This document shows, in pieces, positions 1-64,000 of a stretch of 64,000 bases of DNA. Made by a program: the position numbers and the translations under genes. The notes under the pieces were generated by a model. That model did not search any database and had not been told where the DNA came from. It saw only the letters and a list, made by a program, of their open reading frames with translations. The DNA is from Psilocybe cubensis (taxonomy: Eukaryota): assembly GCA_017499595.2 (NCBI GenBank), contig CM039009.1:1736001-1800000 (forward strand). The letters are read 5' to 3'. Positions within the stretch are counted from its first letter, which is position 1. Each line of letters begins with the position of its first letter.

Positions 1-2
1 AC

Positions 3-128
3 TGCAAAGCAGTGTATGTATATGTCAAAGGTAGTGGCATACAAATAGACGGCCTGGAAAAAGACGTCGTCCCGATATTCCCTTCATCGACATCCGTAGA
101 CGTCAAATACCAGAAACACATCAAATTT
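3..128 (+). pseudogene. Truncated PIF1-like (Helitron-type) helicase fragment
   Basis: Reads CKAVYVYVKGSGIQIDGLEKDVVPIFPSSTSVDVKYQKHIKF. This resembles the 'GL..gvvPi.P' segment preceding the R.QlPl..a.a.T..K.QG motif of fungal PIF1-like helicases. That motif is absent after ~128. Confidence 0.5.
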
Positions 129-2881
129 GACACATTCACGCCCATGGTAGGTAATTTGGATACACACATAATTATTACATTAGTACACAATATCACGCAA
201 AATTTTACTGGTTATTGGCATGGCAGGTAATTGCGTCGAAGCCGACTTTTCGAGTTATCTTTTGCCCTCTATTATTTAGTTATGGCCTGTAAGAAAGGGT
301 TTTGCATCAGTTACAAGTTTTTCCTGCTCCCGCTGTGACGTTATTGAGAAATGTGACTCCGAAAGTAACAGCGGTTCCGTAGCGGCACACGGAAAATATT
401 CAAAATGAAGCTTAGAGGTCGAATAGACAAATTAAATTACTCTGTATCTCTGTATTTGACACCGGTTCTCTAGCTACTACATAGCTGCATTTATACTGTA
501 AAAATAAGGTGTTCAAAGGAAGTATACAAAGAAAGAGATACAAGAGGGTTAATTGGGAAATACATGAAGGTGGAGTACAAGTCAGTTTTAAGGGGAATAA
601 AATGAAGAAATAGGAATAAAGAATAAAGAAAATGAGCTAAAGGACTGCGTGTATTGGGTGGACGGAGCTAAGGTAAAGTCCACAGAAAAGAAAATTATAG
701 ATAAGATAAAAGGAAGATAGTTAGGGGTGTGGGAAACAATCTGGATCGTCACACCCACCATTGGTTTTCGCTCACATCAAAACTCTCATCCTCATCTCAA
801 GGTTTCAACGAGGTCGAGCTTACACCACTCACCGTGCTCTCTCACCTGCCCTAGCCACGTCCTTTTTTTCTTCTCTCATATCCATCACATCCATTGCCCG
901 TGACCAACCGCCCGCTGCGCTGAGCGCATACCAAAGTCTGGTTTGTGTATGTAAGCACTCTGGCTCTTTTTAAAAGTCGCTTACCTGTCCTAGTTGACTT
1001 TCTTTCGTATCATCAATGCGCTAGCCACCGGCAGAATCCGAGCACTTTCTTTTGAGAGTTTTTTGCTTTCAAACATAGGGTATGTAGGTTCAAAAAATAC
1101 ATTCAGGTATATATAAGGTATTTACATATACTAGTATCTTTACATTTTGAGTAAGAAGAGTAGAAAAAGTAGAATTTGAGTAGATGTTATCTGCCACCCT
1201 TAATGTTATCTGCCAGCCGATGTGCCGAAGCACAGCCACATCTGCGCACGACTCCATTCAATAATGCTCGACGACTGGGTTGTGGGTTATTACAGCTCTT
1301 TATTAAGACCCTTTAAGTAATATTCCATATGATACATAAAGAAAGCATTACCCATGTGCAAAATATCTGCTTAATTCCGAGTACAGACGAAGTCCGGGGT
1401 AAAATTGAATAAAACACTTTTCGGACGCGCGTTAGCGCAAAATTTTTGAAATTTTACGTATTGTTTCGCACGGTAACTCATAACTTTTGTGTTTGGAATG
1501 ACGTATATATATTCTCAAGTAATTTATAGTCTTTCTCTCCACATATTAAACAAAAACAAGGAAGTGAGAATCTCTTCCCTTTTTCCTCCATTTTTTGGTC
1601 ATTTCCCGTTTGGGACACCCACTCCTATGAACGGAGAACCCTAGCCAAGGCCTAAATACCGTGGTCATCTTAGTCATGCAGCAATATTGAATTTATTGCC
1701 TTTCTTACAGGGTAGAACTAAATGATAGAGGGCAAAAAATAACATACCTAAGTATGTAACAGAATATACTTATTTGTATAGTGGACTCGGTGCAGGGTGT
1801 CGGAAGTCGTTCAGGCATAGCGGGATTGTGTGTTGCCTATCGATCACTCGGCATACCTGCCGGACGATGTTTGGTTTGTGTCTGGGCACCTCGCTCTTCC
1901 GGCTTTCCATAGAAACGGTACTCGGTAAATTTGCGTGCAAATTGTCAAATCTTGCGTGTGCATGTCATTGAAATACGTGCAGCGGGATTGAGGTAGCGTG
2001 TTATATGCGTGCATATTTCAGCATACTGATAAGGTGTACTAAGTACTGCCAGGAATATAATACGCTACCTATCTTTCTATACCGTTGTAAGCATTGAATT
2101 GTTATACAGATTTTTTCATTTAAATAGACTGCAACTCCAGCAAAGTGGTGTATAGTTTAGTAAGTTACTATGTTCCCCAGAAAGTTTGCATCTTTCACTC
2201 GCTCACCAAATACATGTCCAAAGGACAGAAAAAAGATTGATTCAAGTTCGCGGGACTGGTAACGTGGTGTACATTACTGAATAAAAGGCGTTGCCAGTTA
2301 CAATGCGAACGGTCTCGTAGTCGGGATCTTACAAAACAAATCCCTACACCTTCGGAATACATCAGAAACAGACTGGCTATCTCAAACTCGGTCAAAAATG
2401 ATATGTAGCTAAAGATAATTCACCACGGGGTATCTTTGAGATGAAAAAAATGCGTGTCACGCGGGCACACACAAAAACGCACACACGCGAAGTTGGTGGA
2501 GATTAGTTACCATTTTAGGAAAGTATCACGGCCATCAAAGATGTTATGAAGTGATTTCCTTGTATTCCATTGAATTTAACTTCTCTTTTACTTGGACTGG
2601 GTTATGGAATCAATACTTAGTCGAATTCGCAACTTCGTGGCTCGATGTAGCTTCCTGCTGTGGTTATAAGTGCCCGGTAAATAAGGGGCTGCCTTATGAT
2701 TTACAAATGTTCTAGTTTTCTTGAGCGCTTACAGAATGTTCTACACATCCTAAGTCACACTAAGACTCAACGCGTGGACGCGGTTGAACATGATACAGTA
2801 GATACTTGCCTTAAATGCATTTTATCCTGTGTTTATTGGGTTTTTTTTTCTCGGATTCTCGTGCGTCTGGCGCGTGAATAG

Positions 2882-3452
2882 CTAACCCTGTGACTTGGTA
2901 TATCTTTGTGAGCGTCTAATCCGTAATTTTCGTTAAACCTATATCCTTACTCTACAGTTTCGTCATGTTTTCAACTATGGTCCGATTCTTTTCTTCGAGT
3001 TTGACTTTCTCTACTCATTTATCCTATGTTTTGCGAGGCACTCAAAAACACGTTGGGTGGGACAAGAAATTGCTGAAAGACGGAATAGAGGCTGCATTGA
3101 AGGACAAGGAGGTCGAGTCGAAGCTTCAAGTTGCGCTTGGGCTTACCGCGTATAACACGAAGTTCAAGCTACGCGTGCTGGCGACCAGGTAACTTCTAAA
3201 CTTATGGCTTCCGCGTTGATGGTTTTTCATTTGTCCAGGGCTATTGCTTCCCCGTCGCGTACTGATGATACACCGCATTTTACTGCGCGGATTTTTGATG
3301 CCCCGGGAAACGGACGATACCTCGGATGTATTCACGCATACCCAATTGGTTACTCGAAACAGCCTTCGTTCTATTATCCTTCTCAAGACCGATCTCCAAA
3401 ATGGGCTCGGCGCGAGTTTGTAGCGTTGCGCCATAGAATTGAACGTATTTGA
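2882..3452 (+). CDS. Small spliced hypothetical protein (5' end uncertain)
   Basis: GT-AG introns join in-frame exons: NPVTWYIF|FRHVFNYG|TQKHVGWDKK...RVLATR|AIASPSRTDDTPHFTARIF...GCIHAYP...IERI*. Confidence 0.5.
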
Positions 3453-4146
3453 TCAAAGGTTTGTGTTTCTTCTCGTTCATTGTTTCGTTCAAACGCGCTT
3501 AACTCAACAGAATGTACATTTCCGTTTTTTTCGGCGCACTACAGCCGTATAACACGATATTTTGAAATTTTCAGAGCCATTTATTGTATATACTATCATC
3601 TTGGAATGCCAGTGCATTTGTATTGTATCTGAGTTTTGTTGATACATGGACTTCAGCACTAATAATATGTTGAGTTATTTTTTTTGGCTTGGTTTGTATC
3701 ACCACCACCTCCATCGACTTATTGTGTACTTTGTATAAAAAATATCCTTTGTCACGACAACTTCGCCAACACTAATTCGCCTTGCACTGCGTTTTTTTGT
3801 AAAAACATGCTTTTTATTCTTAATTTCTTTTTTGTAGGGTAAGGCTAGAGCGGTCTAGTATTGAGGCCTTGGAAGTGTTGTGCAGATAATGGCGTAAGTA
3901 AACGGACCTATAAACACCAGGCAATAAGCGTTTTTTAAAAAATACGAACAAAATTTGTCAACGTCATACAAGAAGATATTTAGAGTTACAACTATTTTAC
4001 CTACAGTGGTTCCACTTGCTTAGAAGTTTCGTGTCATACGCAAAGTTGGAAATATGGATCCGACATTTAACAACGTTTAAAGGTCAATCTATTTGTCTAA
4101 GTACATGTACAACTTGATATTCAACACACCATCAACCTGATCATTG

Positions 4147-5725
4147 TCATATAGATGTGGCCCAACTCCATTTTTCTCTGTTGAAGTCGGGCTGTATCTC
4201 ACATTCTCTCCGCTTCGCAGGGTCGGCTCGCCATATACGAACCACTCCAGCTTCCGCACATACGGCCAAAGAGTTGTAAGACCAATCCACTCCGTATGAG
4301 CTTGATGACCCCCCTCTCAATCTCACAGCATGCGCTGGACTGACATCTAACCGAGTGTCGCGCGCGACACTATAAATGAAAGCATCCCCGTCTCGAGACC
4401 CCATGCCGTGTACTAACCATCGACCGCATGGCGAGACCGACATTTTCGCGTAAAACGAAGTGGTCCCCCCCAAACCATCAAAGGATATCGGGTTCGCACA
4501 TAAATTTAAATCCCGTGCACAGTACACGTATATCTTTGCGTCGATACCAAATCCAAATACAATGCCTTCTGATTCACCGATACCCATCACGAGCGATACG
4601 ATACCCCTAGACCGGTGATAGTTATACAAGCCTGGGTCCAAGTTAGAGCGTAATAGATACTGGCTAGTCGATCTGAAATCCCACAACCGGAGAAAACTAA
4701 CAGCGAAAGTGAGTCGTGCTTCCTAACACATGTTACAACACTCACCCATTAGCAGAACAACTACTTATTACACCATGAGTAACATTGTCATGCGGTACGA
4801 GTCCCGTGATAGTGGGCTCCAGAGAAGCTTTGACTGCCTTGTGTGCATGAGAAATGGTTGCGACGGGTCTGATACCTGTCAATCCCGAAGATAAACGAAC
4901 CGAAGGTTCCACTCGCAAGTCCCACAAAGATATAGTGCCTTCTCTATCTCCAGTGTATACAAGTGATTCGTTCGTGGGATGCCACAAAACACACTTGACA
5001 GGTTCGCAGTGTCCGTGTAACCGATGCGTTATAAACCGCTCTTCGACAGTCACAACAAACCCGCCGGGGTGATAGTCGCCCGTATATTTTGTATGAGTAC
5101 ATGTTCCGACTAACAACGACTTATCATCTCCCTTCCACTTTAGATCGCTGATGTAGGACGAATGTTGCGTGACCAACCGTCCTCTAGGGTCTACACGAAA
5201 TAAACAGAAAAGCGCAAATTCGAGATCAGTGTTAAATTGCAACGATCAAGAATATCGACAACTACCACATTCCGATAAACACTTCCGCCGCGTATCAAGT
5301 ATTTTGACGGCTCCGCTGAAGGTGCCTATCGCAAGCAATGACCCACTACCAGCTTTAGAGACTACACACAAATGCGAGTTATACGCATTGATAAGCAGCG
5401 CAGTATAAGTCCTGTTACATACCATTTGAATACGAGCAAACAGAGCGTCTATCAAACGATCCGCACCGGTAATCGACACCGTTAAAAGTGTCCGAAATAT
5501 TTGAAGACACAAACGATTTTAAAAACGGTAAACGAGAGACTATATCACGGGTAAAAATCAGTACTGGGTCGTATCGGATCCATCCGACACAAAAACTGTA
5601 CCTCTACAACCAGTGCGATACACAGTAGTAGACAAAAAACATCGTTGCATCTGACCATCATGGAGGGTCCGTGTGCTAACTCTTCTTTCAGTATTGACGG
5701 GGATATCTTTATCAGTTCCAGACAT
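4147..5725 (-). CDS. cdt2: Divergent Cdt2/DTL-like WD40 protein (CRL4 substrate receptor paralog)
   Basis: Five exons splice in frame from ATG 5725. Cdt2-type blocks: LPFLKSFVSSNISDTF, CSYSN, LLAIGTFSGAVKILDT, GDREGTISLWDLR, FYAKMSVSPCGRWL, GVVRIWRAD and C-terminal KWSWA. Confidence 0.82.
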
Positions 5726-6109
5726 AAATCAACAATAAATCGATCTCCGGTCTTTTATACAACGAAACGTAGACACACAGAAATCTAATTCACATACATT
5801 ATTATCAAATAGTCGATAGTTACTAGGCCTTGAACAGCCCGAAACAGCCTGATCATCAAAATATGTCAATAAGATTACGATCAGCAATGTCCATGACAAA
5901 TATAAAATGGTCATCACCTTTGACGTTCCATGACAACGTAAGATATTCTGATGAACATAAGAACTTGTCAATAAAAACTAATGTTTAATCGATAAACGCG
6001 GTGTGCTATATCCACTGACTCCCTTCATCGGCCGATCATTCACTAGACGTCACGTCCTGTCTGTGTGGTGATTGTCAAATTGCAAGAAGAGAATGTTCTC
6101 GGACGCAAC

Positions 6110-6600
6110 TCAGTGACTTTTTAACACTTCTGCAATTGGAAGTTGAAAATCTGTAGTTGCAATTGTTAGAATGGGTTATTAATATTAAACACCAGAAACA
6201 TACCGTAGCAAGAGCAGTGTCGATCTGAAAAAAGGTCAGCTTTACGAACTTTTAGTGCAAAACAAAAACTCACATAGTCGGTGGTGATGTAACCACTTCC
6301 CTTAGTGTTCTTCGAGTTGCTGACGCGCAGGTAACTCTGGATGTTGAGGACAGACAAGACTCCATATGGAGACATGACTGTGAAAACGAGGCTGAAAGCA
6401 TCACGGTAGGTGTAGTCGGTACCTGGAATCAAAATATGCAAAGATTGGCATTGGTTTGGCGGGACAAAAACGAGTCCGGAACTTAATGCGGACGGTACCA
6501 GTGAGATCAGAATGCGTAGTAGCTAGAAAAATGTTTAGAGCAATGTCCTATACGGAGACATGTATGATAAATACCTTGAGTTACAACTCCTTGGATCGAG
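6110..6600 (-). pseudogene. Spliced hypothetical gene, probably frameshifted
   Basis: Exon-like ORF (HILIPGTDYTYRDAF...GYITTDY) bounded by GTGAGT/GTATGT donors. Apparent 1-nt frameshift near 6455. Confidence 0.28.
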
Positions 6601-6634
6601 GAATGAATAGAATTTAGAGTTAAGAGTGACACAA

Positions 6635-7475
6635 TACGGGCCATACACCATCCCCACATTCATCTGCGCGCTCATCTCATGGACGCGCGCGCTCAGCTCG
6701 CCCTTGCGCGTCTCCTAAGCCTTCATGAGCGTCTCGAACGCGCTGAGGAGTTGCTTCCACGCGAAATTGTCCCAGGCCCGATCTCCACCTTGTGTGTACG
6801 GATATAATTGCGCGAGTGCGGTTCACCCGACGCAGAGACACCGTACCCGAACGTTGGAAGGGTACAACACCACCGGCGCTACTGTCGTAGCTCTGACCCA
6901 AGCTGACCCCACCATCCATCCTCGTTGCGCTTACCACTGTAACTACTGTTGCTGCTGTGATTGATTAGCTACCCGATGGATGAGTACGAGTCGAACTGCA
7001 TGACGTATCCCGGGTTGTTGTAGCTGCTACTGGACGGGTTTGTAGGCGCTCGGGTTGCCCTGCTACTACTGGCCTTGGAGGTAGCTGTAGCTGCTGCCGC
7101 AGACGTGCGCTGCGAACTGTTGGCCAAAGCTACTTAACGACTGAAAGGGTATGCCACCGCCGCTGCCTGTATGTGATGGGTAGAGCTGTACCCAGAGAGA
7201 TATCCGGCACCGCTGCCTCTCATCGAGATACAACCGCCCATCTACTGCTGCGGTACGTATCCCATGGTCATTTGGGGCTGTTGCTGTTGCTGCTGTTGTG
7301 GGTACTGCTGGTACATGCCCTGTTACTGTTGCTGCGGGGTGACGGGGCTCATCACTGCAGAACCCTAGCCACCATACTGTTGCTGCTGCTGATTTGTGAC
7401 AGGAGGGCTCGAGAGGTCTGGGAATCGCGCACTGTGATTGGATCCGCCATCAGCTATAAAAGGGATGTTGGTCAA
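6635..7475 (-). pseudogene. Decayed copy of a conserved Q/P/S-rich basidiomycete hypothetical gene
   Basis: Translation: (L)TNIPFIADGGSNHSARFPDLSSPP..QQQQQYGG*..GGGIPFQSLSSFGQQF..FDSY..EPHSRNYIRTHKVEI..WDNFAWKQLLSAFETLMKA*ETRK. Many in-frame stops and frameshifts; TTG at the expected start. Confidence 0.65.
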
Positions 7476-9012
7476 AGACTGGTTCGCGCTGTAACCGGAG
7501 TACATCGATAGCGCAGGGAGTTGTAGATATGAAGAGATATGGGTAGTTGGATGAGTCTAAAGGACATGACTGCGTATTAACCGCGAGCCGTAAAAGGTGA
7601 AAACTCACAGTAATAGATAGATTGGGCAGCAGTAACGGATTTTTCGAGTTAGTAATAGCCATGCTATGATAAGGTTTTGATGAGAAATACTATCCAGAGT
7701 TAAATAAGAAAGAAAACAATATGGTTGACAGTGGCAGTGCCAAATGTGAAGCCAGATGGGACACTGGACAATAAAGGTCGAGTTGTAACCAATACAAAAA
7801 AATGTACTTACTAGACTCTCAAAGTCAACGGATAGTTCTTGCGGTTTTGGTTGATGGGTATTCTTGGGCCGGCAACAGTGATAGCAATGCGGTCGACTAG
7901 TAAATGCGTGTCAAATTTGAGTTTCATATGAAAAAGACAATGTATGAATGAACGGCTGAGAATGTATTAGGTGATTCCTGGAGGACACCCCGAACCATTG
8001 ACACCAAGAGACATGCTGCTGTAGCGCGTTCAGTGAAAGCAAAGAGAGGATATGTCAGGTATAACATACATGTTGAAGCCCGGAAGTGCTGGGACAACGA
8101 TTGGAATAGTTCTAGAGCGACGGGACATAGACGGAGGAGACAGGCATTGTCAAGTGCGCCGGGGACATTAACTAGCATCTGGAGCTGTTGGTTGATGAGG
8201 GAGGAAGGGGCGTCGGGGATACAGACCAACAGGATGGTGCTGCTGGTCGTGGAAGGAAGTGGAGAGGAGACGGTTGTATAGGGACGGAGCGGTAGCGGGT
8301 GTGACGACGACCGGCAGTGCGATGCTGCTGGTTGTTATCAATTGGATGGACAGCGACACGACTTGCTGTTCAACATAGTAAAGCTGGGATACATAGAAAT
8401 AGCTTAGAAACTTGAGTCAGAATCCGTGTAACGTACCAGGAGGGCCTCCTCTCTATATGGGCCCCTTACATTGCCTGACCGTCACTTTCTGTGTCATCTC
8501 CGTCGTCGGTGGTCGACCCTAATATGGCCAGCCAGAGTGAGGTTGAGTCCGAACAAGAACAATTTAAAACACGTCACCTGATTGGCATCGTGGATTCGTG
8601 CTACCGGTCATTGAACAGTTTAGCAGCGGTAGGACAACAATTAGCAGTGCTTTATATGACTGGCCTTCCCATGCCACTCAATACTCAACTATTCACCATA
8701 GTCCTGAAAAAGGTTATAAATCTACGATTGAAACAGATATCTTGGTTGTGGGTGTGTATAGCGAAAAAAAAACATGCCATGGTCAATTGAATACTACTAC
8801 ATACAAGACCCGACAACGAACAAGTTTTCTCGTTAATGTAACAATGGTATCAACAATCAGTGTACACTGTAAATACAGCTAACTATCCATCCTTGGGATA
8901 TCTATATAAAAGCCAATGTTAAATAATTAACACCATAAAAATATGAAAAGGGGAATAAATAATTCACTTCATTCTTAATGATATAATACAAACAGAATAT
9001 CTAAAATCAAAC

Positions 9013-10328
9013 TCAATGGGTATATGGGTACATGCCATAGAAGGTCGTCATGTTGCCGTTTGCATCAAAAGAGTGGCACATACACTTGAACCTAAAAAGT
9101 TCATAGTTATGACCAGCGACGCGCTCGGGTGGGCCGACTCTACGAGGTGCAAAGAGGAACTGTGCATAGCGACTCAGTGAATGACACACTCGACCAAAAA
9201 AATAAAACATAAAACATAGAAATAAAAAAAGACACTTTACTGGATTATCAATCTCGAAATAAGGCGTAAAACCCAAATGACATAACAGACAATCGGCCGT
9301 AAACTCGATGTACCACCACATTTCAGTGTCGGTTAGCCCTATAATATCCAACGGGAAGAGCTCTGTATGTATGGAATGTTACCATCAACTTAAAATGTGA
9401 ACATGGACATGTCACATACCTAAAACCATTTGTTTCTCGATGTCAACGGCACGAAGAACGATCTGCATGACATGGCTCTGGCACGGCTTCTTGGAAAACC
9501 CGGAAAATAAGTGACAGACAAAGTCCAGGAATAAGTGGTTAGATGATTGTATCATCGTTATCGCATGACTAAGTTCCGGTACCTCGACCAATGCGTCCGA
9601 GCTCGACAGTATAGTGTAAGCGGAAGAGTTGAAGATACCAGCGCTGACGGCCAGAGCAAGCACCCGATCCACGAGGGAACCGTTAGCATTCGCGGACGTT
9701 TTAGATGCCCATGTCATTACCCAGTCTTGCATCTGAGCATAATACGTAGACCCGTGTATGGCAGAGGATATACGGTCCATCTCGGCATAGTCGGTGATCA
9801 AACCAGACATGAGTTCAGATATAACACCATGGTATATATTTTCACTGAATAGTTCAATCGTCAGTTCATAAGAAAACAGAGTACATGGATAAGACAGACT
9901 TCATAGTACGAACGTCCATAGCACATCGCGCTTCAAACAGGTCAAGGGATTGATATATACTATCAACTATCGGTGACCTGCCCAAACGACGTGGTAATAA
10001 CACCATCAATGCAAGACCGAATATATGGCGCTGGTCGTGGTCGAGTTCAAGATCCCAACTTTCTGTCAAAGTCTCGAGGTCGATGGTGTCTACAGTCCAG
10101 AAGGAGCTCGACATTCGCTTATATACATCCCAAGTCTAGAATTTTAACAGAGATTTAGATGGCGAATTGAATAAATAAAACAAAAATAAAAAAGGAGAAA
10201 AGAGAGGAGAAGAAGCAATACAGAAGAAAAAAAAAAAAAAAAAGAAAAAAAAAAAAAAAAACCGGAGACTGTAAGACCTTTTCGGAACTCGAGGACAGTA
10301 ATGTAAAGTGAGTGGGTCTGTCGATCAT
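9013..10328 (-). CDS. Ribonucleotide reductase small subunit (R2)-like protein, predicted catalytically dead
   Basis: Spliced product aligns colinearly to R2: WDVYKRMSSSFWTVDTIDL, FEARC, ENIY, DRVLALAVSAGIF, RAVDIEKQMV, YIEFTADCLL..LG...NP. Ancestral ATG at 10940 is separated by a MITE; the second Met at 10328 remains. Confidence 0.82.
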
Positions 10329-10329
10329 A

Positions 10330-10921
10330 AGATTGGGCTCATCAGGAACCAGCACCCCCTTAGGTAAGCAAAAGTTGGCTTACCTCCGAACCTTTTCAAC
10401 CCTTCTGCACTCACACTATTCTACATTTTTGAACCACAGATATGTAGGTTATGCTTCTTTGAACACATCTGTGGTTTTTTTTTTCAAAAAAATTTTGATC
10501 TCAAGAAGTTATAAAGATTTTAATTTTTTTCCTTTTTTTTTAGTCTAACACGTCAGAAATGGTGTTTTCTCGAGTTTGGGAGATTTTCGAAAATTTGACA
10601 ATGTTCTTTTGGCCGCTTATATAATGGTACACGTGACCACACGTGACAATAAGTCACGCCTAAGTAATACCTCTCAGACTCATTATGGACTTCCAGAGAC
10701 TACAATTTGACCTCTGAGGTGTAATTCTATTATTGTGGGCATAAAGGCTAGTAGTAAGGATTGTATATGCACATTTATGAATTTTTTTTTTTTAAACTTT
10801 TTGTCTGAAACCATTTTCCGTCAACATAACTTTTGATTTTTTTTTCGAGCTGGATTTTGGCCGCTCTTGGCGCCAAGCCCATTGATTACGTAAGGGTGCT
10901 GGTTTCTGATGAGCCCAATCT
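10330..10921. mobile_element. MITE (592 bp) with 28-bp TIRs and TA target-site duplication
   Basis: Left TIR AGATTGGGCTCATCAGGAACCAGCACCC; right TIR reverse complement AGATTGGGCTCATCAGAAACCAGCACCC (27/28 match). TA at 10328-10329 and 10922-10923. AT-rich non-coding interior. Confidence 0.9.
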
Positions 10922-12447
10922 TAGACTTGGTGAGCGCCATGGCTTAATGTTATGTATAATCTATGAAAAGTAAACATACAACTTGAAGGAGAGTTGCTCT
11001 TATACTGTACCGACCAGAGCCTAGACCAAGATATTTGCACGAACTGTTAGTTACATATAAAATAAAACGAGATTTAACCAGGATGACGCGAGCACTATTT
11101 ATAATCGTGCTTAGTAATAACAATAAACCATCAAAAAATGCTGACCGACTCACCGTTGCGTAGGTGACATAGATCATTACAGTTACCCTCGTAATATCAT
11201 AGTGGAACTCATCATATAGCTGTTAAAGTGATCGGCAAACGTGATCATCATAAGAAATGGTTGTCTCTGACGCACCAATGAAAGATAACAAATAAACATT
11301 GCGTTGCGCTGATAGTTGTTGATGTGGATACTGTTGTTAGCGGAAGAGGTAATGGCTTGGTTCGGAGGGAGACAAGATAGAAGGATATAAACGGCGTAAC
11401 ATTGATTGATTACTGCCACGGAAATGGCCAGCACAGTAACCAGTCAGACTTCTGGTAATGAGAATGGACGATGGTATGATATTGATGTAAAACGACCAAC
11501 GTACTTTGATAAAGTATCATTTTGTCATCAATATTGTTCGACTGGAATGTCGTAAAAGAAGGATGGACCATAATACGCGTTGTTACACACTAGTTGATAT
11601 TTAGAAGACTCGAGGCGCGGTGCCGATGATATATCATATCGATATGTAAACCGAGTTGGTTGCGCATTGTATTTCATGCAGGGACTATTGGACAACGTGA
11701 CGAAGAACGCGACTATCAGCATCGAAACGGATGATCGGGATGACATAAGTGTTGACCAAAACGAAGCGGTACGGCGCGGGTACCCATATGACACGTGACT
11801 CTGCGGCACCAGTAACATAACGTAATCAGATGACACGACCTACCATTGTTGACTCTTGACACAACCTTGCTCAGACCACGCAGGTTCGACCACGACCGAC
11901 GAACGAAATGAAGCATAATGAAGGAGGCAGGAGTTAGAGTACAAGAAAGGGAGACCCATGTAGGAGACCCCAATGGTGCGTCATATAGTTCCAATTTAGA
12001 TTTTATAGGTTCAAACTTGCAAACTCAACAAGTAGATATATCCACCGCTTCCACTGAGGCCTCGAGCTGGGAAAAGGACAGATTTGCTGACGATGTCCAC
12101 GTCACAATCCACTCCGTTATGTCAAGAGCGGAGCTGGGGTGATTCTCCTCATCACCATCACTCTCCTCACTGTCCGCCCTCCACACCAACCGTCGACACA
12201 GAGCCTTCAACCGAGCGGCTGTCAAGATACACCGTAGACACGAAGGTATCTCTGACGCGCGCGCGCGGCTGTGTGCGTTCGTGTTTGTGTTGCTCACGGG
12301 CGACACGACCTGGCACCGGCGGAGGATGCGCACGGAGGGCGTTGTCCTAACTTGCATCTGCCTCTCTACCTTTACGCCATCTCCCTCATGTTCTACTCTC
12401 CTACAGGGCGAGAAAAGCGAACCTGGCCATTTCACATCAACTGACAC

Positions 12448-13313
12448 GAGGAGCAGTGATGCGGCTGCTGCTCATCCGTTCGCAAAGGCGACAGAATGAG
12501 GTTAATCCGCCTTCCTCTACACTGTTTTCACCGGCACGACGAGCACAGTTGGTGCTGCTACTCGAACCGTAACCTGTCACAAACACACCACCCACACAAC
12601 TTTGACCGCCTCCCCTTACAGCCGTGAACCTTTGGCTCCTCCTACAACCTCCTTATGACGTGCCCAACTACATGACGAGCAGCGTGATTATTGCTGCTTG
12701 TCTGATGTATGACTGTAACTCATCCCGCTGCACCATTCCATGTCTACTTGGCGAGAAGCATTGGTCCTGTTCTCATGGAGCATACCCTACATAATCCTCC
12801 CTCCGCCTTCGCGACCCACCACAACCGAAAAGGGATGACGACCCAACGAGCAGCAGCCATAATGTTGCTCGCATTACTGCCTTTGCCACCCACACTTATC
12901 CGCCTATCGACTCGACCGGCAGCAGCCGCAAAACCCATGCGCTCTTCAATTCACTGCGGTGAACAGCATTATGGTTGCTCGTTGTCCATCCGCCTCCACT
13001 ACCCACTCCGTTTGGCGCGACGACTATCAACACTATTGCTTGTCCTACCGTCTCCTCCACATTCCCGTTGACAAGATGAGCAGCGCGAGGGCTCCATGTT
13101 GCGCCGGTTCCACCACCTCATACCCACTGACAAGACAAACAGCGTTCAGGCTACTACTCATCCCACTACCAGCGCAGTGCATCGACTGACTTGATGAGCA
13201 GCAATTCCATTGCAGCTTGTCTTATCGCCTCCTCCCAACCACACAACGAGCAGCACTAGGGCTTCTGCTCGTCTAACTATCTCCATCACATTTACACGGC
13301 AATGCTGCTTGTC
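12448..13313. repeat. Array of imperfect palindromes, consensus GACGAGCAGC-N9-GCTGCTCGTC
   Basis: 29-bp copies at 12448, 12538, 12674, 12845, 13193 and 13245. More degenerate copies at 12750, 12958 and 13075; half-site near 13304. Confidence 0.75.
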
Positions 13314-13974
13314 CTAAAAAAATCTACACTATACTGATACGGTATACGGCTCATGCTTATTCATAGTCTCCGCCACTCACTGTCGAAAACATTTTACACT
13401 ATCTCTTTACTCTGGTGTCTTTGCACTAGTGTTGCCCCCAATTAACGCTACTGACATGACCGTTGTGACCCATCACCATCACCAGCAAATATCACTTACC
13501 GGTACCGAAGTTTCCTTTACTAAGTCTTCGCAATAATTTTATAAGTACCAGAATACTGTTTATCTCTTGTGTAATATATGTATTGAAGTAGAAAAAAGAC
13601 ATTCATAAAAGTCAATATTCAGTCATTTAATGAAACCGTGTAAGATATCAAGATACAGACTATAAACTAAATATAAACAAAGCCTCGTACATACCATGCG
13701 TGAGCACTGGCTCACCTTACCAGTTAGACCGAGAGAGATCCACAGTACCGGTCGTGACGTCAGTGACGTGCTTGTCGGTGACACTGGAATAGTATCGGAC
13801 TGTATCATAGAAACAATTATATCGTCTTGTAACATAAAACAAACAATTCCAACGCATCCTGACACATTCAAACTCACTCCATCCGACTCACAAACGGTAG
13901 CAAAGAAACATTCGGTCAGTGGTTCATGTCTAACACCATGTACATCCAATTGTAACTAAATAGTCTTTTGCCAA

Positions 13975-15296
13975 TCATCTATTCGAGTATCTAGCTATAG
14001 AAGCCTGTAACACGGACAAAGGTTCTGGGTTAATGTACAAAACATCCCAAAATAACGAACTGTCTTTATCGAAGTCGGGGTACAGCTCATCGTCATCACC
14101 AGAGTCAACGCAAATTTTGTTAGTCTGCTCCCATCCGCCAGAGTAAACAGACTTGGCCCATTTTATCATCCCAAAATTGACCGACACCAAGTTTCTCCGG
14201 CTCTCTGCTGCTTTGGTAATATGTATACCCTGAACCTTAAGATGATCGGGTCCGGAACCAACTGGAATAATTACTGGTGTCGTGATAGTCCAGTCGTTAA
14301 ACTGCAGGAGACGCGCCTCTCGAAATAGAGGAGGGTCTAGTGTCAGCATCAACGACGCTTCCTATCCGGACACCAAGTATTTCAACAAAGAATCAGTACA
14401 TACAAGAAAAATTAATTATCGGAAAACAACTCACCAATGCATCAAGCTTCGGACTCCGTACAGTTAGAGATTTGATGTTTGGGAAGGCATTCCCCAGACG
14501 GTAAAGCGATGTCCCGATACGCGAGTACGATTCCACAAACTGAAGTGTAATACACAGTATAGACAACGAAGTGTTAGGAGTCCCGGTAGGTGCCATTTCA
14601 TTGAGGAAGAACGTGAAGCTGTCGTCATCCATCGCTTCTGTTAAACATATTTTGACGAGCACGCTCTTTATACTAATGAATCTGATAACTTTGATATCTC
14701 CGTGAAGGTTGAACTTCTTCAATTTCGGGAAATTACAGAAGGTTATTGGACTATCGACGACGCGAAGCCTTTTATCGTCCAGGCGGATAGCGTCGGCGTA
14801 AGTAGACTGGATGGGATGTACTGAATATCTGAGCATATATTTCAGAAAAGGTGATAGTTGAGTTCGCATGATCATCGTCAATGATTCAACGTTCGCGAGA
14901 AATGGTACCGCTCGACGCAGTAACGCGTGTGTGATGCTCACGTCGTTGTTGGTCGATACAGTGTATTGAAGCTCCTTGGTGTAAGTTCCATAGCTTTCGG
15001 TCGACTCTATGATCGTCTTGAAGAAACGTTTCGCACTAGAGTCGTACACAGAGACGTCGCGATATAACTGCCTGGAAACAACATCGTGCAAAGCCCATCC
15101 AGTGCATAGAAGAGCGTGCTGGTCTCTCCGAGGTAGATAGCGTGTTATCTCGTCCAAAAGCTCGTTCGCCAGACAAGGGAGCGATGTCTTATTGAACCTA
15201 AACGGGACTAAAACCAAAAGGGTAACAAGAATAACATTTAGCCGAAATCTATACCAAGGGTATACGAAAATCGAAGATCACACCTGATAGAGTCAT
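13975..15296 (-). CDS. F-box protein with LRR-like C-terminal region
   Basis: MTLS|VPFRFNKTSLPCLANELLDEITRYLPRRDQHALLCTGWALHDVVSRQLYRDV is F-box-like. LxxLxL repeats follow (FPKLKKFNL, FPNIKSLTV). Two GT-AG introns. Confidence 0.75.
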
Positions 15297-15820
15297 AGGG
15301 AGAACCTTGGGACCAGAACGACGTGGTATAGACAAACGTATTTATCCAACGCATTAACTAAACTTTTTTTTTTGTCTGATCTCAAGGTAAGGTAAAAAAA
15401 TATTAATACATCCACACATAAAACAACGACCATGATTGGATATAACTATATGTAATACAGTGTACGTCATCATATCAACAAAACGATAACCCGATCACAA
15501 TTAACCTTGTGCTGACATATACCCGTTACTCTATCAAACTGGCTACAGTCATAAGCTATTATTAGAAGATGGAAGACAAATGAAGCCCATCACAACTGCG
15601 TTTCGATCTACGTGATCAGAGAAAACCGAACGTCATGTCTGCACAGTACGATTCAGGATGCTATTGAAGGGACAGATTAGTCGTACAGTATACGACTCAA
15701 AGTATCAACACGAAAGATAATGAATGTTCCATCAATACAAGTAAGGTATAAAAACCAAACTTCTACGGTGATCAATTTCAGAGCAACACACTTACTCGAT
15801 CACTGTAATAGCCATACACA

Positions 15821-17112
15821 ATGTTCAATGCGATAGAAGACAGCCTCGCAAAAGAGCAGAGAAACTCAGGTAACTTGACGAGTTTCGAAGTATACCCGTT
15901 CCCTTCAAAGCTAGTGGAGATCGCATAGTAAGTGCAAGCTTATAATCTTAATCCACCGAAGCAAAAGGAGATGAACATGTTTAGCCCTCTTGACACCCGA
16001 GGGTTCGTAATCCCGCCGACATTATTAAAAGTGTATTCCGGTAACCATATGTTCTGTATGCCTAAATGTTTCCACGGAGTGGACGCAAATATTGTCGTCG
16101 CGAGGAACGCATACTACAACGGACACGACGGGGTTCACTTGGTCTGTGGAAACTTCAAACATCATTCCCAATGCGCTTTTCAAGGTAAAGTTCAAACCAT
16201 TATTTTTCCTACTATCAATAAACCCATGTTATAGTCAACATCACACGACTACTCAGAGAAAGTACTGACATGGTGTTCACTCAATACGCATTGACACCAA
16301 CTGTTCCGATGAGTGAGTTTTGTAATGTACTCAACAATCTAAGCATGATACCATACTCACCACACAAACCAGAAGTACCCCCTTCATCACCAGTACATTC
16401 AAGCATCGTGTCGCTCCCACCACTAGAAGAAGCGGAACAATCCGTACAATTACATTCCGATTACAATCCAAATGAAGAGGGACCGAACGAAGACAACACA
16501 CCGCGACCGACGTACACCATGGCTCTGGAGCGAACAAATATCCCGGACACCTGCTTCGAGGACCGCCTTAAGTACGACCATCGCCCAGCATCGATTTGCG
16601 ATATCCCACGTGAAACTGCAACGACACCATCACTTCTCGATCGCATCGAAACGGACGACGCTTTCAGCACGAGGACATGCAGGAGCACATCTCCGTCGCT
16701 ATGTCAAGTAAAGACTTCCGAACAAAAAGACAAATCAGAACATGGACGAGACATATGCGTTGTCACCGGACCTGGTTTACCAACAATGGTTATTGGGGCG
16801 AAGAACAACATTGGAACCAAGACAGTCAAACTCGATGTCGACCAGCCTAAACAGGAACGTGCTGGTACGTATTCTATACAGATAAACCACTTAGACAAGT
16901 TAACGAAATGCTCACAGACAATGTCGACGAATATGACTATCCGCTTACGGCCAGACGCGATGGTATTCCATCCATCATTTCTTGCATAGACCCGTGTACT
17001 CACGAATATAGTCACGATCTATTTCTCTCTTCGATTATAAACGCGAGCGTCATCTGTTGATAGAAATACCACCACCGTATATAGATTAGGCCCACAGATA
17101 GAGAGGGTATAG
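15821..17112 (+). CDS. Hypothetical protein with GRF-like zinc finger and disordered C-terminus (3' end uncertain)
   Basis: TATAAA at ~15747 and ATG at 15821. Exon 2 has PKCFHG...HLVCGNFKHHSQCAF (CxH...C...C). Long P/S/T/E-rich exon 3. Confidence 0.55.
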
Positions 17113-19345
17113 ACTGAACGGATTAAGGGAGAATGGGACGTGACCATAGAATTATACACCATTGTGTATAACACGCTTTAAGTCTGGTTTGAACCGTGTA
17201 GAATTATTTATACGAATTCGTACCTATCACAACGTCAGATGTCAAGATCGAAAGAAATATTACACCGGTAATATAACAAAAATTCTACTTTATTTTAATG
17301 TTGGTTAAGCTTTTATACTATAACGGGTTCTGTCTTCTCACCACTATATGGATAGATACTTCATTTAAATCAGAGATATTTTGAGACAACGAAGTTAATG
17401 TGATTTCTTTCACCAAGGTTACAGCGGTAGTTCAAAGGAATAAATATCAATTTCCATATTGTCAAAAGCATCGCAAATACATACAGACGATTTTCACTAA
17501 TAACTACAACTGTAGATGGCAAGCAATACTTTTTGTGGATATACAAAGCCAATCCACTACAGAGCCTACGAGCTGTTGTGAAGTGAATTGAGACCGGAGA
17601 AAGTGAAGAGTGTGTGTGCACACATTCCCTCTGTTGTGTGGTCATAGAAGAAACGGCGACGACAGATGGACCCACGTCGAGTACCGTACATTGATAACGA
17701 CAGAAGCTGGGACAGATGATACCAAGAGTGCAACACAAACACCCTCCACGTCAATACCCAGGATGGAGATAGCAAAGGAGATGGTAGACAACATAACATA
17801 CAACGTCATTCACGTTATTGTGGACTGACAACAGGTAGTACCAGAGGAGGAGAAGGGGTGATGTCCTGTTTATCGTTGTAGGAGGAGAATATAGCAGCGG
17901 ATGATTGTGACAAGAAAGGGCACGAGCAATAGGATAGAGAGAAAAACACGTATTCTGTAGAGTGCTGTACGTGTCACGTAGAATGTAGTGGTGGTGGGTA
18001 CAGAGCGGCAGGGACATATGACACAACATGAAAACGCGAAGCCCTGTGTATGTCGTCTAGACATATTGTTGGGACGGAGAGCGATACAGATCAGAGATCA
18101 GTGCTCTACATGTTGTTCGCGATGGAGTGCATGACACATATATCCCTATGCCAATGTTGGAAATGGGAGAAGCGGCGACGGCGGGTGGAGTAACATGCAA
18201 CGCCGTGTGCGTCGTTGCGAGTGGAGAGGGGTGTATGTGTGGTTTGTGATGAATATTCCCTCCGTGTTGTTATGAGCAAGTGGGTAGGTGATGGAAAGGA
18301 CATAGCACAAACACTCTCCTATCAATATAAAGGACGGAGAGTACAGCGGGAGCGGCAAAGAACATGAGATACAGTACTGCGTGCACTATTGTAGGTAGAG
18401 AGTGGAGCAGTATGGAGAGTGACGCGAAATGCCTTGTGTATTGTTATGGAGAGATGCAATTGTAGCGACGAGAAGAACAACACACAACACCATATGCGTA
18501 TGTTGTGAGACGACAGAGGACATGTCTTGTGTGTCAGGGTGGTCAGAGGGAGCAGTACCGATGGTATCGGGCACCCAATACATCACACCATGTGAATGGG
18601 AGAGGGAGAGAGGTAAAACAATACGTTCGATAGAATGTGACCGAGATGGTTGTCCGATGTCGTACTGGATAGAAACAGCTACAGATATAACGGCCGCATA
18701 GAGCGCTGTACCATGCATGTCACAGTGAACGGGAAGGGGGGTCTGGTTACCGCGGTGAGTATATTACAGGGACGGAAAGCAGAATGGTCTAAGTTGATGA
18801 TGTGCGCGTTGCGACGGATGAAAACATATAGGACGGAGTGGAACAACACGTAATGTCGTGTATGTGTTGGCGAGTATGCTGAAGTTGCAACAGAACGCGG
18901 TGGTAGAAGGGACCAAGAGTGATCGATCGGTTTAGATACCAGGCACGCAGCGGAGTGGATTGGTTAAGTTGTGCACATCAGTTTTAGCGGGTAGAGGAGA
19001 GTGTCGGTGCGCTTTGAGTACCATCATGGTATCGGATTATACGGTTACCAGCTTCCGAACCAGTGGAATCTATGCTGTCTTACGGACATAAACCATGGTG
19101 ACACTGGTCGGGACGGAAATACCAACGACTTCTTCAACCAAACATGAACTGGCTTTCTCAGCTCAATTCTCTTTTTAATTTATAGAACGACATGGAATAA
19201 GGTTATCCGACGTTAGCCGACGTAAGAAGCATGCTTACTACAACGATGGTGCCTATCTGAGTTGAACTGAGATTGAAAATGAGCGCGTTTTGGCTGGTAA
19301 TTCAATACCGCCAACTGCCGAGTCGATCTTCACTGACACACATAC

Positions 19346-20688
19346 CTGGTAAGCAAAAATACCAGGAGATTTGTGGATGACAGCCTTTAATTTGGTATAT
19401 GGGATGGTTCTCAAGCAATCGAGAGTATCTGATGCGCCAGTGCAACCAGTTTCTTTAACCATGGCATCGTAGTACTTCTGGCCGTTTGTGATATCACCAA
19501 CTGGAATGGTAGCTCCTGATTGCATGAACCCGCCTCTGAAAAGACCCTCAGTGTTGCCATCATTCGCCACCATCTGCAGAGCAACAGATATAGGGCCAGC
19601 GGATTCACCCCAACTGGAAAAATATCGTAAATGAGTCATGCGAAATATAACAGGAATAACAAATTCAAGCCTACATGGAAACTTTGGTGGGATCACCACC
19701 AAATTGAGTGATGCACTTTTGGATCCACCGCAGAGCCTCACGTTCTGTATACATTGTGCTAACATACTTCGTTAGCAACATAATCAAACGTACGATCTTG
19801 AAGACCAAGGTTGCCCACACCAGCTTTTTTCGCCTCTTTACTTGCAAGGAAGTCGATCCCAGTTAACCTAATCGAAGGGATTAAAACATGAACGTGTTTA
19901 TGACAGATATACCGGTATAAGCACTTGTAATTCATGCTGACGTAGATGATAGGTTGTCCAAGATCTTGGGACTTTTTGACGATTAATGCTCCATCATACA
20001 TAGAAGTACTTCCGAGTTCGAAACCACCTGTCACAGGAGGTTGAAAAGTATATAGTAGAGGTGTTGATGAATTGACTTACCGCCAAATATCCACTAAAAT
20101 GTCTGGGTCAGCAATAAATTGTAGTACATATCGAAAAGATACTTACCACAACGACAGGGAGCTTGGATCCAGGAGTAGCAGTAGCTGGTTTCACGACGTT
20201 CACAGTGAGGCCTAGAATCGTCGAGCATAAGGAAAAGATTCGAGGACATGTCACCATGACTCACAATCTTCATCGTCGGGAAGACTTGACCAAAAATTGA
20301 ATTGATCACATAGTTGACTGCTTCCGCTGTCAGGCCGGAGAGGAGAGGCAATCCGACAGATTGTTGACCACAAGAGGGCCCGTATTTCTTTGCGTCGTAG
20401 GATCCATTCATGTATGTGATAGGCTGGGGTAAGTGGTACCTAAGGTTTCCGACACTGCGAAACAAATATATATATATAGTCAACGGAAGAGTCTAATTGA
20501 AATATTAAAAACATTTACGGAGGTTGGGCGAACAGAATACCCAAGAACCTCTGTACCGTCCCAGAGGTCTCTCCAACGAACGTCGCGCTTCCGAGAGTTA
20601 CAAATGGAATAACGAGTGCGGTGGGAGCAGCGGAGACGTAAACCGAGTGAAGCACGATGCTCAACAGGAAGTGGTGGAGCATGACCAT
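19346..20688 (-). pseudogene. Truncated, frameshifted type-B carboxylesterase/lipase
   Basis: Signal peptide, FLGILFAQPP, GNLRY, WIFGGGF, GNLGLQD, FGGDPTKV, WGESAG nucleophile motif and MQSG. A 1-nt deletion at ~20280 disrupts FPDDED-C. Homology stops after IFAYQ, so the catalytic Glu/His half is missing. Confidence 0.85.
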
Positions 20689-21556
20689 CGTCGACGTGAA
20701 GGGACTGGCACAGAGACACATTCAAAGGGAAAATAGTAATGTTTCGCAAGGCACATTTTATGCTAGAGGCTGAGAGGAGGATGTGCTCCTGACAAGGACC
20801 TGGGAATCTCTAAATGAGGCGTTCAATAGCGCCTCATCACGGGTTGGACACAACACGCGGACAAATTCATAAGCGCGGCGTAGGACTGAAAGTCGACACA
20901 GGACAGAGGTATGATCATTTAAAAAAATTAACCAAATTTCCCCAGCGTAATAAAAAAACCCACGATATAGTCGCCGACGACTACCCGATATATTTATTTC
21001 AAAGACAATAATGCGTCGCTTGTTTACAGTCGTCTACCTGTGACTGTCGAGGAAAAAAAAAGAGAAAAAAAAAAAAGAATAAGCAGTAGGACAAAATAAA
21101 ATAAAAAGTAAATTAGACCGAGTAGGCCTCACCTGCGCTACGTTAAAGCCAGACACAGGACCGTAAACCCGAAAATACTGAAAAGAGACGCTTTAGCGGA
21201 TCATATACCAGTCAGCGGTCATCGATTCATTCGACCAGTTTACGTCACTTGCATTGGAAGCGCGCGTGGGGTGAAGCCAGCTCCGAGTACAAGAAACTAT
21301 ATTCATCGGACACGGACACCCGGAAATAACCAACCAGAGAACAGCAGGACAACCATAAACGCGTAAAAAAGGTCGTCCAATTGCTTCCTTTCTCCAGGCT
21401 CCTCGCAGTTGCACTCGGCAGACACTGCGACGAGAGCAGTCGTGACTCCAGTATGCCCGGGTGTTAGAGCCGTCGGTCTAGGTACGTTGCTAGCATTTTC
21501 TGTGTCGTGTGGTGCCTGTGTTTCTTTTGGAGAGAAACTGTATAGTGTACTGGAGG

Positions 21557-22450
21557 GTAGCACCTGCCCGCTGTCGAGGGTTTACAACTCACCGAGGAGA
21601 CCTGGACAGGTACGACTTGAGCATGTCAGGGTAAAGGTCATGGGCGGGTATGGCAAGGTACGTTGTCATTGTTCTACTTGCTGATAATATCCATCGATTA
21701 CGTAGCAATGAGAGCGGGGTCAGCACCAGTTCATTGTTGATGGGTTATGGCTCACCGACCTAGTCCAATAATGTCTACAGTATTCTCCGGTTCCGAGGGG
21801 CGATTCGAACCGGTCAGCCGGATTGGGTTGTGAGAGCGGCATGCATCGCACTAGATTGGCTGATAATGCCAAGCTGCAAAGTAACAATGGAGGAGGAGGG
21901 TCGTGGGCAGGTATGTCATGTTACATCGTCATTGTTCTACATGTTATGTGCCTGCGGTTCGCTGACAATACCTGTGTATAAAGAGAACGGGGTCAGCACC
22001 AGCGCATCATTGATGGGATACGAATCACCATCCCAGTCCGACAATGTCTACAGTATTATCGGGTGCGGCTGGCGATGAGAGGGGCGATAGCGCGTCCGAG
22101 GGACAGGGTTGTAAGGATGGTATGCATAGTACTGAATTGTTTAGCAAGGTCCTTGACCTGCGCAGTGGCAAGAGCAGGGTCAGTACCAGCGCGTCGTCAA
22201 AAGAGTACAGCTCACCACCGTAACCTACTCTGCACCGTCAAAACTGTCAAGCACAGAGTACAGGTCAGCACCAACACGTCGTCGAGAGGGTACAACACAC
22301 CGTTGTAACCTATCATCTAGTGTCAAGACTGTCAAGCATAGGGTCAGCACTATTGCCAACAGAATACACAACTGTGCGGCTTACCGTCAAAGGGTGTCGT
22401 GTGGCTTCAGTGCTCGACTATGCTGAGCCAGTGGGGTCAGTACCTGTGCG
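21557..22450. repeat. Degenerate tandem repeats with GGGTCAG(C/T)ACC anchor
   Basis: Motif at 21717, 21990, 22177, 22262, 22341 and 22434. A ~270-bp unit is duplicated (AATGTCTACAGTATT and GTCATTGTTCTAC each occur twice). Confidence 0.65.
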
Positions 22451-22564
22451 TTTCATTGTTGTAGTCCGCTTTGCCACGTCAAATACTCTAGATCATATTG
22501 TTAGCACCATCGATATTGGCAACAGACACAACCAAAACAACTTACCATCGAAACGCAGGCACCA

Positions 22565-23950
22565 TCAGAGGCCACAGACAGGAAGGAAAGGGTGGGCAGA
22601 GGTCTCGACACAGGGCCGTGCTGATACCATGACACGCAGTGTCTGGCATACCGCTGATGGTGACCAGGTACTCGTTGTGAAGAATGACGGAGTCGACAAG
22701 ATCTCGTCGACTCCCTGCTCGTCAGTGTTTGATGGTAAAGCTAGGGGAATAATGGGGTAAGATTGAAAAGTAATGTTGGTATAATAACATACCTGGCGGG
22801 TCTCACATTTCATGGGTCTCGCTTCGTTGTTGTCCCCTCTCCAACCCTCCTCAGTTTCGGTGAAAGTTGGTACAAAGTAACTTAGAATTTACAGTGGAAA
22901 AGAAAGATAACTACTACGATGGTCGACAATGCAAACAAGTCACATGGCAACTTGCGCGTGCTGTGCACCGACTCAATTGTTGCCGTACCGGACGAAATCC
23001 GCGAGTGATCACGTGCGACCATCTTAAACGTATCGCAAAAGCCTGGCGGGAGGTGCACCATAAAAGAACGAATCCCTTCCCTCCGGTCGGGCTTCGTAAA
23101 ATGATTTGTGCTTATAAAATTATTTTCTCCCATCAATATACTGACGAAAGAGTCAGTCATCACTAATTCCTTGTTCGATACTATCAGTGAAGTAACTCGT
23201 CTAACTCTATTCTCCAAATGGTAACCAACGGTACAGTTCATTGGTACAGTTTACCTAGCCTTTTGATCATTTGGTTAATTAACTCAATAATCAATTGTCT
23301 TTTAAGCTCGGATGCATTGTTAATCTGTTCAGGGTCTTACCAATAATGTTGATATGGACCCGGTAACGTAGCCATATAAGGGGATTGTTTTCTTAGTAAG
23401 CTCCGACGTTCATCTGCGCTTCTGCACGCTGTAGCACAGGAAGCTCTCCTCTTTCGTTGTCGGCTCATCCTTTCCATCTTCTCAAGCGGCACGCACTTAC
23501 ATTTTATCTAGGTTTTCCTACAATTGCTTCGGTATTGAGATCCCGGGTCGGCGCTTTCCGAAGTACCGGACAGCAAACCGCGGTGTTTGCCGTCCCAGCA
23601 ACCGTACAGCCACTCTTGGTTGTTGTCTCGGTGAGCTCAAGGTGAGTTCTGAACTCTTCTAAGCAGTTGTCCCCTCCATACAGATTTATTGCAAACATTA
23701 AGCACTCGATGCATCGCCACCTTTCTTGTCTATCACGCTTTGTGAGTATAACGAGAGTCAATAAGTGGCGCTCCAGGCTCAGTGCAAAGGCTGCAAGCAC
23801 ATGTGATCTGTGATAGTCACATGTAACTTGGAGTTTGATGAATGAGAATGAGAATCGTAGAGCTCGCGGTTCTCGAACACTGTAAGCCTAAAGCATTGAC
23901 AACATTTACGAGAACGGAACATAATCAGGATTAAAATGTGTTTACTCGAG
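22565..23950 (-). CDS. Possible multi-exon hypothetical gene
   Basis: Several same-strand ORF segments with plausible splice sites (e.g. exon ELVMTDSFVSILMGENNF...). No recognisable motif. Confidence 0.25.
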
Positions 23951-24761
23951 TCTAATTGCTGGTTGCATGGAAAACCAATCAAACACGCTCTTCTCTCTCC
24001 GTACAACACTTCAAGGTTGTATTATGTGCCGATATGTTCCGTGCACCTTACATTTTAGGGAAAAACCATATTTTTCCTCTAAACCTGTCACCCTAAAATG
24101 TCTAGGTAACTGTACATATCCAAAGAACGATCAGAATAATAAGAAAACATGTGAAAGAAGCACATAACTCTGGATATATCACAAGACCGGCCAAATACTA
24201 GAAATCCGAAACAAACAAGAGCAAATCACAGATGCCACAATGTTATCTTGTACAATCTAACCCAGCCACCCACAGCTAAGTACATATACACACAAAAAGC
24301 CAGCAGACTAACATCCAACAGTAAAAAAACCCATTGCATGCAATACAAAAACATATAGTACAAAACCAGACCTAATTACACAAAGTAAGCTATATTATGC
24401 AATGCATGTTACAACGCTGCTGCTACCTGATTCCTTCACACGCCACTCCACTGATTACATCCAGTAGTAAAGCAAAAAATTTCCGCACATCACGTAAAAC
24501 GCCCCAACGCACACCAAAATGTCTCCAATAGCTATATAAACAAATTGAGGAACAAGAAAAAAGGTGTCAACTAGTGTCAACCGATAAGTATGACGTTACA
24601 TTATTACTATACCGCAAGGAACTACTACCGAAGCTAAAATATCTGACCCTGTACACAGAACTATCCGATCCAAAATTCCGATTCCAACGCATATCCAAAA
24701 CACTACTTAAGACGGTTACAATTGACTACATCCCAATTAACAACAATCTATCAGATATCAA

Positions 24762-25227
24762 ATGAAACCCATGCCATATCTTACATCGTTCTGGGAAAAG
24801 CTTAAAACTTTGCCCCCCTTTACAACGTCTCATCCTCAGACGACTCTAGACAACAAAAAACCTCAGGCTATATCATTTTGTTCTACGGTACACCATACAA
24901 ACAAGACGAACAAGAATGACAAGTTTGCTCAGGCTAAAAAACGTGCTACCCAACGTCGCCATGCCCGTGAACTCCAAGACAGTTTCATATCTGTAGGCCT
25001 TATACCTCCTCGCAAACCAAAGGCATCAAAACGTCCTCCAATCTCCCGACCCCCATCAGTTGCAGAACCATGGTGGAAGAAGGAGGAAAAGAGCTATTTG
25101 GCAATGTCGAACAATAAGTCTGTGCTACTTCTTGGTTCGGGAAAAACAAGTAAGTCATTAAATTCTTGTTTCTACTCAATCCATTCTAATAAACTATATG
25201 CTAGAGATTCATCTTGAGCATTTATAA
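24762..25227 (+). CDS. Basic hypothetical protein
   Basis: K/R/P-rich ORF. A GTAAGT...CTAG intron gives the C-terminus KTKIHLEHL*. Confidence 0.4.
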
Positions 25228-25462
25228 AACTAATGCTCTATAGTCGAAGAAACAATGGAGCATATACACGAGCTCTTTACAGACTTGCTACTTGAAATTA
25301 TAAGTTCAAAAACTTTTTCTCTAGTAGAACTTTTTTTTTAGCCTGGCGATATATACTCTTGATACACGTTACATTCATTTGTCTGCCTATACACTCCTTA
25401 TCCATTTCCAGATGCTAGCTAACCTGTCAATACATGTGATCCGTATTTAAATTCAGACGTTC

Positions 25463-25492
25463 AAAATTAAAATTAAAATTAAAATTAAAATT
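25463..25492. repeat. (AAAATT)5 microsatellite
   Basis: Five perfect units seen directly. Confidence 0.9.
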
Positions 25493-26388
25493 AGTTATCT
25501 GACCTTTCCAAGTTAATTGACATCAAACGGCATTAAAATTACTAACCAAAACACACCGATTTTCATTCTCAGTTCAACTCAGATAGACACTCATTTTCTT
25601 GGTTACAGTATACACGTTGGTTTCATATTGACTAACATTGGTTAAACCATCATTCCATAAAGTTCTAATCACGCTCTTTGATCTCTCACAAAGTGTTGTC
25701 ATCCAACTGCTTCAACGCTTTATAAGTGGTGCACGGCTTCTGTCCTGTGACCAGCAACGGGCCTGCTAAAAATATATGTAATATTTTCATCCGCCTTGTT
25801 GAAACGGTCGAAGGCACTTTAAATTGTATGTATAAAAGCATATCTTCCGACTTCCGATTGGCTACCATTGTCGGTTATAAATGGGACTGGGCCTATAAAA
25901 CCTCAGTGTAGCAGGATCTTAGTGTGGCTAGGCCGTAGCGACGAATGAATTAAATACTCTACCAAATAAAATAAATAATTAATAATAGAACGATTAATTT
26001 GCTATGCCAGTACCTGGCATGCTCTAGTAGAACCTTGCCGTATCACAAATGTCGACAGGTCTCCCTGCTAGGTTCGCATGGGGTGACGATCAAAACACTG
26101 GTGGATCACGTATGCTTAAGCATTCTGGGTCCCACCAGTACAAAGGGGAGCAAGCTCCCCAATAAAACAAAACAAAACAACAGAAACACGCAACAGATTG
26201 ACGTTATCGTCTTTTTCAAACTGGTCTTCAACTACAAAGAAAAATACATACTAATACAGATCACAAACCCCCTGAAGTGTGTATATACTCAGTTCCGAAT
26301 GAAAGATACCATCAAGTCACTCTTCAGAGTATCCAATTTCGGATTTCGGAAGCGCGATACGCGTAGGCTTCAGATATACGTGAAAATG

Positions 26389-26575
26389 TAAAGGGACAAA
26401 CACTAATTTCCATAGTGTCAAAAGCATTGCAAATACATACAGACAGTAATCACAAGATTGATGACAATGTAGCACGATACATGATAGACACCCAACACAA
26501 CGCACCCGTATTAGAACTCGTCTCGAACATAGATTTCTATACTTCGAGACTTTATTCAGAGAAACGGAGATGTCT
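26389..26575. repeat. Dispersed paralogous segment (other copies ~17433-17500 and ~27865-28003)
   Basis: AATTTCCATA.TGTCAAAAGCAT.GCAAATACATACAGAC is shared with the 17.4 kb copy. ATACATGATAGAC...ACCCGTAT.AGAA.TCGT.TCGAACAT.GATTTCT..ACTTCGA is shared with the 27.9 kb copy. Confidence 0.75.
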
Positions 26576-26970
26576 GGAGTTAAAGAAGTATGGAATGAAC
26601 ATCCACGGCCACTCCTCTAGTCGACTCGAAAGGTGTGTAAGGGGTCAGTCGAATGACAAAACAATCCATATAGTACTCATCAGGTCGTTGGGATGGGTAC
26701 GGAGACGTACTCGTCGAAGCTGCGGTGACGTCGAAGAGGCTATGTGAAAAGCATTTTCACTGTCGTTGAATTGACAGGATAGACGTGACAAACGCGGAAC
26801 GGGTATTGGTTACATTGGTGATGGTGACACAGCGGATTGGATGGGATGAACGTAGCGGAGACGGAATCGACGAAGATCCCGTGATACTTCTATAGAATAC
26901 CCTGCTTCGGAACTGAACGTTCGGACACCGGCAACTGTAAAAGAACGAGACCAGAGTTATTAGGAGAAGA

Positions 26971-27500
26971 TCATGTTTGCCTGTCAGTGTTGGTACTGTT
27001 GTTAAAGGATTCAACGAAACCAGTGGAGGAATATTGTGATGATACAGTTGAGGACCGGTTCATATAGCCACCAGCGCGTGATTGACAACCAAAGGAGTAT
27101 GACAAAGAAGAGTGGCTTGAAGACCTTTTGATGATTTCAGTATTCGAGACGTCGTTGCCATACGATAAGGAATCGACAGACTGCTGATGATGTGACTGTC
27201 GATATATGTCGGCGTTGGTTGTATTGAGAACAACATGTAAATTGGATCCAGAATGTCGTGTGTTCGAGATCCGTCGGTGAAGACACTGGTACTGGGTATA
27301 CGGATTTGGTGGAACAGTGCGGCTGATGTTGGTATTTTTGAAGATGTTGCGATGGTCGATGCTGAGGATGAGATGAATACTGGGGCTGGTGTAGAGGAGA
27401 TGATTGATTCCTCCAATCCTGAACAAGTTCGAATATTGGATTTCTGACCTCTTCCTTGTATTCAGCTACCCATTTTCGGACGATAGCATCATCTCTCTTA
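26971..27500 (-). CDS. Ser-rich hypothetical protein, possibly frameshifted
   Basis: Overlapping long minus-strand ORFs (DDAIVRKWVAEYKEE...; SSTVSSQYSSTGFVESF). Confidence 0.28.
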
Positions 27501-28881
27501 CAATATTCGATTAATGAATGGGAGAACAAAGGTGATGGATTCAGTAAAGTGACAAAGTAGTGATTATGAAACAGGTATGACGCACCCAAATAACGGAACC
27601 CAGTAGAAGGAACGAAGAAAAATAATTTTAGCCAGACAAATCAAGAAAGGAAAGGAAGAAAGGGACTCTCGATACTCAACTAAGTATACTGTTTTTAGCA
27701 TAATCGACGAACATCTTCAGGATCAATTCTATCTTTTGTAGCGCCTATGAGGACTCAGTCTTGGGTCCACTTATTGTGCGTTGTCGAACCTACAAATAAA
27801 GAATTACCATAGTAGGTCCCATGAGAAAATGAACCAGATAGCACGCAAAGGAAACAGAAAAGCATAAGTAATCACAAAATTCAGGACGAGGGCACGCAAT
27901 ACATGATAGACGTGTATACAAACCCAACACCACGAACCCGTATCAGAAATCGTATCGAACATGGATTTCTGAACTTCGAAACTTTACTCAGGGAAGCGGA
28001 GACACGATCCCATTCCTACAATGGAAGATATACATGTCAATGAAAGTGTACGTCAAGCGGCACGCTACATCAGATGCGACCAACCTTCATCTTTAGTTGG
28101 GCCTCTTTGAGTACCGTATCAGAATTGACAACTGTTACTGGACCTAAAACAGATCAACTTGAGTAGCTGTCGTAGTGATAATACCACCCTACATACCATT
28201 GCCTTCGTCGAGTGCGCATTCAATTTTGGCATATATCGACCAAACGCGAGTGATGTGTCCAAATTCCCATGCACGTTATGCCCTAACCACCGGAAAGCAG
28301 AGATATTCTAAATGCTGTAGATGGTAGAGACGTCGATGGGAGATTCTCGATGCAACGCCATCTATATTACAGTACACTGAAATCAGCGTGGAATAAGTTA
28401 ATACACTGTGTACTGTGGTAGGAGAAGACAGCGACAGGGTAGGAGTAGGTGGTGTAACATGATACAGTGTCGTATATGTCGTGGTGAGCGGAGAGAATTT
28501 GGGACATCATTTTTTAAGAAGAGTGTGTGGTGTATATCACAGTAGGTGCAGACGGTGGAGGACATACAACAGAATGTATCATGTGTATTGTATACATCAC
28601 AGACACCGGCGGCGGTACACTGGGATGCCAGGACATGTAACAAAAAGCGCGTCGTAAGGGTTTTGGTGGATGGCAGAGGAGAGTCGATTTCTGCTTACGT
28701 GATACTCACGTACACAAACGAGTACCGTCTATTACGGCTTCTCAGAGGTTGTTCCCGCGCATTCTTACTATACTAGGAGGTACCAATAGTATCAATGATG
28801 CCTGCACATCATCAGTAAGTTACAGAAAAACAGAACAAACGGACCAAGCAAACTTGTATACAATATATCACGAATCTGAAA

Positions 28882-29766
28882 TTAGACGATGAAACCACTA
28901 GCATTAAAATCTACAAAAGATTGTGACGATGCGACCGGGCCGGTGCCAGTATCAGTTTCAAGGCCCTGTCGAACATTCATGAAACCGTTTACATTTGCAT
29001 CGGTACGTCCACTGAACGGTATATCGGACACGAAGGACGACTGATTCGTACAGAGGTAGTCGGCGTGCTTCCTAAGGCATACAAATGGACTAGGGACTGT
29101 CGGGGGTGTATCATAGACAGGCTTTGTGAACGTTTTGGTAGTCTGCGTTAGAGTGTCGATATCTGTGTCCACACTTGTCCTACAATGCAAATCAGAAAAC
29201 GCCTGAAGTAATGTATAATCAGTATTCCGCGTAGATACATAATATTATAAACACACCGAGTCCAACGAAAGAGAAACATTGGGCTTCGTTTGCTTGGCTT
29301 GTGCAGAAGATAGCTTAACGAGGAGTCAATAAGTAAACTAATATACGACAATGTCGACGATAGTCATAACGCACATTCATATCATACCCCTGGCTATGAG
29401 CGTTATTAACAACGTCTCCCGAAGAATTAATCAACGCGATAGAGTAAGGCGATGAGCGTGGCTGAGTCTAGGTGTGTATATGTACATACTATCAATCAGC
29501 TACCAAATGAAATGTGACGATGACCGACAAATGGAAACCTACAGGACGCTTGGACACCTTCTTACCGAAACAATTCCGAAAGGCATTGAACGCCCGTCTC
29601 TGGGCGACAAAAACGACGTCGTTTTGATACTGCATCTGAAGCTCCTGCTCGTGCAACAATCGAGCTGAGGAACTGTGATTTCATTAAACCATACGTCAGA
29701 CAACGAGAAAACAGAAAGCATACGAAGATCAACATACATTTCATCCTGAACTTGTTGAGAAGACAT
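28882..29766 (-). CDS. Multi-exon hypothetical protein
   Basis: TATA-like box ~40 nt upstream. In-frame splicing MSSQQVQDEI|SSARLLHEQELQMQYQNDVVFVAQRRAFNAFRNCFGKKVSKRP|TQPRSSPY... ending ...NASGFIV*. Confidence 0.5.
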
Positions 29767-30099
29767 ATAGTCCGCTAATTAGAAAGAAGGACCAAGGTTT
29801 GCGGAGTATATATGAACAACGACTTTGTATTTATTAATTATATATGTCAGGTATCCACTCGAGTCGCCGGAATATACACTAGGTCATTCCAGTCCATTCA
29901 AAACAATGACATAAAAACGGTTACACTAGATTACAGCTCACGACATTAAATACATGTACAGAAAAGGTATCGCGCTCGATTGTCAATATCGTCGAGAGTG
30001 GCGTAAAGGAAACTACCACATATTACTGCATGACACTCACACACCCGAAATACACTAGCAATGTAAAGAGAATTACTAAATAATTGCATACGATATTCA

Positions 30100-30760
30100 C
30101 ACCCGAGATACATTGCAAAGTCCGATTTCCACGGTACTCTTGGTCAGGGTGTACCACTAGTAACTACCCTTGGAGCTACTGCACAGAACCTAATGCACAC
30201 CATATCGGTAACACGGCCACCAATGGCATGGATGTCGGTAAATTCCAGTGGATACATCTGGAGCAGGACTACACGAGCGAGTGTTTACTACACGTAAAGA
30301 CACACTGACTTTCAACCAGAATGTTCACCGAATGCATCCCGTCGTGTAAACTCTTTCCTCGAGAAAGCAACGGTATCATTATACTACCTTTACCATCCCG
30401 ATCCAATAACAAGTTCAACGCTCGTATGTACAATTCAACACAGTTCAACTCACATCTCTCATGGAGTGCGTAAAAGATCATTCTCACTGTGCGTGCACAG
30501 AATACTCAGGGAAGAAAGAAAATGTTTCGACGTACAACGACCGAGTGAGACCTGGATCGATAAAAAAAAAGGAATGCATCCAGACCACTACGAACGCTTT
30601 GGATATGTCGTACATAAATTCATCTAACAGCGCCCGCAATGAACTAGAAAGGACGCCACAGAATACCGGCGCATCTTCGAAAAAGCGAGGTACGTAAATA
30701 ATTAACACGTCAAAACATATAGCGAATTGAATACAACTAGATCCGGGCAAAAAACACAAT
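30100..30760 (-). CDS. Possible hypothetical gene
   Basis: Exon-like ORFs YVPRFFEDAPVFCG... and ELYIRALNLLLDRDGKG... Boundaries unresolved. Confidence 0.28.
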
Positions 30761-30935
30761 GACACAAACAACCCAGTCGTTGCTGGAGGGACAACCAAAG
30801 ATTCTATATTTGTTAATACAACGCACAAACAGTATAAAAACTCTAAGAGGATGACACCGAGAACGAGAAGACAGGAATATATTGTAGACGACACAGAAAC
30901 GCTACCATTTAGGTTATACGCATCAGGAAAGTAAT

Positions 30936-32432
30936 CTAGTTTAACTTGACACGCGAAAATTTCGTGAAAAACCGATGGCGTAGAGCGGATTCGATAGTGA
31001 GTCTGCGATGAGGGTCGACTGCAGTACACATAGATATAAATTCCACTGCGTCTGACTGGTTGATTGATTTCTAACAATGCATTTAATCATAGACTTCACG
31101 GTTCACGAACGCTCGAGGTAACACACCTTGAACCACTTGACATCGGCCACATGGCGCAAAAGCTTGTTGCGAACTTTAGCATTGATTGCTGCGCCACGGA
31201 CTTTCGGGACCCTAGTTTTAGTTCGGAATATCGCTGGATGCATTTCACTGATATCTTGAGCCTGACCCGGAGCGAAATGTCCAAGCAGCCTCTCCATACA
31301 GAAAAAATACTCCCGAACATCATCTGTCTTCGGAAACAATGACAAACCCGTAAAGATCTCGAATGTTAAACATCCGACAGCGAAGACATCGACAGGGAAA
31401 CCCCAACCGACACCTATAGAAGCGTATAATCAGAAATGTAAGGAGTATCGGAAAACGTCATACCCACCACCATACACTTCCGGAGCACGATACCCCATTG
31501 TACCGGGGACAAAATGGAGGTTACGAGGACTTGTGACAGAATCTTCGAGGTCAATGATTTTGATTTGGACATTAGACACAACGTTCTTCAAACACGTATT
31601 CTTTAAGCATTGTAATGGTCTAATTGACAAGAATTGTGACGTACTTTGTTGTAAAAAGCGCCATCTGGACTGATATCAGACACAGTAGTCGTTTGGTCAT
31701 CGACGAGAACGACGTTCTCAGGCTTGATGTCCGTATGCGCTATATCCAACGTATTATGTAGGACTAAATGTACATGAATATCTGACGCAAAGTAATCACC
31801 ATAAATTGAAAACACTCACATGCCACACCGTTACATACTTGCCACATTATGGCCTTGATTTGGAACAAAGGAAGGGGAAGCACATTTTCCTTTGTTATCA
31901 TTTCCTTGAGATTCATTCCATACAATTCGAATACGAGACAAGGATGACGGAGGTGAAAGACAGTTTCCGCCAGACCACAAATAAAACTGAAGTACAATGA
32001 ACTACAGTGAATAATGGAATCGACCAAAAGAAGAAAATACTCACCTTGCATCCACAGATGAAGAATTTTTCAATAATGCAGATACGTGCGCGGCACGGGT
32101 GGCCCGCACACTCTCACCGACGGTATACATAACTTTAATCGCGACGACGCGGGCACAGCTTTTACTTTCGCATCTCCACACTTCACCAGAGTATCCGGAA
32201 TTTATTAGTTCGACGGCAAGATCTCAAAATAATAATAATAAAAATTTAAAAAATGAGGACGATGATAAGTAGAGAAAACACAGTAAGTTAATCAAACTAC
32301 TTACAGTCGTCTGCTATGACGTCGTTCTTCTGGACATTTGATGACCTGCAACCAAGTTAAATACACGACAAACAAATACAGAGAAACATACACAAAGTTT
32401 TCAGACCCACTGGATGACTGATTGTCATCCAT
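30936..32432 (-). CDS. Divergent CMGC (LAMMER/CLK-like) protein kinase
   Basis: Spliced motifs: SGYSGEVW, VAIK, HPCLVFELYG, HTDIKPENV, IKIIDLE (DFG variant), GTMGYRAPEV, WGFPVDVFAVG, EYFFCMERLLG (cf. EHLAMMERILG) and DPHRRLTIESALRHRFF. Confidence 0.85.
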
Positions 32433-32656
32433 ACCAAATAGAACTGGTAGTTAATCAAACGACTGTTCGCGTAGGTACGTAGAGGAGTTCGGTCCATTAT
32501 AAGCATATAGTACCCTACATCATTCAACTTTTTTCGAACAAAGAACAATACAAAACAATCGAATAGCACGTCATCCCGATGACCCTGATCCAATCCCAGA
32601 CCAGTTACGTGACCAGTTCATGACGCGTTATGTGGCGAATCAACTGACCACCCTTC

Positions 32657-32759
32657 TGACTAATCAACACTTTTTTGCCCACCGGGACCACATGGTTCTA
32701 AGTTTGTCAAAACTATTGACTAACGACAAAAACTACTGACAATGTTAATGACTAATCAA
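32657..32759. promoter_or_regulatory. Repeated TGACTAA motifs in the divergent kinase intergenic region
   Basis: TGACTAA at 32657, 32717 and 32749, two of them as TGACTAATCAA. Matches a bZIP/Yap-type site; function not shown. Confidence 0.3.
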
Positions 32760-33246
32760 TAAGAAAATATAGAATACGACCATTCACTTACCACTCAGTG
32801 AAGAGTAATACACACTCTCATCGTTCCCTACGTTTCTGTAAACGTTGGTCATAGTAAAGAAACAATTTTCTTCATCTTCTTCTTTTTTTTTCCTAAATAT
32901 TCAAATTTAATGATAATATAATATTATTCGGGTTGCTGACGTTTATGAATGTTCAACAAACGGTCATCAAATGATTAAATTTACATTACGAGCATTTTGT
33001 TCTATATCAGATTTCAGATTTTCCCATCACGACCAATAATCATTTACCATAGTACTTCGCACAGGTCTCACCGCAGACATCAACAGGAGAGTAACGGAAA
33101 ACTCACGCGTATATCACAGTCTGAAAGTCTACGACGGAATTGTATTATACGCACCCCTTCGACCGGCTGGTTCGAACCGATAACCGACTCCGAAAAATAC
33201 ATAAGACTCACGCATAGTAAACACTCTACATATACAAGGTACAACT

Positions 33247-34720
33247 ATGCCAGAGATATTGTGGACTATCAACACACCTCCGAGGTATGTAACACACTCA
33301 GGAATAACATTCCATGACATTTACAATCCGCTTTATATAGGTTCCCACAGAATAAAATGTTATGCAATCGTTGTGAGCGTATAACACGAGATTATGACAT
33401 ACATGACATTAACAAGTCCGACGCCGTAATACCCAGATACGATTAAACATATCCTACACGAAGGCAGATCGTCCCAGCTAGTGCAAGCAAAGGACATTAT
33501 AGACAAGACCATGAAAATAGTAAGAACGGTTTGTCGGACCCGAGCCACGGACATTATGATAGCCACTGAGTGTGAATGGCTTCGAGCGATAGGGGAAAGC
33601 AGTGGAAGGTAAGTGGCAATGACCATGATCAATGACGCTTGAAAATCTGTTGCCTCTTAGAATATCCAAGTTAATGGGATACCACACCGATAAAATTTAT
33701 TACTACTTGGTATTCGAGGCACCGACAAGAACATTAAGAGAAGTTCTGTCAACCCCAGAGCTTTACTTATCCGAGCGACACAAAAAAGAAATTGTATCCC
33801 AACTATTGCACGCAATCGACAGTCAGTAACAGCTCAACGACTTACTGTTCATAAACTAAAAACTCTTTAGGCATACACGAACACAGCATAATGCACAGAG
33901 ACATATCACCGGATACTATAGATTTCGTCAACGGCAACGTGATCAAAGAGAAGTGGTATAACTTTTTCATCGGTCAATTCGACACAAGGGTAAAACTCTA
34001 CCTTACTACTCAAACGGCGCTGTCATTCATGTTCAATACACAGAAAGTACTGGCAGCAACTAAACTACGACTTTCATTTTATGGATACACTACCGAGGAA
34101 ACACGTCTAACGGACCGTACGGAACAATATGCATCACCGGAAGTGGTCTATGGTAATGTTTTAATAAATTACTGTAAATTCATGACAAATGTATTCACCC
34201 GTTCCATATGACTCGATAGGTCTAGCAATCGGCAGACCAAATGATATCTTCTCGTTAGGTTGCATAATAACGGAAATATTCACCCGTGTGCCTCTTTTTC
34301 CTTCTTGTACCAGGTCACCATATTACAAACGGGACAAGACGCTTCTATACGACGCTATTCTAGGACCCTTCCCAAGCGGTCTCATTACACAGATAAGGAG
34401 ACCATATAGCCATGCTTTCACTTATCCTGATTCAACAACCCACCACACGACCCCATGTATATCAGACTCGATCAGAAAAACCGGAGATAAATCAAATACA
34501 TTAAGGGTAAGTACATTCCAAAATAAATAAAGAATACCAGAGCATGTCGCTAAATTCGATACATTAGAAACTAATTAAAGACAACGACGTACACACTGTG
34601 GTTAAGACTATGACCCGTCTCGATCCATTCGACAGACCAAGACCATCAGACGTTCTAGGACTTGCGTACTTCAAAGAACCGAACGTAAACGAATATGAAG
34701 AAGATCAGATCGAATATTAA
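33247..34720 (+). CDS. CMGC-derived pseudokinase
   Basis: Spliced: RYTIKHILHEGRSSQLV, KIVR in place of VAIK, YLVFE, HRDISPDTI, LRLSFYG in place of DFG, QYASPEVV, DIFSLGCIITEI, PLFP, LDPFDRP. Confidence 0.8.
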
Positions 34721-34942
34721 GATACAGAATTAGGTACTGGTGTATCGAATATGACATAGAACATATATACTGATTCGCAGACGCATCGATTAGTACTTGT
34801 CTAGTGTAGGCAATTGCATTAAGCGTGGCATTTACGAAGCCTTCTTTTGTGCTTAGAAATTTTGGTTATAATTTGCTATCTGGTTGACCGGTTCCGCCTT
34901 TACTGAAGTCTTCGCTGATATCCGAGCTCTTGCCCTCTTGAG

Positions 34943-35664
34943 ATGGTCAACGTCAAGATTCCGATCAGTGCTACCGGCACTTCCCTCATCTCGTTCAGCG
35001 CCGCTATCAAGGAGATGAACCGCACTTGCATATGTACCCAATCACAACTAAGAGATTTATGTACTAGGAAAACACTATCATGTCTCACGCCAGATAACTT
35101 AATGTACATGATTCACATCCGTGTCCAAACAAGCACTTCATCACAAATCACCTTCCCCGTGTCTCTGCACCACATATGGGTTGGCGCGTTCCTACACAAA
35201 CCGGAGCTTGTAATGTGCGAGTTTTTGAGTAATAGTCTAGCTGGACATTAATCGGTTCGTACTATTTTTTATTGATTTTTTGGTCAGTATTGTTGCGTTG
35301 CAGGAGGCTACAGGCAACGGCGAACCTTTCTCTGCCTCTGCAATTGGTTCTAACGCACACAACAACAGCAGCAGTAGTGGTTGTGCTAGATCAGATAGAA
35401 AAAGCAAAACTCACCGCCCCAACAGGGTTCATCAAAGCGCATAGCAGGGCTGTAGGCGCAAGCGTGATGGATTGCAAATTTGTCAAAGGTGAAGAATCGA
35501 TCCTTGTGTCGAATGGACTAGATATGGACACGGTAACGAACTGTACAAGGTATAATGTCTTGGGCAATATGAAATCGTTCAGGAGACAAAACAAGTAACA
35601 GTTATTGAACTGCTAAGTATTAATGTTTAGAACTTTACGTACTCCTCAACCTTGTGAATATTGA
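34943..35664 (+). CDS. Three-exon hypothetical protein
   Basis: ORFs 34943-35251 and 35272-35598 join in frame via a GTGCGA...TGCAG intron. A short last exon follows. Confidence 0.45.
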
Positions 35665-38568
35665 CACAATAAATGTCACTCATCGAAATCTTGCTATAGG
35701 AACAAACGGCAGATCTATCAAGTGGAGACGTAAACAGCAGTGGTGAGTACGCTACTCGTCACACGGCTGGGTACGGCATAAGACAGACTGTGGGATGACT
35801 CAACAGGGTTGAACACGAGAGGGGTGGTAAGTAGAACATGAGCGGCGAATCAGTACCAAGAGCATGGGATGGTCAAGAGATATGTAGAACCACAACATTC
35901 GGAAGCGGAATGAGTTGCAGCGCCAATGTTACATAGAACCCGGAGAAACAACACAGGAACACGTTTAAACGAACAGTGTTTTCCAGCTACATGCTGTCTC
36001 AGTGATATGACATAAGATACAAGTTAACCATCTCTTTGACGAAACTGAGGACGTATAGAACGTAGCGAAGGCGAAGGAATAAGACACCGAAAACGAGAAC
36101 ACGGCGCTTTTTGTGAATGGAAACGGGAAAACAACGAAAGCCCGTCTTTGGTCAACAAGCATTGTCCACCACTAGTGAGTTAGGAGTCCGAGTCAAACCT
36201 GTAAAAATCAAAAAACTACTGTGTGACATACATTATCGTCCTCAACACACATAACGAAACGTACAACGGAATTTAAAACTTACCAGCAAACCATGTAATC
36301 AAACATTAGACAGAGACTTGAAAATGTCTTGAAGACAAGTAGGAGACTCGGATGAAGACAATGGATGCCGATGAGAGGAGTGGTAGTGTTGGTAGCGACG
36401 ACAAAATGATGTAGCGGCAGCGAGACGACATATGATGGCAGGACAATAGATAGTGACTGGGATATGGTTGGTGACGACAAGGATAAAGACGAGAGAAATG
36501 TAGCGACGACAAGAGTGGCGGTGACGAAGAGAGGACGAGATCAAGAGGAGGACTCTAACATCGCGGTCCATACCTTAGTGAATCTTCGTATCTTTTCTGA
36601 ATACGCAAGGTAACGAGTGACGTGTTTGCATACATACCTGTTCGTCGAACATATCCAGAGTACGAGAAGAGACAAATGTAAAGCGCAGGGTCTGGGTGAA
36701 CGGCTCGAATTGGAGAGTATTCTCGTTTGAATTCCAATGAACAGACATGATGGACATGACAAAGTATGACTCACCCAAAATTGAACCGTTTGACCAACCG
36801 TTCCGATGAAACCGTCGGAACTCGAAATAGTTCAGTCAGGAACGAATGGCCTGGGAAACTTGGCCTTGCTGTAAAGTAAGGCTCTCACTTTCTAAAAGAT
36901 GCATGTTGAGGTAATGTTTCTTCGTGTTTTTCTTCACCCTTTTGTCAAACATTACCTGAATGGATTTCTGGCATATCGCCAAATGTTGGGACATTGTTTG
37001 GTCGATGATTGTGAATGTTGAGGGATTATTTGTCACAGTTTTCTTTATCGTGTTTGCCAATCATGACCGCCATTTGGACTAGACTCGCGACGAATACTCC
37101 TCTCCCTCCTAACATCTACGCTGATGACCATACCGTCTGACTGGCTTTCAGATATTTTCATATATCTCTACTCTGTATAACTGACTATTTTTTTTTTTGG
37201 TACATTTGCTATGATACATTTTGTACATATTTGTTTCTTTCTTCTCTGTACTTAAAATCGACCGATTAACCAGACTTACATGCATTAGTATTTTTAGTAT
37301 TTTTTGTATAAGTGTAAGTGTAAAATTGACTACCAGAACAGATTTCAACATCCAAAAAAAATCCCAACGAGACCCGAATTGACAAAGCTAATCTTTTATC
37401 TCCTAAGGGCTTGTCCGAAAGTTTACTGTTTTTGGCCCTCAAATCCGCGAGAATCTGGGTCTCAAATCCACGGAACCGGATAGACATTGTCAAGGATACT
37501 TCCAAATATAGAATTTTTTCTCTATCTACAACGATTCAGCTAAAAACCAATATTTATAAAGTCATCGCGACTGACGACCTCGACCACAACATCAGCGCGT
37601 TTGGATCTATATATACGGGTATCTGAAATCTGAAACCTCTAAATGTCTTTATACCACTTTTTGTTTCAATTTATTCCAATTTATATACTGATGAGCTAAT
37701 GATATGACGAGCAAATAAATCGCTTTTATGAGTTACATACACAGTTCCCAGAAGCGGACAAAACAAACGGATGATGGGTTCCAAAAACTCAATCGACTGT
37801 GGCTTTTACTGCGTCAAGAAATTAACATAATAAATTTCCAAACGCGATTGAAATGTACGACGGAACGAATGTTAACGACTGGACAAGCACAGTCACTCCA
37901 ACTTCTAGTCTTATCAAAAGAAACTCGAGTATTGAAAAGTACAATTGACCGGCACACTTCACTATCTTCACATTGAGTCCAATACAGGGTCGACTTTTGG
38001 CGTCGACGTTTTATAGTCTAGACGCGATAGCGTTCTATTCAAATTGTATCTCAAGGAGAATGACTACACATACGCCACGGCATGGCATGTGAACTCTCGA
38101 ATATCCTATCCGGTGAACCATGTTCTCAGAACAGTATGGTTCCAGGAACCGTGATCGAAGTTGATAATCACGCGCGGATACAACTGTATAACCCAGATGT
38201 AATGACACTGTCTTACTTGTTATAGGAACACCAAATGGAGATTTCAACCCACACAAATCACACGAAATATACAATGTACAGTATCGGATTTATGTCATTC
38301 ACTAGAAATGTGTGACTCGAGTATCTCCACCTACAAAGAGCGTTTAACGGCTCGTAAAAAACACCGGTAAACTGCGTAAACTTCACGTCCATCTAGATCG
38401 GAGAGTTATTGTGCCAGAGCAACAACTTGACCATCGTCGCCCCAATCAGTTATTACCGCCACTATAAATTCGATTGTATATCAGAACACTGGTAAAGTAT
38501 GTTTGTAATGGCTGGCTTAGGTGGTTGGATCATCGACGTGCGTTGTACACCTCTCACTATTGCTTTTT

Positions 38569-39201
38569 ATGACCATTCGCTTACTATATAACCAGCACTC
38601 TGTCGACCTGAAACCGGATATTACACACCACGAAGATTTATTTACGAGGGCCAGAGCACACGAAATGAATGTACGCACTGAAAATGTATCATCTATGCTA
38701 TTCTTCTATTAGAGATATGACCGAACTTACTTCGTATCTATAGGCCCCTAGACGCGTTCTTTGCATTGTTTTCGCTACAGGTGGCTCAATCGAACTCATG
38801 AGTATCGCCCCATTTAACGACAGAACTTCGGATGTATTCGACGTTGGAAGACTGTTCCCAAATGGTGCCATCAGCTCCCGAGTTACCTGTATTCCAGGTA
38901 CCGCGTTCAGACTCGGGAACCATCTTAGGATAATCGTGTCAAAAAACGACCGGAGCGGTCCTGTTAACAAGAGTGTAGAGAAAATATACAACATTCAATG
39001 GCACGGTAACATCGTCGTTGCCCAATACGACGTTAACGGTATACACCCGATAGATTTTAACATCAATCAAATCGAATCTGTCGTATCTATTTTCTCATTG
39101 TAAGTTTCATCACTACAGACCAATTGTTTCTAGTATTAATCCCAACAACAATGTCAAGGTGGATGAAAAACATGGAATCTATCGAACGTAACGTCACATG
39201 A
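38569..39201 (+). CDS. Hypothetical protein with 'N..i......W.Gni.v' motif
   Basis: TATAAA at ~38463 and in-frame introns. PVNKSVEKIYNIQWHGNIVVAQY resembles a motif I recall from uncharacterised Agaricomycete repeat-region proteins. Confidence 0.55.
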
Positions 39202-39364
39202 GCCTTAAATTTCGAAATAACATTGGAAAATGCTATCACTTCATCTGTCGGATCATTGACGGGTCTGTAAGTTTTGCTGTACACGCGCTACAAGACATTT
39301 TATCCGTCGTAATGTTAATTGTACTGGATTGTTTGCGATTAGTTATTACGCCTAGATATGAATG

Positions 39365-40458
39365 TCACTTACATTGAAGAGACGGTATAACCCGCACAGT
39401 TCCGGAGTTCGTTTGCGAGTCGGGTATTCGAATGACACAGAACGGTACAGAGACCAACTTCTCTTCTGCTCGACGTTGGTTCATTAGATGACTCGAACCT
39501 AAAATATATTAACGGTCAGATCACACTCAAGTGATTTACAGGAAAAAAGAAAGAAAGAAAAAAAACGTACATTCAAAATTTATCCTCCAACACTGAGTAT
39601 CCAGGACATCGCGCACAGTGTCTAAAAGATCGAACTTGAAATGTTGTTCTCTGTCGTGTATAATACGGAATCCTCGGCTGGTATACTTTTCTATCCAACG
39701 CGTTTGTCTTTCAGTGCCTTCTTTGCGCACACACTTGAATTCTCTGTCTATGAAAGTGTGTCGAGGGAAGACGGACACTGCAAAGGTGGCGGAAATGAAG
39801 TTCATTACTCCCGCTACCGTTATTTAACTGTAATGATCCGAACATCTACCAGAAGAGTGTACTTACTCGAATGGTATTCGTGGAGGATATGCCGAATTGG
39901 GGACCCAACAACCCCTATAATTTGAATAGACCGACAATATTGAGTACCGTCCCATAAAATTTCCGTCTTGCGATAATTTAAAACCACTGTGATCGAGCTT
40001 CTACTAGGAATCAATCGAAAAGGTATCGAAGAATCCGTCTTGAACGATTTTTCGTAATCGTACTGAACATCTCCTGAAACAAAGGTGTAACCTTCACCTG
40101 CTATCCAGTCTGCGAGTCGTAGAACACTTTTATGATGGGTGTAGATGTCCATGTCGCTGTCCGGTATATACGTTCTATCAAAGAATTGTACCGCTTGGGA
40201 TCCCGATACTATCGCTCGACATTCGCGTAATTTGCGCTGGAAACCACGGACATCGAAAAACCAGAGTCGGAATCTTGGTTCAAAACCCCAGATGTACCTG
40301 ACGTACGACTGAACAATTTCTCGAGTGAGACGTGAAGTCCCTCTCATTGCGATCAACTGTTCTAAGTGACAGAACGACATTATCCGGTAGATTAAATTTG
40401 GGGGTAAACATGCCATCGAAGTGAAAAGAGTATCCTTTGCGTAGTCGTGGTCGGCCAT
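39365..40458 (-). CDS. F-box-like N-terminus plus Pol-beta-type nucleotidyltransferase-like domain
   Basis: LPPNLIYRIMSFC (F-box-like). AIVSGSQAVQFF...DSDMDIY fits hG[GS]x9-13DxD. Then IQIIG..YHS|VMNFIS...VFP...KYTSRGF. Two introns. Confidence 0.7.
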
Positions 40459-40808
40459 TCGAATATATTGTTCGGTAGCAACAGAACACTTCTTCGCTGT
40501 ACGATGATATATACGACGAATCAGTCAGAAAATTGCTCGTAAGCATCCTCCCACTTACGTGCGACGTATTACTCATATTACTAATCTTAATTACGTTGCA
40601 AAAAGCACAACCATCCCGCATTTGGATCAAATTGTATTATATCATCACGATTACTATACCCTTCCAAAGTTGAAAAAACATTGGCCTTAGCATTGTAGAC
40701 ACATTTTACGACATGATACAGCTATAAAAGAATATACTTCAACAGGTTATATTCGATTGTACCAGTTGAACGACCCCTTCTTATCACATTTTACACTCGA
40801 CTTCCATT

Positions 40809-42167
40809 ATGTCTCACACACAAGAAATATCTGACATAATGACTATATGGCAGTCAAAGAAATTAAGAAAGGAGGACATCACCTTCACGAAAGCGGCCAT
40901 CTCCTTGAATACGAACGACCCTTTGGTGGTAGCACGACCAGGTTTAAATAATTCGAAATGGATAGTCAGTCTCACTGCTCATACTAAATCACAAAATATA
41001 TCGGTTGACCATAGTCCGCGCTTACAGGTCTGTGACACTGTCACAGGGAAAGTGGCTGTACTAGTACACGCGGGTATATGGAAATGGACTACTGACCTCG
41101 AAACCGGAAATTTTGTACCGTATGGAGAGGAGGCACCCGAAGGCGTACCTGACGGGCAAATGTAAGTGAATTTGCATGTAAAGTATCATTGTATATTAAT
41201 ACCACTTTTCATATCAATTAATAGTCAAGATGAACCATCGTTTAAATGTAAATTTAGTTACGCCTTCGACACATCCCGCGATACTAGCATATGGGACAAT
41301 ATCAAGGTATCTTCCTACACTATATTAATTCCGTTCTATGACCGCCAATGACGGGAAGATTTTTGAAGATCATGTATGCCGTCAACCTGGATTTAACAAA
41401 GGGAACAGACCTCGTAGACCATGGCAGAACGGTCGCAGCTCGACTAATAGAGATAAATATATCATTAACACTCGAGTTTTCGCGAACCGTTCAGCATTCA
41501 ATACCAAAGAGGGTGGCGAATATAAAGTCCCTTATGAAGTTCACCCTTGGCTGAAGGAAGGCATAACACGATTCCCTGAAGCTCATCAAATACCGAACCC
41601 AGACAGACCGAAATACTTTGAATTTACGGAAAATCGAATTAGCAGTCTTGCGGACTCTAACGAACCTACCTTCAAGCAAGGAGACATTATTTGGATGACA
41701 TTCAAGCTAGGGTTTGTTGTTACTGGTGGCTATTGGTGGCCGGAAATCATTCCTATAGAATTTGTAAGGGTAGGGAAATTACCGGAGCAAATACATTCTA
41801 AAGCCGATCATTCACTCTTCCCATCCGTTGACGAGTCGTTCAATTTACTTTGCGCCGGGGACATCGTCGAGTTCACAGATGGTTAGTTGCTAAGCTTTAT
41901 TATGGTCGATATTCATCTAATGCGCAAGGTATCTTTTTTTAACCAGATCATTCTCCTAGACCAGTAAAACGGATTAGGTTGCATGATTCATACAACCAAG
42001 AAGAAGACTCCTATCGAAGGAAAGGTCATGTCGAGAAAGAGGAAGACATCAATATGAACGACGAACCCGTGTTAGATGACGACTACGTGCATGTTGATGC
42101 ACCTGAAACCAATTCCAAAAACCGGCTTCGATCGGGTAGAGGAGGAAAAAATACTAATCGTTCTTAA
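40809..42167 (+). CDS. Hypothetical protein, possible OB-fold ssDNA-binding protein with acidic/basic tail
   Basis: TATAAAA at ~40723. Four exons splice in frame. Beta-rich aromatic core with FKQGDIIWMTFKL, then a D/E-rich and R/G/K-rich tail. The fold call is inference. Confidence 0.6.
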
Positions 42168-42513
42168 TGTAATCGCCACTCGACCGCGATGTACTCGAAC
42201 AACGACTCGGATATGTAATTAGATGTGTAATAGACAGGTGTGTACTCCGACATATAATTTAGATACATGTCGAGACATCAAACATTGTCTGTAAGCCTAC
42301 GCTTTTCGTTATATTACATGGGCAGGATGCCTAGTTCCCATAACCGATAAATGCCTGCGTATATAATAGCCCAACCAACCGCGTCCAAATTACATGCTAC
42401 TGACCGGACGCATTTACTTGGAACATGCAACCCATATCATCCGAGCACACACAGGATTGATACACACACTTCCAGCTCAGTATATTTGGCACAGGTTTCT
42501 CCATCTGGAAGGC

Positions 42514-42613
42514 NNNNNNNNNNNNNNNNNNNNNNNNNNNNNNNNNNNNNNNNNNNNNNNNNNNNNNNNNNNNNNNNNNNNNNNNNNNNNNNNNNNNNNN
42601 NNNNNNNNNNNNN
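42514..42613. other. Assembly gap (100 N)
   Basis: Run of exactly 100 N. Confidence 1.
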
Positions 42614-43955
42614 CCTGATGGTATCAGAACGTCCGTCCATCTCATAGTTCTTCGACTTGATAACGCATAGCTCAACGTGCAAACATTTAGTCATCCTTCT
42701 CTTACGGACGTGGTCGTTATGGGAGAAATCGCGGCGGATTTTATGTGTGCTGGGAGTGGTCTCATTCGTGAGTCCCATGTTCTACCTTACAAACCCTCTC
42801 ATTAAAATTCTCACTCATTCTCAAAAACACACTAGTGCACATTTACGCCTGGGCTCGTAGTAACGGTGCTAGAAATCAACTCGTACAAGTGTACGTCCTG
42901 CTCAATTTTTTTTTTTGGCCTGTTGCACGTATCGAGGCTACATTTCAACTGATGCTCATATACGTTATCCCCGGGCAGTCGCTGTGATCCCTGAAGGCGG
43001 TCGTGGCTGTCACCTATATAGCGCCAGCAAGCTGATCATGATCGCCTACATTTTGGTTGCAGTTTCTGAAACAGGTAACACATATTCCTCCATTGCGATA
43101 TTGCCGCAACGACTAAAATTCTCAAACTCTCCCTCCACAGCGGTCGTTCTTCTTACGATCTACAAAGGTTACAGGCACAGTAAGCGTCCTATCCTCATTT
43201 CCGAACTTCGCCGTCCACTAGAGCCTCTTTTGTGTCAACTAACCAACTTATTTTCCGTCTAGTGCTCAATACCCGAAAGTCCTGGGTGAAACACGTTTAC
43301 CGACACGGTAAGCAATATCCGTTTCTGGCTAATTGCCGATTGCTATCATCGTGTTTTTTTTTTTGTTCTGTGCTGATTTGCCGCGGTATAACAGGGATCC
43401 TTTTCTATATTTACTTGTTAAGTTCGTGTTTTCTCTTTCCCTCCAAATGACATTATTAGAATCAAAAGTTCTAAATGTGTTCACAAACTTGCAGTCATCA
43501 CTATGGCCAACGTTATAATCCCAATTTATGCTTCGGTAAGTGTGCTGATATACTCGTTGTAGACACCTTTCTCATCTGCATACTCAGGAACCTAAATACA
43601 AGAATTACCTCGTCGTGTACGCCTAACCACTGGAGCTCTCTCTGCCTTCACCACACACTGACTCACTCACCTCTGCAGGCCACAGCGTGTCTTCCATTCA
43701 ATATTCTGCAACCGCGTCGTGCTCCTCATCGAAGGGCAAGTCACTCGCAGGAGACTGATGGCCGCACACCTCTCGCGTGCACGGACCGTATCCAAGTCTA
43801 ATTACACCGCCAACATCATGGAGATGGAGACGAACATCGAAGGTACACGCTACACCACGCACGGGGGCCCGGACCTGGACATGGACATGGACCTAGACGA
43901 CGACACGCAGATAATGGAAATGTCCACATATCACCACCAAGACTGGACGATGTAG
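42614..43955 (+). CDS. DUF6533-type multi-pass membrane protein, 5' part lost in gap
   Basis: Exons ILLLRTWSLWEKSRRILCVLGVVSF, IAYILVAVSET, VVLLTIYKG, GILFYIYLL and QRVFHSIFCNRV. Stop at 43955. Confidence 0.7.
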
Positions 43956-44568
43956 CTGTAGCATATGTATTCACCTGTTCACTTGTCACCACTTGGCCAC
44001 AAGCTGTACCGTATGTGTGCTTCCTCTCTGTCTCTGTCTTTGTTTAGTATTACTGTTTACATTACTACTTATCTACCTTAGTCGTACATTTTCGTTCACC
44101 CCACCCCAGTGTTTCATGGTTCCTTCACTCATCCCCCGCATTTGTGTTTTTATGCATTGTAGTTAGACTCCTTCTGGCATCCGAATTCTGCTTGGGCGGA
44201 TATATTTTTTCCAGAGAAACCCTTTGTATCCGTAATTCCACTACTCCATTAACGCCCACTTACACAATCAATACTTATCTCATCCTGATTATGAGCATGC
44301 CTGACTGCAATTTTGATCGACATCGCAGTATTTGCGGTCAACTCAGGCCAACCCATCTACTATCAGACCGTCGCTGGACATTATTCCTTGCCATTTTCTA
44401 ATATTTCATGGTAATTTTTAGGATTCTCGATAATGCTTCATGATCACCTGTATTATCCAAAATATGGAAGGTACGACCGTACGGTCTAAGGCACGTCCGA
44501 ATGATCTCTCCAGATTAATTCATTTATCAAGATGGGTATGTCCACGTTATACATGAAAAAAGAACGGA

Positions 44569-45950
44569 TCACTCCTCCTTAGGCTTCGCCTCCTCTCCTT
44601 CCACTTCAGAGACCACTTCATCTTCAATGAAGGCCGTTTCAGGCTTCGGTGGATCCAAATTCCAGCGTCCGAACTGAAGACTGTGCAGATAAGAAGTAAA
44701 AAAGTGATGAGTGCGACAGAAAAGTTAAGCGCCCAAAGAACTTACTCGAAAAGTGCCATGATCGTCCATTTTCGGTTTTCCGCTTCGGGGAAGGCAAGTG
44801 ATCGGGGGCCATAGAAAACCTAGGGGAGAAAAAAAAATGATTAATAGCCTATGGAATATGTAGAGCTTTGCAACGCACTGCATCATTGACTTCATGAGGC
44901 TTTCGGGGAAGGCAGTGCATGAACCGCCAGTCGGGGCTGGCAAATTTGCAGAGCTCTTCGGTCACCTGGTAGCCCTCGAATGCTTTGAGCCGGTCCGCCT
45001 TCTCGGCTTCCTGACCCATGGATATCCTTACCCGCGCACAAATGAGGAAAGCGGTCAGATAATTTCAACGCTTTCAACGCACCAGGTGTCATTGACGATC
45101 ACATTCGCATTCCAAACTGCTTCTTTGGGATCTTCGAACCACTCAATATTCTGATCGCATCCAAGTTCCTTGACGCGTGCCATTACTTCAGGGGGCGAAC
45201 GGTACTGGAGCGGGGCAGCGACCTTGACCTTGTGTCCAAGTCGGGGGTACGTTACGAGCATGTCGTTGAGCACATTCGCGCAGTCGCCGACGTACGCGAT
45301 GGTCAGGGGGGGCAGTTCGGGAAGTATAGGTGTCATCCTTTTCATGTTCTTCTTCTCTTCTTCAAGGGCTTCCCTCGAAAAGGCGCCCGCGTTTTCGTGG
45401 AGGGTAAGCAAGTCCGCCAGGATCTGTGTTGGGTGCCACAGAGAGGACAACGCATTCAACACGGGGACCTTGGAGTATTGGGCCAATTCCTGTTCGGGGA
45501 ATTATAAATATCAAAATCAATACGCCCGCCCACATGCAGTCCAATACGCACCTCGATTTCGGAGTGGTCTCCGACACGAGCAAATATGCCCTGGCACATC
45601 CCAGAGATAACCTGCGCAGTGTCTCGCGCCGACTCATTGACACCCAGCTGAATGTCCTCGCGGCCTAAAAACAGCGCTCGTCCTCCCAACAGCTCGGCAC
45701 TAGTCTCCGCAGCAATCCGCGTCCTGGTGCTTCTCTTTGAAAAGAGAAGGGCAATCGTTTTTGAAAATAGTGACTGCGAGGGCAGGCGCATGTTTTGCCT
45801 GAGCTTGCTGCTTGCGTTTTGTTGGTGGATGGGGATGTGGGGCGCAAGCCATTTTTGCGAGCGAATCTTGAGGGAGTGGGCATGAGTAATAATATGATTG
45901 ATTTGACGAGGCGAAAGGTCCGCCAGGGTCATAATATGTGGAGGTTTCAT
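44569..45950 (-). CDS. ARG3: Ornithine carbamoyltransferase
   Basis: FSKRSTRTR carbamoyl-phosphate motif, [19 protein letters not shown] and FMHCLPR. Four introns. Confidence 0.96.
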
Positions 45951-46080
45951 GGCTGCGTCGGTGTCAAGAGAAACCTTGAACCTGCGGAGTGAGAGCACCA
46001 CCAATTTCTCGACTCATAATTTTACGCGTCACGTGATCTCATGCACTATCTTCGGACCAAGTTTCTGGTTCTTCAACTTC

Positions 46081-46087
46081 TGACTCA
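46081..46087. promoter_or_regulatory. Gcn4/Cpc-1-type TGACTCA site upstream of OTC
   Basis: Perfect TGACTCA ~130 nt upstream of the ATG of an amino-acid biosynthesis gene. ACGCGTCACGTG at ~46024. Confidence 0.4.
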
Positions 46088-46932
46088 CTCTTCACCTCTC
46101 TATTCGCATATGTGACAATATTTTCTATCCTGATGATTCACAGTCAGAGTTTAGCATGCGCGAGCATTGAGAAGGCCATACACGTGATATAAACACAAGA
46201 AATCAATGAATTATCGGAAGCATTTCATTGACCTCGCATCAAATTCATTACCCCACCATCATAGGCTACTTATCGATGATGTTGCAGTCTAAGCCACCAA
46301 GCTGACTTACACGTATCAGGCTGTTTGACCTTTGGTAGACGGTGAAATGTATGGAAGCACTAGAAGAATCTACATCAGCTCTTTTTTGAGGCATTTCTCG
46401 GGAGCTATCCGCAGACATAGCAAGCAAATGGAATGCAAGATTTTATTTAGTGGAGCGGTACTGAACCAAGCTCAGTCCGATTTTGACGTGTCATGACCGA
46501 TATGCCTGTGCTGCAGATGTAGTGGTGAGAAAATATGTCGTTGTTTCCATTTTCACATGATTGATTGACTTTTGACTGCGTACACAGGTGGTGGGTGGGG
46601 ACGTACTCAATATATAAAAGTTGGATGTCGTGCAAAGCGATGTCATCACGCACCTTTCTGACAACCTCAAGTTTCTGACGGCTGCTCGTCACGATCGGCC
46701 GCCGTCAACTTTAAGGATCTGACTGCAAGCATTGCATTGTACATATACCACTCCTGGGGTGCTATTCCTCGATTTTGAGCTTGCAAAATTATGTCCCCCA
46801 CACTCTCTCAAGCACTTGGATCGACCTGGCAGTACGCCTCTGACATATTTGCCAACCGTCCTGTTCTTACTGTTCTCATCGGAGGATCAGGTTAGTGATG
46901 CTTCAGCGATATAAACATCGTACCACAGTCTC

Positions 46933-49381
46933 ATGGCGGTTCTTACCTCACCATCAGCATGGCTATTCTCCAGGGTACTCTACCAAATGTTCCTCTACCC
47001 CCGCTTCTTCTCTCCCCTCCGTTCAGTTCCAGGTCCTCCTCTAGGGCACCCAATTTACGGTCAATTCGTCACGATCCTTAGAGGCGAAGTAGGAATTCCC
47101 CAGCGTGGATGGGTCAAAGAGCATGGGTCCGTCGTCCGCGTCGTAGGCCCCATCGGCATTGAGCGGCTCATCTTCATGAGACCCGAAGCCCTCCATAAAA
47201 TCCTCGTCAGCGACTGGGTGGATTATCCACGCGTGCGTTTCCCCTCTTTCTCTGGGCCCTTCCATTCTTTCTAACTGACATGATACCCTTCATAATGATG
47301 TATCAGCCCAATTTTATGCGAAGCGTTCTTGCCTTAGTCACTGGCCACGGCCTCCTTACTGTCACAGGGAACGACCACAAGCAAATGCGGCGCGCTATGA
47401 ACCCCGCATTCTCCATTCCTAATCTAATGGCTCGTAAGATTTCCTAACTAGTTCTGATAATCTTCCCGATTTTCATAGCCTTTCGTAGAAAGGGAAATAT
47501 ATTGGGGTCCAATAGAAGGGTATACATCACCTACATGTCAAAATGACGTGACCCTTACAACTGCCTTGTAGACTAATCGATATATTGAACAACGAACTTT
47601 CGAATGGTGGAGATCAATCGGTAGGAAAGCAAGTCCTCATGTACGAATGGTGTACGTCCCCGCGATCCCCGTCTACTTCTATCATTCTCACTAAATGTCT
47701 TCTAGTAAGCAAAGTCACCCTCGACATCATCTGCGAAACCGCATTCGGATACCAAACAGATTCTCTCCATAACCCGCACAACGAGCTCGCCGAAGCATAC
47801 GAAATATTGACTAGTTTGCAGACAGGTATGCCAAATCACGAATATACAAAGCAGACCGGCGTTCAAGCTGGCCATCCTGTCGTCTAACTAATAACTGATG
47901 CATTCAATCTGACAGGCCCGAATATCTCCAGGCTCATCGCTGTCATCTCCCTCCCAGGCGCCGCGCGTTTCCTAAACTCAGAATGGGCATACAAAAATCG
48001 ACATCTATTCGAGTATATTCCGCTCCTTCGTACGTGAATTTCCCATCCCAATGCATTCAGCAACCCACGAAACCCAAACCTTCCCCTTACACTTATCTTG
48101 CAGCAACACTCATTCCCTTCGTCGATTCCATGCACCGCATCCGCGCCGTCTCCGCTCAAATGCTCGCCGAGAAAATGTCCGACTCCGCTGTGTCCCTCTC
48201 CGACTCCGAAACGAAGCGCGATATCATGAGCCTCCTAGTGCGTGCGCGACAGGCAGACAGCAAAGCTGGCGGGTACGCCATGAGCGACCAGGCAATGATG
48301 GACCAAGTCGTGAGTAGTCCTTGCTTCCCAGTTCTCACCTTCATTTCCGGCAAAAACAAAAAAGTTGATTAATGATTAAATATGTGCTTACTCGGTTTGA
48401 TTTGGGCAGTTGACATTTTTAGGCGCCGGGCACGAAACTACTGCGTCCGGTTTAGCTTGGGTGAGTCTAGATCGCATCATGCCGCGTGCATGCATGCGTA
48501 CGTACATATATGCATAATGGATGGGCGCTTAACATCTACTTTCGGCAACTCCAAACAGACACTCTGGCTTCTCGCCAAGGATCCCGAGACGCAACGGAAA
48601 CTGCGCGAAGAAGTATCACCTATCTTTGCCGAAAACCCACGACCAGACTACCGTTTCTTGAAGGATCTTACATGGCTTGATTGCGTACTGTAAGCTCTCG
48701 GACACCTTAGTTCTGTGATTTTGAGATACAGATCCCACTCACCCGTTCCTCCATCAACCAGCCAAGAAAGTCTCCGCCTGATGCCCCCTGCGCCTATGAC
48801 ATTCCGCCAAGCCGCAAAGTCTGACTACATAGACGACATCTACGTCCCCAAAGGCACACTATTCTACATTCCCGTTAGCATCCTAATTTCCCCAACATCC
48901 TCCAAGTCAATACACTCACTCTAAACTTTTTTTGTATCCTATTCTATACCAGATCCGCGTGATCAACACCTGGACAGAGATATGGGGCCCAGATGCGGAA
49001 GAGTGGAATCCGCGCCGCTGGCTGAACCTCCCGCCGAAATACAACGCGACGTTCTCCTCGCTGTCGTTCCTTGCTGGTCCACACGCATGCATCGGCAAGA
49101 CGATGGCAATCATGGAGATGAAGACCGTCCTCGCGTGCGTCTTTCTCTCTATTCGATTTCTCCGAATGCGTTGATTTTGACGAGGCTTGCCGGGTGTATA
49201 GGGCGCTGATCAATAGCTTTGAGTTTTCACCTGCGTATGAGGGCCAGGTGCCACAGCCTACGGCGGCAGTTACTATGAGTGCGTACCCCGGATACTATGA
49301 ACTGGCAGCTAATAACAACGACAATAATTTTCAGAGCCCAAAGATAACATGCCTCTCCGTATTCGCAAAGTTGTTGCTTGA
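46933..49381 (+). CDS. Cytochrome P450
   Basis: SPLRSVPGP hinge, I-helix FLGAGHETTA, ESLR (ExxR), WNPRRW and heme motif FLAGPHACIG. Many introns; the start may lie further upstream. Confidence 0.95.
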
Positions 49382-49782
49382 TCCTGAATGTACACTACTG
49401 TTACTGTTTTGTTGTATTATGTCCCAAATTATCTTGTATCTCTCCAATCGTCTTGATTCTTTATCTTATTTAAACACCACACCAAGGATAAAACAAGATT
49501 TCCTCATGATACAATGAATCCTTTAATTCAGGTCGACGGCTGGGACATTTGAATCTGCATTGTCAATTCATAGCTGTACATAAAAACGTACAAACATACT
49601 CCCAAAAGCCCAATAACAACTAAAAACCCATTTTTGCGAAGCCCTTTCTATATTTGTTATACGAGAGGAGTTCCACTAGAGAAAGTCCAATCCATAACAA
49701 ACAGAGCAAAGAAGATATTAACAAGACAACTTATACATAACATTACTTTAACTATCCATAATACGAGGGGTGAGGGTATAGA

Positions 49783-51805
49783 TTAATGTTGTCCGAGCAG
49801 TTTCTGGACCTCGTCATGTATGGAGAAACCAAGTCGTCGTTGCGATTTCGTCGCCTTCCTGCCCCCCGTTTGTCTAAAGAACGCGCCATCAGTACATGAG
49901 CTCAATTCCTCTCACAGAATCAAAACCACTCACTTTTGTTCCTGGCACACAAAGCTCTCTGGAGCACCTTCCCAATCATCCAACACATACTTCCCAGCTG
50001 CACTCAACGAATCATCATCGCCCTCTCCAAACAGATCCCGCGCCAGCTGCGTATGACTCACACCCGCATACGTTGTCGGACACCTAGGATTGACCAAAAT
50101 CCGCGCAGGCCTGAACACTGAGTTGGGTATCAACAGCGTGTTCCCGTCCGCAGGGGGAACGTCCTCGCCGCCGTCCTCGTCCGGCATAGCATCGTAGTCA
50201 GAGCCCGCATTCGCGTCTGGATCAACCTTGCCGTTCCCCTGCTTCCTCCTATCCGCCGCGTCATCGTCCACCTCTTCCTCTGCCTGCCCGACCTTGACCT
50301 TCACCGCGTCACGCCCCTCCATAAGCGGGTCGCGCGCCGCAATCTCCTCGACGCTGCGTCGTCGCTTGCGCGCACCAACGAGATTCGAGCGGTCCACCTC
50401 CTCCATTGCATCACGCGCGCTGCGCACCCATAGGTCTCTGCAGAACCATGCTTGGCTACTGTCGAGACATGGCGCGTCGGGTGAACGCACAGGCACGCTC
50501 TCGGAGCGGCTGAGGTTCTGGAAGTCGGTGCCCGCGCGGTATGCGATGCCGCGGTAGTATGATTGTGCCGGATCGACGACGTGCGTGCCTGACTCGCAGC
50601 AGAAGACCTGGAAAGGAAGATGCTGGGCATAACGCAGCGCGCCCTGCTGGTCGCGCGGGGGCACGCCGTCGGGCTTGGACGAGGATTTGGATTGGCGGAA
50701 CTGGTCACCTTCGATGTCGCGGGTCCGCCACCTAGTTAAAGTGTGATTGAGTTATTGCGGATGCACGGATGGGATGAATTGAATTGAATATTATGGGCAT
50801 GCATAGTGGGAACATACCTATCAGAGAAAATGAAAAAGCCATTATGCTCCGCCCAATCCATGCCACAGACCATGGCCGCGTCGTTGGCAAAGCTGATTTT
50901 GATAGTCTCCAGTAGGTCATTAGGACATGTGAAGCCCTTCAGCCAGACCACCCTTGAGAATTTGATACTCCTCTTCGCTTGCAGTTCATGCAGCGGCTCC
51001 AGCGCAAGGTTACGCATGTATGCCTCCTCGAGCGGGTAATACGCCGCCGCTGGATCTTCCGTCATGCCTGGCACCCTCCTAATCCTAAACGGCACCCCAA
51101 GTAGCGTCAGAACTGCCTCGCACAAATCCGTCAGCGTCTCGGTCGAGTCGTTCGAATCGTAGTCTAGCATGGACACAAACAAATTGTTTGTGCCCAGGCG
51201 TTTCGCCATTTGCACGATGACAGCGAGTTGGTCGACGAGGAAGTGGTCCGCGGAGTGGATGATGATTGCCACGTAGTAGAGATGGTCTTCGCGGATGAGG
51301 TCGTCGTATGCATTTTCCCGTTTGTTCTGGCCAAATGGACGTGTTAGCGTCGGGCAGTGTGCGGCCACCCAGCCATTCAGCGACAGAAGCTGGTCAATGG
51401 CCCCCAGGACGTGCTGAGCGTCCATAGACGACGTCTCCTTGTTCACGATGCTGGCAGAGTCAATCGTTCAAAGGGCAAGCATAAGGTGCAAACCGTGTGT
51501 GAAACTCACTATGGTAGTTGGAAGCGCTCCCAGTAATCCCTGACACCGTTCCTCACAAGCCCTGAAAAAATGTCCTCCTTCTCATCCCTGCCCATCCTCG
51601 CCTGCAAAAATGGATGACGCTGCACATTGAGCGACTTGTCCGAACGTGTTGCACGTTCTATGAAGTTATGGCTCTGGATTTGATGGGCATTCGAATTGGA
51701 CTTGGCCGGTGACTGGGAGGGGAAGAAAACTAGCTTGACAAAAAGAGCGGTGACTGTAAAGAAGAAAAGCCGCGAAAGAGTTCGACGGCGAAAAGTGACA
51801 GCCAT
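49783..51805 (-). CDS. Glycosyltransferase family 69 (CAP59/CMT1-like alpha-1,3-mannosyltransferase)
   Basis: N-terminal TM, then NNLFVSMLDYDSNDST, RNLALEPL, MVCGMDW, WRTRDIEG and PFQVFCCESG. Three introns. Confidence 0.85.
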
Positions 51806-51969
51806 GGCGGTGAAGAAAGAAAAGAAAGGGAAAAAAGCGAGCGAGCGAGCCGGTGACTGTCAGGGGATGATCTCAACCACCAAATCAGGATGCATGCTTG
51901 GCCACATCAATTTACAACTCCCGCCCAATCATTGATCGTAAGCTACAAGTACATTTCTACATACAAAAT

Positions 51970-53944
51970 CTATGGAATATCATGACTCGTAGGTCTCTCG
52001 CCGTCTGATAAAACTGTCCCAATGGAAGGCTGCGCAATTATTATATTCGTACTAAGCCGCTCATCTGAGTAATACGACTCAAAGACGTCGTAACTTGATG
52101 GCGTATCTGCGCTCGAGTTTTGCATTCTAGGTAATCGGTTGACCATGACTGACGCCTGCCGTTGTTTGAAAATATGCAGCAACACTCTGTTGCAAAGAAC
52201 TGAATGCATAACTCGTTGTGGACTGAAAATAACTCTAAACCAATTTAACCGCACAGGAGGAGAATCGGACTTACGTCGCGAGCCAACTGCCAAATATTCG
52301 CTTTAAGAGGTTAAGTTGCCAATGTGCTCAAAAATGAAGCTCAGAGACTCACTGGAGCAAGAATAGGAACAAGGACATTAGCAAGTGAAATGGCTGGTGC
52401 ACATATCAGAAACGATTTTTTCCCGAGAGCAGAGTTGCAGTCTCACAAACAAGGTAAAGATAGAATAAAAGCCCTGGCAAAGCAGTATTAGACGAGCTCT
52501 GTCAGGAACACGCTCGGCTGAAAGTGCTCACCTTCGCGGTAGAGTTTTGTGATCCAACCGGATCGTGAGTTTTGAACTAACAATTCATTATAGAGGTGAA
52601 TGACATTATGTAGACTTTGTCAAACGACACTTACAATGGCGGTACGCCTTGATTGCCGTCAAGACGGCCATAACTTGGGAATATATTAAATTGAGTCCGC
52701 CTCCAAAATCCAAAGAGACTCACCGGTTTCAGATAGCCCAAGGAAAATGTAAGCAACGATGATGATTTCACTGGCAGACGCCAAATGACAACCAGGGAGT
52801 TCCGAGAAGACATCTACTCCCAGTTGTAATGAGAAATACATCTTCCTTTTAAAGCAAGAGAATATGCTCACAGACAAACGAAGCCACTTCGATGCGTGTT
52901 ACAACAATTGCAGGAATAAAAGTTACCTAGGATCGTTAAGACAAAGGTCACTAACAAAACTTGAAGGGAAGGCCAATGGAAGAACGATAATCTGTAAAAC
53001 TCCTTTTGACACTCACAATACTCGAGATACAGAGAATAACAAAAACCATCCGCCTCCGCTCCCAAATCGCATACGTTCGTAACAGAAGGATAACTGTTTA
53101 CACATGCGCACAGAAAGACAAAATAAAAAGATCGTTCAGTATACACCAGTGACCCAACAGCAAATAATGACCCACCTTCAGAAATAATCAATCCAGACAC
53201 AATCAACCCTGAGTGGTTTCCAAACGCGACAATCAGGTCCGCAGAACCGGTACCAAGTCAATTCAAGGATCAATGACGCACAAGTAACAGCCGTGAACTC
53301 TCTCAGACATATCTGATGTCAAGATGTGCATGAGCATGTGGATAGGACATGTCAAAAGATTTCAAAAAGCATTTGCACGGAGATCGTCAGGACCATCAAA
53401 AAACCGAAGCAGGCAGAGATAAGACATGCTACCACGTACCTCCGGAGTATTCACCGAGAACTTGACTGCAAATGATACGTCAGTGTTACCACGAGTTGAT
53501 CCATCCAGCATCGGCTGTGGATGAAGAAGAAAAGAAATACGCCACGCACGGTGGAGAGACAGGAACGTGTCGACGAAGGGTAAGTATCTGTTGAGGAAGA
53601 AAAGGACGGTCCCGAACGACCACGATGCAGTCCAGGCATACGCGATCTAGACGGAATATGGATGCCAGACAACCAAGTCTTCGATTAAGGCTACTCATTA
53701 AGCTATCTCAGAACATAAAGCGTACCTCTTGGTCCAAAGTGCAGATATAATCATAAACCTATATTTACAGACAAATGAATATGTCAGATGCATGCTCAGC
53801 CACGAGAGGAAATTATCACTCTAACGCACCAACAACGTTCCACAAGCTACCAAAGTGCTTTGCACAAGCTGAGTGTCTAATATCTGTCAAGATGATTGAC
53901 ATGAGTGAGCCTGCCATCCACTCGCGCGCAGCTACGGCGCTCAT
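51970..53944 (-). CDS. DUF6533-type multi-pass membrane protein (start uncertain)
   Basis: Exons CGTLL|VYDYICTLDQE|IAYAWTASWSFGTVLFFLNRYLPFVD, and last exon PQRVMHSVLCNRVLLHIF. Confidence 0.75.
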
Positions 53945-54683
53945 ATAATTATACGCACCGTCAACGGTTGGGTACTACTACTCATCGTGAACCTCCATGA
54001 AATTCCTGGATGACGGACAAAGAAAGAATGCGGAGAAGGAGGTCAGAAGGCTATCGAGCGCAGCACATTATACAAATAGTGGAAGCTCGAAGAAGAGAAA
54101 GCGAAGGACAAGGCAAGGTGGCAGTGATTGTCTTCGAGACGCTAAACCAGTTTTGACTCATCCAGTCAGAAAGAAGCTATTAACAGGCCATATTGCCGAC
54201 TAGACCCATCGCGCTAGATTAACTTCTCGACGGTCTTGCCACCTTTGATGTGCAATGCTTGTGATGGTCATGATCACTCATGCGTCCCCGGGGCAGATTG
54301 GGGTAATCCATCGGCGAGTGATATTTCCGACTCGAATTGTGCACACTGATTTGACTGCAATCTACTCTGCGTGCACACTGGCATGAAACGAGCTTGCTCA
54401 GTTTTAGGATACATAGACATGAAAAGCGGAAAAGCTTACTGGATGGCATGTAAGATCAGAAGAAGTTCTTGGCCACTACAATGCCCACCTTATTCATGCT
54501 AGAACCTCGTTCCAAGTTAGTTTACAAATAAAAATAGCACCAGTGTATGTAAGTGCGTAGTAAGTAAGTATCGTAAGTATCCAGCTGATCCATCCAATCC
54601 ACTTCACAAAGTCCACGTACATCAGGCAACAACTCTAAGGTTAGCCGCAGCTTTGATCACCCATGGAATATCCTTCATCCAAA

Positions 54684-57600
54684 CTACCTCCCAAAACCCT
54701 TGAAAACCGCATCATCTGAGTCTTCATCCACAACAATAGGCGCAGCTTTCGATCGTCCTTTCCCAGCAGCTCCCCGCGTCGCTGCCGCGCGCTTGGTGCC
54801 TCCTGCAGGGGCCTTGGCTTTCCCTTTGACTTTGGGCTTGAGCTCAGACTGAGTCTGCAGCGTCTGGTCCACATCAAAATCGCTATCGGGTTCCTCAGCT
54901 TGCGTGTATCTTGACGAGCGCGCCCGAGAGCTCTTCGGCGGCACGTCCAACACGTTCTCGTCGACTTCCTGAATGTCGTCATCCGAGTCTAAAAATAGCG
55001 CGTTCTTTTTCTTGGCAGCCACCTTGGCCTTGCTGCTACTGCTTGTTGGTTTCTTCGACCTGCTAGTGCTAGCCACGCTCTCAGCAGTCGACGGAGGCTT
55101 GCGAGAGGTCCGCCGGATATTGACAGTCCCAGTTTCCTGAGTTTCCTCGTCTCCAAAGTCATACATTGATTGACTCAATGCTGTTGTTGCTGTGGGCATC
55201 GGCTGGGAATCCATTTGGGAACCCATATCCATGTCGTTGTTGTAAGATTGTGATTCTGTGTATCCCTCCATATTTTTGGATTTCTTCACTTTCCAGTAAG
55301 CTATGAGGATAAACGATTTAGCTTTATAACTAAGAAACCCAGGCTAATTCAACAAACTCACATGGATCTACAGTCGGTTCTTTGTCCTGAGTAGCGAAAA
55401 GCTCGATCTTTTCTCGAGGTGCCCTGGGAGCCTTCTAATGAAGTAGAAAAACACGTTAGCCCACTTAGCGATGTCGTAAAAAACGAAAGCAAAGATCTAA
55501 CCTGCTTGAACTTTTTAAAGTTCGGCCTCCCATCCCACGCAGGATTCCAGCTCTTCTGGCGCTGCGCCTCAATCGCCGCCTCGTCCTTCTTGTACACTTC
55601 CAGATCTACGATAATCATGAAATTTCCGCGCACGTCCGAATCATCTCCAAACTCCTTCAGCAGAGCCCACTCCTCCTCCGGGTCCCTGCGGTCACTGTCC
55701 AACTTGGGTTTGACAATCTGCAGATTGTTGAAATCTTTGTCGAATTGGTCTAGGTTTTCCGCCTTCTTCCCGCGCTTCCTGCTGGCGATGGCTGTGAGGA
55801 ATGGCTGGTCGGTGTCCACCTTTGACGAAGACGCCTGTTTGCACTTGGCCTTCTCAGCTTCCTTCTCCTGCTCTTTCGCTTTATTTTTCGCCTCGCGAGA
55901 ATCGAAAGCTTCAAATGTCGTAGATATAGGCTTCTTCGACGGCCCAGCTGGAGGCTCAGACTCCGCCGTCCGCTGAACAGCATTCACATTCTCTACCGCC
56001 CTCCTTTTCGCAGCCGACGCGCCTGTCGTCGAACCCACGCTCGCATTCGACACCGCACGCGATCGCGATCGTACCATTCCCGCTTCCTCCATACCCGCAC
56101 CGCTCTCCTCCATAGAGTCCAGTCGAGCACGCTTCGCACCCCTCGGCCCCCTCTCACCTGGCGCCGTTTGTCCACCCTGAGTATCTTCCTCATCCTCCTC
56201 CCTCAAAATCTCCATCGTCGACACCCCCATCGTACGCCCCGCGGCATTCCGTCTGCTCCCCTGCGTCTCGCCCGCCTGCGTTTGCGTCTGCGACTGAGTC
56301 CCGTTCACAATCGCCTGCACATCCATATTCGGGTCTGCGAGCGACCGCTTAAAGCGCTCCAGCTCCTCGGGGTCTTTCGCCGTCGATTCGAAGAGAGGTC
56401 TGAATTTTTTGAGAGGCGGCTCTTCGGGCTGCTGTGTCGGTGGGATGGCTGGCCATGCTGAGTCGGTCTGCGCAGTAGCCGATGCAGCTGCTGCAGCAGC
56501 GGCGGCGGCTTCTGCCCTCTTTCGCATCCTCTCGTGGCGCTTCGCCTCTGCATCCTAGTGTATACAAACAGATTTAGACAACAATCTGCCATGCTATATG
56601 TAAAAACAAACCTGATCTGTGTCAAGAAGCCCAGCGAAACCAAGCTTCCTCTTCTTCGAGGAAGCACCAATGTCACTATCTGGTGTAAAAGAATCATCCA
56701 AGTCTATCGGAATCCTTGGAATCTAACACAACAACCCACAATTAGCAATATCTTCGATAGGCAGAGCCACAAGAGCGAGAATAAAACACCAACTTTACGG
56801 GGCGGAGACGGGGCCTCTAGTTCAGCTGTCGTCTCACGGGACATTCCCAACCGCCCGCGACTGGCAAAAGGTTTCACCTCAGTCGCAGGCGGTTCAACAG
56901 GCTCAGGGGGTAGCGGCGAGGATACAGGCTTCAGCCGTTTAGATGAACGCTCAACAGGTTCAGGCGAGAAGGCTGCGACCGGCGCAAGCCTCTTACCCGG
57001 ACGCTCGGAGTTCTCGTCTACGACTGCATCACTTCGACGCTTCCTATTGGGTAGCTCATCAGGCTGCATGGTAGGTTCCTCTGGTATCGAATTTGGAACG
57101 TTATCGGGCAGCGGTGAGGAGCGAGGAGCGGCTGAAATGAGAGGATCGTTATTAGTTAGAGTGTTTATATAGATTATTTTTGAAGGGGGCTCACAATCCT
57201 CCGTAGGCACTTCCAAAACAGAGGTATTGATCTCAATGACAGCTTGGACAATCTTTGAGGGGGCGAATATGTCTGTTGAATAGCTAGGTAGTACAAAGCC
57301 ATCAAATAAAATACAAGATAGTCAGCAATCGATACAAAGGGAGCATCAAGCCACAAAAAAGATTCAAAGCACCTTCTTGCCTCTGAAACGAACTCCTTCC
57401 ACGTCGAGGCCCCAACCGCCGTCTGCAAAGAGTCTATATCACCAACAACAATTGTCTTCTTCCCCTCTTTCGCCCGACTCCTCGCCAAAACTCTTGGGAG
57501 TTTCTCCACGCCATCAGAGACTTTGAACGTTTCATAGCTCCCCCCACCGCGATCAATGGCCTCTCGAATCTCGGCGTCCAACTCGGTGGCCTTCTCTTGC

Positions 57601-58594
57601 ATACATATAAAACGAAAGGGCTTGAGAAGATTCACCCTCTCTTCGTTAGGTTCCCACACGTCGAATGTCTTCTGTTTTGGTAACAGAGAAGGAGAAAACG
57701 CAGGGCGGTACTTCGTTTCTACTGGCAACGCCAAGCGTTCTTCAAGAGAAGTGCCGGTCGCATTTTCGTCTTCCTTGTCTAGCGCACCCAGTCGAAGGAT
57801 TTCGCTGAGCCATTCGGGCTTGACGATTCGTGTCATGTTGAGCAAGGAGGCGATCATCGTCAAGTTGGCGACGTAATGGGAAGCCAGATGGTGTGTGACG
57901 TTTTCGTGCATCTTTTGCGATAGCTTTATGCCTGTTTAGAGAGTCAGGGTACACTAGCAGGTACTGATATGGATGCTACGAACCTAACGAAGCACAACCG
58001 TTAAGAGTCGCACTTGAAACCGAAGATTTACCCCGGGATGGAGGTTGGAAGATACATATGGGTCTCCATTCCACTCTGTGGAGAAAAATGTCAACCACGA
58101 CATGATTTTAGCTAAGCTTGAGTACAGAGCATGCGCACCTCACAAGTATCCCAGTAATAAGGGCAATAGAATCTCCAGATTCCAAAACCACCTTCTCGTT
58201 CTGCCCAGCCCCAATGAAGTCTTCTCTTCGCGTGATGGAGTACGTCTTGTCTTTGGCATTAGTGTTAAGTATCTCGAGTGTTGGAATAACGGTATGATCT
58301 CCCTAGAACTTAATGAGCAACTACAGAAACCAGCAGAAAAAGGACTCACAACATGGTCGACGGTATGCTCTCCAACGATGAAATCGCAATGATGACCGGA
58401 TATCTTCTTGCTATTCACTATAAGGTTCTGTCCCTTCCTCCCAAGGGAGTATGTTTTTGAGGGCTTCAGCAACTTTTGCTCTGCAGAGAAACCGTCAAGG
58501 ATGCCATTGAGACAACAGGACAGGGAAATCACTCACTTTCAAACGCCAGTTCACCTGGAACATCTGCGTCGAAGGGGCCAATTATTACCCACAT
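54684..58594 (-). CDS. NBS1: Nibrin/Nbs1 (MRN complex subunit)
   Basis: MWVIIGPFD start, FHA domain (YSLGRK..KKISGHH), BRCT-like region (THHL..IVKPEWL), Mre11-binding PNFKKFK and an acidic C-terminus ending DDAVFKGFGR. Confidence 0.88.
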
Positions 58595-59817
58595 ATTGTG
58601 TATACGGAAAGTTCTCTGCTAGTCCCCGAGGGGAATATTCAGCTCCGCTGGAATGAATGGTCGCCCTCTAACCAAAAACCAAAAAGGCATATGCAATGCC
58701 CTGAGGTGATGCGTCAAGTGTAAATGGGATATCTCACTACAAGTAAGGTCTCTACCGTATTCACTCTGTGGATAAAGATTTAAGTATCCACTAGGATCCG
58801 AGAGCGGGTATGAATACAGGGAATAGATGGAGGGGAATGTCACGGTACGAACTCAAGTCGCGTCCCGCAAAACCACAACGGCTATGTAATTAATACGATC
58901 ACGTGCACAGAACTTTCACATCTTATTGGGTCCGAACACCAGTCATCGTGGCACTGCTGGCAGCTATCCGTATATGACGAAAATATACGAATTAGAAACA
59001 TGTTTCGTGTTTAAAAATTGATATTTTGTTGCCAAATATGTTTTATATATTGCCTCAAAAAAAGTATCATATACAAAATGTATTTTCAACCTATAATTTT
59101 CGACTTTACTGGTGATATTTTGTACTAATATATGTAATAGTATATAAAAAGAATATTGATTCGTATTTTTTAGATAAATTCGTGACGCTTTTGTCACAAC
59201 TTTTAAATTAGATATACGTTATGTTTCTGTCAAGTATTTTGGAGAATTTTCAATCATATATTCTGCCGATATTTTTTGTGCAAAAGAATATTTTCAAATT
59301 CATAAAATGTATTATATATTAGTCACTTAGTGAGTCACTCAACAGTAAGTGACTCACTGAGAAGTGACCGCTTATTAATCAATGCCAAGGTATAGTGAGT
59401 GGTGAGTCGCTTTTTCAGTGAGTTTCGTAGCGACATAACACAACCTGAGTGTATCCATTTCAACTCCTTATCATTGTCTTAAAGGTCTACGTGTATCTAT
59501 TTTCCTTTTTCTTGAAGTCGAAGGTAACGTTTTCACTAAGTACATAGCATATAACTTGATTCTTTGACTTCCGGTAAACAGTGGAAGGAGATGGATTTAT
59601 AACTTTTCTTGTACAGTGATATTTTGCTAACACTGGCACTCTCAGCTATACAATGTGGATTGATTTGAAGGGACACGTTTCTTCAGAATAGTGCGTGATA
59701 CAATTTATTGTCATCCCGCAGGCCCCCGTATTTGTTATGAGTGAGTCTCTTTTTTGTTTGTGCTTCAAAATAAACGTCCAAAGCTACACCCTACAGACCC
59801 GCTCTATATTTTAGTGC

Positions 59818-59980
59818 ATGAACTCATCACCACCCATACCGCACCCAAACGCCAATGCATTCTCGTGGTATGTCAATTGTATGCGCGCACCCAGGGAGGT
59901 CCAGCAACACGAGCTCAGCAAGCAAGCCGGAAAAGTATGGAAAAGCATGTCCGACGAGGAGAAGAAACCATTCTATCTTG
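59818..59980 (+). pseudogene. HMG-box fragment
   Basis: IPHPNANAFSWY...ELSKQAGKVWKSMSDEEKKPFY matches the HMG-box consensus. No clear continuation. Confidence 0.6.
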
Positions 59981-60431
59981 TCTGCAACGGCTTGCAGTTT
60001 CGCTCATTCGTGAATTTTTTGTCTGTGCAATTCTGCAGCGACCGTCTGACACCGTCCCTTCTGTCGCACTTTGACTCACCTTTGTTCTTTGTCGCCATCT
60101 TTGGGATTGTCTTCTTGTGTGCCGCTACTGGCCTTTCGATTCCAGTTGACGACGATATCCAAAACGCTCTTCAGCCTCAATACAAATTGGGGTGGTAGAC
60201 TGGGGAGCCTCATTTGCACTGGTACACATACATACATAACCGATCATAACTGTGGATATTTCACCGTCTACGTCCCCTTTCACACCCGGTACACCTACCC
60301 GCCAGGAGCGCCATATCATTCCAGTACTATTAACACATCGCGGGCGTCCACACAAAATTGTACACGCTCACCGTTTCCGCATCGACGGCTACTTCAATCC
60401 TTTAACCTAACCCCACATAGTTGATACTCTA

Positions 60432-61755
60432 ATGGCTCCTCGACTCCGGGTCCTTGCAGGTACATCTCCTTCCTCGATGGTTCCCATAACACACCTCGTC
60501 AACACTCCACATTCACACCCTATCCGCTCCGATTTGTTTGAAGGTGAATTGGTAGCGCAGATTCAGAGCATGACGGACGAACAGGGAAAAGTACACGAGT
60601 CTGAATATTTCAAGAGAGAAGATCGCGGCGGTGTTACATGGAGTATCGTTGTCCGAGGTGAGTTTGGTTTGCCTATTTTTGGTATTTCGAATTTGCACGA
60701 TGTTCGAGTCGCGAGAAGGGGAAGGGTTATTCGTGTGATTCCGTGTGCTGACTTTCGGTGTTATTTTACGTTGGGTGGTGTGAAGGCCGGTTCCTCGTAC
60801 TCTATTCAGCGGACGACATTTTATTCGGAAACACATTCGATAGGCCTCTCAAATTACCATGGGGAACAAGCGCGGTACTTAAATTCATGCAGTACGCTCA
60901 TTTTATTTTTCTCTCCATCTCTCTCCATCTCTATATTTTTAACTTCAACTGATCTCCATTTCTATAGCTACATCGACCCAACTCTCAAACACGACCTCAC
61001 ATCTTCCACCAAGCCATGGGCACTTTCACCACTAATATCGACCATGCCTCATTTCATGCACACGAGGATTCCACCTTCTTCCTCCTCATGTATGCTACCC
61101 CCCTTCTCAGCAAACCAGTCCATCCAAGACAGGAACTCTGGGCTGTACCTTGCCCTCTCTGATGAGCTCGATGAGGGAGATTCTGCATCCAGCTCATCAG
61201 GAACATCATTCCGCTCTGCGTCCTCCTCCTCCGACAACGTTGCACCGGTAAGCCCGAGTCCCCTATCGACCGCCAGATCCAGCTCGAAGGGATCCTCAAC
61301 CGGCGGCTCGAGCTTCTCTGTCAAATCCGCCATGCGCAAAGTCAAACCGAAGCGTGCGCGGAGTACGCTTAGCACCGGCTCTTCTTCGTCGTCCGAGCAA
61401 GGAGAACGCCGTATGAAGCGTGAGCGGAAACTGCAGACGCTTTAGACAGCGTCGCAGCGGCGCAGCTACTTTGCGCAAAAAGCCCGCCGGCAGGTCTTCG
61501 GCCCGGAGGATGTGATCACGACCGATTTTTGTTATGGGTTTATCAGTTTTGCGCCGACGTTAGCTCCTGCAACTGCCCGGGGGATTGTCTTTTGACTTGA
61601 TGAAGTATTGGGATGGACAGCCGGTTCGGTTTGTTTGTTGTGAGCGGGTGCGGAAGGAGGAAGGAGGAGAAGATAGGAACGGAAAGGAGCCATGGGGAAG
61701 GATGTTTTGGTGTGTAGCTATCGAGATTGTGGATGAGGATGAGGATGTTAATTGA
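60432..61755 (+). pseudogene. DUF1769-family gene with premature stop and frameshift
   Basis: MAPRLRVLAG, SDLFEG, TWSI, ILFGNTFDRPLKLPWG, KPWALSPLISTMP, TTDFCYGF and DLMKYWDGQPVRFVCC. In-frame TAG at 61443-61445 and a +1 frameshift near 61566. Confidence 0.8.
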
Positions 61756-62519
61756 GCTGGGTGGACTAGTCTTGGATTCAAACATCTTATAACATTTGTA
61801 AGGGACACTGTCGGACTTATTGGATAAAAAATCTATTAATATACCCCCAAACTTGCGGTCCCAGGTAACTTTTGAAAGTTTCAAACGGAATGTCGTAGAA
61901 CTCGGAAAATGAAATTTGGATAAACTGTCATTTAATTGTTAATCTGGATTGGCAAATATCTCTACACAAACTACCCTGATGTTTGAAGCCCACATGACTC
62001 GGGCAAAGCTAAATGGTCGAAGTCGCCAATCATATACAGGTTTAGGGTTGTTGCCCGGTTTCACTGTGTTCGAGGTCACCATTTCAAAGTCAAGCGTAAG
62101 GAAATAGCTCAGATTTTCTTCTTCAATTGTGACTTATGTAGTAAACTTGGATTATTTGATTTTCAAATAGGATACCCGACGAAACCATGGGCCTGCAAAA
62201 CGTCGAGCACAATAAATGTCCACCTGATAATGTGGTTCTTCAATTCAAAGCATTGCGTCAGGCGTCATAAATACAAATTCAAACGATAAACGCCCAAGTA
62301 AAGCGTCTTAAAGCTAAATTAGCCGAACTCGAGGGAATTCTGCACATTATTTTCGAGCAATGCTTGACCGCGACTTGTTTCTAATACATCGTTTCAATGA
62401 AATAGAGCGTTTTTTCTTTAATGTTGAATTCCATTTATCTGTAAAACCATATGCTATCTGATATGTAGTTTCTATTCTTTTCAGAATAAATGATGGCTAT
62501 TAGTCCTTTAGTACAGGGG

Positions 62520-63370
62520 TGGACGCCATAACTTGGGACAGTCCTTCGGGTCCAGAGGATATGGTACAACTCTTGAAAACTATAAAATTGCGGTCAACGC
62601 TACTCTCTCCTTATTCCAGTATCCCAAGGTCTTCCAGCGCTCTTTCAATCATTACACTCCTTGACACCGTACTTGATCAGCAATATGTTTAAACATTCCT
62701 TTTTCACCTTGTCGCTCTATATTCTTCAAATACTGAGTGCTGGAGTCATCCAAGCACTCGGCGCTCCAAATATTCTTCGGGGTAGAACAGCCGAACGTGC
62801 AAAAGATATGATATGAACTGGGAAAAGCATAAACACCGTTGCTGACGGTAGATTCTATTTTCAAGTACCGGCCTCCAACAAAGTAGGAGGAGGAGGATAT
62901 GACGACGAGTCTTCTGCCTCGCCTCCATGTCATAAATTCTCATGGCGTCCCATCGTCGAACAGAGAGATGACTCAAAAGGAAACGCTGCACTCGAAAGTA
63001 CGCTCAACGATGTAGGAATTATGGATGGAATGTCTCTTATGCCGCGGATGACACGTCAGAAGAACATTGAGTCTAAGCGTAGAAAATATCGTCACCCCGG
63101 CAAGAAAGGCGACGGCTCGGAGCCTGACGACCAAAAACCGGACTTGAAACCTTGGAGGCATAAGGATAAGAAGTATGGAAACGAGAAGCCTGAGGAAAAG
63201 AATGCTGTTCTTTTTGACGTCCAAGTGACCAGAGAACAAGCACATTAAGACTCCCAGGAACCTGCTACCACAACAAAGCAGCCGGCTTCTGGAGGTTGTT
63301 TTATCCAGGATGTGGTAGAAGTAGAAACTGGAGCGGATGGAGGGCGACGGTGGGACGTACATCAACATTA
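62520..63370 (-). pseudogene. Possible degraded F-box-like gene
   Basis: Fragment CACSLVTW..RTAFFS among stops and broken frames. Confidence 0.22.
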
Positions 63371-64000
63371 ACTGTATTCATTCGCTAGGTATTTCTCGAT
63401 CTAGTGTTTCATTCTTTCTACCCGTAGTCCTTTAGGCTTTGATCTGGTCATCTTTCGTTCGTATGTGGTAAATTACACGCTCGTTTTGTTTTGATATTCA
63501 ATGGTTTCGTCGATTGTATGAATTTCATTAATTATATACTTGGTTTTCACCTTACGGTCTTGTCTTTTTTTGTGAACGAATTCGCCTATGTGCCACACAG
63601 CCGTTGAGCTGCGGAGGAGTGGGATTGAAGGGGGTAAATGGCCAATGGCATCAATAGCTAGATAACTGATCTGTGACGACGGCTTCTTACTTACCTTGGT
63701 CGGGTGGGTATTGAGGTCGTAAATGACAACAGGCTCAAGACGGCATGGAAGGATTGTTGAGCCGCATAGCCCTTCAACTCGTTTTGATGTTATGATATAA
63801 TTTTACTGGGTTATAGGTGCAGAATGGAAGAGAAATAGGTGGGGCAGGCAAAGGGTTGATGCAGGTCCAAGGTATGTCCATTGAGCTATAATTCAATTTG
63901 TGCAATGGCGATTGGATGAACCAGAAGCCCTTTTACGCAGGAAACTTGTTCATTCACTGGTCATATCCCTGGAGATGCGGTATGTTGATTGTACTAGGCT

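Follow-up and report, generated by a model that had tools for sequence, protein, structure and literature searches.

A gene-poor, probably two-copy block of the Psilocybe cubensis genome carries a predicted ribonucleotide reductase R2-fold pseudoenzyme

The closest described systems to the locus reported here are the Starship elements of Pezizomycotina and the subtelomeric or segmental duplication blocks of fungi. Our locus resembles a Starship in being large, in holding unrelated cargo-like genes, in its two apparent near-identical copies at different places and in its sharp boundary. Unlike a Starship, it has neither a captain (the DUF3435 tyrosine recombinase) nor termini in its visible part, and a search that returns only holders of the sequence gave no empty site. 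Starship-type recombinases are few in Basidiomycetes, and the available text of PMC11162782 links none of them to an element with identifiable boundaries and records no bounded Starship there. With the duplication blocks it shares gene poverty, lower GC, pseudogene fragments, fast-evolving paralogs and apparent near-identical copies on different chromosomes. Unlike subtelomeric blocks, it shows no telomere repeat (0 matches to (TTAGGG)3 at up to 2 mismatches in the whole window) and no telomere-linked helicase in the window. One of its genes has comparison systems of its own, namely yeast Rnr4, which lacks several iron-binding residues (PMC9431586, part available), and the degenerate R2 paralogs that serve as a comparison group (PMC3824934, part available), such as the apicomplexan R2_e2 clade and the Auricularia subglabra protein P0003. 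These share an R2 fold with lost metal ligands.

The window, a 64,000-nt stretch of P. cubensis nuclear DNA, contains 42,513 nt to the left of an assembly gap that the original prediction had taken for a giant selfish element or endogenised virus-like island, carrying a toolkit that rewires host replication control. We read positions 1-42513 as part of a lineage-specific, gene-poor, two-copy block lying on different P. cubensis chromosomes and derived from a recent inter-chromosomal segmental duplication, with a probability of about 0.5. The features of the block and its right flank are as follows.

1..42513, no strand: gene-poor, lower-GC block (composition, depth, two annotated R2-like genes)
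about 4147..5518, minus: divergent Cdt2/DTL-like WD40 gene of DCAF type (Pfam WD40, PDB match to DTL); start codon and N-terminal exons undefined
6169..6522, minus: DUF4360-like fragment, a gene or pseudogene piece (Pfam PF14273)
9085..10328, minus: predicted R2-fold pseudoenzyme gene, GenBank name "RNR subunit M2" (Pfam, alignment, tree)
13975..15277, minus: two ORFs of 128 aa and 294 aa, with an F-box-like N-terminal motif by eye (ORFs only)
19253..20492, minus: carboxylesterase pseudogene fragments (Pfam COesterase, two separate frames)
26980..28002, no strand: decayed copy of a gene expressed from another locus (RNA contig record 9)
30939..32223, minus: CLK/LAMMER-like protein kinase, catalytic motifs kept (PDB matches, motifs by eye)
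33629..34717, plus: pseudokinase paralog, head-to-head with the kinase (motifs by eye, pairwise identity)
34875..35025, no strand: 150-nt piece of another expressed gene, at 89% likeness (RNA contig record 10)
37430..37485, no strand: dispersed-repeat remnant of about 50 nt (loose-end reads); second remnant at 32599-32650
39823..40524, minus: F-box protein with a weakly NTase-like core (Pfam, motif, predicted fold)
40770..42164, plus: three-exon gene of a Basidiomycota-wide hypothetical-protein family (ORF layout, ESM Atlas)
42514..42613, no strand: assembly gap (N run), where the depth step falls
42767..44258, plus: spliced single-copy core gene (ORFs, RNA-contig joints)
44509..46013, minus: ornithine carbamoyltransferase, single-copy core gene (ORFs; name from ORF reading)

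GC is 0.43 in 1-42513 and 0.48 to its right, and the dinucleotide make-up of the block is unlike that of the flank. The left limit of the block lies outside the window, and the right limit in or near the N gap.

The predicted R2-like gene of ribonucleotide reductase (RNR) was confirmed by a Pfam match of one exon to Ribonuc_red_sm (PF00268) at 2e-14. The exons at 9085-10328 agree at every residue with a 321-aa protein of P. cubensis, and the full-length protein aligns collinearly with vertebrate RRM2 over residues 28-293 (7e-30). At the columns of the six di-iron ligands (D, E, H, E, E, H) and the radical Tyr, where the canonical reading is D E H Y E E H, this protein reads R E Y I A N F, with one of seven residues kept; the PDB alignment to RRM2B gives the same reading. 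The full canonical set is present in 23 of the 29 other aligned R2 sequences. In R2, an acidic C-terminal ..DF tail binds R1. The protein ends in ..YIPRMDS and the canonical tail is absent; a ..DF end occurs in 11 of the 29 others, the rest of which end otherwise or look cut. Judged from its residues, the protein can neither hold a di-iron centre nor make a tyrosyl radical, the latter because the metal ligands are lost. If it is made, its only possible role would be that of a non-catalytic partner or decoy, by analogy with yeast Rnr4. Compared with Rnr4 and the degenerate paralogs, it has also lost the radical Tyr and the ..DF tail; the same columns in P0003 read K Q H A G E H. Among 1.84 billion representatives, no relative above 30% identity was found outside its own cluster, and the R2 proteins nearest to it are canonical eukaryotic ones, at no more than 30% identity. 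In a tree, its end branch measures 4.6, about 5.5-fold the median of 0.83, and the protein is not placeable among R2 and does not group with P0003.

A Cdt2-like gene had also been proposed, and a WD40 gene with a weak likeness to DTL is indeed there. Exon 4745-5245 matches Pfam WD40 at 5.3e-8, and exon 4150-4722 has human DTL/Cdt2, a CRL4 substrate receptor, as its best PDB match, filling the top 2 places among 6 PDB sequences with E ≤ 0.1 at an E of 1.1e-4 and only 25 bits. The alignment is one stretch (query 11-167 on chain 240-391) that covers three blades. Likeness to Cdt2/DTL consists of the WD40 propeller and the WDxR motifs "ISLWDLR" and "LRLWDFR"; the second is aligned on DTL "IKVWDLR", and the first was read by eye in the preceding exon. 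Unlike Cdt2/DTL, the window protein has no long C-terminal tail, because the ORF stops right after the propeller. A 49-nt GTGAGT..AG intron can join the WD40 exons. Exon 4745-5245 matches generic WD40 proteins in the PDB, the ESM Atlas neighbours of the gene are generic WD40 clusters only, and a word-based search found for it neither an annotated P. cubensis protein of at least 294 aa nor a close homolog.

The kinase call was also confirmed, with CLK1-4 making up the top 19 PDB sequences (best 2.7e-8) and a match to a "LAMMER-like dual specificity kinase" at 3e-5. By eye we read VAIK, HTDIKPEN, APE and the LAMMER-type helix "EYFFCMERLLG", with DLE in the place of DFG. Closest to CLK, and with catalytic motifs and a LAMMER-type helix, the protein at 30939-32223 is predicted to be a LAMMER/CLK kinase. 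Its neighbour is a paralog (37% identity, E 6e-11) with HRDISPDT and with SFYG replacing DFG, again by eye, in agreement with the predicted pseudokinase.

Toward the right end of the block, an F-box at 39823-40524 was recovered by Pfam at E 6.8e-4 and 19.9 bits, just below the 20.5-bit cut-off. The protein has a GS..DxD motif and two relatives were found, at 51% and 29% identity. Its proposed NTase-like core came through in weak form, with nucleotidyltransferases making up 12 of the 50 listed fold matches, none above Z 6, from a model with pLDDT 52. The gene at 40770-42164, which the original prediction had called OB-like, is similar at 0.97 in the ESM Atlas to Basidiomycota clusters without Pfam. 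Most gene calls thus stood and several others did not. The OB-like fold at 41329-41883 has a model pLDDT of 37 and no PDB match; regex scans for a GRF finger gave nothing convincing; the sole candidate for a PIF1-like fragment is the Walker-like string "LLLGSGKTS" at 25134, which neither Pfam nor the PDB supports; and the F-box at 14396-15277 is an eye reading with no Pfam match and no PDB match below E 0.2. The claimed repeat arrays came down to a poly-A tract and (AAAATT)5 by TRF, and a repeat search gave two direct families of two copies each and a single inverted pair of 54 nt.

The dead gene pieces of the original prediction are present. COesterase fragments at 19256-19771 and 20097-20492 match Pfam at 2.6e-8 and 0.018, and the DUF4360 fragment matches at E 1.5e-5 and 25.3 bits, below the cut-off of 27. 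Two further stretches resemble RNA contigs at only about 86-89%. RNA contig record 9 (2348 nt) aligns to 26980-28002 as three pieces that differ at 105 of 765 nt, and about 35-40% of the reads of run X12 at 27014-27376 share its differences. RNA contig record 10 has 16 other letters in 151 nt at 34875-35025. The remnant at 37430-37485 has 121-244 loose-end reads per side in X12 and is also seen in X9 and X14.

The check for multi-copy blocks that the original prediction had proposed came out positive, as far as we followed it, in two separate parts: by gene models at 8.2-10.3 kb and by depth at 26.5-42.5 kb. The R2-like gene is annotated twice in P. cubensis, as a 321-aa protein on a 4.33 Mb contig and a 308-aa protein on a 2.56 Mb contig. 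Both fall in one 90% cluster and carry neighbouring GenBank and RefSeq accession series, so both models are probably from one assembly. The copies differ at one residue, N/D, and the window holds the D form. Two further P. cubensis R2-like entries are listed under UniRef only, with no contig given. The UniRef-listed model P0170, which has the N residue, continues into window positions 8401-8171 with 100% identity over 77 aa; at least 77 aa worth of window flank thus appears to recur in this model, whose locus and assembly are unspecified. As for depth, the median of X12 raw reads is 55.8 at 26501-42508 and 30.0 at 42509-46500 (ratio 1.86), and all 24 bins left of the gap exceed all 6 bins to its right. 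Word depth in X9, a run from a different study, is 25.3 left of the gap and 12.6 right of it, which brings the ratio to about 1.9-2.0-fold in both. From 1631.7 million letters over a genome of 46.6 Mb (PMC8220353, part available), at most 35x is expected; this suits the depth right of the gap and not that left of it, so the right side appears to be normal. Differences between X9 and the window number 44 in 16065 block positions and 42 in 3580 positions right of the gap; the low rate in the block fits a young duplicate or homogenisation. Probably, then, 1-42513 is present as two near-identical copies per haploid genome. The block is at least 16 kb long and probably more than 42 kb.

The step in depth falls at a junction that has to be treated with care. 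The original prediction had remarked that the link to the core block crosses an N gap, and indeed no listed contig piece bridges it; the block may therefore not actually adjoin the core genes. The real gap is longer than 100 nt: X9 contig 16 extends beyond 42513 by 742 nt, and contig 17 reaches 2011 nt to the left of 42614. The core genes at 42767-46013 show GT..AG and CT..AC joints in RNA contigs of depth 22-193 and served as our control for depth and RNA.

We considered that the region might be single-copy and fast-evolving, with the second R2-like model and the depth step as artefacts of a haplotig, of heterozygous haplotypes or read filtering right of the gap, or of mis-scaffolding. A dip in depth over conserved genes may be a filter artefact, a caveat that applies here, and the lower X9 depth right of the gap could also reflect heterozygous haplotypes; the X9 contigs there are short, at depth 6.4-7.8, and 1-5% off the window, like haplotype bubbles. 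There is almost no repeated DNA within the window, and a BUSCO duplication of 1.2% is reported for the HiFi reference assembly (PMC8220353, part available), a figure that also makes an Mb-scale haplotig duplication unlikely if both contigs belong to that assembly. However, X12 reads were placed at ≥85% likeness, and therefore an allelic divergence of 1-2% cannot halve depth. The same depth ratio in two runs of different studies, an expected depth that fits the right side and not the left, and two gene models one residue apart on contigs of 4.33 and 2.56 Mb also argue against artefact, which we regard as unlikely. Transposition would be another route to two copies. A giant cargo-carrying Agaricomycete mobile element in two recent copies, with its mobilising gene and left terminus outside the window, would be equally expected to give near-identical copies, low diversity, captured fragments and a sharp boundary. 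Such copies on two different contigs, about 2-fold depth that changes abruptly where the contig ends, a strain divergence four times lower in the block than beside it, pieces of genes expressed elsewhere, and the shift in GC and dinucleotides all suit it. Against it, Pfam scans of 70 ORF pieces from 1-42513, which take in 64 of its 65 ORFs of 100 aa or longer, turned up no domain of a transposase, recombinase, helicase, reverse transcriptase or capsid, and among these no DUF3435/tyrosine recombinase, DDE, KDZ or Helitron Rep/helicase; the result for recombinases holds for the visible part, because the left part of the block is outside the window. No terminal repeats were found in the window, nor did the visible part of the block show termini or RNA landmarks such as tRNA or 5S. 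Every run that carries the 3.5-13.4 kb stretch and is not a possible source contains 0.85-0.94 of its words (5 runs, 2 studies); this search, which returns carriers only, brought up no strain that lacks the block. The basidiomycete record of Starship-type recombinases described above weighs the same way. We consider this element quite improbable.

The original prediction was thus right that no integrase or capsid gene is visible, and right on most gene identities, and its proposed multi-copy check came out positive as far as it went; the selfish or virus-like element itself, its mobility or viral genes, termini and toolkit, found no support. Large DNA viruses carry R2 genes, kinases and F-box-type adaptors, and the R2-like protein is not placeable in the R2 tree, as might be expected of a viral island that brought in RNR, kinase and ubiquitin-adaptor genes. 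Against this origin stand the same scans, which gave no capsid, packaging ATPase, polymerase or integrase domain, as well as the short spliceosomal introns in block genes, the canonical eukaryotic R2 as closest R2 relatives, the Basidiomycota-wide family at 40770-42164 and a CLK-like kinase, which is of a cellular family. We hold it to be extremely improbable. A toolkit that rewires replication control would consist of two or three degenerate genes, known here from DNA alone: the R2-like gene without its catalytic residues and tail, the Cdt2-like gene and the kinase/pseudokinase pair. It is very doubtful that the block is one arm of an undescribed Agaricomycete giant cargo element, recently copied to a second chromosome, with linked degenerate S-phase regulators (a Cdt2-like CRL4 receptor and a dead R2 as a possible RNR decoy) and a CLK-like kinase/pseudokinase. 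Segmental duplication accounts for the same facts with fewer assumptions. On this reading, a large fast-decaying block would have been copied recently to a second chromosome, as one unit we infer, by ectopic recombination rather than transposition, and it would now abut single-copy core genes at an assembly gap. We read its genes as old, fast-evolving paralogs and decaying duplicates, not a designed toolkit. The block possibly came from a subtelomere-like compartment, where "subtelomere-like" is an analogy only because the window has no telomere repeat.

If the duplication is plain, the two-copy block would neatly illustrate how paralogs are stored and eroded in mushroom genomes. If the copies prove to share termini and a recombinase, Agaricomycetes would gain their first bounded giant cargo element, and the Cdt2-like receptor and the R2 pseudoenzyme, 4 kb apart, would form a candidate dNTP-control module. 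In either case, the residues of the R2-like protein flag a mis-annotation: two P. cubensis GenBank entries named "RNR subunit M2" are predicted to be incapable of acting as active R2.

The left-hand part of the window (1-42513, here the block) had been read as a giant selfish or virus-like element carrying an S-phase/dNTP toolkit of host paralogs. The gene anatomy of this original prediction was largely right. As to what the block is, we find it most economical to suppose that a decaying, lineage-specific compartment recently underwent a large duplication, a reading with a probability of about 0.5. The window has the short introns of fungal nuclear DNA, and a gap of 100 N at 42514-42613 separates the block from the core genes. 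The block genes discussed here are as follows.

Genes of the block (window coordinates)
about 4147-5518, minus strand: WD40 gene (Pfam WD40, 5.3e-8, exon 4745-5245)
10328-9085, minus strand: R2-like gene (Pfam Ribonuc_red_sm, 2e-14; tblastn of the 321-aa protein)
32223-30939, minus strand: CLK-like kinase (VAIK, HTDIKPEN, DLE, APE and 'EYFFCMERLLG' recognized by eye)
33629-34717, plus strand: pseudokinase paralog, predicted (HRDISPDT; SFYG replaces DFG)
39823-40524, minus strand: F-box/NTase-like gene (Pfam F-box, 6.8e-4, slightly below the cut-off)
40770-42164, plus strand: hypothetical-protein gene, 'OB-like' (0.97 likeness to Basidiomycota-wide clusters)

The R2-like exon matches a 321-aa protein, 'Ribonucleoside-diphosphate reductase subunit M2 [Psilocybe cubensis]' (P0001), and tblastn placed the exons of this protein on 10328-9085 of the minus strand, with residues identical outside the introns, so the window comes from P. 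cubensis or a nearly identical strain. In a search of 1.84 billion representatives, nothing but the protein itself reached 1e-30; the next match, at 7e-30 and 29% identity, was vertebrate RRM2 (P0002), followed by a 'ribonucleotide reductase' of Auricularia subglabra. An alignment of 30 sequences gave R E Y I A N F in the seven catalytic columns, where the canonical residues are D E H Y E E H, and showed that the C-terminus lacks the ..DF ending; alignment to RRM2B from the PDB led to the same reading of the catalytic residues. The claim of an RNR small subunit stands for family and fold, on Pfam and the RRM2 matches, but only one of the seven catalytic residues is left. For this reason neither the window's protein nor P0168, the second GenBank/RefSeq entry of P. 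cubensis in its cluster, can be an active R2, and the M2 name on both entries is a similarity-based annotation error. Yeast Rnr4, which lacks several iron-binding residues (PMC9431586), is likewise short of iron ligands; judged by its residues, the Psilocybe protein is a predicted R2-fold pseudoenzyme more degenerate than Rnr4. Its frame is open and spliceable over about 310-320 codons, which would be unexpected for a long-dead pseudogene this diverged. In a tree built by a quick method from 60 of the 150 listed matches, picked by length (290-520 aa) and rank, its end branch measured 4.6, compared with a median of 0.83, and the protein was left unplaced. The 316-aa protein of A. subglabra, an Agaricomycete (P0003), is also degenerate (K Q H A G E H) and did not group with the Psilocybe protein; R2 pseudoenzymes in mushrooms may have more than one origin. 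A metagenome scan with P0001 returned 17 pattern matches and no relatives. The 90% cluster of vertebrate RRM2 also includes proteins named Krueppel-like factor 11a, which looks like an artifact of clustering or of read-through from a neighboring gene.

Four P. cubensis proteins fall in the 90% cluster to which the R2-like protein belongs. Two of them, KAH9484795.1 on a contig of 4.33 Mb and KAH9475404.1 on one of 2.56 Mb, are encoded on different contigs, probably of one assembly, since their GenBank/RefSeq accession series neighbor each other. They differ in one residue, N or D, and the window has the D form. The other two members are assigned to P. cubensis by UniRef listing alone, without a contig. 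One of these, P0170, has the N residue and continues into window 8401-8171 at 100% identity over 77 aa, so that part of the window flank recurs in this gene model.

Independently of these gene models, and over a separate part of the block, we placed four sequencing runs on 26501-46500. Raw DNA reads of run X12 had a median depth of 55.8 left of the gap (24 bins) and 30.0 right of it (6 bins), with disjoint ranges (the lowest left-hand bin at 43.0, the highest right-hand bin at 36.1). In X9, which belongs to another study, contigs had word depths of 25.3 on the left and 12.6 on the right, and short right-hand contigs had 6.4-7.8, values consistent with one, two and four copies of a haplotype. 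With 1631.7 million letters and a genome of 46.6 Mb (abstract of PMC8220353), at most 35x is expected, so the right of the gap looks normal and the left doubled. Two R2-like genes on different contigs and a roughly doubled depth make the predicted multi-copy block a claim that does seem to hold, though the two observations come from different stretches of it.

The depth step coincides with the assembly gap, and an artifactual doubling of an ordinary region, which we consider unlikely, draws on the ways in which depth can mislead: read filtering may produce dips over conserved genes, and heterozygosity could lower the right-hand depth of X9. It could not lower that of X12, however, because those reads were placed at 85% likeness. 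Listed X9 contigs differ from the window by 0.27% in the block (44/16,065) and by 1.2% right of the gap (42/3,580). Duplicated BUSCOs make up just 1.2% in the P. cubensis HiFi reference assembly, according to PMC8220353, which makes megabase-scale haplotigs unlikely if both contigs belong to that assembly. A giant mobile element, with its machinery beyond the ends of the window, ranks behind this doubling as a rather improbable explanation; nothing visible in the window makes the block mobile or viral. Of the 65 stop-to-stop ORFs in 1-42513 that reach 100 aa, 64 were covered by a Pfam scan of 70 stop-free pieces (the other, 9547-9852 on the plus strand, is antisense to the R2 exon), and the scan found no transposase, recombinase, helicase, reverse transcriptase, capsid or polymerase domain. 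With neither capsid nor polymerase in these ORFs, a viral island is very improbable and comes last, the duplication remaining first. Searches of the window also gave no tRNA, Rfam family or telomere repeat. Literature searches on the P. cubensis genome and its transposable elements, on segmental duplication in Psilocybe, on Basidiomycota Starships and giant cargo, and on gene-poor subtelomeric duplication in Agaricomycetes turned up no account of this block, although tables of elements or duplications in supplements could still contain it.

One X9 contig extends 742 nt beyond 42513 and another starts 2011 nt ahead of 42614, and none of the pieces listed spans the gap. The true gap must then exceed 100 nt, and the scaffold join between the block and the core genes is putative. 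GC is 0.43 left of the gap versus 0.48 right of it (42.6-64 kb), CpG observed/expected is about 1 on both sides (CpG is not depleted), and RIP-type indices are 1.00 and 0.88 on the left versus 1.20 and 0.71 on the right, a difference that may just reflect coding density. Codon-usage scoring failed to tell exons from noise. The long ORFs right of the gap read like ordinary conserved genes, with names taken from the ORFs themselves.

Genes right of the gap (window coordinates)
45055-46013, minus strand: ornithine carbamoyltransferase (OTC), splicing seen in run X14
46915-48372, plus strand: cytochrome P450
54684-58532, minus strand: Nbs1-like FHA/BRCT gene

Among the remaining block genes, the predicted LAMMER-like kinase with its pseudokinase partner was borne out. 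For one exon of the kinase the top 19 PDB sequences are CLK1-4, and the paralog, a pseudokinase by motif, is 37% identical to it (E 6e-11); Pfam scores on the kinase exons were weak throughout (0.004-0.012). The Cdt2 assignment is supported but not secure. The gene encodes a WD40 propeller, and for its last exon (4150-4722) human DTL/Cdt2 supplied the top two of six PDB sequences, through a single 157-residue match to DTL 240-391 in which 'LRLWDFR' aligned to 'IKVWDLR'; but the score was low (25 bits), PDB matches of exon 4745-5245 were generic and single-repeat, and ESM Atlas neighbors were generic WD40 proteins only. The last two exons can be joined through a canonical 49-nt GTGAGT..AG intron, and no annotated P. 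cubensis protein of at least 294 aa with the WD40 exon was found. In fission yeast an RNR inhibitor is under CRL4-Cdt2 control, which makes a Cdt2-like receptor beside a dead R2 suggestive; a functional link between the two is unsupported.

The F-box/NTase-like gene kept its F-box just under the Pfam cut-off. It carries a GS..DxD string, just two relatives of it were found (51% and 29% identity), and an AlphaFold model from three sequences (pLDDT 52) had nucleotidyltransferases as 12 of 50 listed fold matches (Z<=6), so that an NTase-like core is a weak lead. The model of the 'OB-like' ORF (pLDDT 37) was too low to read a fold. An F-box proposed at 14396-15277 had no Pfam or PDB support, and the GRF finger, the PIF1-like fragment and the repeat arrays were not found in the block. 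Exact look-up of 10 Met-to-stop ORFs in the protein collection found none.

The stretch at 3.5-13.4 kb is present at 0.85-0.99 of its words in nine runs from three studies, according to a listing that names only runs containing it. Four of the nine are possible sources of the window, and the remaining five (two studies) contain 0.85-0.94. No RNA run is listed as containing 3500-13400. Run X10 (share 0.08) was considered as a related species and rejected, its matches being short identical pieces at depth 2-6. We take X14 to be RNA because both core genes right of the gap occur in it as spliced transcripts. On 28.5-42.5 kb its matches are limited to parts of transcripts from diverged paralogs or repeats, with none of the block's own genes; since its contigs show presence, never absence, this is no evidence that block genes are silent.

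Pieces of dead genes, also predicted, are present: Pfam detects COesterase fragments and a DUF4360 fragment, and two block stretches match RNA contigs at just 86-89%. Across X14 contigs, the window has A/T against G/C at 76 sites and the reverse at 31. The bulk of the tabulated differences comes from a diverged paralog transcript at 26980-28002, which suggests a dead copy there drifting AT-ward. The block has few inverted repeats, all short; the largest, a 54-nt pair (19249-19302/25537-25590; 85%, 6.2 kb apart), has one arm at the end of a carboxylesterase fragment. The pair may reflect another piece of that gene in inverted orientation, or it may mark the two ends of a non-autonomous element. 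Two further pairs, 254-298/1699-1743 (45 nt, 89%, 1400 nt between arms) and 10328-10357/10894-10923 (30 nt, 97%, 536 nt between arms, overlapping the R2-like gene at its 5′ end), might delimit small inserts of MITE type.

Follow-up and report, generated by a model that had tools for sequence, protein, structure and literature searches.

A stretch of 64,000 nucleotides of the Psilocybe cubensis genome (the window) carries, on its minus strand, two diverged relatives of conserved S-phase genes. One encodes a WD40 protein of the Cdt2/DTL family and the other a protein with the fold of the ribonucleotide reductase (RNR) small subunit R2 that has lost its metal site. The reading that we favor, with a probability of roughly 0.55, is that these are two separate, lineage-restricted and fast-evolving extra copies whose proximity is unexplained. 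Counting against separateness, two diverged paralogs of the Cdt2-Spd1-RNR axis within 5 kb would be an unlikely coincidence if they were unrelated. To our knowledge, RNR control is almost unstudied in mushroom-forming fungi. Within open-access papers and bioRxiv, our searches on Agaricomycete Cdt2 or Psilocybe ribonucleotide reductase found only unrelated work, and those on an Rnr4-like basidiomycete small subunit found a Cryptococcus paper only. The features of the locus are as follows.

4147..5725, minus strand: Cdt2/DTL-family WD40 gene, a diverged extra paralog with five exons and a product of 444 aa
5725-5602, 5539-5423, 5361-5266, 5190-4746 and 4696-4147 (stop included), minus strand: exons of the Cdt2-like gene
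4745-4697, minus strand: last intron of the Cdt2-like gene and its acceptor junction, 49 nt, GTGAGT...TAG, read from the sequence
6095..8112 (approximate), minus strand: DUF4360-family gene, with PF14273 at E 1.5e-5 on the ORF 6169-6522
9013..10940, minus strand: R2-fold gene without a metal site ('dead R2'), ATG at 10940, stop at 9015-9013, 332 aa in its empty-site form
10940-10922, then the MITE, 10327-10278 (to 10263 in the public model), 10135-9900, 9844-9420, 9362-9241 and 9159-9013 (stop included), minus strand: exons of the R2-like gene
10330-10921 (10328..10923 from TIR to TIR), no strand given: MITE of 592 bp inside exon 1 of the R2-like gene, after codon 6

The window is real DNA, since at least half of its sampled words occur in 9 of the 15 listed sequencing runs, which come from three studies. 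Run X10, with a share of 0.07, yielded only scattered short identical contigs. The R2-like gene (10940..9013) lies upstream of the Cdt2-like gene (5725..4147), and 3,287 bp separate the Cdt2-like ATG (5725) from the R2-like stop (9013). The original prediction of two genes on one strand about 3.3 kb apart is borne out, and the R2-like ATG at 10940 is exactly the end that it had assigned to the locus. Its claim of co-location stands, with the amendment that the two are not direct neighbors: the DUF4360-family gene lies in between. This intervening gene holds a CAG/CTG-rich segment of about 1 kb (6628-7460). Spliced-looking contigs from runs X14 and X15, which we guess to be RNA, match 6095-8112 only, at 80-95% likeness, and neither the Cdt2-like nor the R2-like gene is covered by them. 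Among the listed runs that contain 4000-11000 there is no RNA run. These results have no bearing on whether the two genes are expressed.

The five exons of the Cdt2-like gene, separated by introns of 62, 61, 75 and 49 nt, encode the 444 residues with no internal stop, so this gene is indeed intact, as had been claimed. The donor of exon 3 is ambiguous (5266, 5269 and 5281 are all in frame), and the donor at 5266 gives a gap-free fit of the product to canonical Cdt2. The 49-nt last intron is confirmed by the junction peptide …SCSANG|FLRLWD…, which runs uninterrupted in the related protein P0002. A 23-nt intron between the last two ORFs was dropped as too short and out of frame. The propeller of the product aligns end to end with that of canonical Cdt2. 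DCAFs use their WDxR motifs and the pre-propeller segment for docking on DDB1. In the alignment to canonical copies, the Cdt2-like protein keeps the pre-propeller segment …FLKSFVSS… and both WDxR strings (…SLWDLR… and …RLWDFR…). The same alignment finds it without the basic N-terminal tail of about 100 residues, which has a conserved RTN motif and K/R runs, and without two K/R-rich loops of canonical fungal Cdt2.

Assignment to the Cdt2 family rests on several comparisons. Exon 4 alone gives only generic WD40 matches, and the last exon matches three solved structures, the top two being human DTL (E 1.6e-4 and 3.1e-4). The last exon as a query also matches 117 library proteins at E<=1e-3. Among these is a group of about 520 aa, represented by P0004, for which DTL is the best solved match at 1.2e-34 while the next one follows at 1.2e-14. 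Several of these relatives carry the source names cdt2 or Denticleless. Against 15 canonical Agaricomycete Cdt2 proteins, whose mean identity to one another is 42%, the full model reaches 30-36% identity. Canonical copies include P0159 of P. cubensis (532 aa, 'Denticleless protein-like protein A') and P0158 of P. cyanescens (528 aa), and the model matches P0159 at 35% identity over 440 aa (E 1e-75). The window encodes only this 35%-identical copy, not P0159, so the gene is an extra paralog, as the original prediction had supposed, rather than the sole cdt2 of the genome.

The closest relative used, P0002, is a partial propeller with 69% identity to the window copy. In a tree of 25 rows the two form a clade with support 100/100, whose stem measures 3.45 changes per site and is about 10 times longer than typical. 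The clade is nested in a 10-row set, supported at 95/96, of Agrocybe, Crepidotus, Pholiota, Flammula, Galerina and Psilocybe. Within the Cdt2 clade of the Strophariaceae/Hymenogastraceae, then, the window copy and P0002 occupy a very long branch, and the window copy classifies as a paralog, not an orthologue, of canonical Cdt2. It keeps 78 of the 101 columns that are at least 95% conserved among 23 canonical Cdt2 proteins and 7 of the 106 variable ones, and it agrees with P0002 in 60 of 69 conserved columns and 35 of 64 variable ones. Of the near-invariant canonical columns examined, 25 are altered in it or absent from it, and P0002 shows several of the same alterations. At the level of the predicted protein, these comparisons demonstrate column-specific constraint on the Cdt2-like copy. 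None of 746 candidates among public P. cubensis proteins of at least 320 aa matches the last exon, and the copy thus seems absent from the public protein set at that length. A search of metagenome contigs for P0002 gave 75 pattern matches, of which tblastn confirmed none.

The Cdt2-like protein would be a folded seven-blade WD40 protein that retains the structural core of Cdt2. Because this core, the pre-propeller segment and both WDxR motifs are kept, the protein most likely still docks on Ddb1, to judge by motif retention. It might then direct CRL4 to a different set of substrates, or else compete for Ddb1. Cdt2-family receptors recognize substrates of the Cdt1/Spd1 type in a PCNA- and PIP-degron-dependent way. 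Recruitment and substrates of the Cdt2-like protein should differ from those of the canonical enzyme, since the N-terminal tail and the two K/R loops are gone and several invariant positions are changed.

The R2-like gene also has five exons, with splice sites and frames intact. PF00268 is found on three of its ORFs, that of exon 3 scoring highest with 54.1 bits, where the cut-off is 33.6. P0001, a public P. cubensis protein that carries PF00268 and is 98-99% identical to the product, confirms the exon model. At E<=1e-3 the product matches 17 solved R2 chains. Mouse R2 ranks first at 3.3e-34 (121.7 bits), with yeast Rnr2 at 2.4e-30 (109.0) and yeast Rnr4 at 1.8e-21 (79.8). Mouse R2 positions 139, 170, 173, 233, 267 and 270 are taken here to be the six metal ligands. 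In the phmmer alignment, positions 139, 173, 233, 267 and 270 correspond to R, Y, A, N and F in the R2-like product, and E170 is the sole ligand kept. The radical tyrosine, mouse R2 Y177, aligns with isoleucine. With five of the six ligands and the tyrosine lost, the protein is predicted from its sequence to be incapable of generating a radical, and under established RNR chemistry it would supply none. The description of this R2 as 'dead' is therefore apt, and the label 'subunit M2' under which P0001 is publicly listed credits the protein with more than it can do. It could act by binding only, for example as a partner or a poison of the canonical R2 dimer.

The C-terminus of the R2-like protein has two possible forms, the public model and an unspliced reading, and the alignments to solved structures end at residue 293. 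A search for homologues found only one 90% cluster (1 of 486 candidates); it was word-based and covered proteins of 255-2000 aa only, so the narrow distribution of the R2 copy is weakly founded. In metagenome contigs, P0001 gave 17 pattern matches and tblastn confirmed none of them. A protein-atlas search with P0001 returned generic R2 clusters only, mostly viral and bacterial, which neither points to relatives nor signals transfer. Neither the Cdt2 copy nor the R2 copy was found outside a narrow lineage in the searches made.

A transposable element, which we take to be a TA-flanked, Tc1/mariner-like MITE of the Stowaway type, divides the first exon of the R2-like gene. Its TIR arms (10328-10357 and 10894-10923) are 30 nt long and 97% complementary, with TA at both ends, and the TIR pattern occurs twice in the window against 0 expected. 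The ORF at 10312-10545 gave no Pfam match inside the element. A contig of DNA run X9 joins 10327 to 10922 and skips 594 nt, which marks an empty site in another strain, and reading the gene across this empty site gives the N-terminus of P0001. In the same run, depth over 10175-10975 is 92-139 compared with about 24 alongside, a 4-6-fold excess. The MITE is multi-copy and strain-polymorphic. The peptide …EPNL… upstream of exon 1 was considered as a conserved R2 N-terminus and ruled out because the stretch falls in the inverted repeat of the MITE. Read straight through the element, the R2-like frame meets a stop at codon 40. The MITE may nevertheless leave the gene able to make a protein: splicing in frame from GTAATC at 10889 to CCTAAG at 10359 would yield 353 aa, and initiation at the ATG at 10328 would yield 326 aa. 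Because exon 1 is split here and intact in other strains, the R2-like gene appears to be dispensable or weakly constrained today.

The original prediction had gone further and proposed a possible dNTP-control module. In such a functional module for dNTP and replication control, the truncated Cdt2 would redirect or titrate CRL4-Ddb1, the dead R2 would be a partner or decoy of RNR, and a shared pathway would keep the two together. We consider such a module unlikely. In its favor, the genes that have been duplicated belong to a single known axis, the CRL4-Cdt2 ligase of Schizosaccharomyces pombe being described as degrading Spd1 and Cdt1 (PMC11763709). They share a strand at a distance of 3.29 kb, both have long diverged and nevertheless keep their reading frames intact, the Cdt2 copy is under constraint, and yeast Rnr4 is an earlier case of a dead R2 serving as a partner (PMC9431586, PMC4245953). 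The module reading has to accommodate an unrelated gene between the two, however, and an R2-like gene whose first exon carries a MITE in some strains and not in others. R1 binding by R2 is stated to need the extreme C-terminus (PMC4245953), and an obvious R1-binding tail was not recognized by eye at either predicted R2-like C-terminus. The MCB box ACGCGT shows no enrichment, with 13 copies found against 12.8 expected, and none of these copies lies upstream of the Cdt2-like gene.

One or both genes might instead be duplicates on the way to becoming pseudogenes, without present function. The loss of catalytic residues in the R2-like copy, the MITE that interrupts this gene here with its early stop on read-through, the very long branch of the Cdt2 copy and its missing counterpart among the 746 public candidates would all fit such decay. 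Open frames of 444 and 332 codons with every splice site intact would be unexpected under neutral decay at such divergence, however. The column-specific constraint seen in the Cdt2 copy and P0002 and the existence of a MITE-free allele also speak against this reading, which we regard as rather improbable.

A more specific form of cooperation, which we judge to be improbable, is that the pair is a lineage-specific dNTP regulator. The Cdt2 paralog, together with Ddb1-Cul4, would set the level of the dead R2, which in turn would heterodimerize with canonical R2 and silence or stabilize it. Without the basic tail and the loops, the Cdt2 paralog would be free of the canonical chromatin- and PCNA-bound mode. 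The pair would then amount to a protein-fold replacement for an inhibitor of the Spd1/Sml1 type, obtained by duplicating a ligase receptor and an enzyme target.

Linkage by descent, a single segmental duplication of a stretch with canonical cdt2 near R2 followed by relaxed divergence, would explain both the proximity and the similarly extreme divergence without any shared function, and in the tree the Cdt2 duplication falls within a single clade at family level. It is nonetheless distinctly improbable, since other runs contain a relative of the intervening DUF4360-family gene at 80-95% nucleotide likeness, and a single ancient duplication of the entire block would not account for that.

The remainder of the window was scanned against Pfam with 72 of the 114 ORFs of at least 100 aa (overlapping and antisense ORFs were dropped by eye) and 89 of the 300 ORFs of 60-99 aa. 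A 'nursery' of diverged housekeeping paralogs, raised by weak matches to Xpo1 (E 0.008) and to the Ski2 barrel (E 0.002), was rejected. Both matches are sub-threshold and isolated among the 64 further plus-strand ORFs around them, and we judged them to be due to chance. Among the scanned ORFs no other diverged housekeeping paralogs were seen.

Even without coupling, the pair supplies a clear instance of a fungus with a second receptor of the DCAF2 type. If the two genes do cooperate, they would represent a new way of controlling an essential enzyme, in which a ubiquitin-ligase receptor is duplicated along with a subunit from the pathway it targets and that subunit becomes a pseudoenzyme. The paradigms of Rnr4 and Spd1 would then extend to mushroom-forming fungi.

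Several known systems resemble one or the other gene. Like canonical fungal Cdt2 (DTL, DCAF2), the Cdt2-like protein ends right after the last blade. Unlike it, the copy exists beside a canonical one, lacks the tail and the two loops and is only 30-36% identical. Should the dead R2 poison RNR subunits or hold on to them, its role on the axis that S. pombe CRL4-Cdt2 controls would be inhibitor-like, comparable to that described for Spd1, Sml1 and Hug1 (PMC11763709, PMC4245953). The comparison would be one of functional analogy, as these proteins are short and disordered and have no relation to the R2 fold. The apicomplexan R2_e2 is likewise a eukaryotic R2 paralog, described as not conserving the radical-harboring residue (PMC3824934). 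That clade is old and spans a whole phylum, whereas the R2-like copy was found as one 90% cluster in P. cubensis. Rnr22 of Cryptococcus neoformans is another extra R2 gene in a basidiomycete and is reported to be non-essential (PMC9431586). The same source has Rnr22 keeping its iron-binding residues and able to replace Rnr21, whereas the R2-like copy is predicted to be unable to act catalytically. Saccharomyces cerevisiae Rnr4 (Y4) is described as lacking conserved iron-binding residues and as forming an Rnr2-Rnr4 heterodimer (PMC9431586, PMC4245953). As with Rnr4, the R2-like protein appears to have an R2 fold with an incomplete metal site and no radical, and any action would be limited to protein contacts. 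It has lost more ligands than Rnr4 (five of six) and scores higher to mouse R2 and Rnr2, and Rnr4 is essential whereas the R2-like gene carries a polymorphic MITE. Judged by sequence comparison, the R2-like gene is not an Rnr4 orthologue, and its loss of ligands is independent of that in Rnr4.

In this fungal chromosomal DNA, three genes lie on the minus strand between 4147 and 10940. Elsewhere in the window, open reading frames (ORFs) have Pfam matches to a CAP59-type mannosyltransferase, an aspartate/ornithine carbamoyltransferase, a carboxylesterase, an F-box, an HMG box and a Duc1 domain.

5725-4147, minus strand: Cdt2-like gene with five exons (5725-5602, 5539-5423, 5361-5266, 5190-4746 and 4696-4147), from direct reading and splice tests
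6095-8112, minus strand: DUF4360-family gene, from a DUF4360 match on ORF 6169-6522 (E 1.5e-5) and contigs of two runs
10940-9013, minus strand: R2-like gene
2681-2878, plus strand: sub-threshold Exportin-1-like Pfam match (E 0.008), neighbouring ORFs without supporting matches
17385-17588, plus strand: sub-threshold Ski2 beta-barrel Pfam match (E 0.002), neighbouring ORFs without supporting matches
14396-15277 (294 aa), 16222-16986 (255 aa) and 55361-56554 (398 aa): examples of long ORFs without a Pfam match

The original prediction placed a Cdt2 paralog near an R2-like gene of ribonucleotide reductase (RNR) on the same strand. Both proximity and strand hold, with the DUF4360-family gene in between, so the paralogs are co-oriented and not adjacent. 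Spliced-looking contigs from two runs guessed to be RNA cover 6095-8112; since all of these matches are only 80-95% alike, they derive from a paralog or from a different strain or species. This gene seemingly contains a CAG/CTG-rich segment of ~1 kb, especially at 6628-7460 (minus strand). Of the RNA-like contigs, one jumps from 6595 to 7623, and another covers 6628-7460 at high depth. A search of the window for further copies of the Cdt2-like and R2-like genes found none. More diverged housekeeping copies were also considered; the Xpo1 and Ski2 barrel matches were weak, stayed isolated and are probably due to chance. Long ORFs without a Pfam match at E<=1e-3 occur in 12000-18800 and 55361-57935, an assembly gap of 100 N spans 42514-42613, and G+C is 0.40-0.48 in the left third of the window and higher, up to 0.55, in the right part.

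The Cdt2-like gene was modeled by reading the minus strand directly and testing splice combinations. It has introns of 62, 61, 75 and 49 nt and a 444-aa product with zero internal stops. Donors at 5269 or 5281 are also possible for exon 3; 5266 was chosen because the protein then aligns gap-free with canonical relatives. Exon 4 encodes a WD40 repeat (PF00400, 33.5 bits, cut-off 27) and, searched alone against solved structures, matches generic WD40 proteins only (403 sequences, E<=0.01). Three solved relatives turned up for the last exon, with human DTL/Cdt2 as the top two (E 1.6e-4 and 3.1e-4). With this exon as query, a full HMMER scan against 1.84 billion representatives returned 117 proteins at E<=1e-3. 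Among them is P0002, a partial protein of 273 aa that is 69% identical. The remaining matches are at most ~40% identical, and many are ~520 aa long and match at their extreme C-terminus. P0004, a member of this ~520-aa group, matches DTL over nearly the whole propeller (E 1.2e-34; next solved protein 1.2e-14). Several of the 120 matches listed, out of 175, for P0005 of Mycena haematopus are named 'cell division cycle protein cdt2' or 'Denticleless'. The DTL match and these source names identify the ~520-aa group as canonical Agaricomycete Cdt2. Judged by these alignments, the window gene belongs to the Cdt2 family, as does the ~520-aa group. The same exon found 0 of 746 candidates among public proteins of 320-2000 aa, a collection that includes P. 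cubensis proteins; the gene may be unannotated in the public set, or annotated as a short fragment only.

The gene had been proposed to be a paralog, and the canonical copy of P. cubensis is indeed a different protein. The P0005 matches listed include P0159, 'Denticleless protein-like protein A [Psilocybe cubensis]' (532 aa), and its P. cyanescens counterpart P0158 (528 aa). Over 440 residues the window model and P0159 share 35% identity (E 1e-75), and tblastn of P0159 against the window matches the diverged Cdt2-like gene alone. These comparisons mark it as an extra, diverged copy, so it is not the sole cdt2 of the genome. A maximum-likelihood tree of 25 rows combined the window model and P0002 with 23 canonical Cdt2 proteins, chosen from the 120 listed matches to cover Agaricales and to include Boletales, Polyporales and Hymenochaetales as outer rows. 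The window copy and P0002 form a clade (100/100) whose stem measures 3.45 changes per site, against a median end branch of 0.39. The pair is nested in a ten-row set (95/96) with Agrocybe, Crepidotus, Pholiota, Flammula, Galerina and Psilocybe, support that does not extend to one sister group, and long-branch effects may contribute to this placement.

Compared with the 23 canonical sequences, the window copy keeps the consensus residue at 78 of 101 columns that are >=95% conserved and at 7 of 106 poorly conserved ones, and it agrees with P0002 at 60 of 69 conserved columns versus 35 of 64 variable columns. This pattern shows that the copy is still under constraint. In the alignment the two WDxR strings are retained, as is the conserved segment immediately preceding the propeller, and column comparison reveals shared derived residues at several invariant Cdt2 positions. 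Two K/R-rich loops are absent, as is the N-terminal tail of ~100 residues, which in canonical copies carries K/R runs and a conserved RTN motif; P0002 begins in the middle of the propeller and leaves the N-terminal region uncovered, so the lost segments are comparable only where the two overlap. Recruitment of metazoan Cdt2 to DNA-bound PCNA depends on two elements outside the propeller, a basic region that binds DNA and a PIP box (PMC8871960). By analogy, the loss of basic segments suggests altered recruitment of the window copy.

The R2-like gene is of eukaryote type, with spliceosomal introns. PF00268 matches three of its minus-strand ORFs (54.1, 25.2 and 23.4 bits, cut-off 33.6). With exon 3 as query, a word-based search picked out one protein from 486 candidates. 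This protein, P0001, has 321 aa, is 99% identical and bears the public name 'Ribonucleoside-diphosphate reductase subunit M2 [Psilocybe cubensis]'. Overall identity to P0001 is 98-99%, which marks the window as DNA of P. cubensis or of a very near relative. The exon model agrees with P0001, including a 55-nt intron; an in-frame look-alike of the iron-binding helix proved deceptive, as P0001 places it within that intron. Among solved structures the protein matches mouse R2 (E 3.3e-34, 121.7 bits), yeast Rnr2 (E 2.4e-30, 109.0 bits) and yeast Rnr4 (E 1.8e-21, 79.8 bits). Residues were compared by counting chain positions in the alignment to mouse R2, where we take D139, E170, H173, E233, E267 and H270 to be the six metal ligands and Y177 the radical tyrosine.

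Residues of the R2-like protein at mouse R2 positions
D139: R
E170: E (kept)
H173: Y
Y177: I
E233: A
E267: N
H270: F

The description of this R2 as dead is borne out: having lost its radical tyrosine and five of the six metal ligands, the protein cannot generate a tyrosyl radical. For the same reason the public name of P0001, a similarity-based label, overstates its function. To our knowledge, every eukaryote requires a working R2, so the R2-like gene must be an extra copy. An Atlas search returned generic R2 clusters only and added no information. At 9771-9806 (minus strand, exon 3), where a real R2 has its radical-tyrosine helix, the reading is …LITDYAEMDR…; its TD pair and aromatic residue, together with a basic one four positions further along, faintly echo the PIP-degron pattern of Cdt2 substrates, a resemblance that is probably meaningless because the stretch sits in a core helix of the fold.

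The account of the R2-like gene needs one amendment, a miniature element (MITE) in exon 1. Contigs of X9, a DNA sequencing run, are near-identical to 3500-11500 over the Cdt2-like and R2-like genes (4 differing letters over 3500-6224 and 9 over 7595-10214), and one fuses 10327 directly with 10922, omitting 594 bp. The omitted segment is flanked by 30-nt inverted repeats, 97% complementary, with TA at the end of each. This pattern has 2 matches in the window, both at the MITE, where 0 are expected. X9 depth over 10175-10975 is in four- to six-fold excess. Removing the MITE restores the P0001 N-terminus exactly; with it in place, read-through stops at codon 40, and the predicted options are an in-frame splice (531 nt) giving 353 aa or an ATG at 10328 giving 326 aa. 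The empty site and the P0001 N-terminus indicate that the insertion is polymorphic among strains, which argues against strong present-day constraint on the R2-like gene and does not prove its inactivation. Nearby, most of the 142-nt first intron is taken up by a long T-rich tract at 10160-10270 (minus strand) that includes several stretches of 15-20 consecutive T, and sequencing reads are seemingly cut there.

What ties the two copies together is position alone, and we put the chance that they form a dNTP-control module at roughly one in six. Scans of metagenome contigs for relatives of either copy gave zero confirmed matches; the pair stands as extra copies, with the amendment that its distribution is narrow. 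The MCB box is not enriched in the window. A plain alternative explanation of the linkage would be one segmental duplication of a stretch where canonical cdt2 and R2 were already neighbours. A search of the open-access literature found no paper on a second Cdt2 receptor or an R2 pseudoenzyme of this kind. The module reading draws on two known systems: in S. pombe, both Cdt1 and the RNR inhibitor Spd1 are degraded through CRL4-Cdt2 (PMC11763709), and in yeast Rnr4, a ligand-deficient R2, serves as partner of Rnr2 (PMC9431586, PMC4245953). The second, truncated DCAF2-type receptor in a fungus and the independently arisen R2 pseudoenzyme are each variants of a known protein kind.

What the first reader, a model, noticed from the sequence alone, without database searches (positions are those of the whole stretch)
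9013..10328. Ribonucleotide reductase R2 pseudoenzyme with open reading frame
By manual alignment, five of six di-iron ligands and the radical Tyr are replaced. FAASDG becomes LLPRRL; ENIHSETY becomes ENIYHGVI; AVEGIFF becomes VSAGIFN; RDEGMH becomes SSNHLF. The R1-binding aromatic C-tail is also replaced, yet frame, splice sites and structural residues (SFWT, EARC, YIEF.AD) persist. Established: yeast Rnr4 is a ligand-deficient R2 acting as a heterodimer partner. Inference: an independently evolved Rnr4-like chaperone, dominant-negative or inhibitor decoy.
Basis: partly seen in the sequence, partly recalled or inferred. Interest (0 to 1): 0.75.

Follow-up and report, generated by a model that had tools for sequence, protein, structure and literature searches.

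The report
Dead RNR subunit in giant Helitron
A mushroom-forming fungus has a very large (about 135 kb) rolling-circle transposon that carries an unbroken but catalytically dead copy of the small subunit of the enzyme that makes DNA building blocks, which hints that the transposon meddles with the host's DNA-replication supplies.

Summary
Observation confirmed: the gene has the R2 fold but has lost five of six iron ligands, the radical Tyr and the R1-binding tail. It is not a host Rnr4. It is cargo of a 134.7-kb Helitron2-type element (RepHel with DUF6570, asymmetric terminal repeat, at least six insertion sites); a 2019 review gives 14 kb as the fungal upper size. The element carries three ligand-less R2 genes and two Cdt2-derived genes; the host keeps two intact R2 genes. 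Selection on the dead fold is shown: neutral drift gave 0 of 400 stop-free copies, and two ligand-less sister genes have dN/dS 0.11. Against an Rnr4 role, this gene also lost two motifs that Rnr4 keeps. Correction: the true start is at 10940, and a 592-bp MITE splits exon 1 in this copy, so this allele may be silent. Expression and binding are untested. Most likely it is a non-catalytic binding protein that tunes host RNR or S-phase control for the element (about 0.35-0.4). This scan noted the sister gene beside the transposase before, on other DNA of this genome.

The parts
9013..10940 (-). Ligand-less R2-derived gene (T1), natural ATG at 10940, stop at 9013-9015
10924..10940 (-). Exon 1, first part (about six codons), cut off by the MITE in this copy
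   Evidence: C2 copy is continuous here; P0001 begins here
10330..10921 (.). 592-bp MITE, 30-nt terminal inverted repeats (97% complementary, counting the TA), TA duplication at 10328-29 and 10922-23; 36 further full-length copies at 99-100%
   Evidence: (38 of 223 candidates scored, so a lower bound)
10278..10328 (-). Exon 1, second part, from Met7; eroded N-terminal arm (HFTLLSSSSEK against RFVLFPIQYHE)
9900..10135 (-). Exon 2: SFWT kept, first ligand Asp lost, FYGFQ changed to AMDVR
9420..9844 (-). Exon 3: ENIY..VI, VSAGIF and SSNHLF, i.e. four ligands and the radical Tyr lost; preceded by an intron absent from both host R2 genes
9241..9362 (-). Exon 4: helix H, YIEF.AD and NP, the best-kept part (15 of 30 identities over host 331-360)
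9013..9159 (-). Exon 5, after an 81-nt in-frame intron absent from host R2; replaced tail
4147..5520 (-). Cdt2/DTL-derived WD40 gene (copy a), same strand, about 3.5 kb downstream of T1; limits approximate
3739..3850 (-). Degenerate copy of the element's subterminal sequence (79%), marking the end of the first sister unit
1..127 (+). Last part of the RepHel relic of the second sister unit (about 78% nt to the intact RepHel)
30298..34721 (.). Two divergent kinase genes, each with a paralogue in the second unit; one paralogue is CLK/LAMMER-like by best PDB hit
1..42513 (.). Part of a copy of the giant Helitron2-type element (complete copy G000:C2:518844-653522, 134,679 bp); the copy breaks off at a 100-N gap at 42514-42613

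Best explanation
T1 is an old, metal-free, radical-free derivative of the RNR small subunit, kept as cargo by a giant Helitron2-type transposon. SHOWN: cargo status, loss of the catalytic site, and long purifying selection on the fold. INFERRED: because chemistry is gone while the fold is kept, it works by binding. The most likely target is the host's R2 system: R2 itself, or the factors that anchor, inhibit or degrade R2. With its Cdt2-derived neighbour it would then shift dNTP supply or S-phase control in favour of copying a 135-kb rolling circle. It would act as a decoy rather than as an Rnr4-type activator. This window's allele is separated from its promoter and first six codons by a recent MITE, so it may be silent or weak; the C2 allele is unbroken. 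Odds: selected dead cargo 0.9; aimed at RNR or replication control about 0.35-0.4.
For: Element ends are identical at 6 different 5' flanks and at 7 3' sites with 6 different flanks. RepHel is an intact 1958-aa frame with Helitron_like_N, DUF6570 and PIF1. T1 drift test on 255 codons: 0 of 400 free runs were stop-free at either kappa (mean 7.0-7.6 stops). Hydrophobic sites kept 0.80, against a maximum of 0.78 in stop-free drift. Five of 6 Trp are kept (3 and 6 of 400 runs). Identity follows family conservation: 23/47, 33/87, 14/75, 8/73. T3 against T2 share the same ligand changes and have dN/dS 0.11 over 248 codons; the two Cdt2-like genes have 0.16 over 330 codons. The order RepHel, R2, X, kinase, kinase, Cdt2, end motif recurs in two sister units. 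The best host match of the WD40 cargo is a single gene whose top PDB hit is DTL. CRL4-Cdt2 degrades the RNR inhibitor Spd1 in fission yeast (PMC5448002, abstract).
Against: No expression or binding data exist for T1. The MITE and two weak splice donors suggest slack present-day selection. The sister T2 has two in-frame TAG codons in the C12 copy, so such genes do die inside the element. T1 occurs in only one of the two units and has no close relative among 1.84 billion representatives. The element carries much other cargo (kinases, F-box-like, GNAT, CSTF2 hinge), so R2 next to Cdt2 may be chance. Cryptococcus lacks SML1 and DIF1 orthologues (PMC9431586, passage), so an inhibitor to titrate is not known in basidiomycetes. 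The drift test uses the host gene as ancestor, has no indels, and compares against a score-optimised alignment, which flatters the observed similarity.
Confidence: 0.45

Rival explanations
1. Once useful, now decaying: the fold was selected in the past, and T1 is now a passenger starting to erode.
For: MITE in exon 1 of 1 of 2 resolved copies. Off-consensus donors and a long poly-T run in intron 1. Eroded N-arm and tail. Stops in sister T2. No counterpart in the second unit.
Against: No stop or frameshift in the exons of either copy. No exon variants among the 40 of 74 differences listed for runs X1 and X2. The MITE is a young family that inserts widely.
Confidence: 0.25
2. Co-opted scaffold: the ferritin-like bundle was re-used for a job unrelated to RNR, as with the catalytically dead herpesviral R1 proteins M45 and UL45 (recalled).
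For: Every RNR-specific feature is gone (ligands, Tyr, D266, tail, arm, FYGFQ) while core residues stay. The branch is very long.
Against: The best-kept segments are the SFWT loop and helix H, which face R1 in class Ia enzymes (recalled, not tested). A Cdt2-derived gene lies next to it.
Confidence: 0.2
3. Rnr4-like activator: T1 heterodimerises with host R2 and helps it build its iron-radical centre.
For: Same H-to-Y change as Rnr4 at H173. The R2 fold is compatible with the sequence.
Against: Rnr4 keeps three ligands, the Tyr, the arm, FYGFQ and the tail; T1 does not. [quoted passage not shown] The host has two intact R2 genes. The gene sits on a mobile element, not at a fixed host locus. T3 fits this role better than T1.
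Confidence: 0.07
4. Neutral pseudogene since capture; the open frame is luck.
For: Only 28% identity to host R2; Helitron captures are mostly drifting fragments (PMC4289320, passage).
Against: 0 of 400 drift runs were stop-free; codon-position identity 0.45/0.55/0.27; dN/dS 0.11 between ligand-less sisters.
Confidence: 0.03

Closest known systems
Saccharomyces cerevisiae Rnr4 (beta-prime; PDB 1jk0_B, 1sms)
   Same: R2 fold without a usable di-iron site; same His-to-Tyr change in the ENIH motif; derived from a duplicated R2.
   Different: Rnr4 loses 3 ligands, T1 loses 5 plus the Tyr. Rnr4 keeps the N-arm, FYGFQ and the acidic-Phe tail. Rnr4 is a fixed host ohnologue that activates Rnr2 (PMC2704937, passages); T1 is transposon cargo in a host with two intact R2 genes.
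FoHeli3/4/5 of Fusarium oxysporum (HLE2-reverse; PMC5148889, PMC11417382)
   Same: Starts TGCCT with a 5' hairpin; short asymmetric inverted repeat ending 27 nt before the 3' end; RepHel reversed as in FoHeli4/5; DUF6570 present.
   Different: 134.7 kb against about 9-11 kb; whole intron-bearing host-derived genes as cargo; built of two diverged sister units.
HELPO1 Helitrons of Pleurotus ostreatus (PMC4289320)
   Same: Agaric Helitron with extra genes.
   Different: 1.5-13.7 kb, with one to four genes of unknown origin; the word 'ribonucleotide' does not occur in its main text.
Starships and herpesviral dead R1 proteins M45/UL45 (recalled; Starships also from a search listing)
   Same: Giant cargo-carrying fungal element; a selfish element keeping a dead RNR subunit.
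   Different: Starships move by a tyrosine recombinase in ascomycetes (recalled); M45 and UL45 are large subunits in animal viruses.

Membership tests
Active class Ia RNR R2 | R2 ferritin-like fold | tested here: met
   Pfam, PDB sequence hits, AF2 with a 95-row alignment pLDDT 85 and Foldseek TM about 0.73 to human R2; the model leans on intact relatives in the alignment
Active class Ia RNR R2 | Six iron ligands (D, E, H, E, E, H) | tested here: not met
   1 of 6 kept
Active class Ia RNR R2 | Radical tyrosine | tested here: not met
   Ile
Active class Ia RNR R2 | Radical-transfer Trp, Asp and C-terminal Tyr | tested here: not met
   Trp kept, Asp to Ser, tail Tyr not in register; roles recalled
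Active class Ia RNR R2 | Acidic-Phe C-terminal R1-binding tail | tested here: not met
   absent from the window reading and from models P0001, P0002, P0004
Rnr4 / beta-prime | R2 fold unable to hold a di-iron centre | tested here: met
Rnr4 / beta-prime | Keeps three ligands and the radical-position Tyr | tested here: not met
   Rnr4 sequence
Rnr4 / beta-prime | Keeps N-arm, FYGFQ helix and C-terminal tail | tested here: not met
   that the arm and FYGFQ form the dimer face is recalled, not tested
Rnr4 / beta-prime | Forms a heterodimer with, and activates, the host R2 | not tested
Rnr4 / beta-prime | Common descent with yeast Rnr4 | tested here: inconclusive
   not grouped in the quick tree; a joint clade is not rejected, p-AU 0.215; long branches
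Helitron2 / HLE2-reverse | RepHel with Rep, PIF1 and DUF6570 | tested here: met
   marker status from PMC11417382 passage
Helitron2 / HLE2-reverse | 5' TGCCT and hairpin; short asymmetric inverted repeat near the 3' end | tested here: met
   8-bp stem at the 5' end; 11-bp repeat ending 27 nt before the 3' end; PMC5148889 passages
Helitron2 / HLE2-reverse | Sharp ends at several loci without target duplication | tested here: met
   6 different flanks at each end; no duplication at the 4 sites where both ends were read
Helitron2 / HLE2-reverse | Insertion between T and T | tested here: inconclusive
   both flanking bases are T at only 1 of 4 sites with both ends; no preference was established for FoHeli3-5 either
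Helitron2 / HLE2-reverse | Transposition of the whole 135 kb as one unit | tested here: inconclusive
   one gap-free copy (C2); the window's copy matches about 100 kb of it at 99.6-99.8%; other copies have 100-N gaps
Cdt2/DTL (neighbour gene) | Best host match is the DTL orthologue | tested here: met
   host L099 at E 3e-15, next hit 1e-4; top PDB hit of its C-terminal exon is DTL, E 3.5e-7, next 2.6e-6; the Atlas named only WD40
Cdt2/DTL (neighbour gene) | Binds DDB1 and PIP-degron substrates | not testable with these tools
   WD[LF]R motifs are kept; binding not tested

The most novel reading that the evidence does not exclude
Agaric fungi hold virus-sized Helitrons (over 100 kb) that keep a conserved kit of host-derived regulators: dead R2 subunits, Cdt2-type ligase receptors, F-box-like proteins and altered kinases. 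They use it, as large DNA viruses do, to force dNTP supply and an S-phase-like state for their own rolling-circle copying. T1 would be a dedicated R2 decoy in that kit.
Probability: 0.3. Interest if true: 0.88.

Novelty: new variant of a known kind. Interest (0 to 1): 0.7.

Why it matters
Two things hold whatever the mechanism. First, a Helitron of 135 kb is several times larger than the sizes in the one review read (14 kb in fungi, 39 kb in maize; PMC6431247 passage, which also calls capture of whole genes exceptionally rare). That points to a basidiomycete counterpart of Starship-scale cargo elements. Second, ligand-less R2 under purifying selection on a transposon shows that the dead-R2 solution arose outside yeasts and can be kept by a selfish element. 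If the protein tunes host RNR, it would be a eukaryotic transposon steering nucleotide metabolism, and a natural probe of what R2 does apart from making its radical.

Tried and rejected
RNA evidence: no RNA holder was listed. Two runs guessed as RNA did not cover the gene. Neither says anything on expression.
Single-sequence AlphaFold gave pLDDT 36 and was discarded.
Complex prediction of T1 with host R2 was not available, so there is no verdict.
RNR_inhib (Spd1/Dif1 family) search of the own genome found nothing, but its control did not ring either: uninformative.
Homologue searches with exon 3 of T1 and of T3 returned only the proteins themselves (1 of 433 and 1 of 99 candidates). The profile search found no closer relative than ordinary R2.
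RepHel relatives in metagenomes: 0 of 6 loci had an R2 gene, but upstream flanks were short. The earlier notes' claim that related Helitrons carry intact R2 is therefore not confirmed here.
A viral-contig scan with the alignment could not be run and was not repeated.
Trees are dominated by long branches: the four ligand-less agaricomycete rows group with support 67 and 30 in two quick runs. No clade is shown.
The RepHel dN/dS control was out of frame and is dropped. The ligand tables had wrong indices; one search replaces them. The last exon was off by one base. The merged E-values are unreliable; only blocks also seen or 43 are used.
Read depth was not used for copy number.
The Y2Y4 structure paper is not held, so dimer-face residues rest on recall.
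An R1 copy in the element was rejected: the genome has one R1 locus.

Full report
1. The observation. The minus strand of 9013-10328 holds a five-exon gene whose exons 2, 3 and 4 each match Pfam Ribonuc_red_sm. A database model, P0001 (321 aa, labelled Psilocybe cubensis by its source), is 100% identical to exon 3; P0002 carries this window's variant and starts at Met7. P0001 aligns to mouse R2 over residues 29-293 at E 3e-34. The Asp of the RD motif and the C-terminal tail are also gone. With a 95-row alignment AlphaFold gives an R2 fold (pLDDT 85; Foldseek E 3e-13 to human R2); that model leans on intact relatives.

2. Corrections. The gene starts at 10940, not 10328. A 592-bp MITE with a TA duplication lies between codons 6 and 7. 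It has 36 more full-length copies among the 38 of 223 candidates scored. The second genomic copy on C2 lacks it, and contigs of runs X1 and X2 join across it. So in this allele the promoter and first six codons are pushed away, while an in-frame Met remains. The donors of introns 1 and 2 are off-consensus, and database models differ at intron 1 and at the last exon.

3. Context. A family search of the own genome gave 30 matches: two intact R2 genes and four kinds of degenerate gene. These are T1 (this gene, 2 copies), T2 (2 copies), T3 (5 copies) and T4 (1 copy). T1, T2 and T3 lie inside one element, complete at G000:C2:518844-653522 (134,679 bp). Window bases 1-42513 are part of a second copy, 99.6-99.8% identical but with its own insertions. 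The 5' end occurs with six different flanks; the 3' end occurs at seven sites with six different flanks. One end encodes a 1958-aa RepHel with Helitron_like_N, DUF6570 and PIF1. The ends match FoHeli3-5 as described in PMC5148889 (passages read): 5' TGCCT with a hairpin, an 11-bp inverted repeat ending 27 nt before the 3' end, and a reversed RepHel. PMC11417382 (passages) calls this type HLE2-reverse and DUF6570 a marker of HLE2. Caveat: five or six copies are broken by 100-N gaps or contig ends and share identical pieces, so their identity may be an assembly effect. Their distinct flanks are not.

4. Anatomy of the element. It consists of two collinear sister units: RepHel (intact, or a relic), an R2 derivative (T3, or T2), an unknown gene, two kinases, a WD40 gene and an end-like motif. 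T1 lies only in the first unit, 3.5 kb from the WD40 gene and on the same strand. The best host match of that WD40 gene is a single locus (E 3e-15), whose top PDB hit is DTL/Cdt2 (E 3.5e-7, a modest margin over other WD40 proteins); alignments show 37% identity. One kinase is CLK/LAMMER-like by best hit. A Pfam scan of 120 frames also gave F-box, GNAT, carboxylesterase, CSTF2-hinge and ABC-2 hits, several below cut-off. There is one R1 locus, outside the element.

5. One family? T1-T4 share two introns that both host genes lack, one just before ENI/ENV and one after the NP position (read). They also share a one-residue gap after the first ligand. Shared derived residues exceed shuffles for T3-T4 (16 of 88; 0 of 2000) and T1-T3 (11 of 86; 26 of 2000), but not clearly for T1-T4 (11 of 91; 129 of 2000). 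Trees are uninformative because of long branches. I could not check whether other agaric R2 genes have these introns.

6. Selection. T3 and T2 carry the same changes at the ligand and Tyr positions that could be compared, yet dN/dS is 0.11 over 248 codons (dS 1.74). The two Cdt2-like genes give 0.16 over 330 codons. So selection went on after catalysis was lost. For T1, synonymous sites are saturated, so drift was simulated from the host codons down to the observed 28% identity. None of 400 runs stayed stop-free, at either transition bias. In stop-free drift the observed retention of hydrophobic sites (0.80) and mean BLOSUM of changes (-0.46) were never reached, and five or more Trp were kept in 3 and 6 of 400 runs. 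Identity also follows family conservation. Limits: host as ancestor, no indels, optimised alignment. Against present function: T2 has two in-frame TAG codons in the C12 copy, and this allele of T1 has the MITE.

7. Relatives elsewhere. A profile search of 1.84 billion representatives found no close relative. Of the 148 other proteins listed, 26 differ at one or more ligands, one of them only through an alignment gap. Ten were looked up and four had names: a Kazachstania protein whose best PDB hit is Rnr4, and proteins of Galerina (5 lost), Auricularia (3 lost, plus the Tyr) and Suillus (2 lost; three near-identical copies on contigs of different length). Their genomic context could not be fetched. 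Six metagenomic RepHel relatives had no R2 nearby, on short contigs.

8. How it most likely works. Shown: no metal site, no radical, a kept fold, and carriage by a mobile element. Inferred: it acts by binding. S. cerevisiae Rnr4 keeps three ligands, the Tyr, the RFVxFP arm, FYGFQ and the acidic-Phe tail; PMC2704937 (passages) says its dimer surface is conserved and that it stabilises Rnr2's iron centre. T1 has eroded the arm (4 of 21), changed FYGFQ to AMDVR and lost the tail, while T3 keeps the arm (12 of 21), YFSFQ and a tail-like ILDGQF. An Rnr4-type role therefore fits T3 better than T1. For T1 I favour a decoy for host R2 or its regulators, working with the Cdt2-derived neighbour; in fission yeast CRL4-Cdt2 removes the RNR inhibitor Spd1 (PMC5448002, abstract). 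Copying 135 kb outside S phase would need dNTPs (inference). The weak point is that no such inhibitor is known here: Cryptococcus lacks SML1 and DIF1 (PMC9431586, passage), and my own search for the family was uninformative. I give the RNR- or replication-directed reading 0.35-0.4, decay after past use 0.25, an unrelated scaffold role 0.2, an Rnr4-like activator 0.07 and plain luck 0.03.

9. Novelty. Ligand-less R2 is a known kind (Rnr4) and Helitron gene capture is known. PMC6431247 (passages) gives 14 kb for fungal and 39 kb for maize Helitrons and calls whole-gene capture exceptionally rare; PMC4289320 (passages) gives 1.5-13.7 kb in Pleurotus. Six full-text searches (listings only, apart from the papers named) showed no report of a Helitron of this size or of a Helitron-borne R2. 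The library lacks most subscription journals, and no supplements were read; those of PMC11417382 could list large fungal elements. PMC3824934 (passages) added only background. This scan has earlier notes on the sister gene beside RepHel and on the Cdt2 neighbour; these are AI notes, not support.

10. Verdict. A real pseudoenzyme under long purifying selection, carried by an unusually large Helitron2-type element; not a member of the Rnr4 group by the features tested; function untested, and this allele possibly silenced. New variant of a known kind; interest 0.7.

Noticed in passing
G000:C4:2222400-2225500 (L001, L002, L089): The host's two intact R2 genes lie head to head, 81% identical in the core, with saturated synonymous sites.
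   Followed up: partly
G000:C12:1813800-1815050 (L025, L037): A fourth ligand-less R2 type (T4) shares the two extra introns, has an apparent GC-AG third intron, lies outside the mapped element near a LINE, and did not turn up in the profile search.
   Followed up: partly
G000:C14:257618-257635 (L067): A 17-bp copy of the element's 5' end stands directly before the true end, like the duplicated 5' termini described for FoHeli.
   Followed up: no
G000:C2:516774-518786 (L040): The complete copy abuts frames that look like a KDZ-type transposase (recalled motifs, not tested).
   Followed up: no
G000:C2:620241-621528 (L070); paralogues at window 30298-34721: A CLK/LAMMER-like cargo kinase has DLE where kinases have DFG; four related kinase genes lie in the element.
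   Followed up: partly
window 14393-15277, minus strand: A 294-aa frame with an F-box-like start by eye and no Pfam hit; several similar frames lie in the element.
   Followed up: no
window 6095-8112: Contigs of the two RNA-guessed runs match this stretch in pieces at about 90%, so a related sequence elsewhere may be transcribed; a frame here has a weak DUF4360 hit.
   Followed up: no
P0152, P0157, P0158; P0080; P0015: Ligand-deficient R2 proteins in Suillus (three near-identical copies), Galerina and Auricularia may be further transposon-borne cases.
   Followed up: partly
G000:C3, C5, C6, C10, C20: Other Helitron families with RepHel frames up to 2808 aa, about 27% identical to this one.
   Followed up: no
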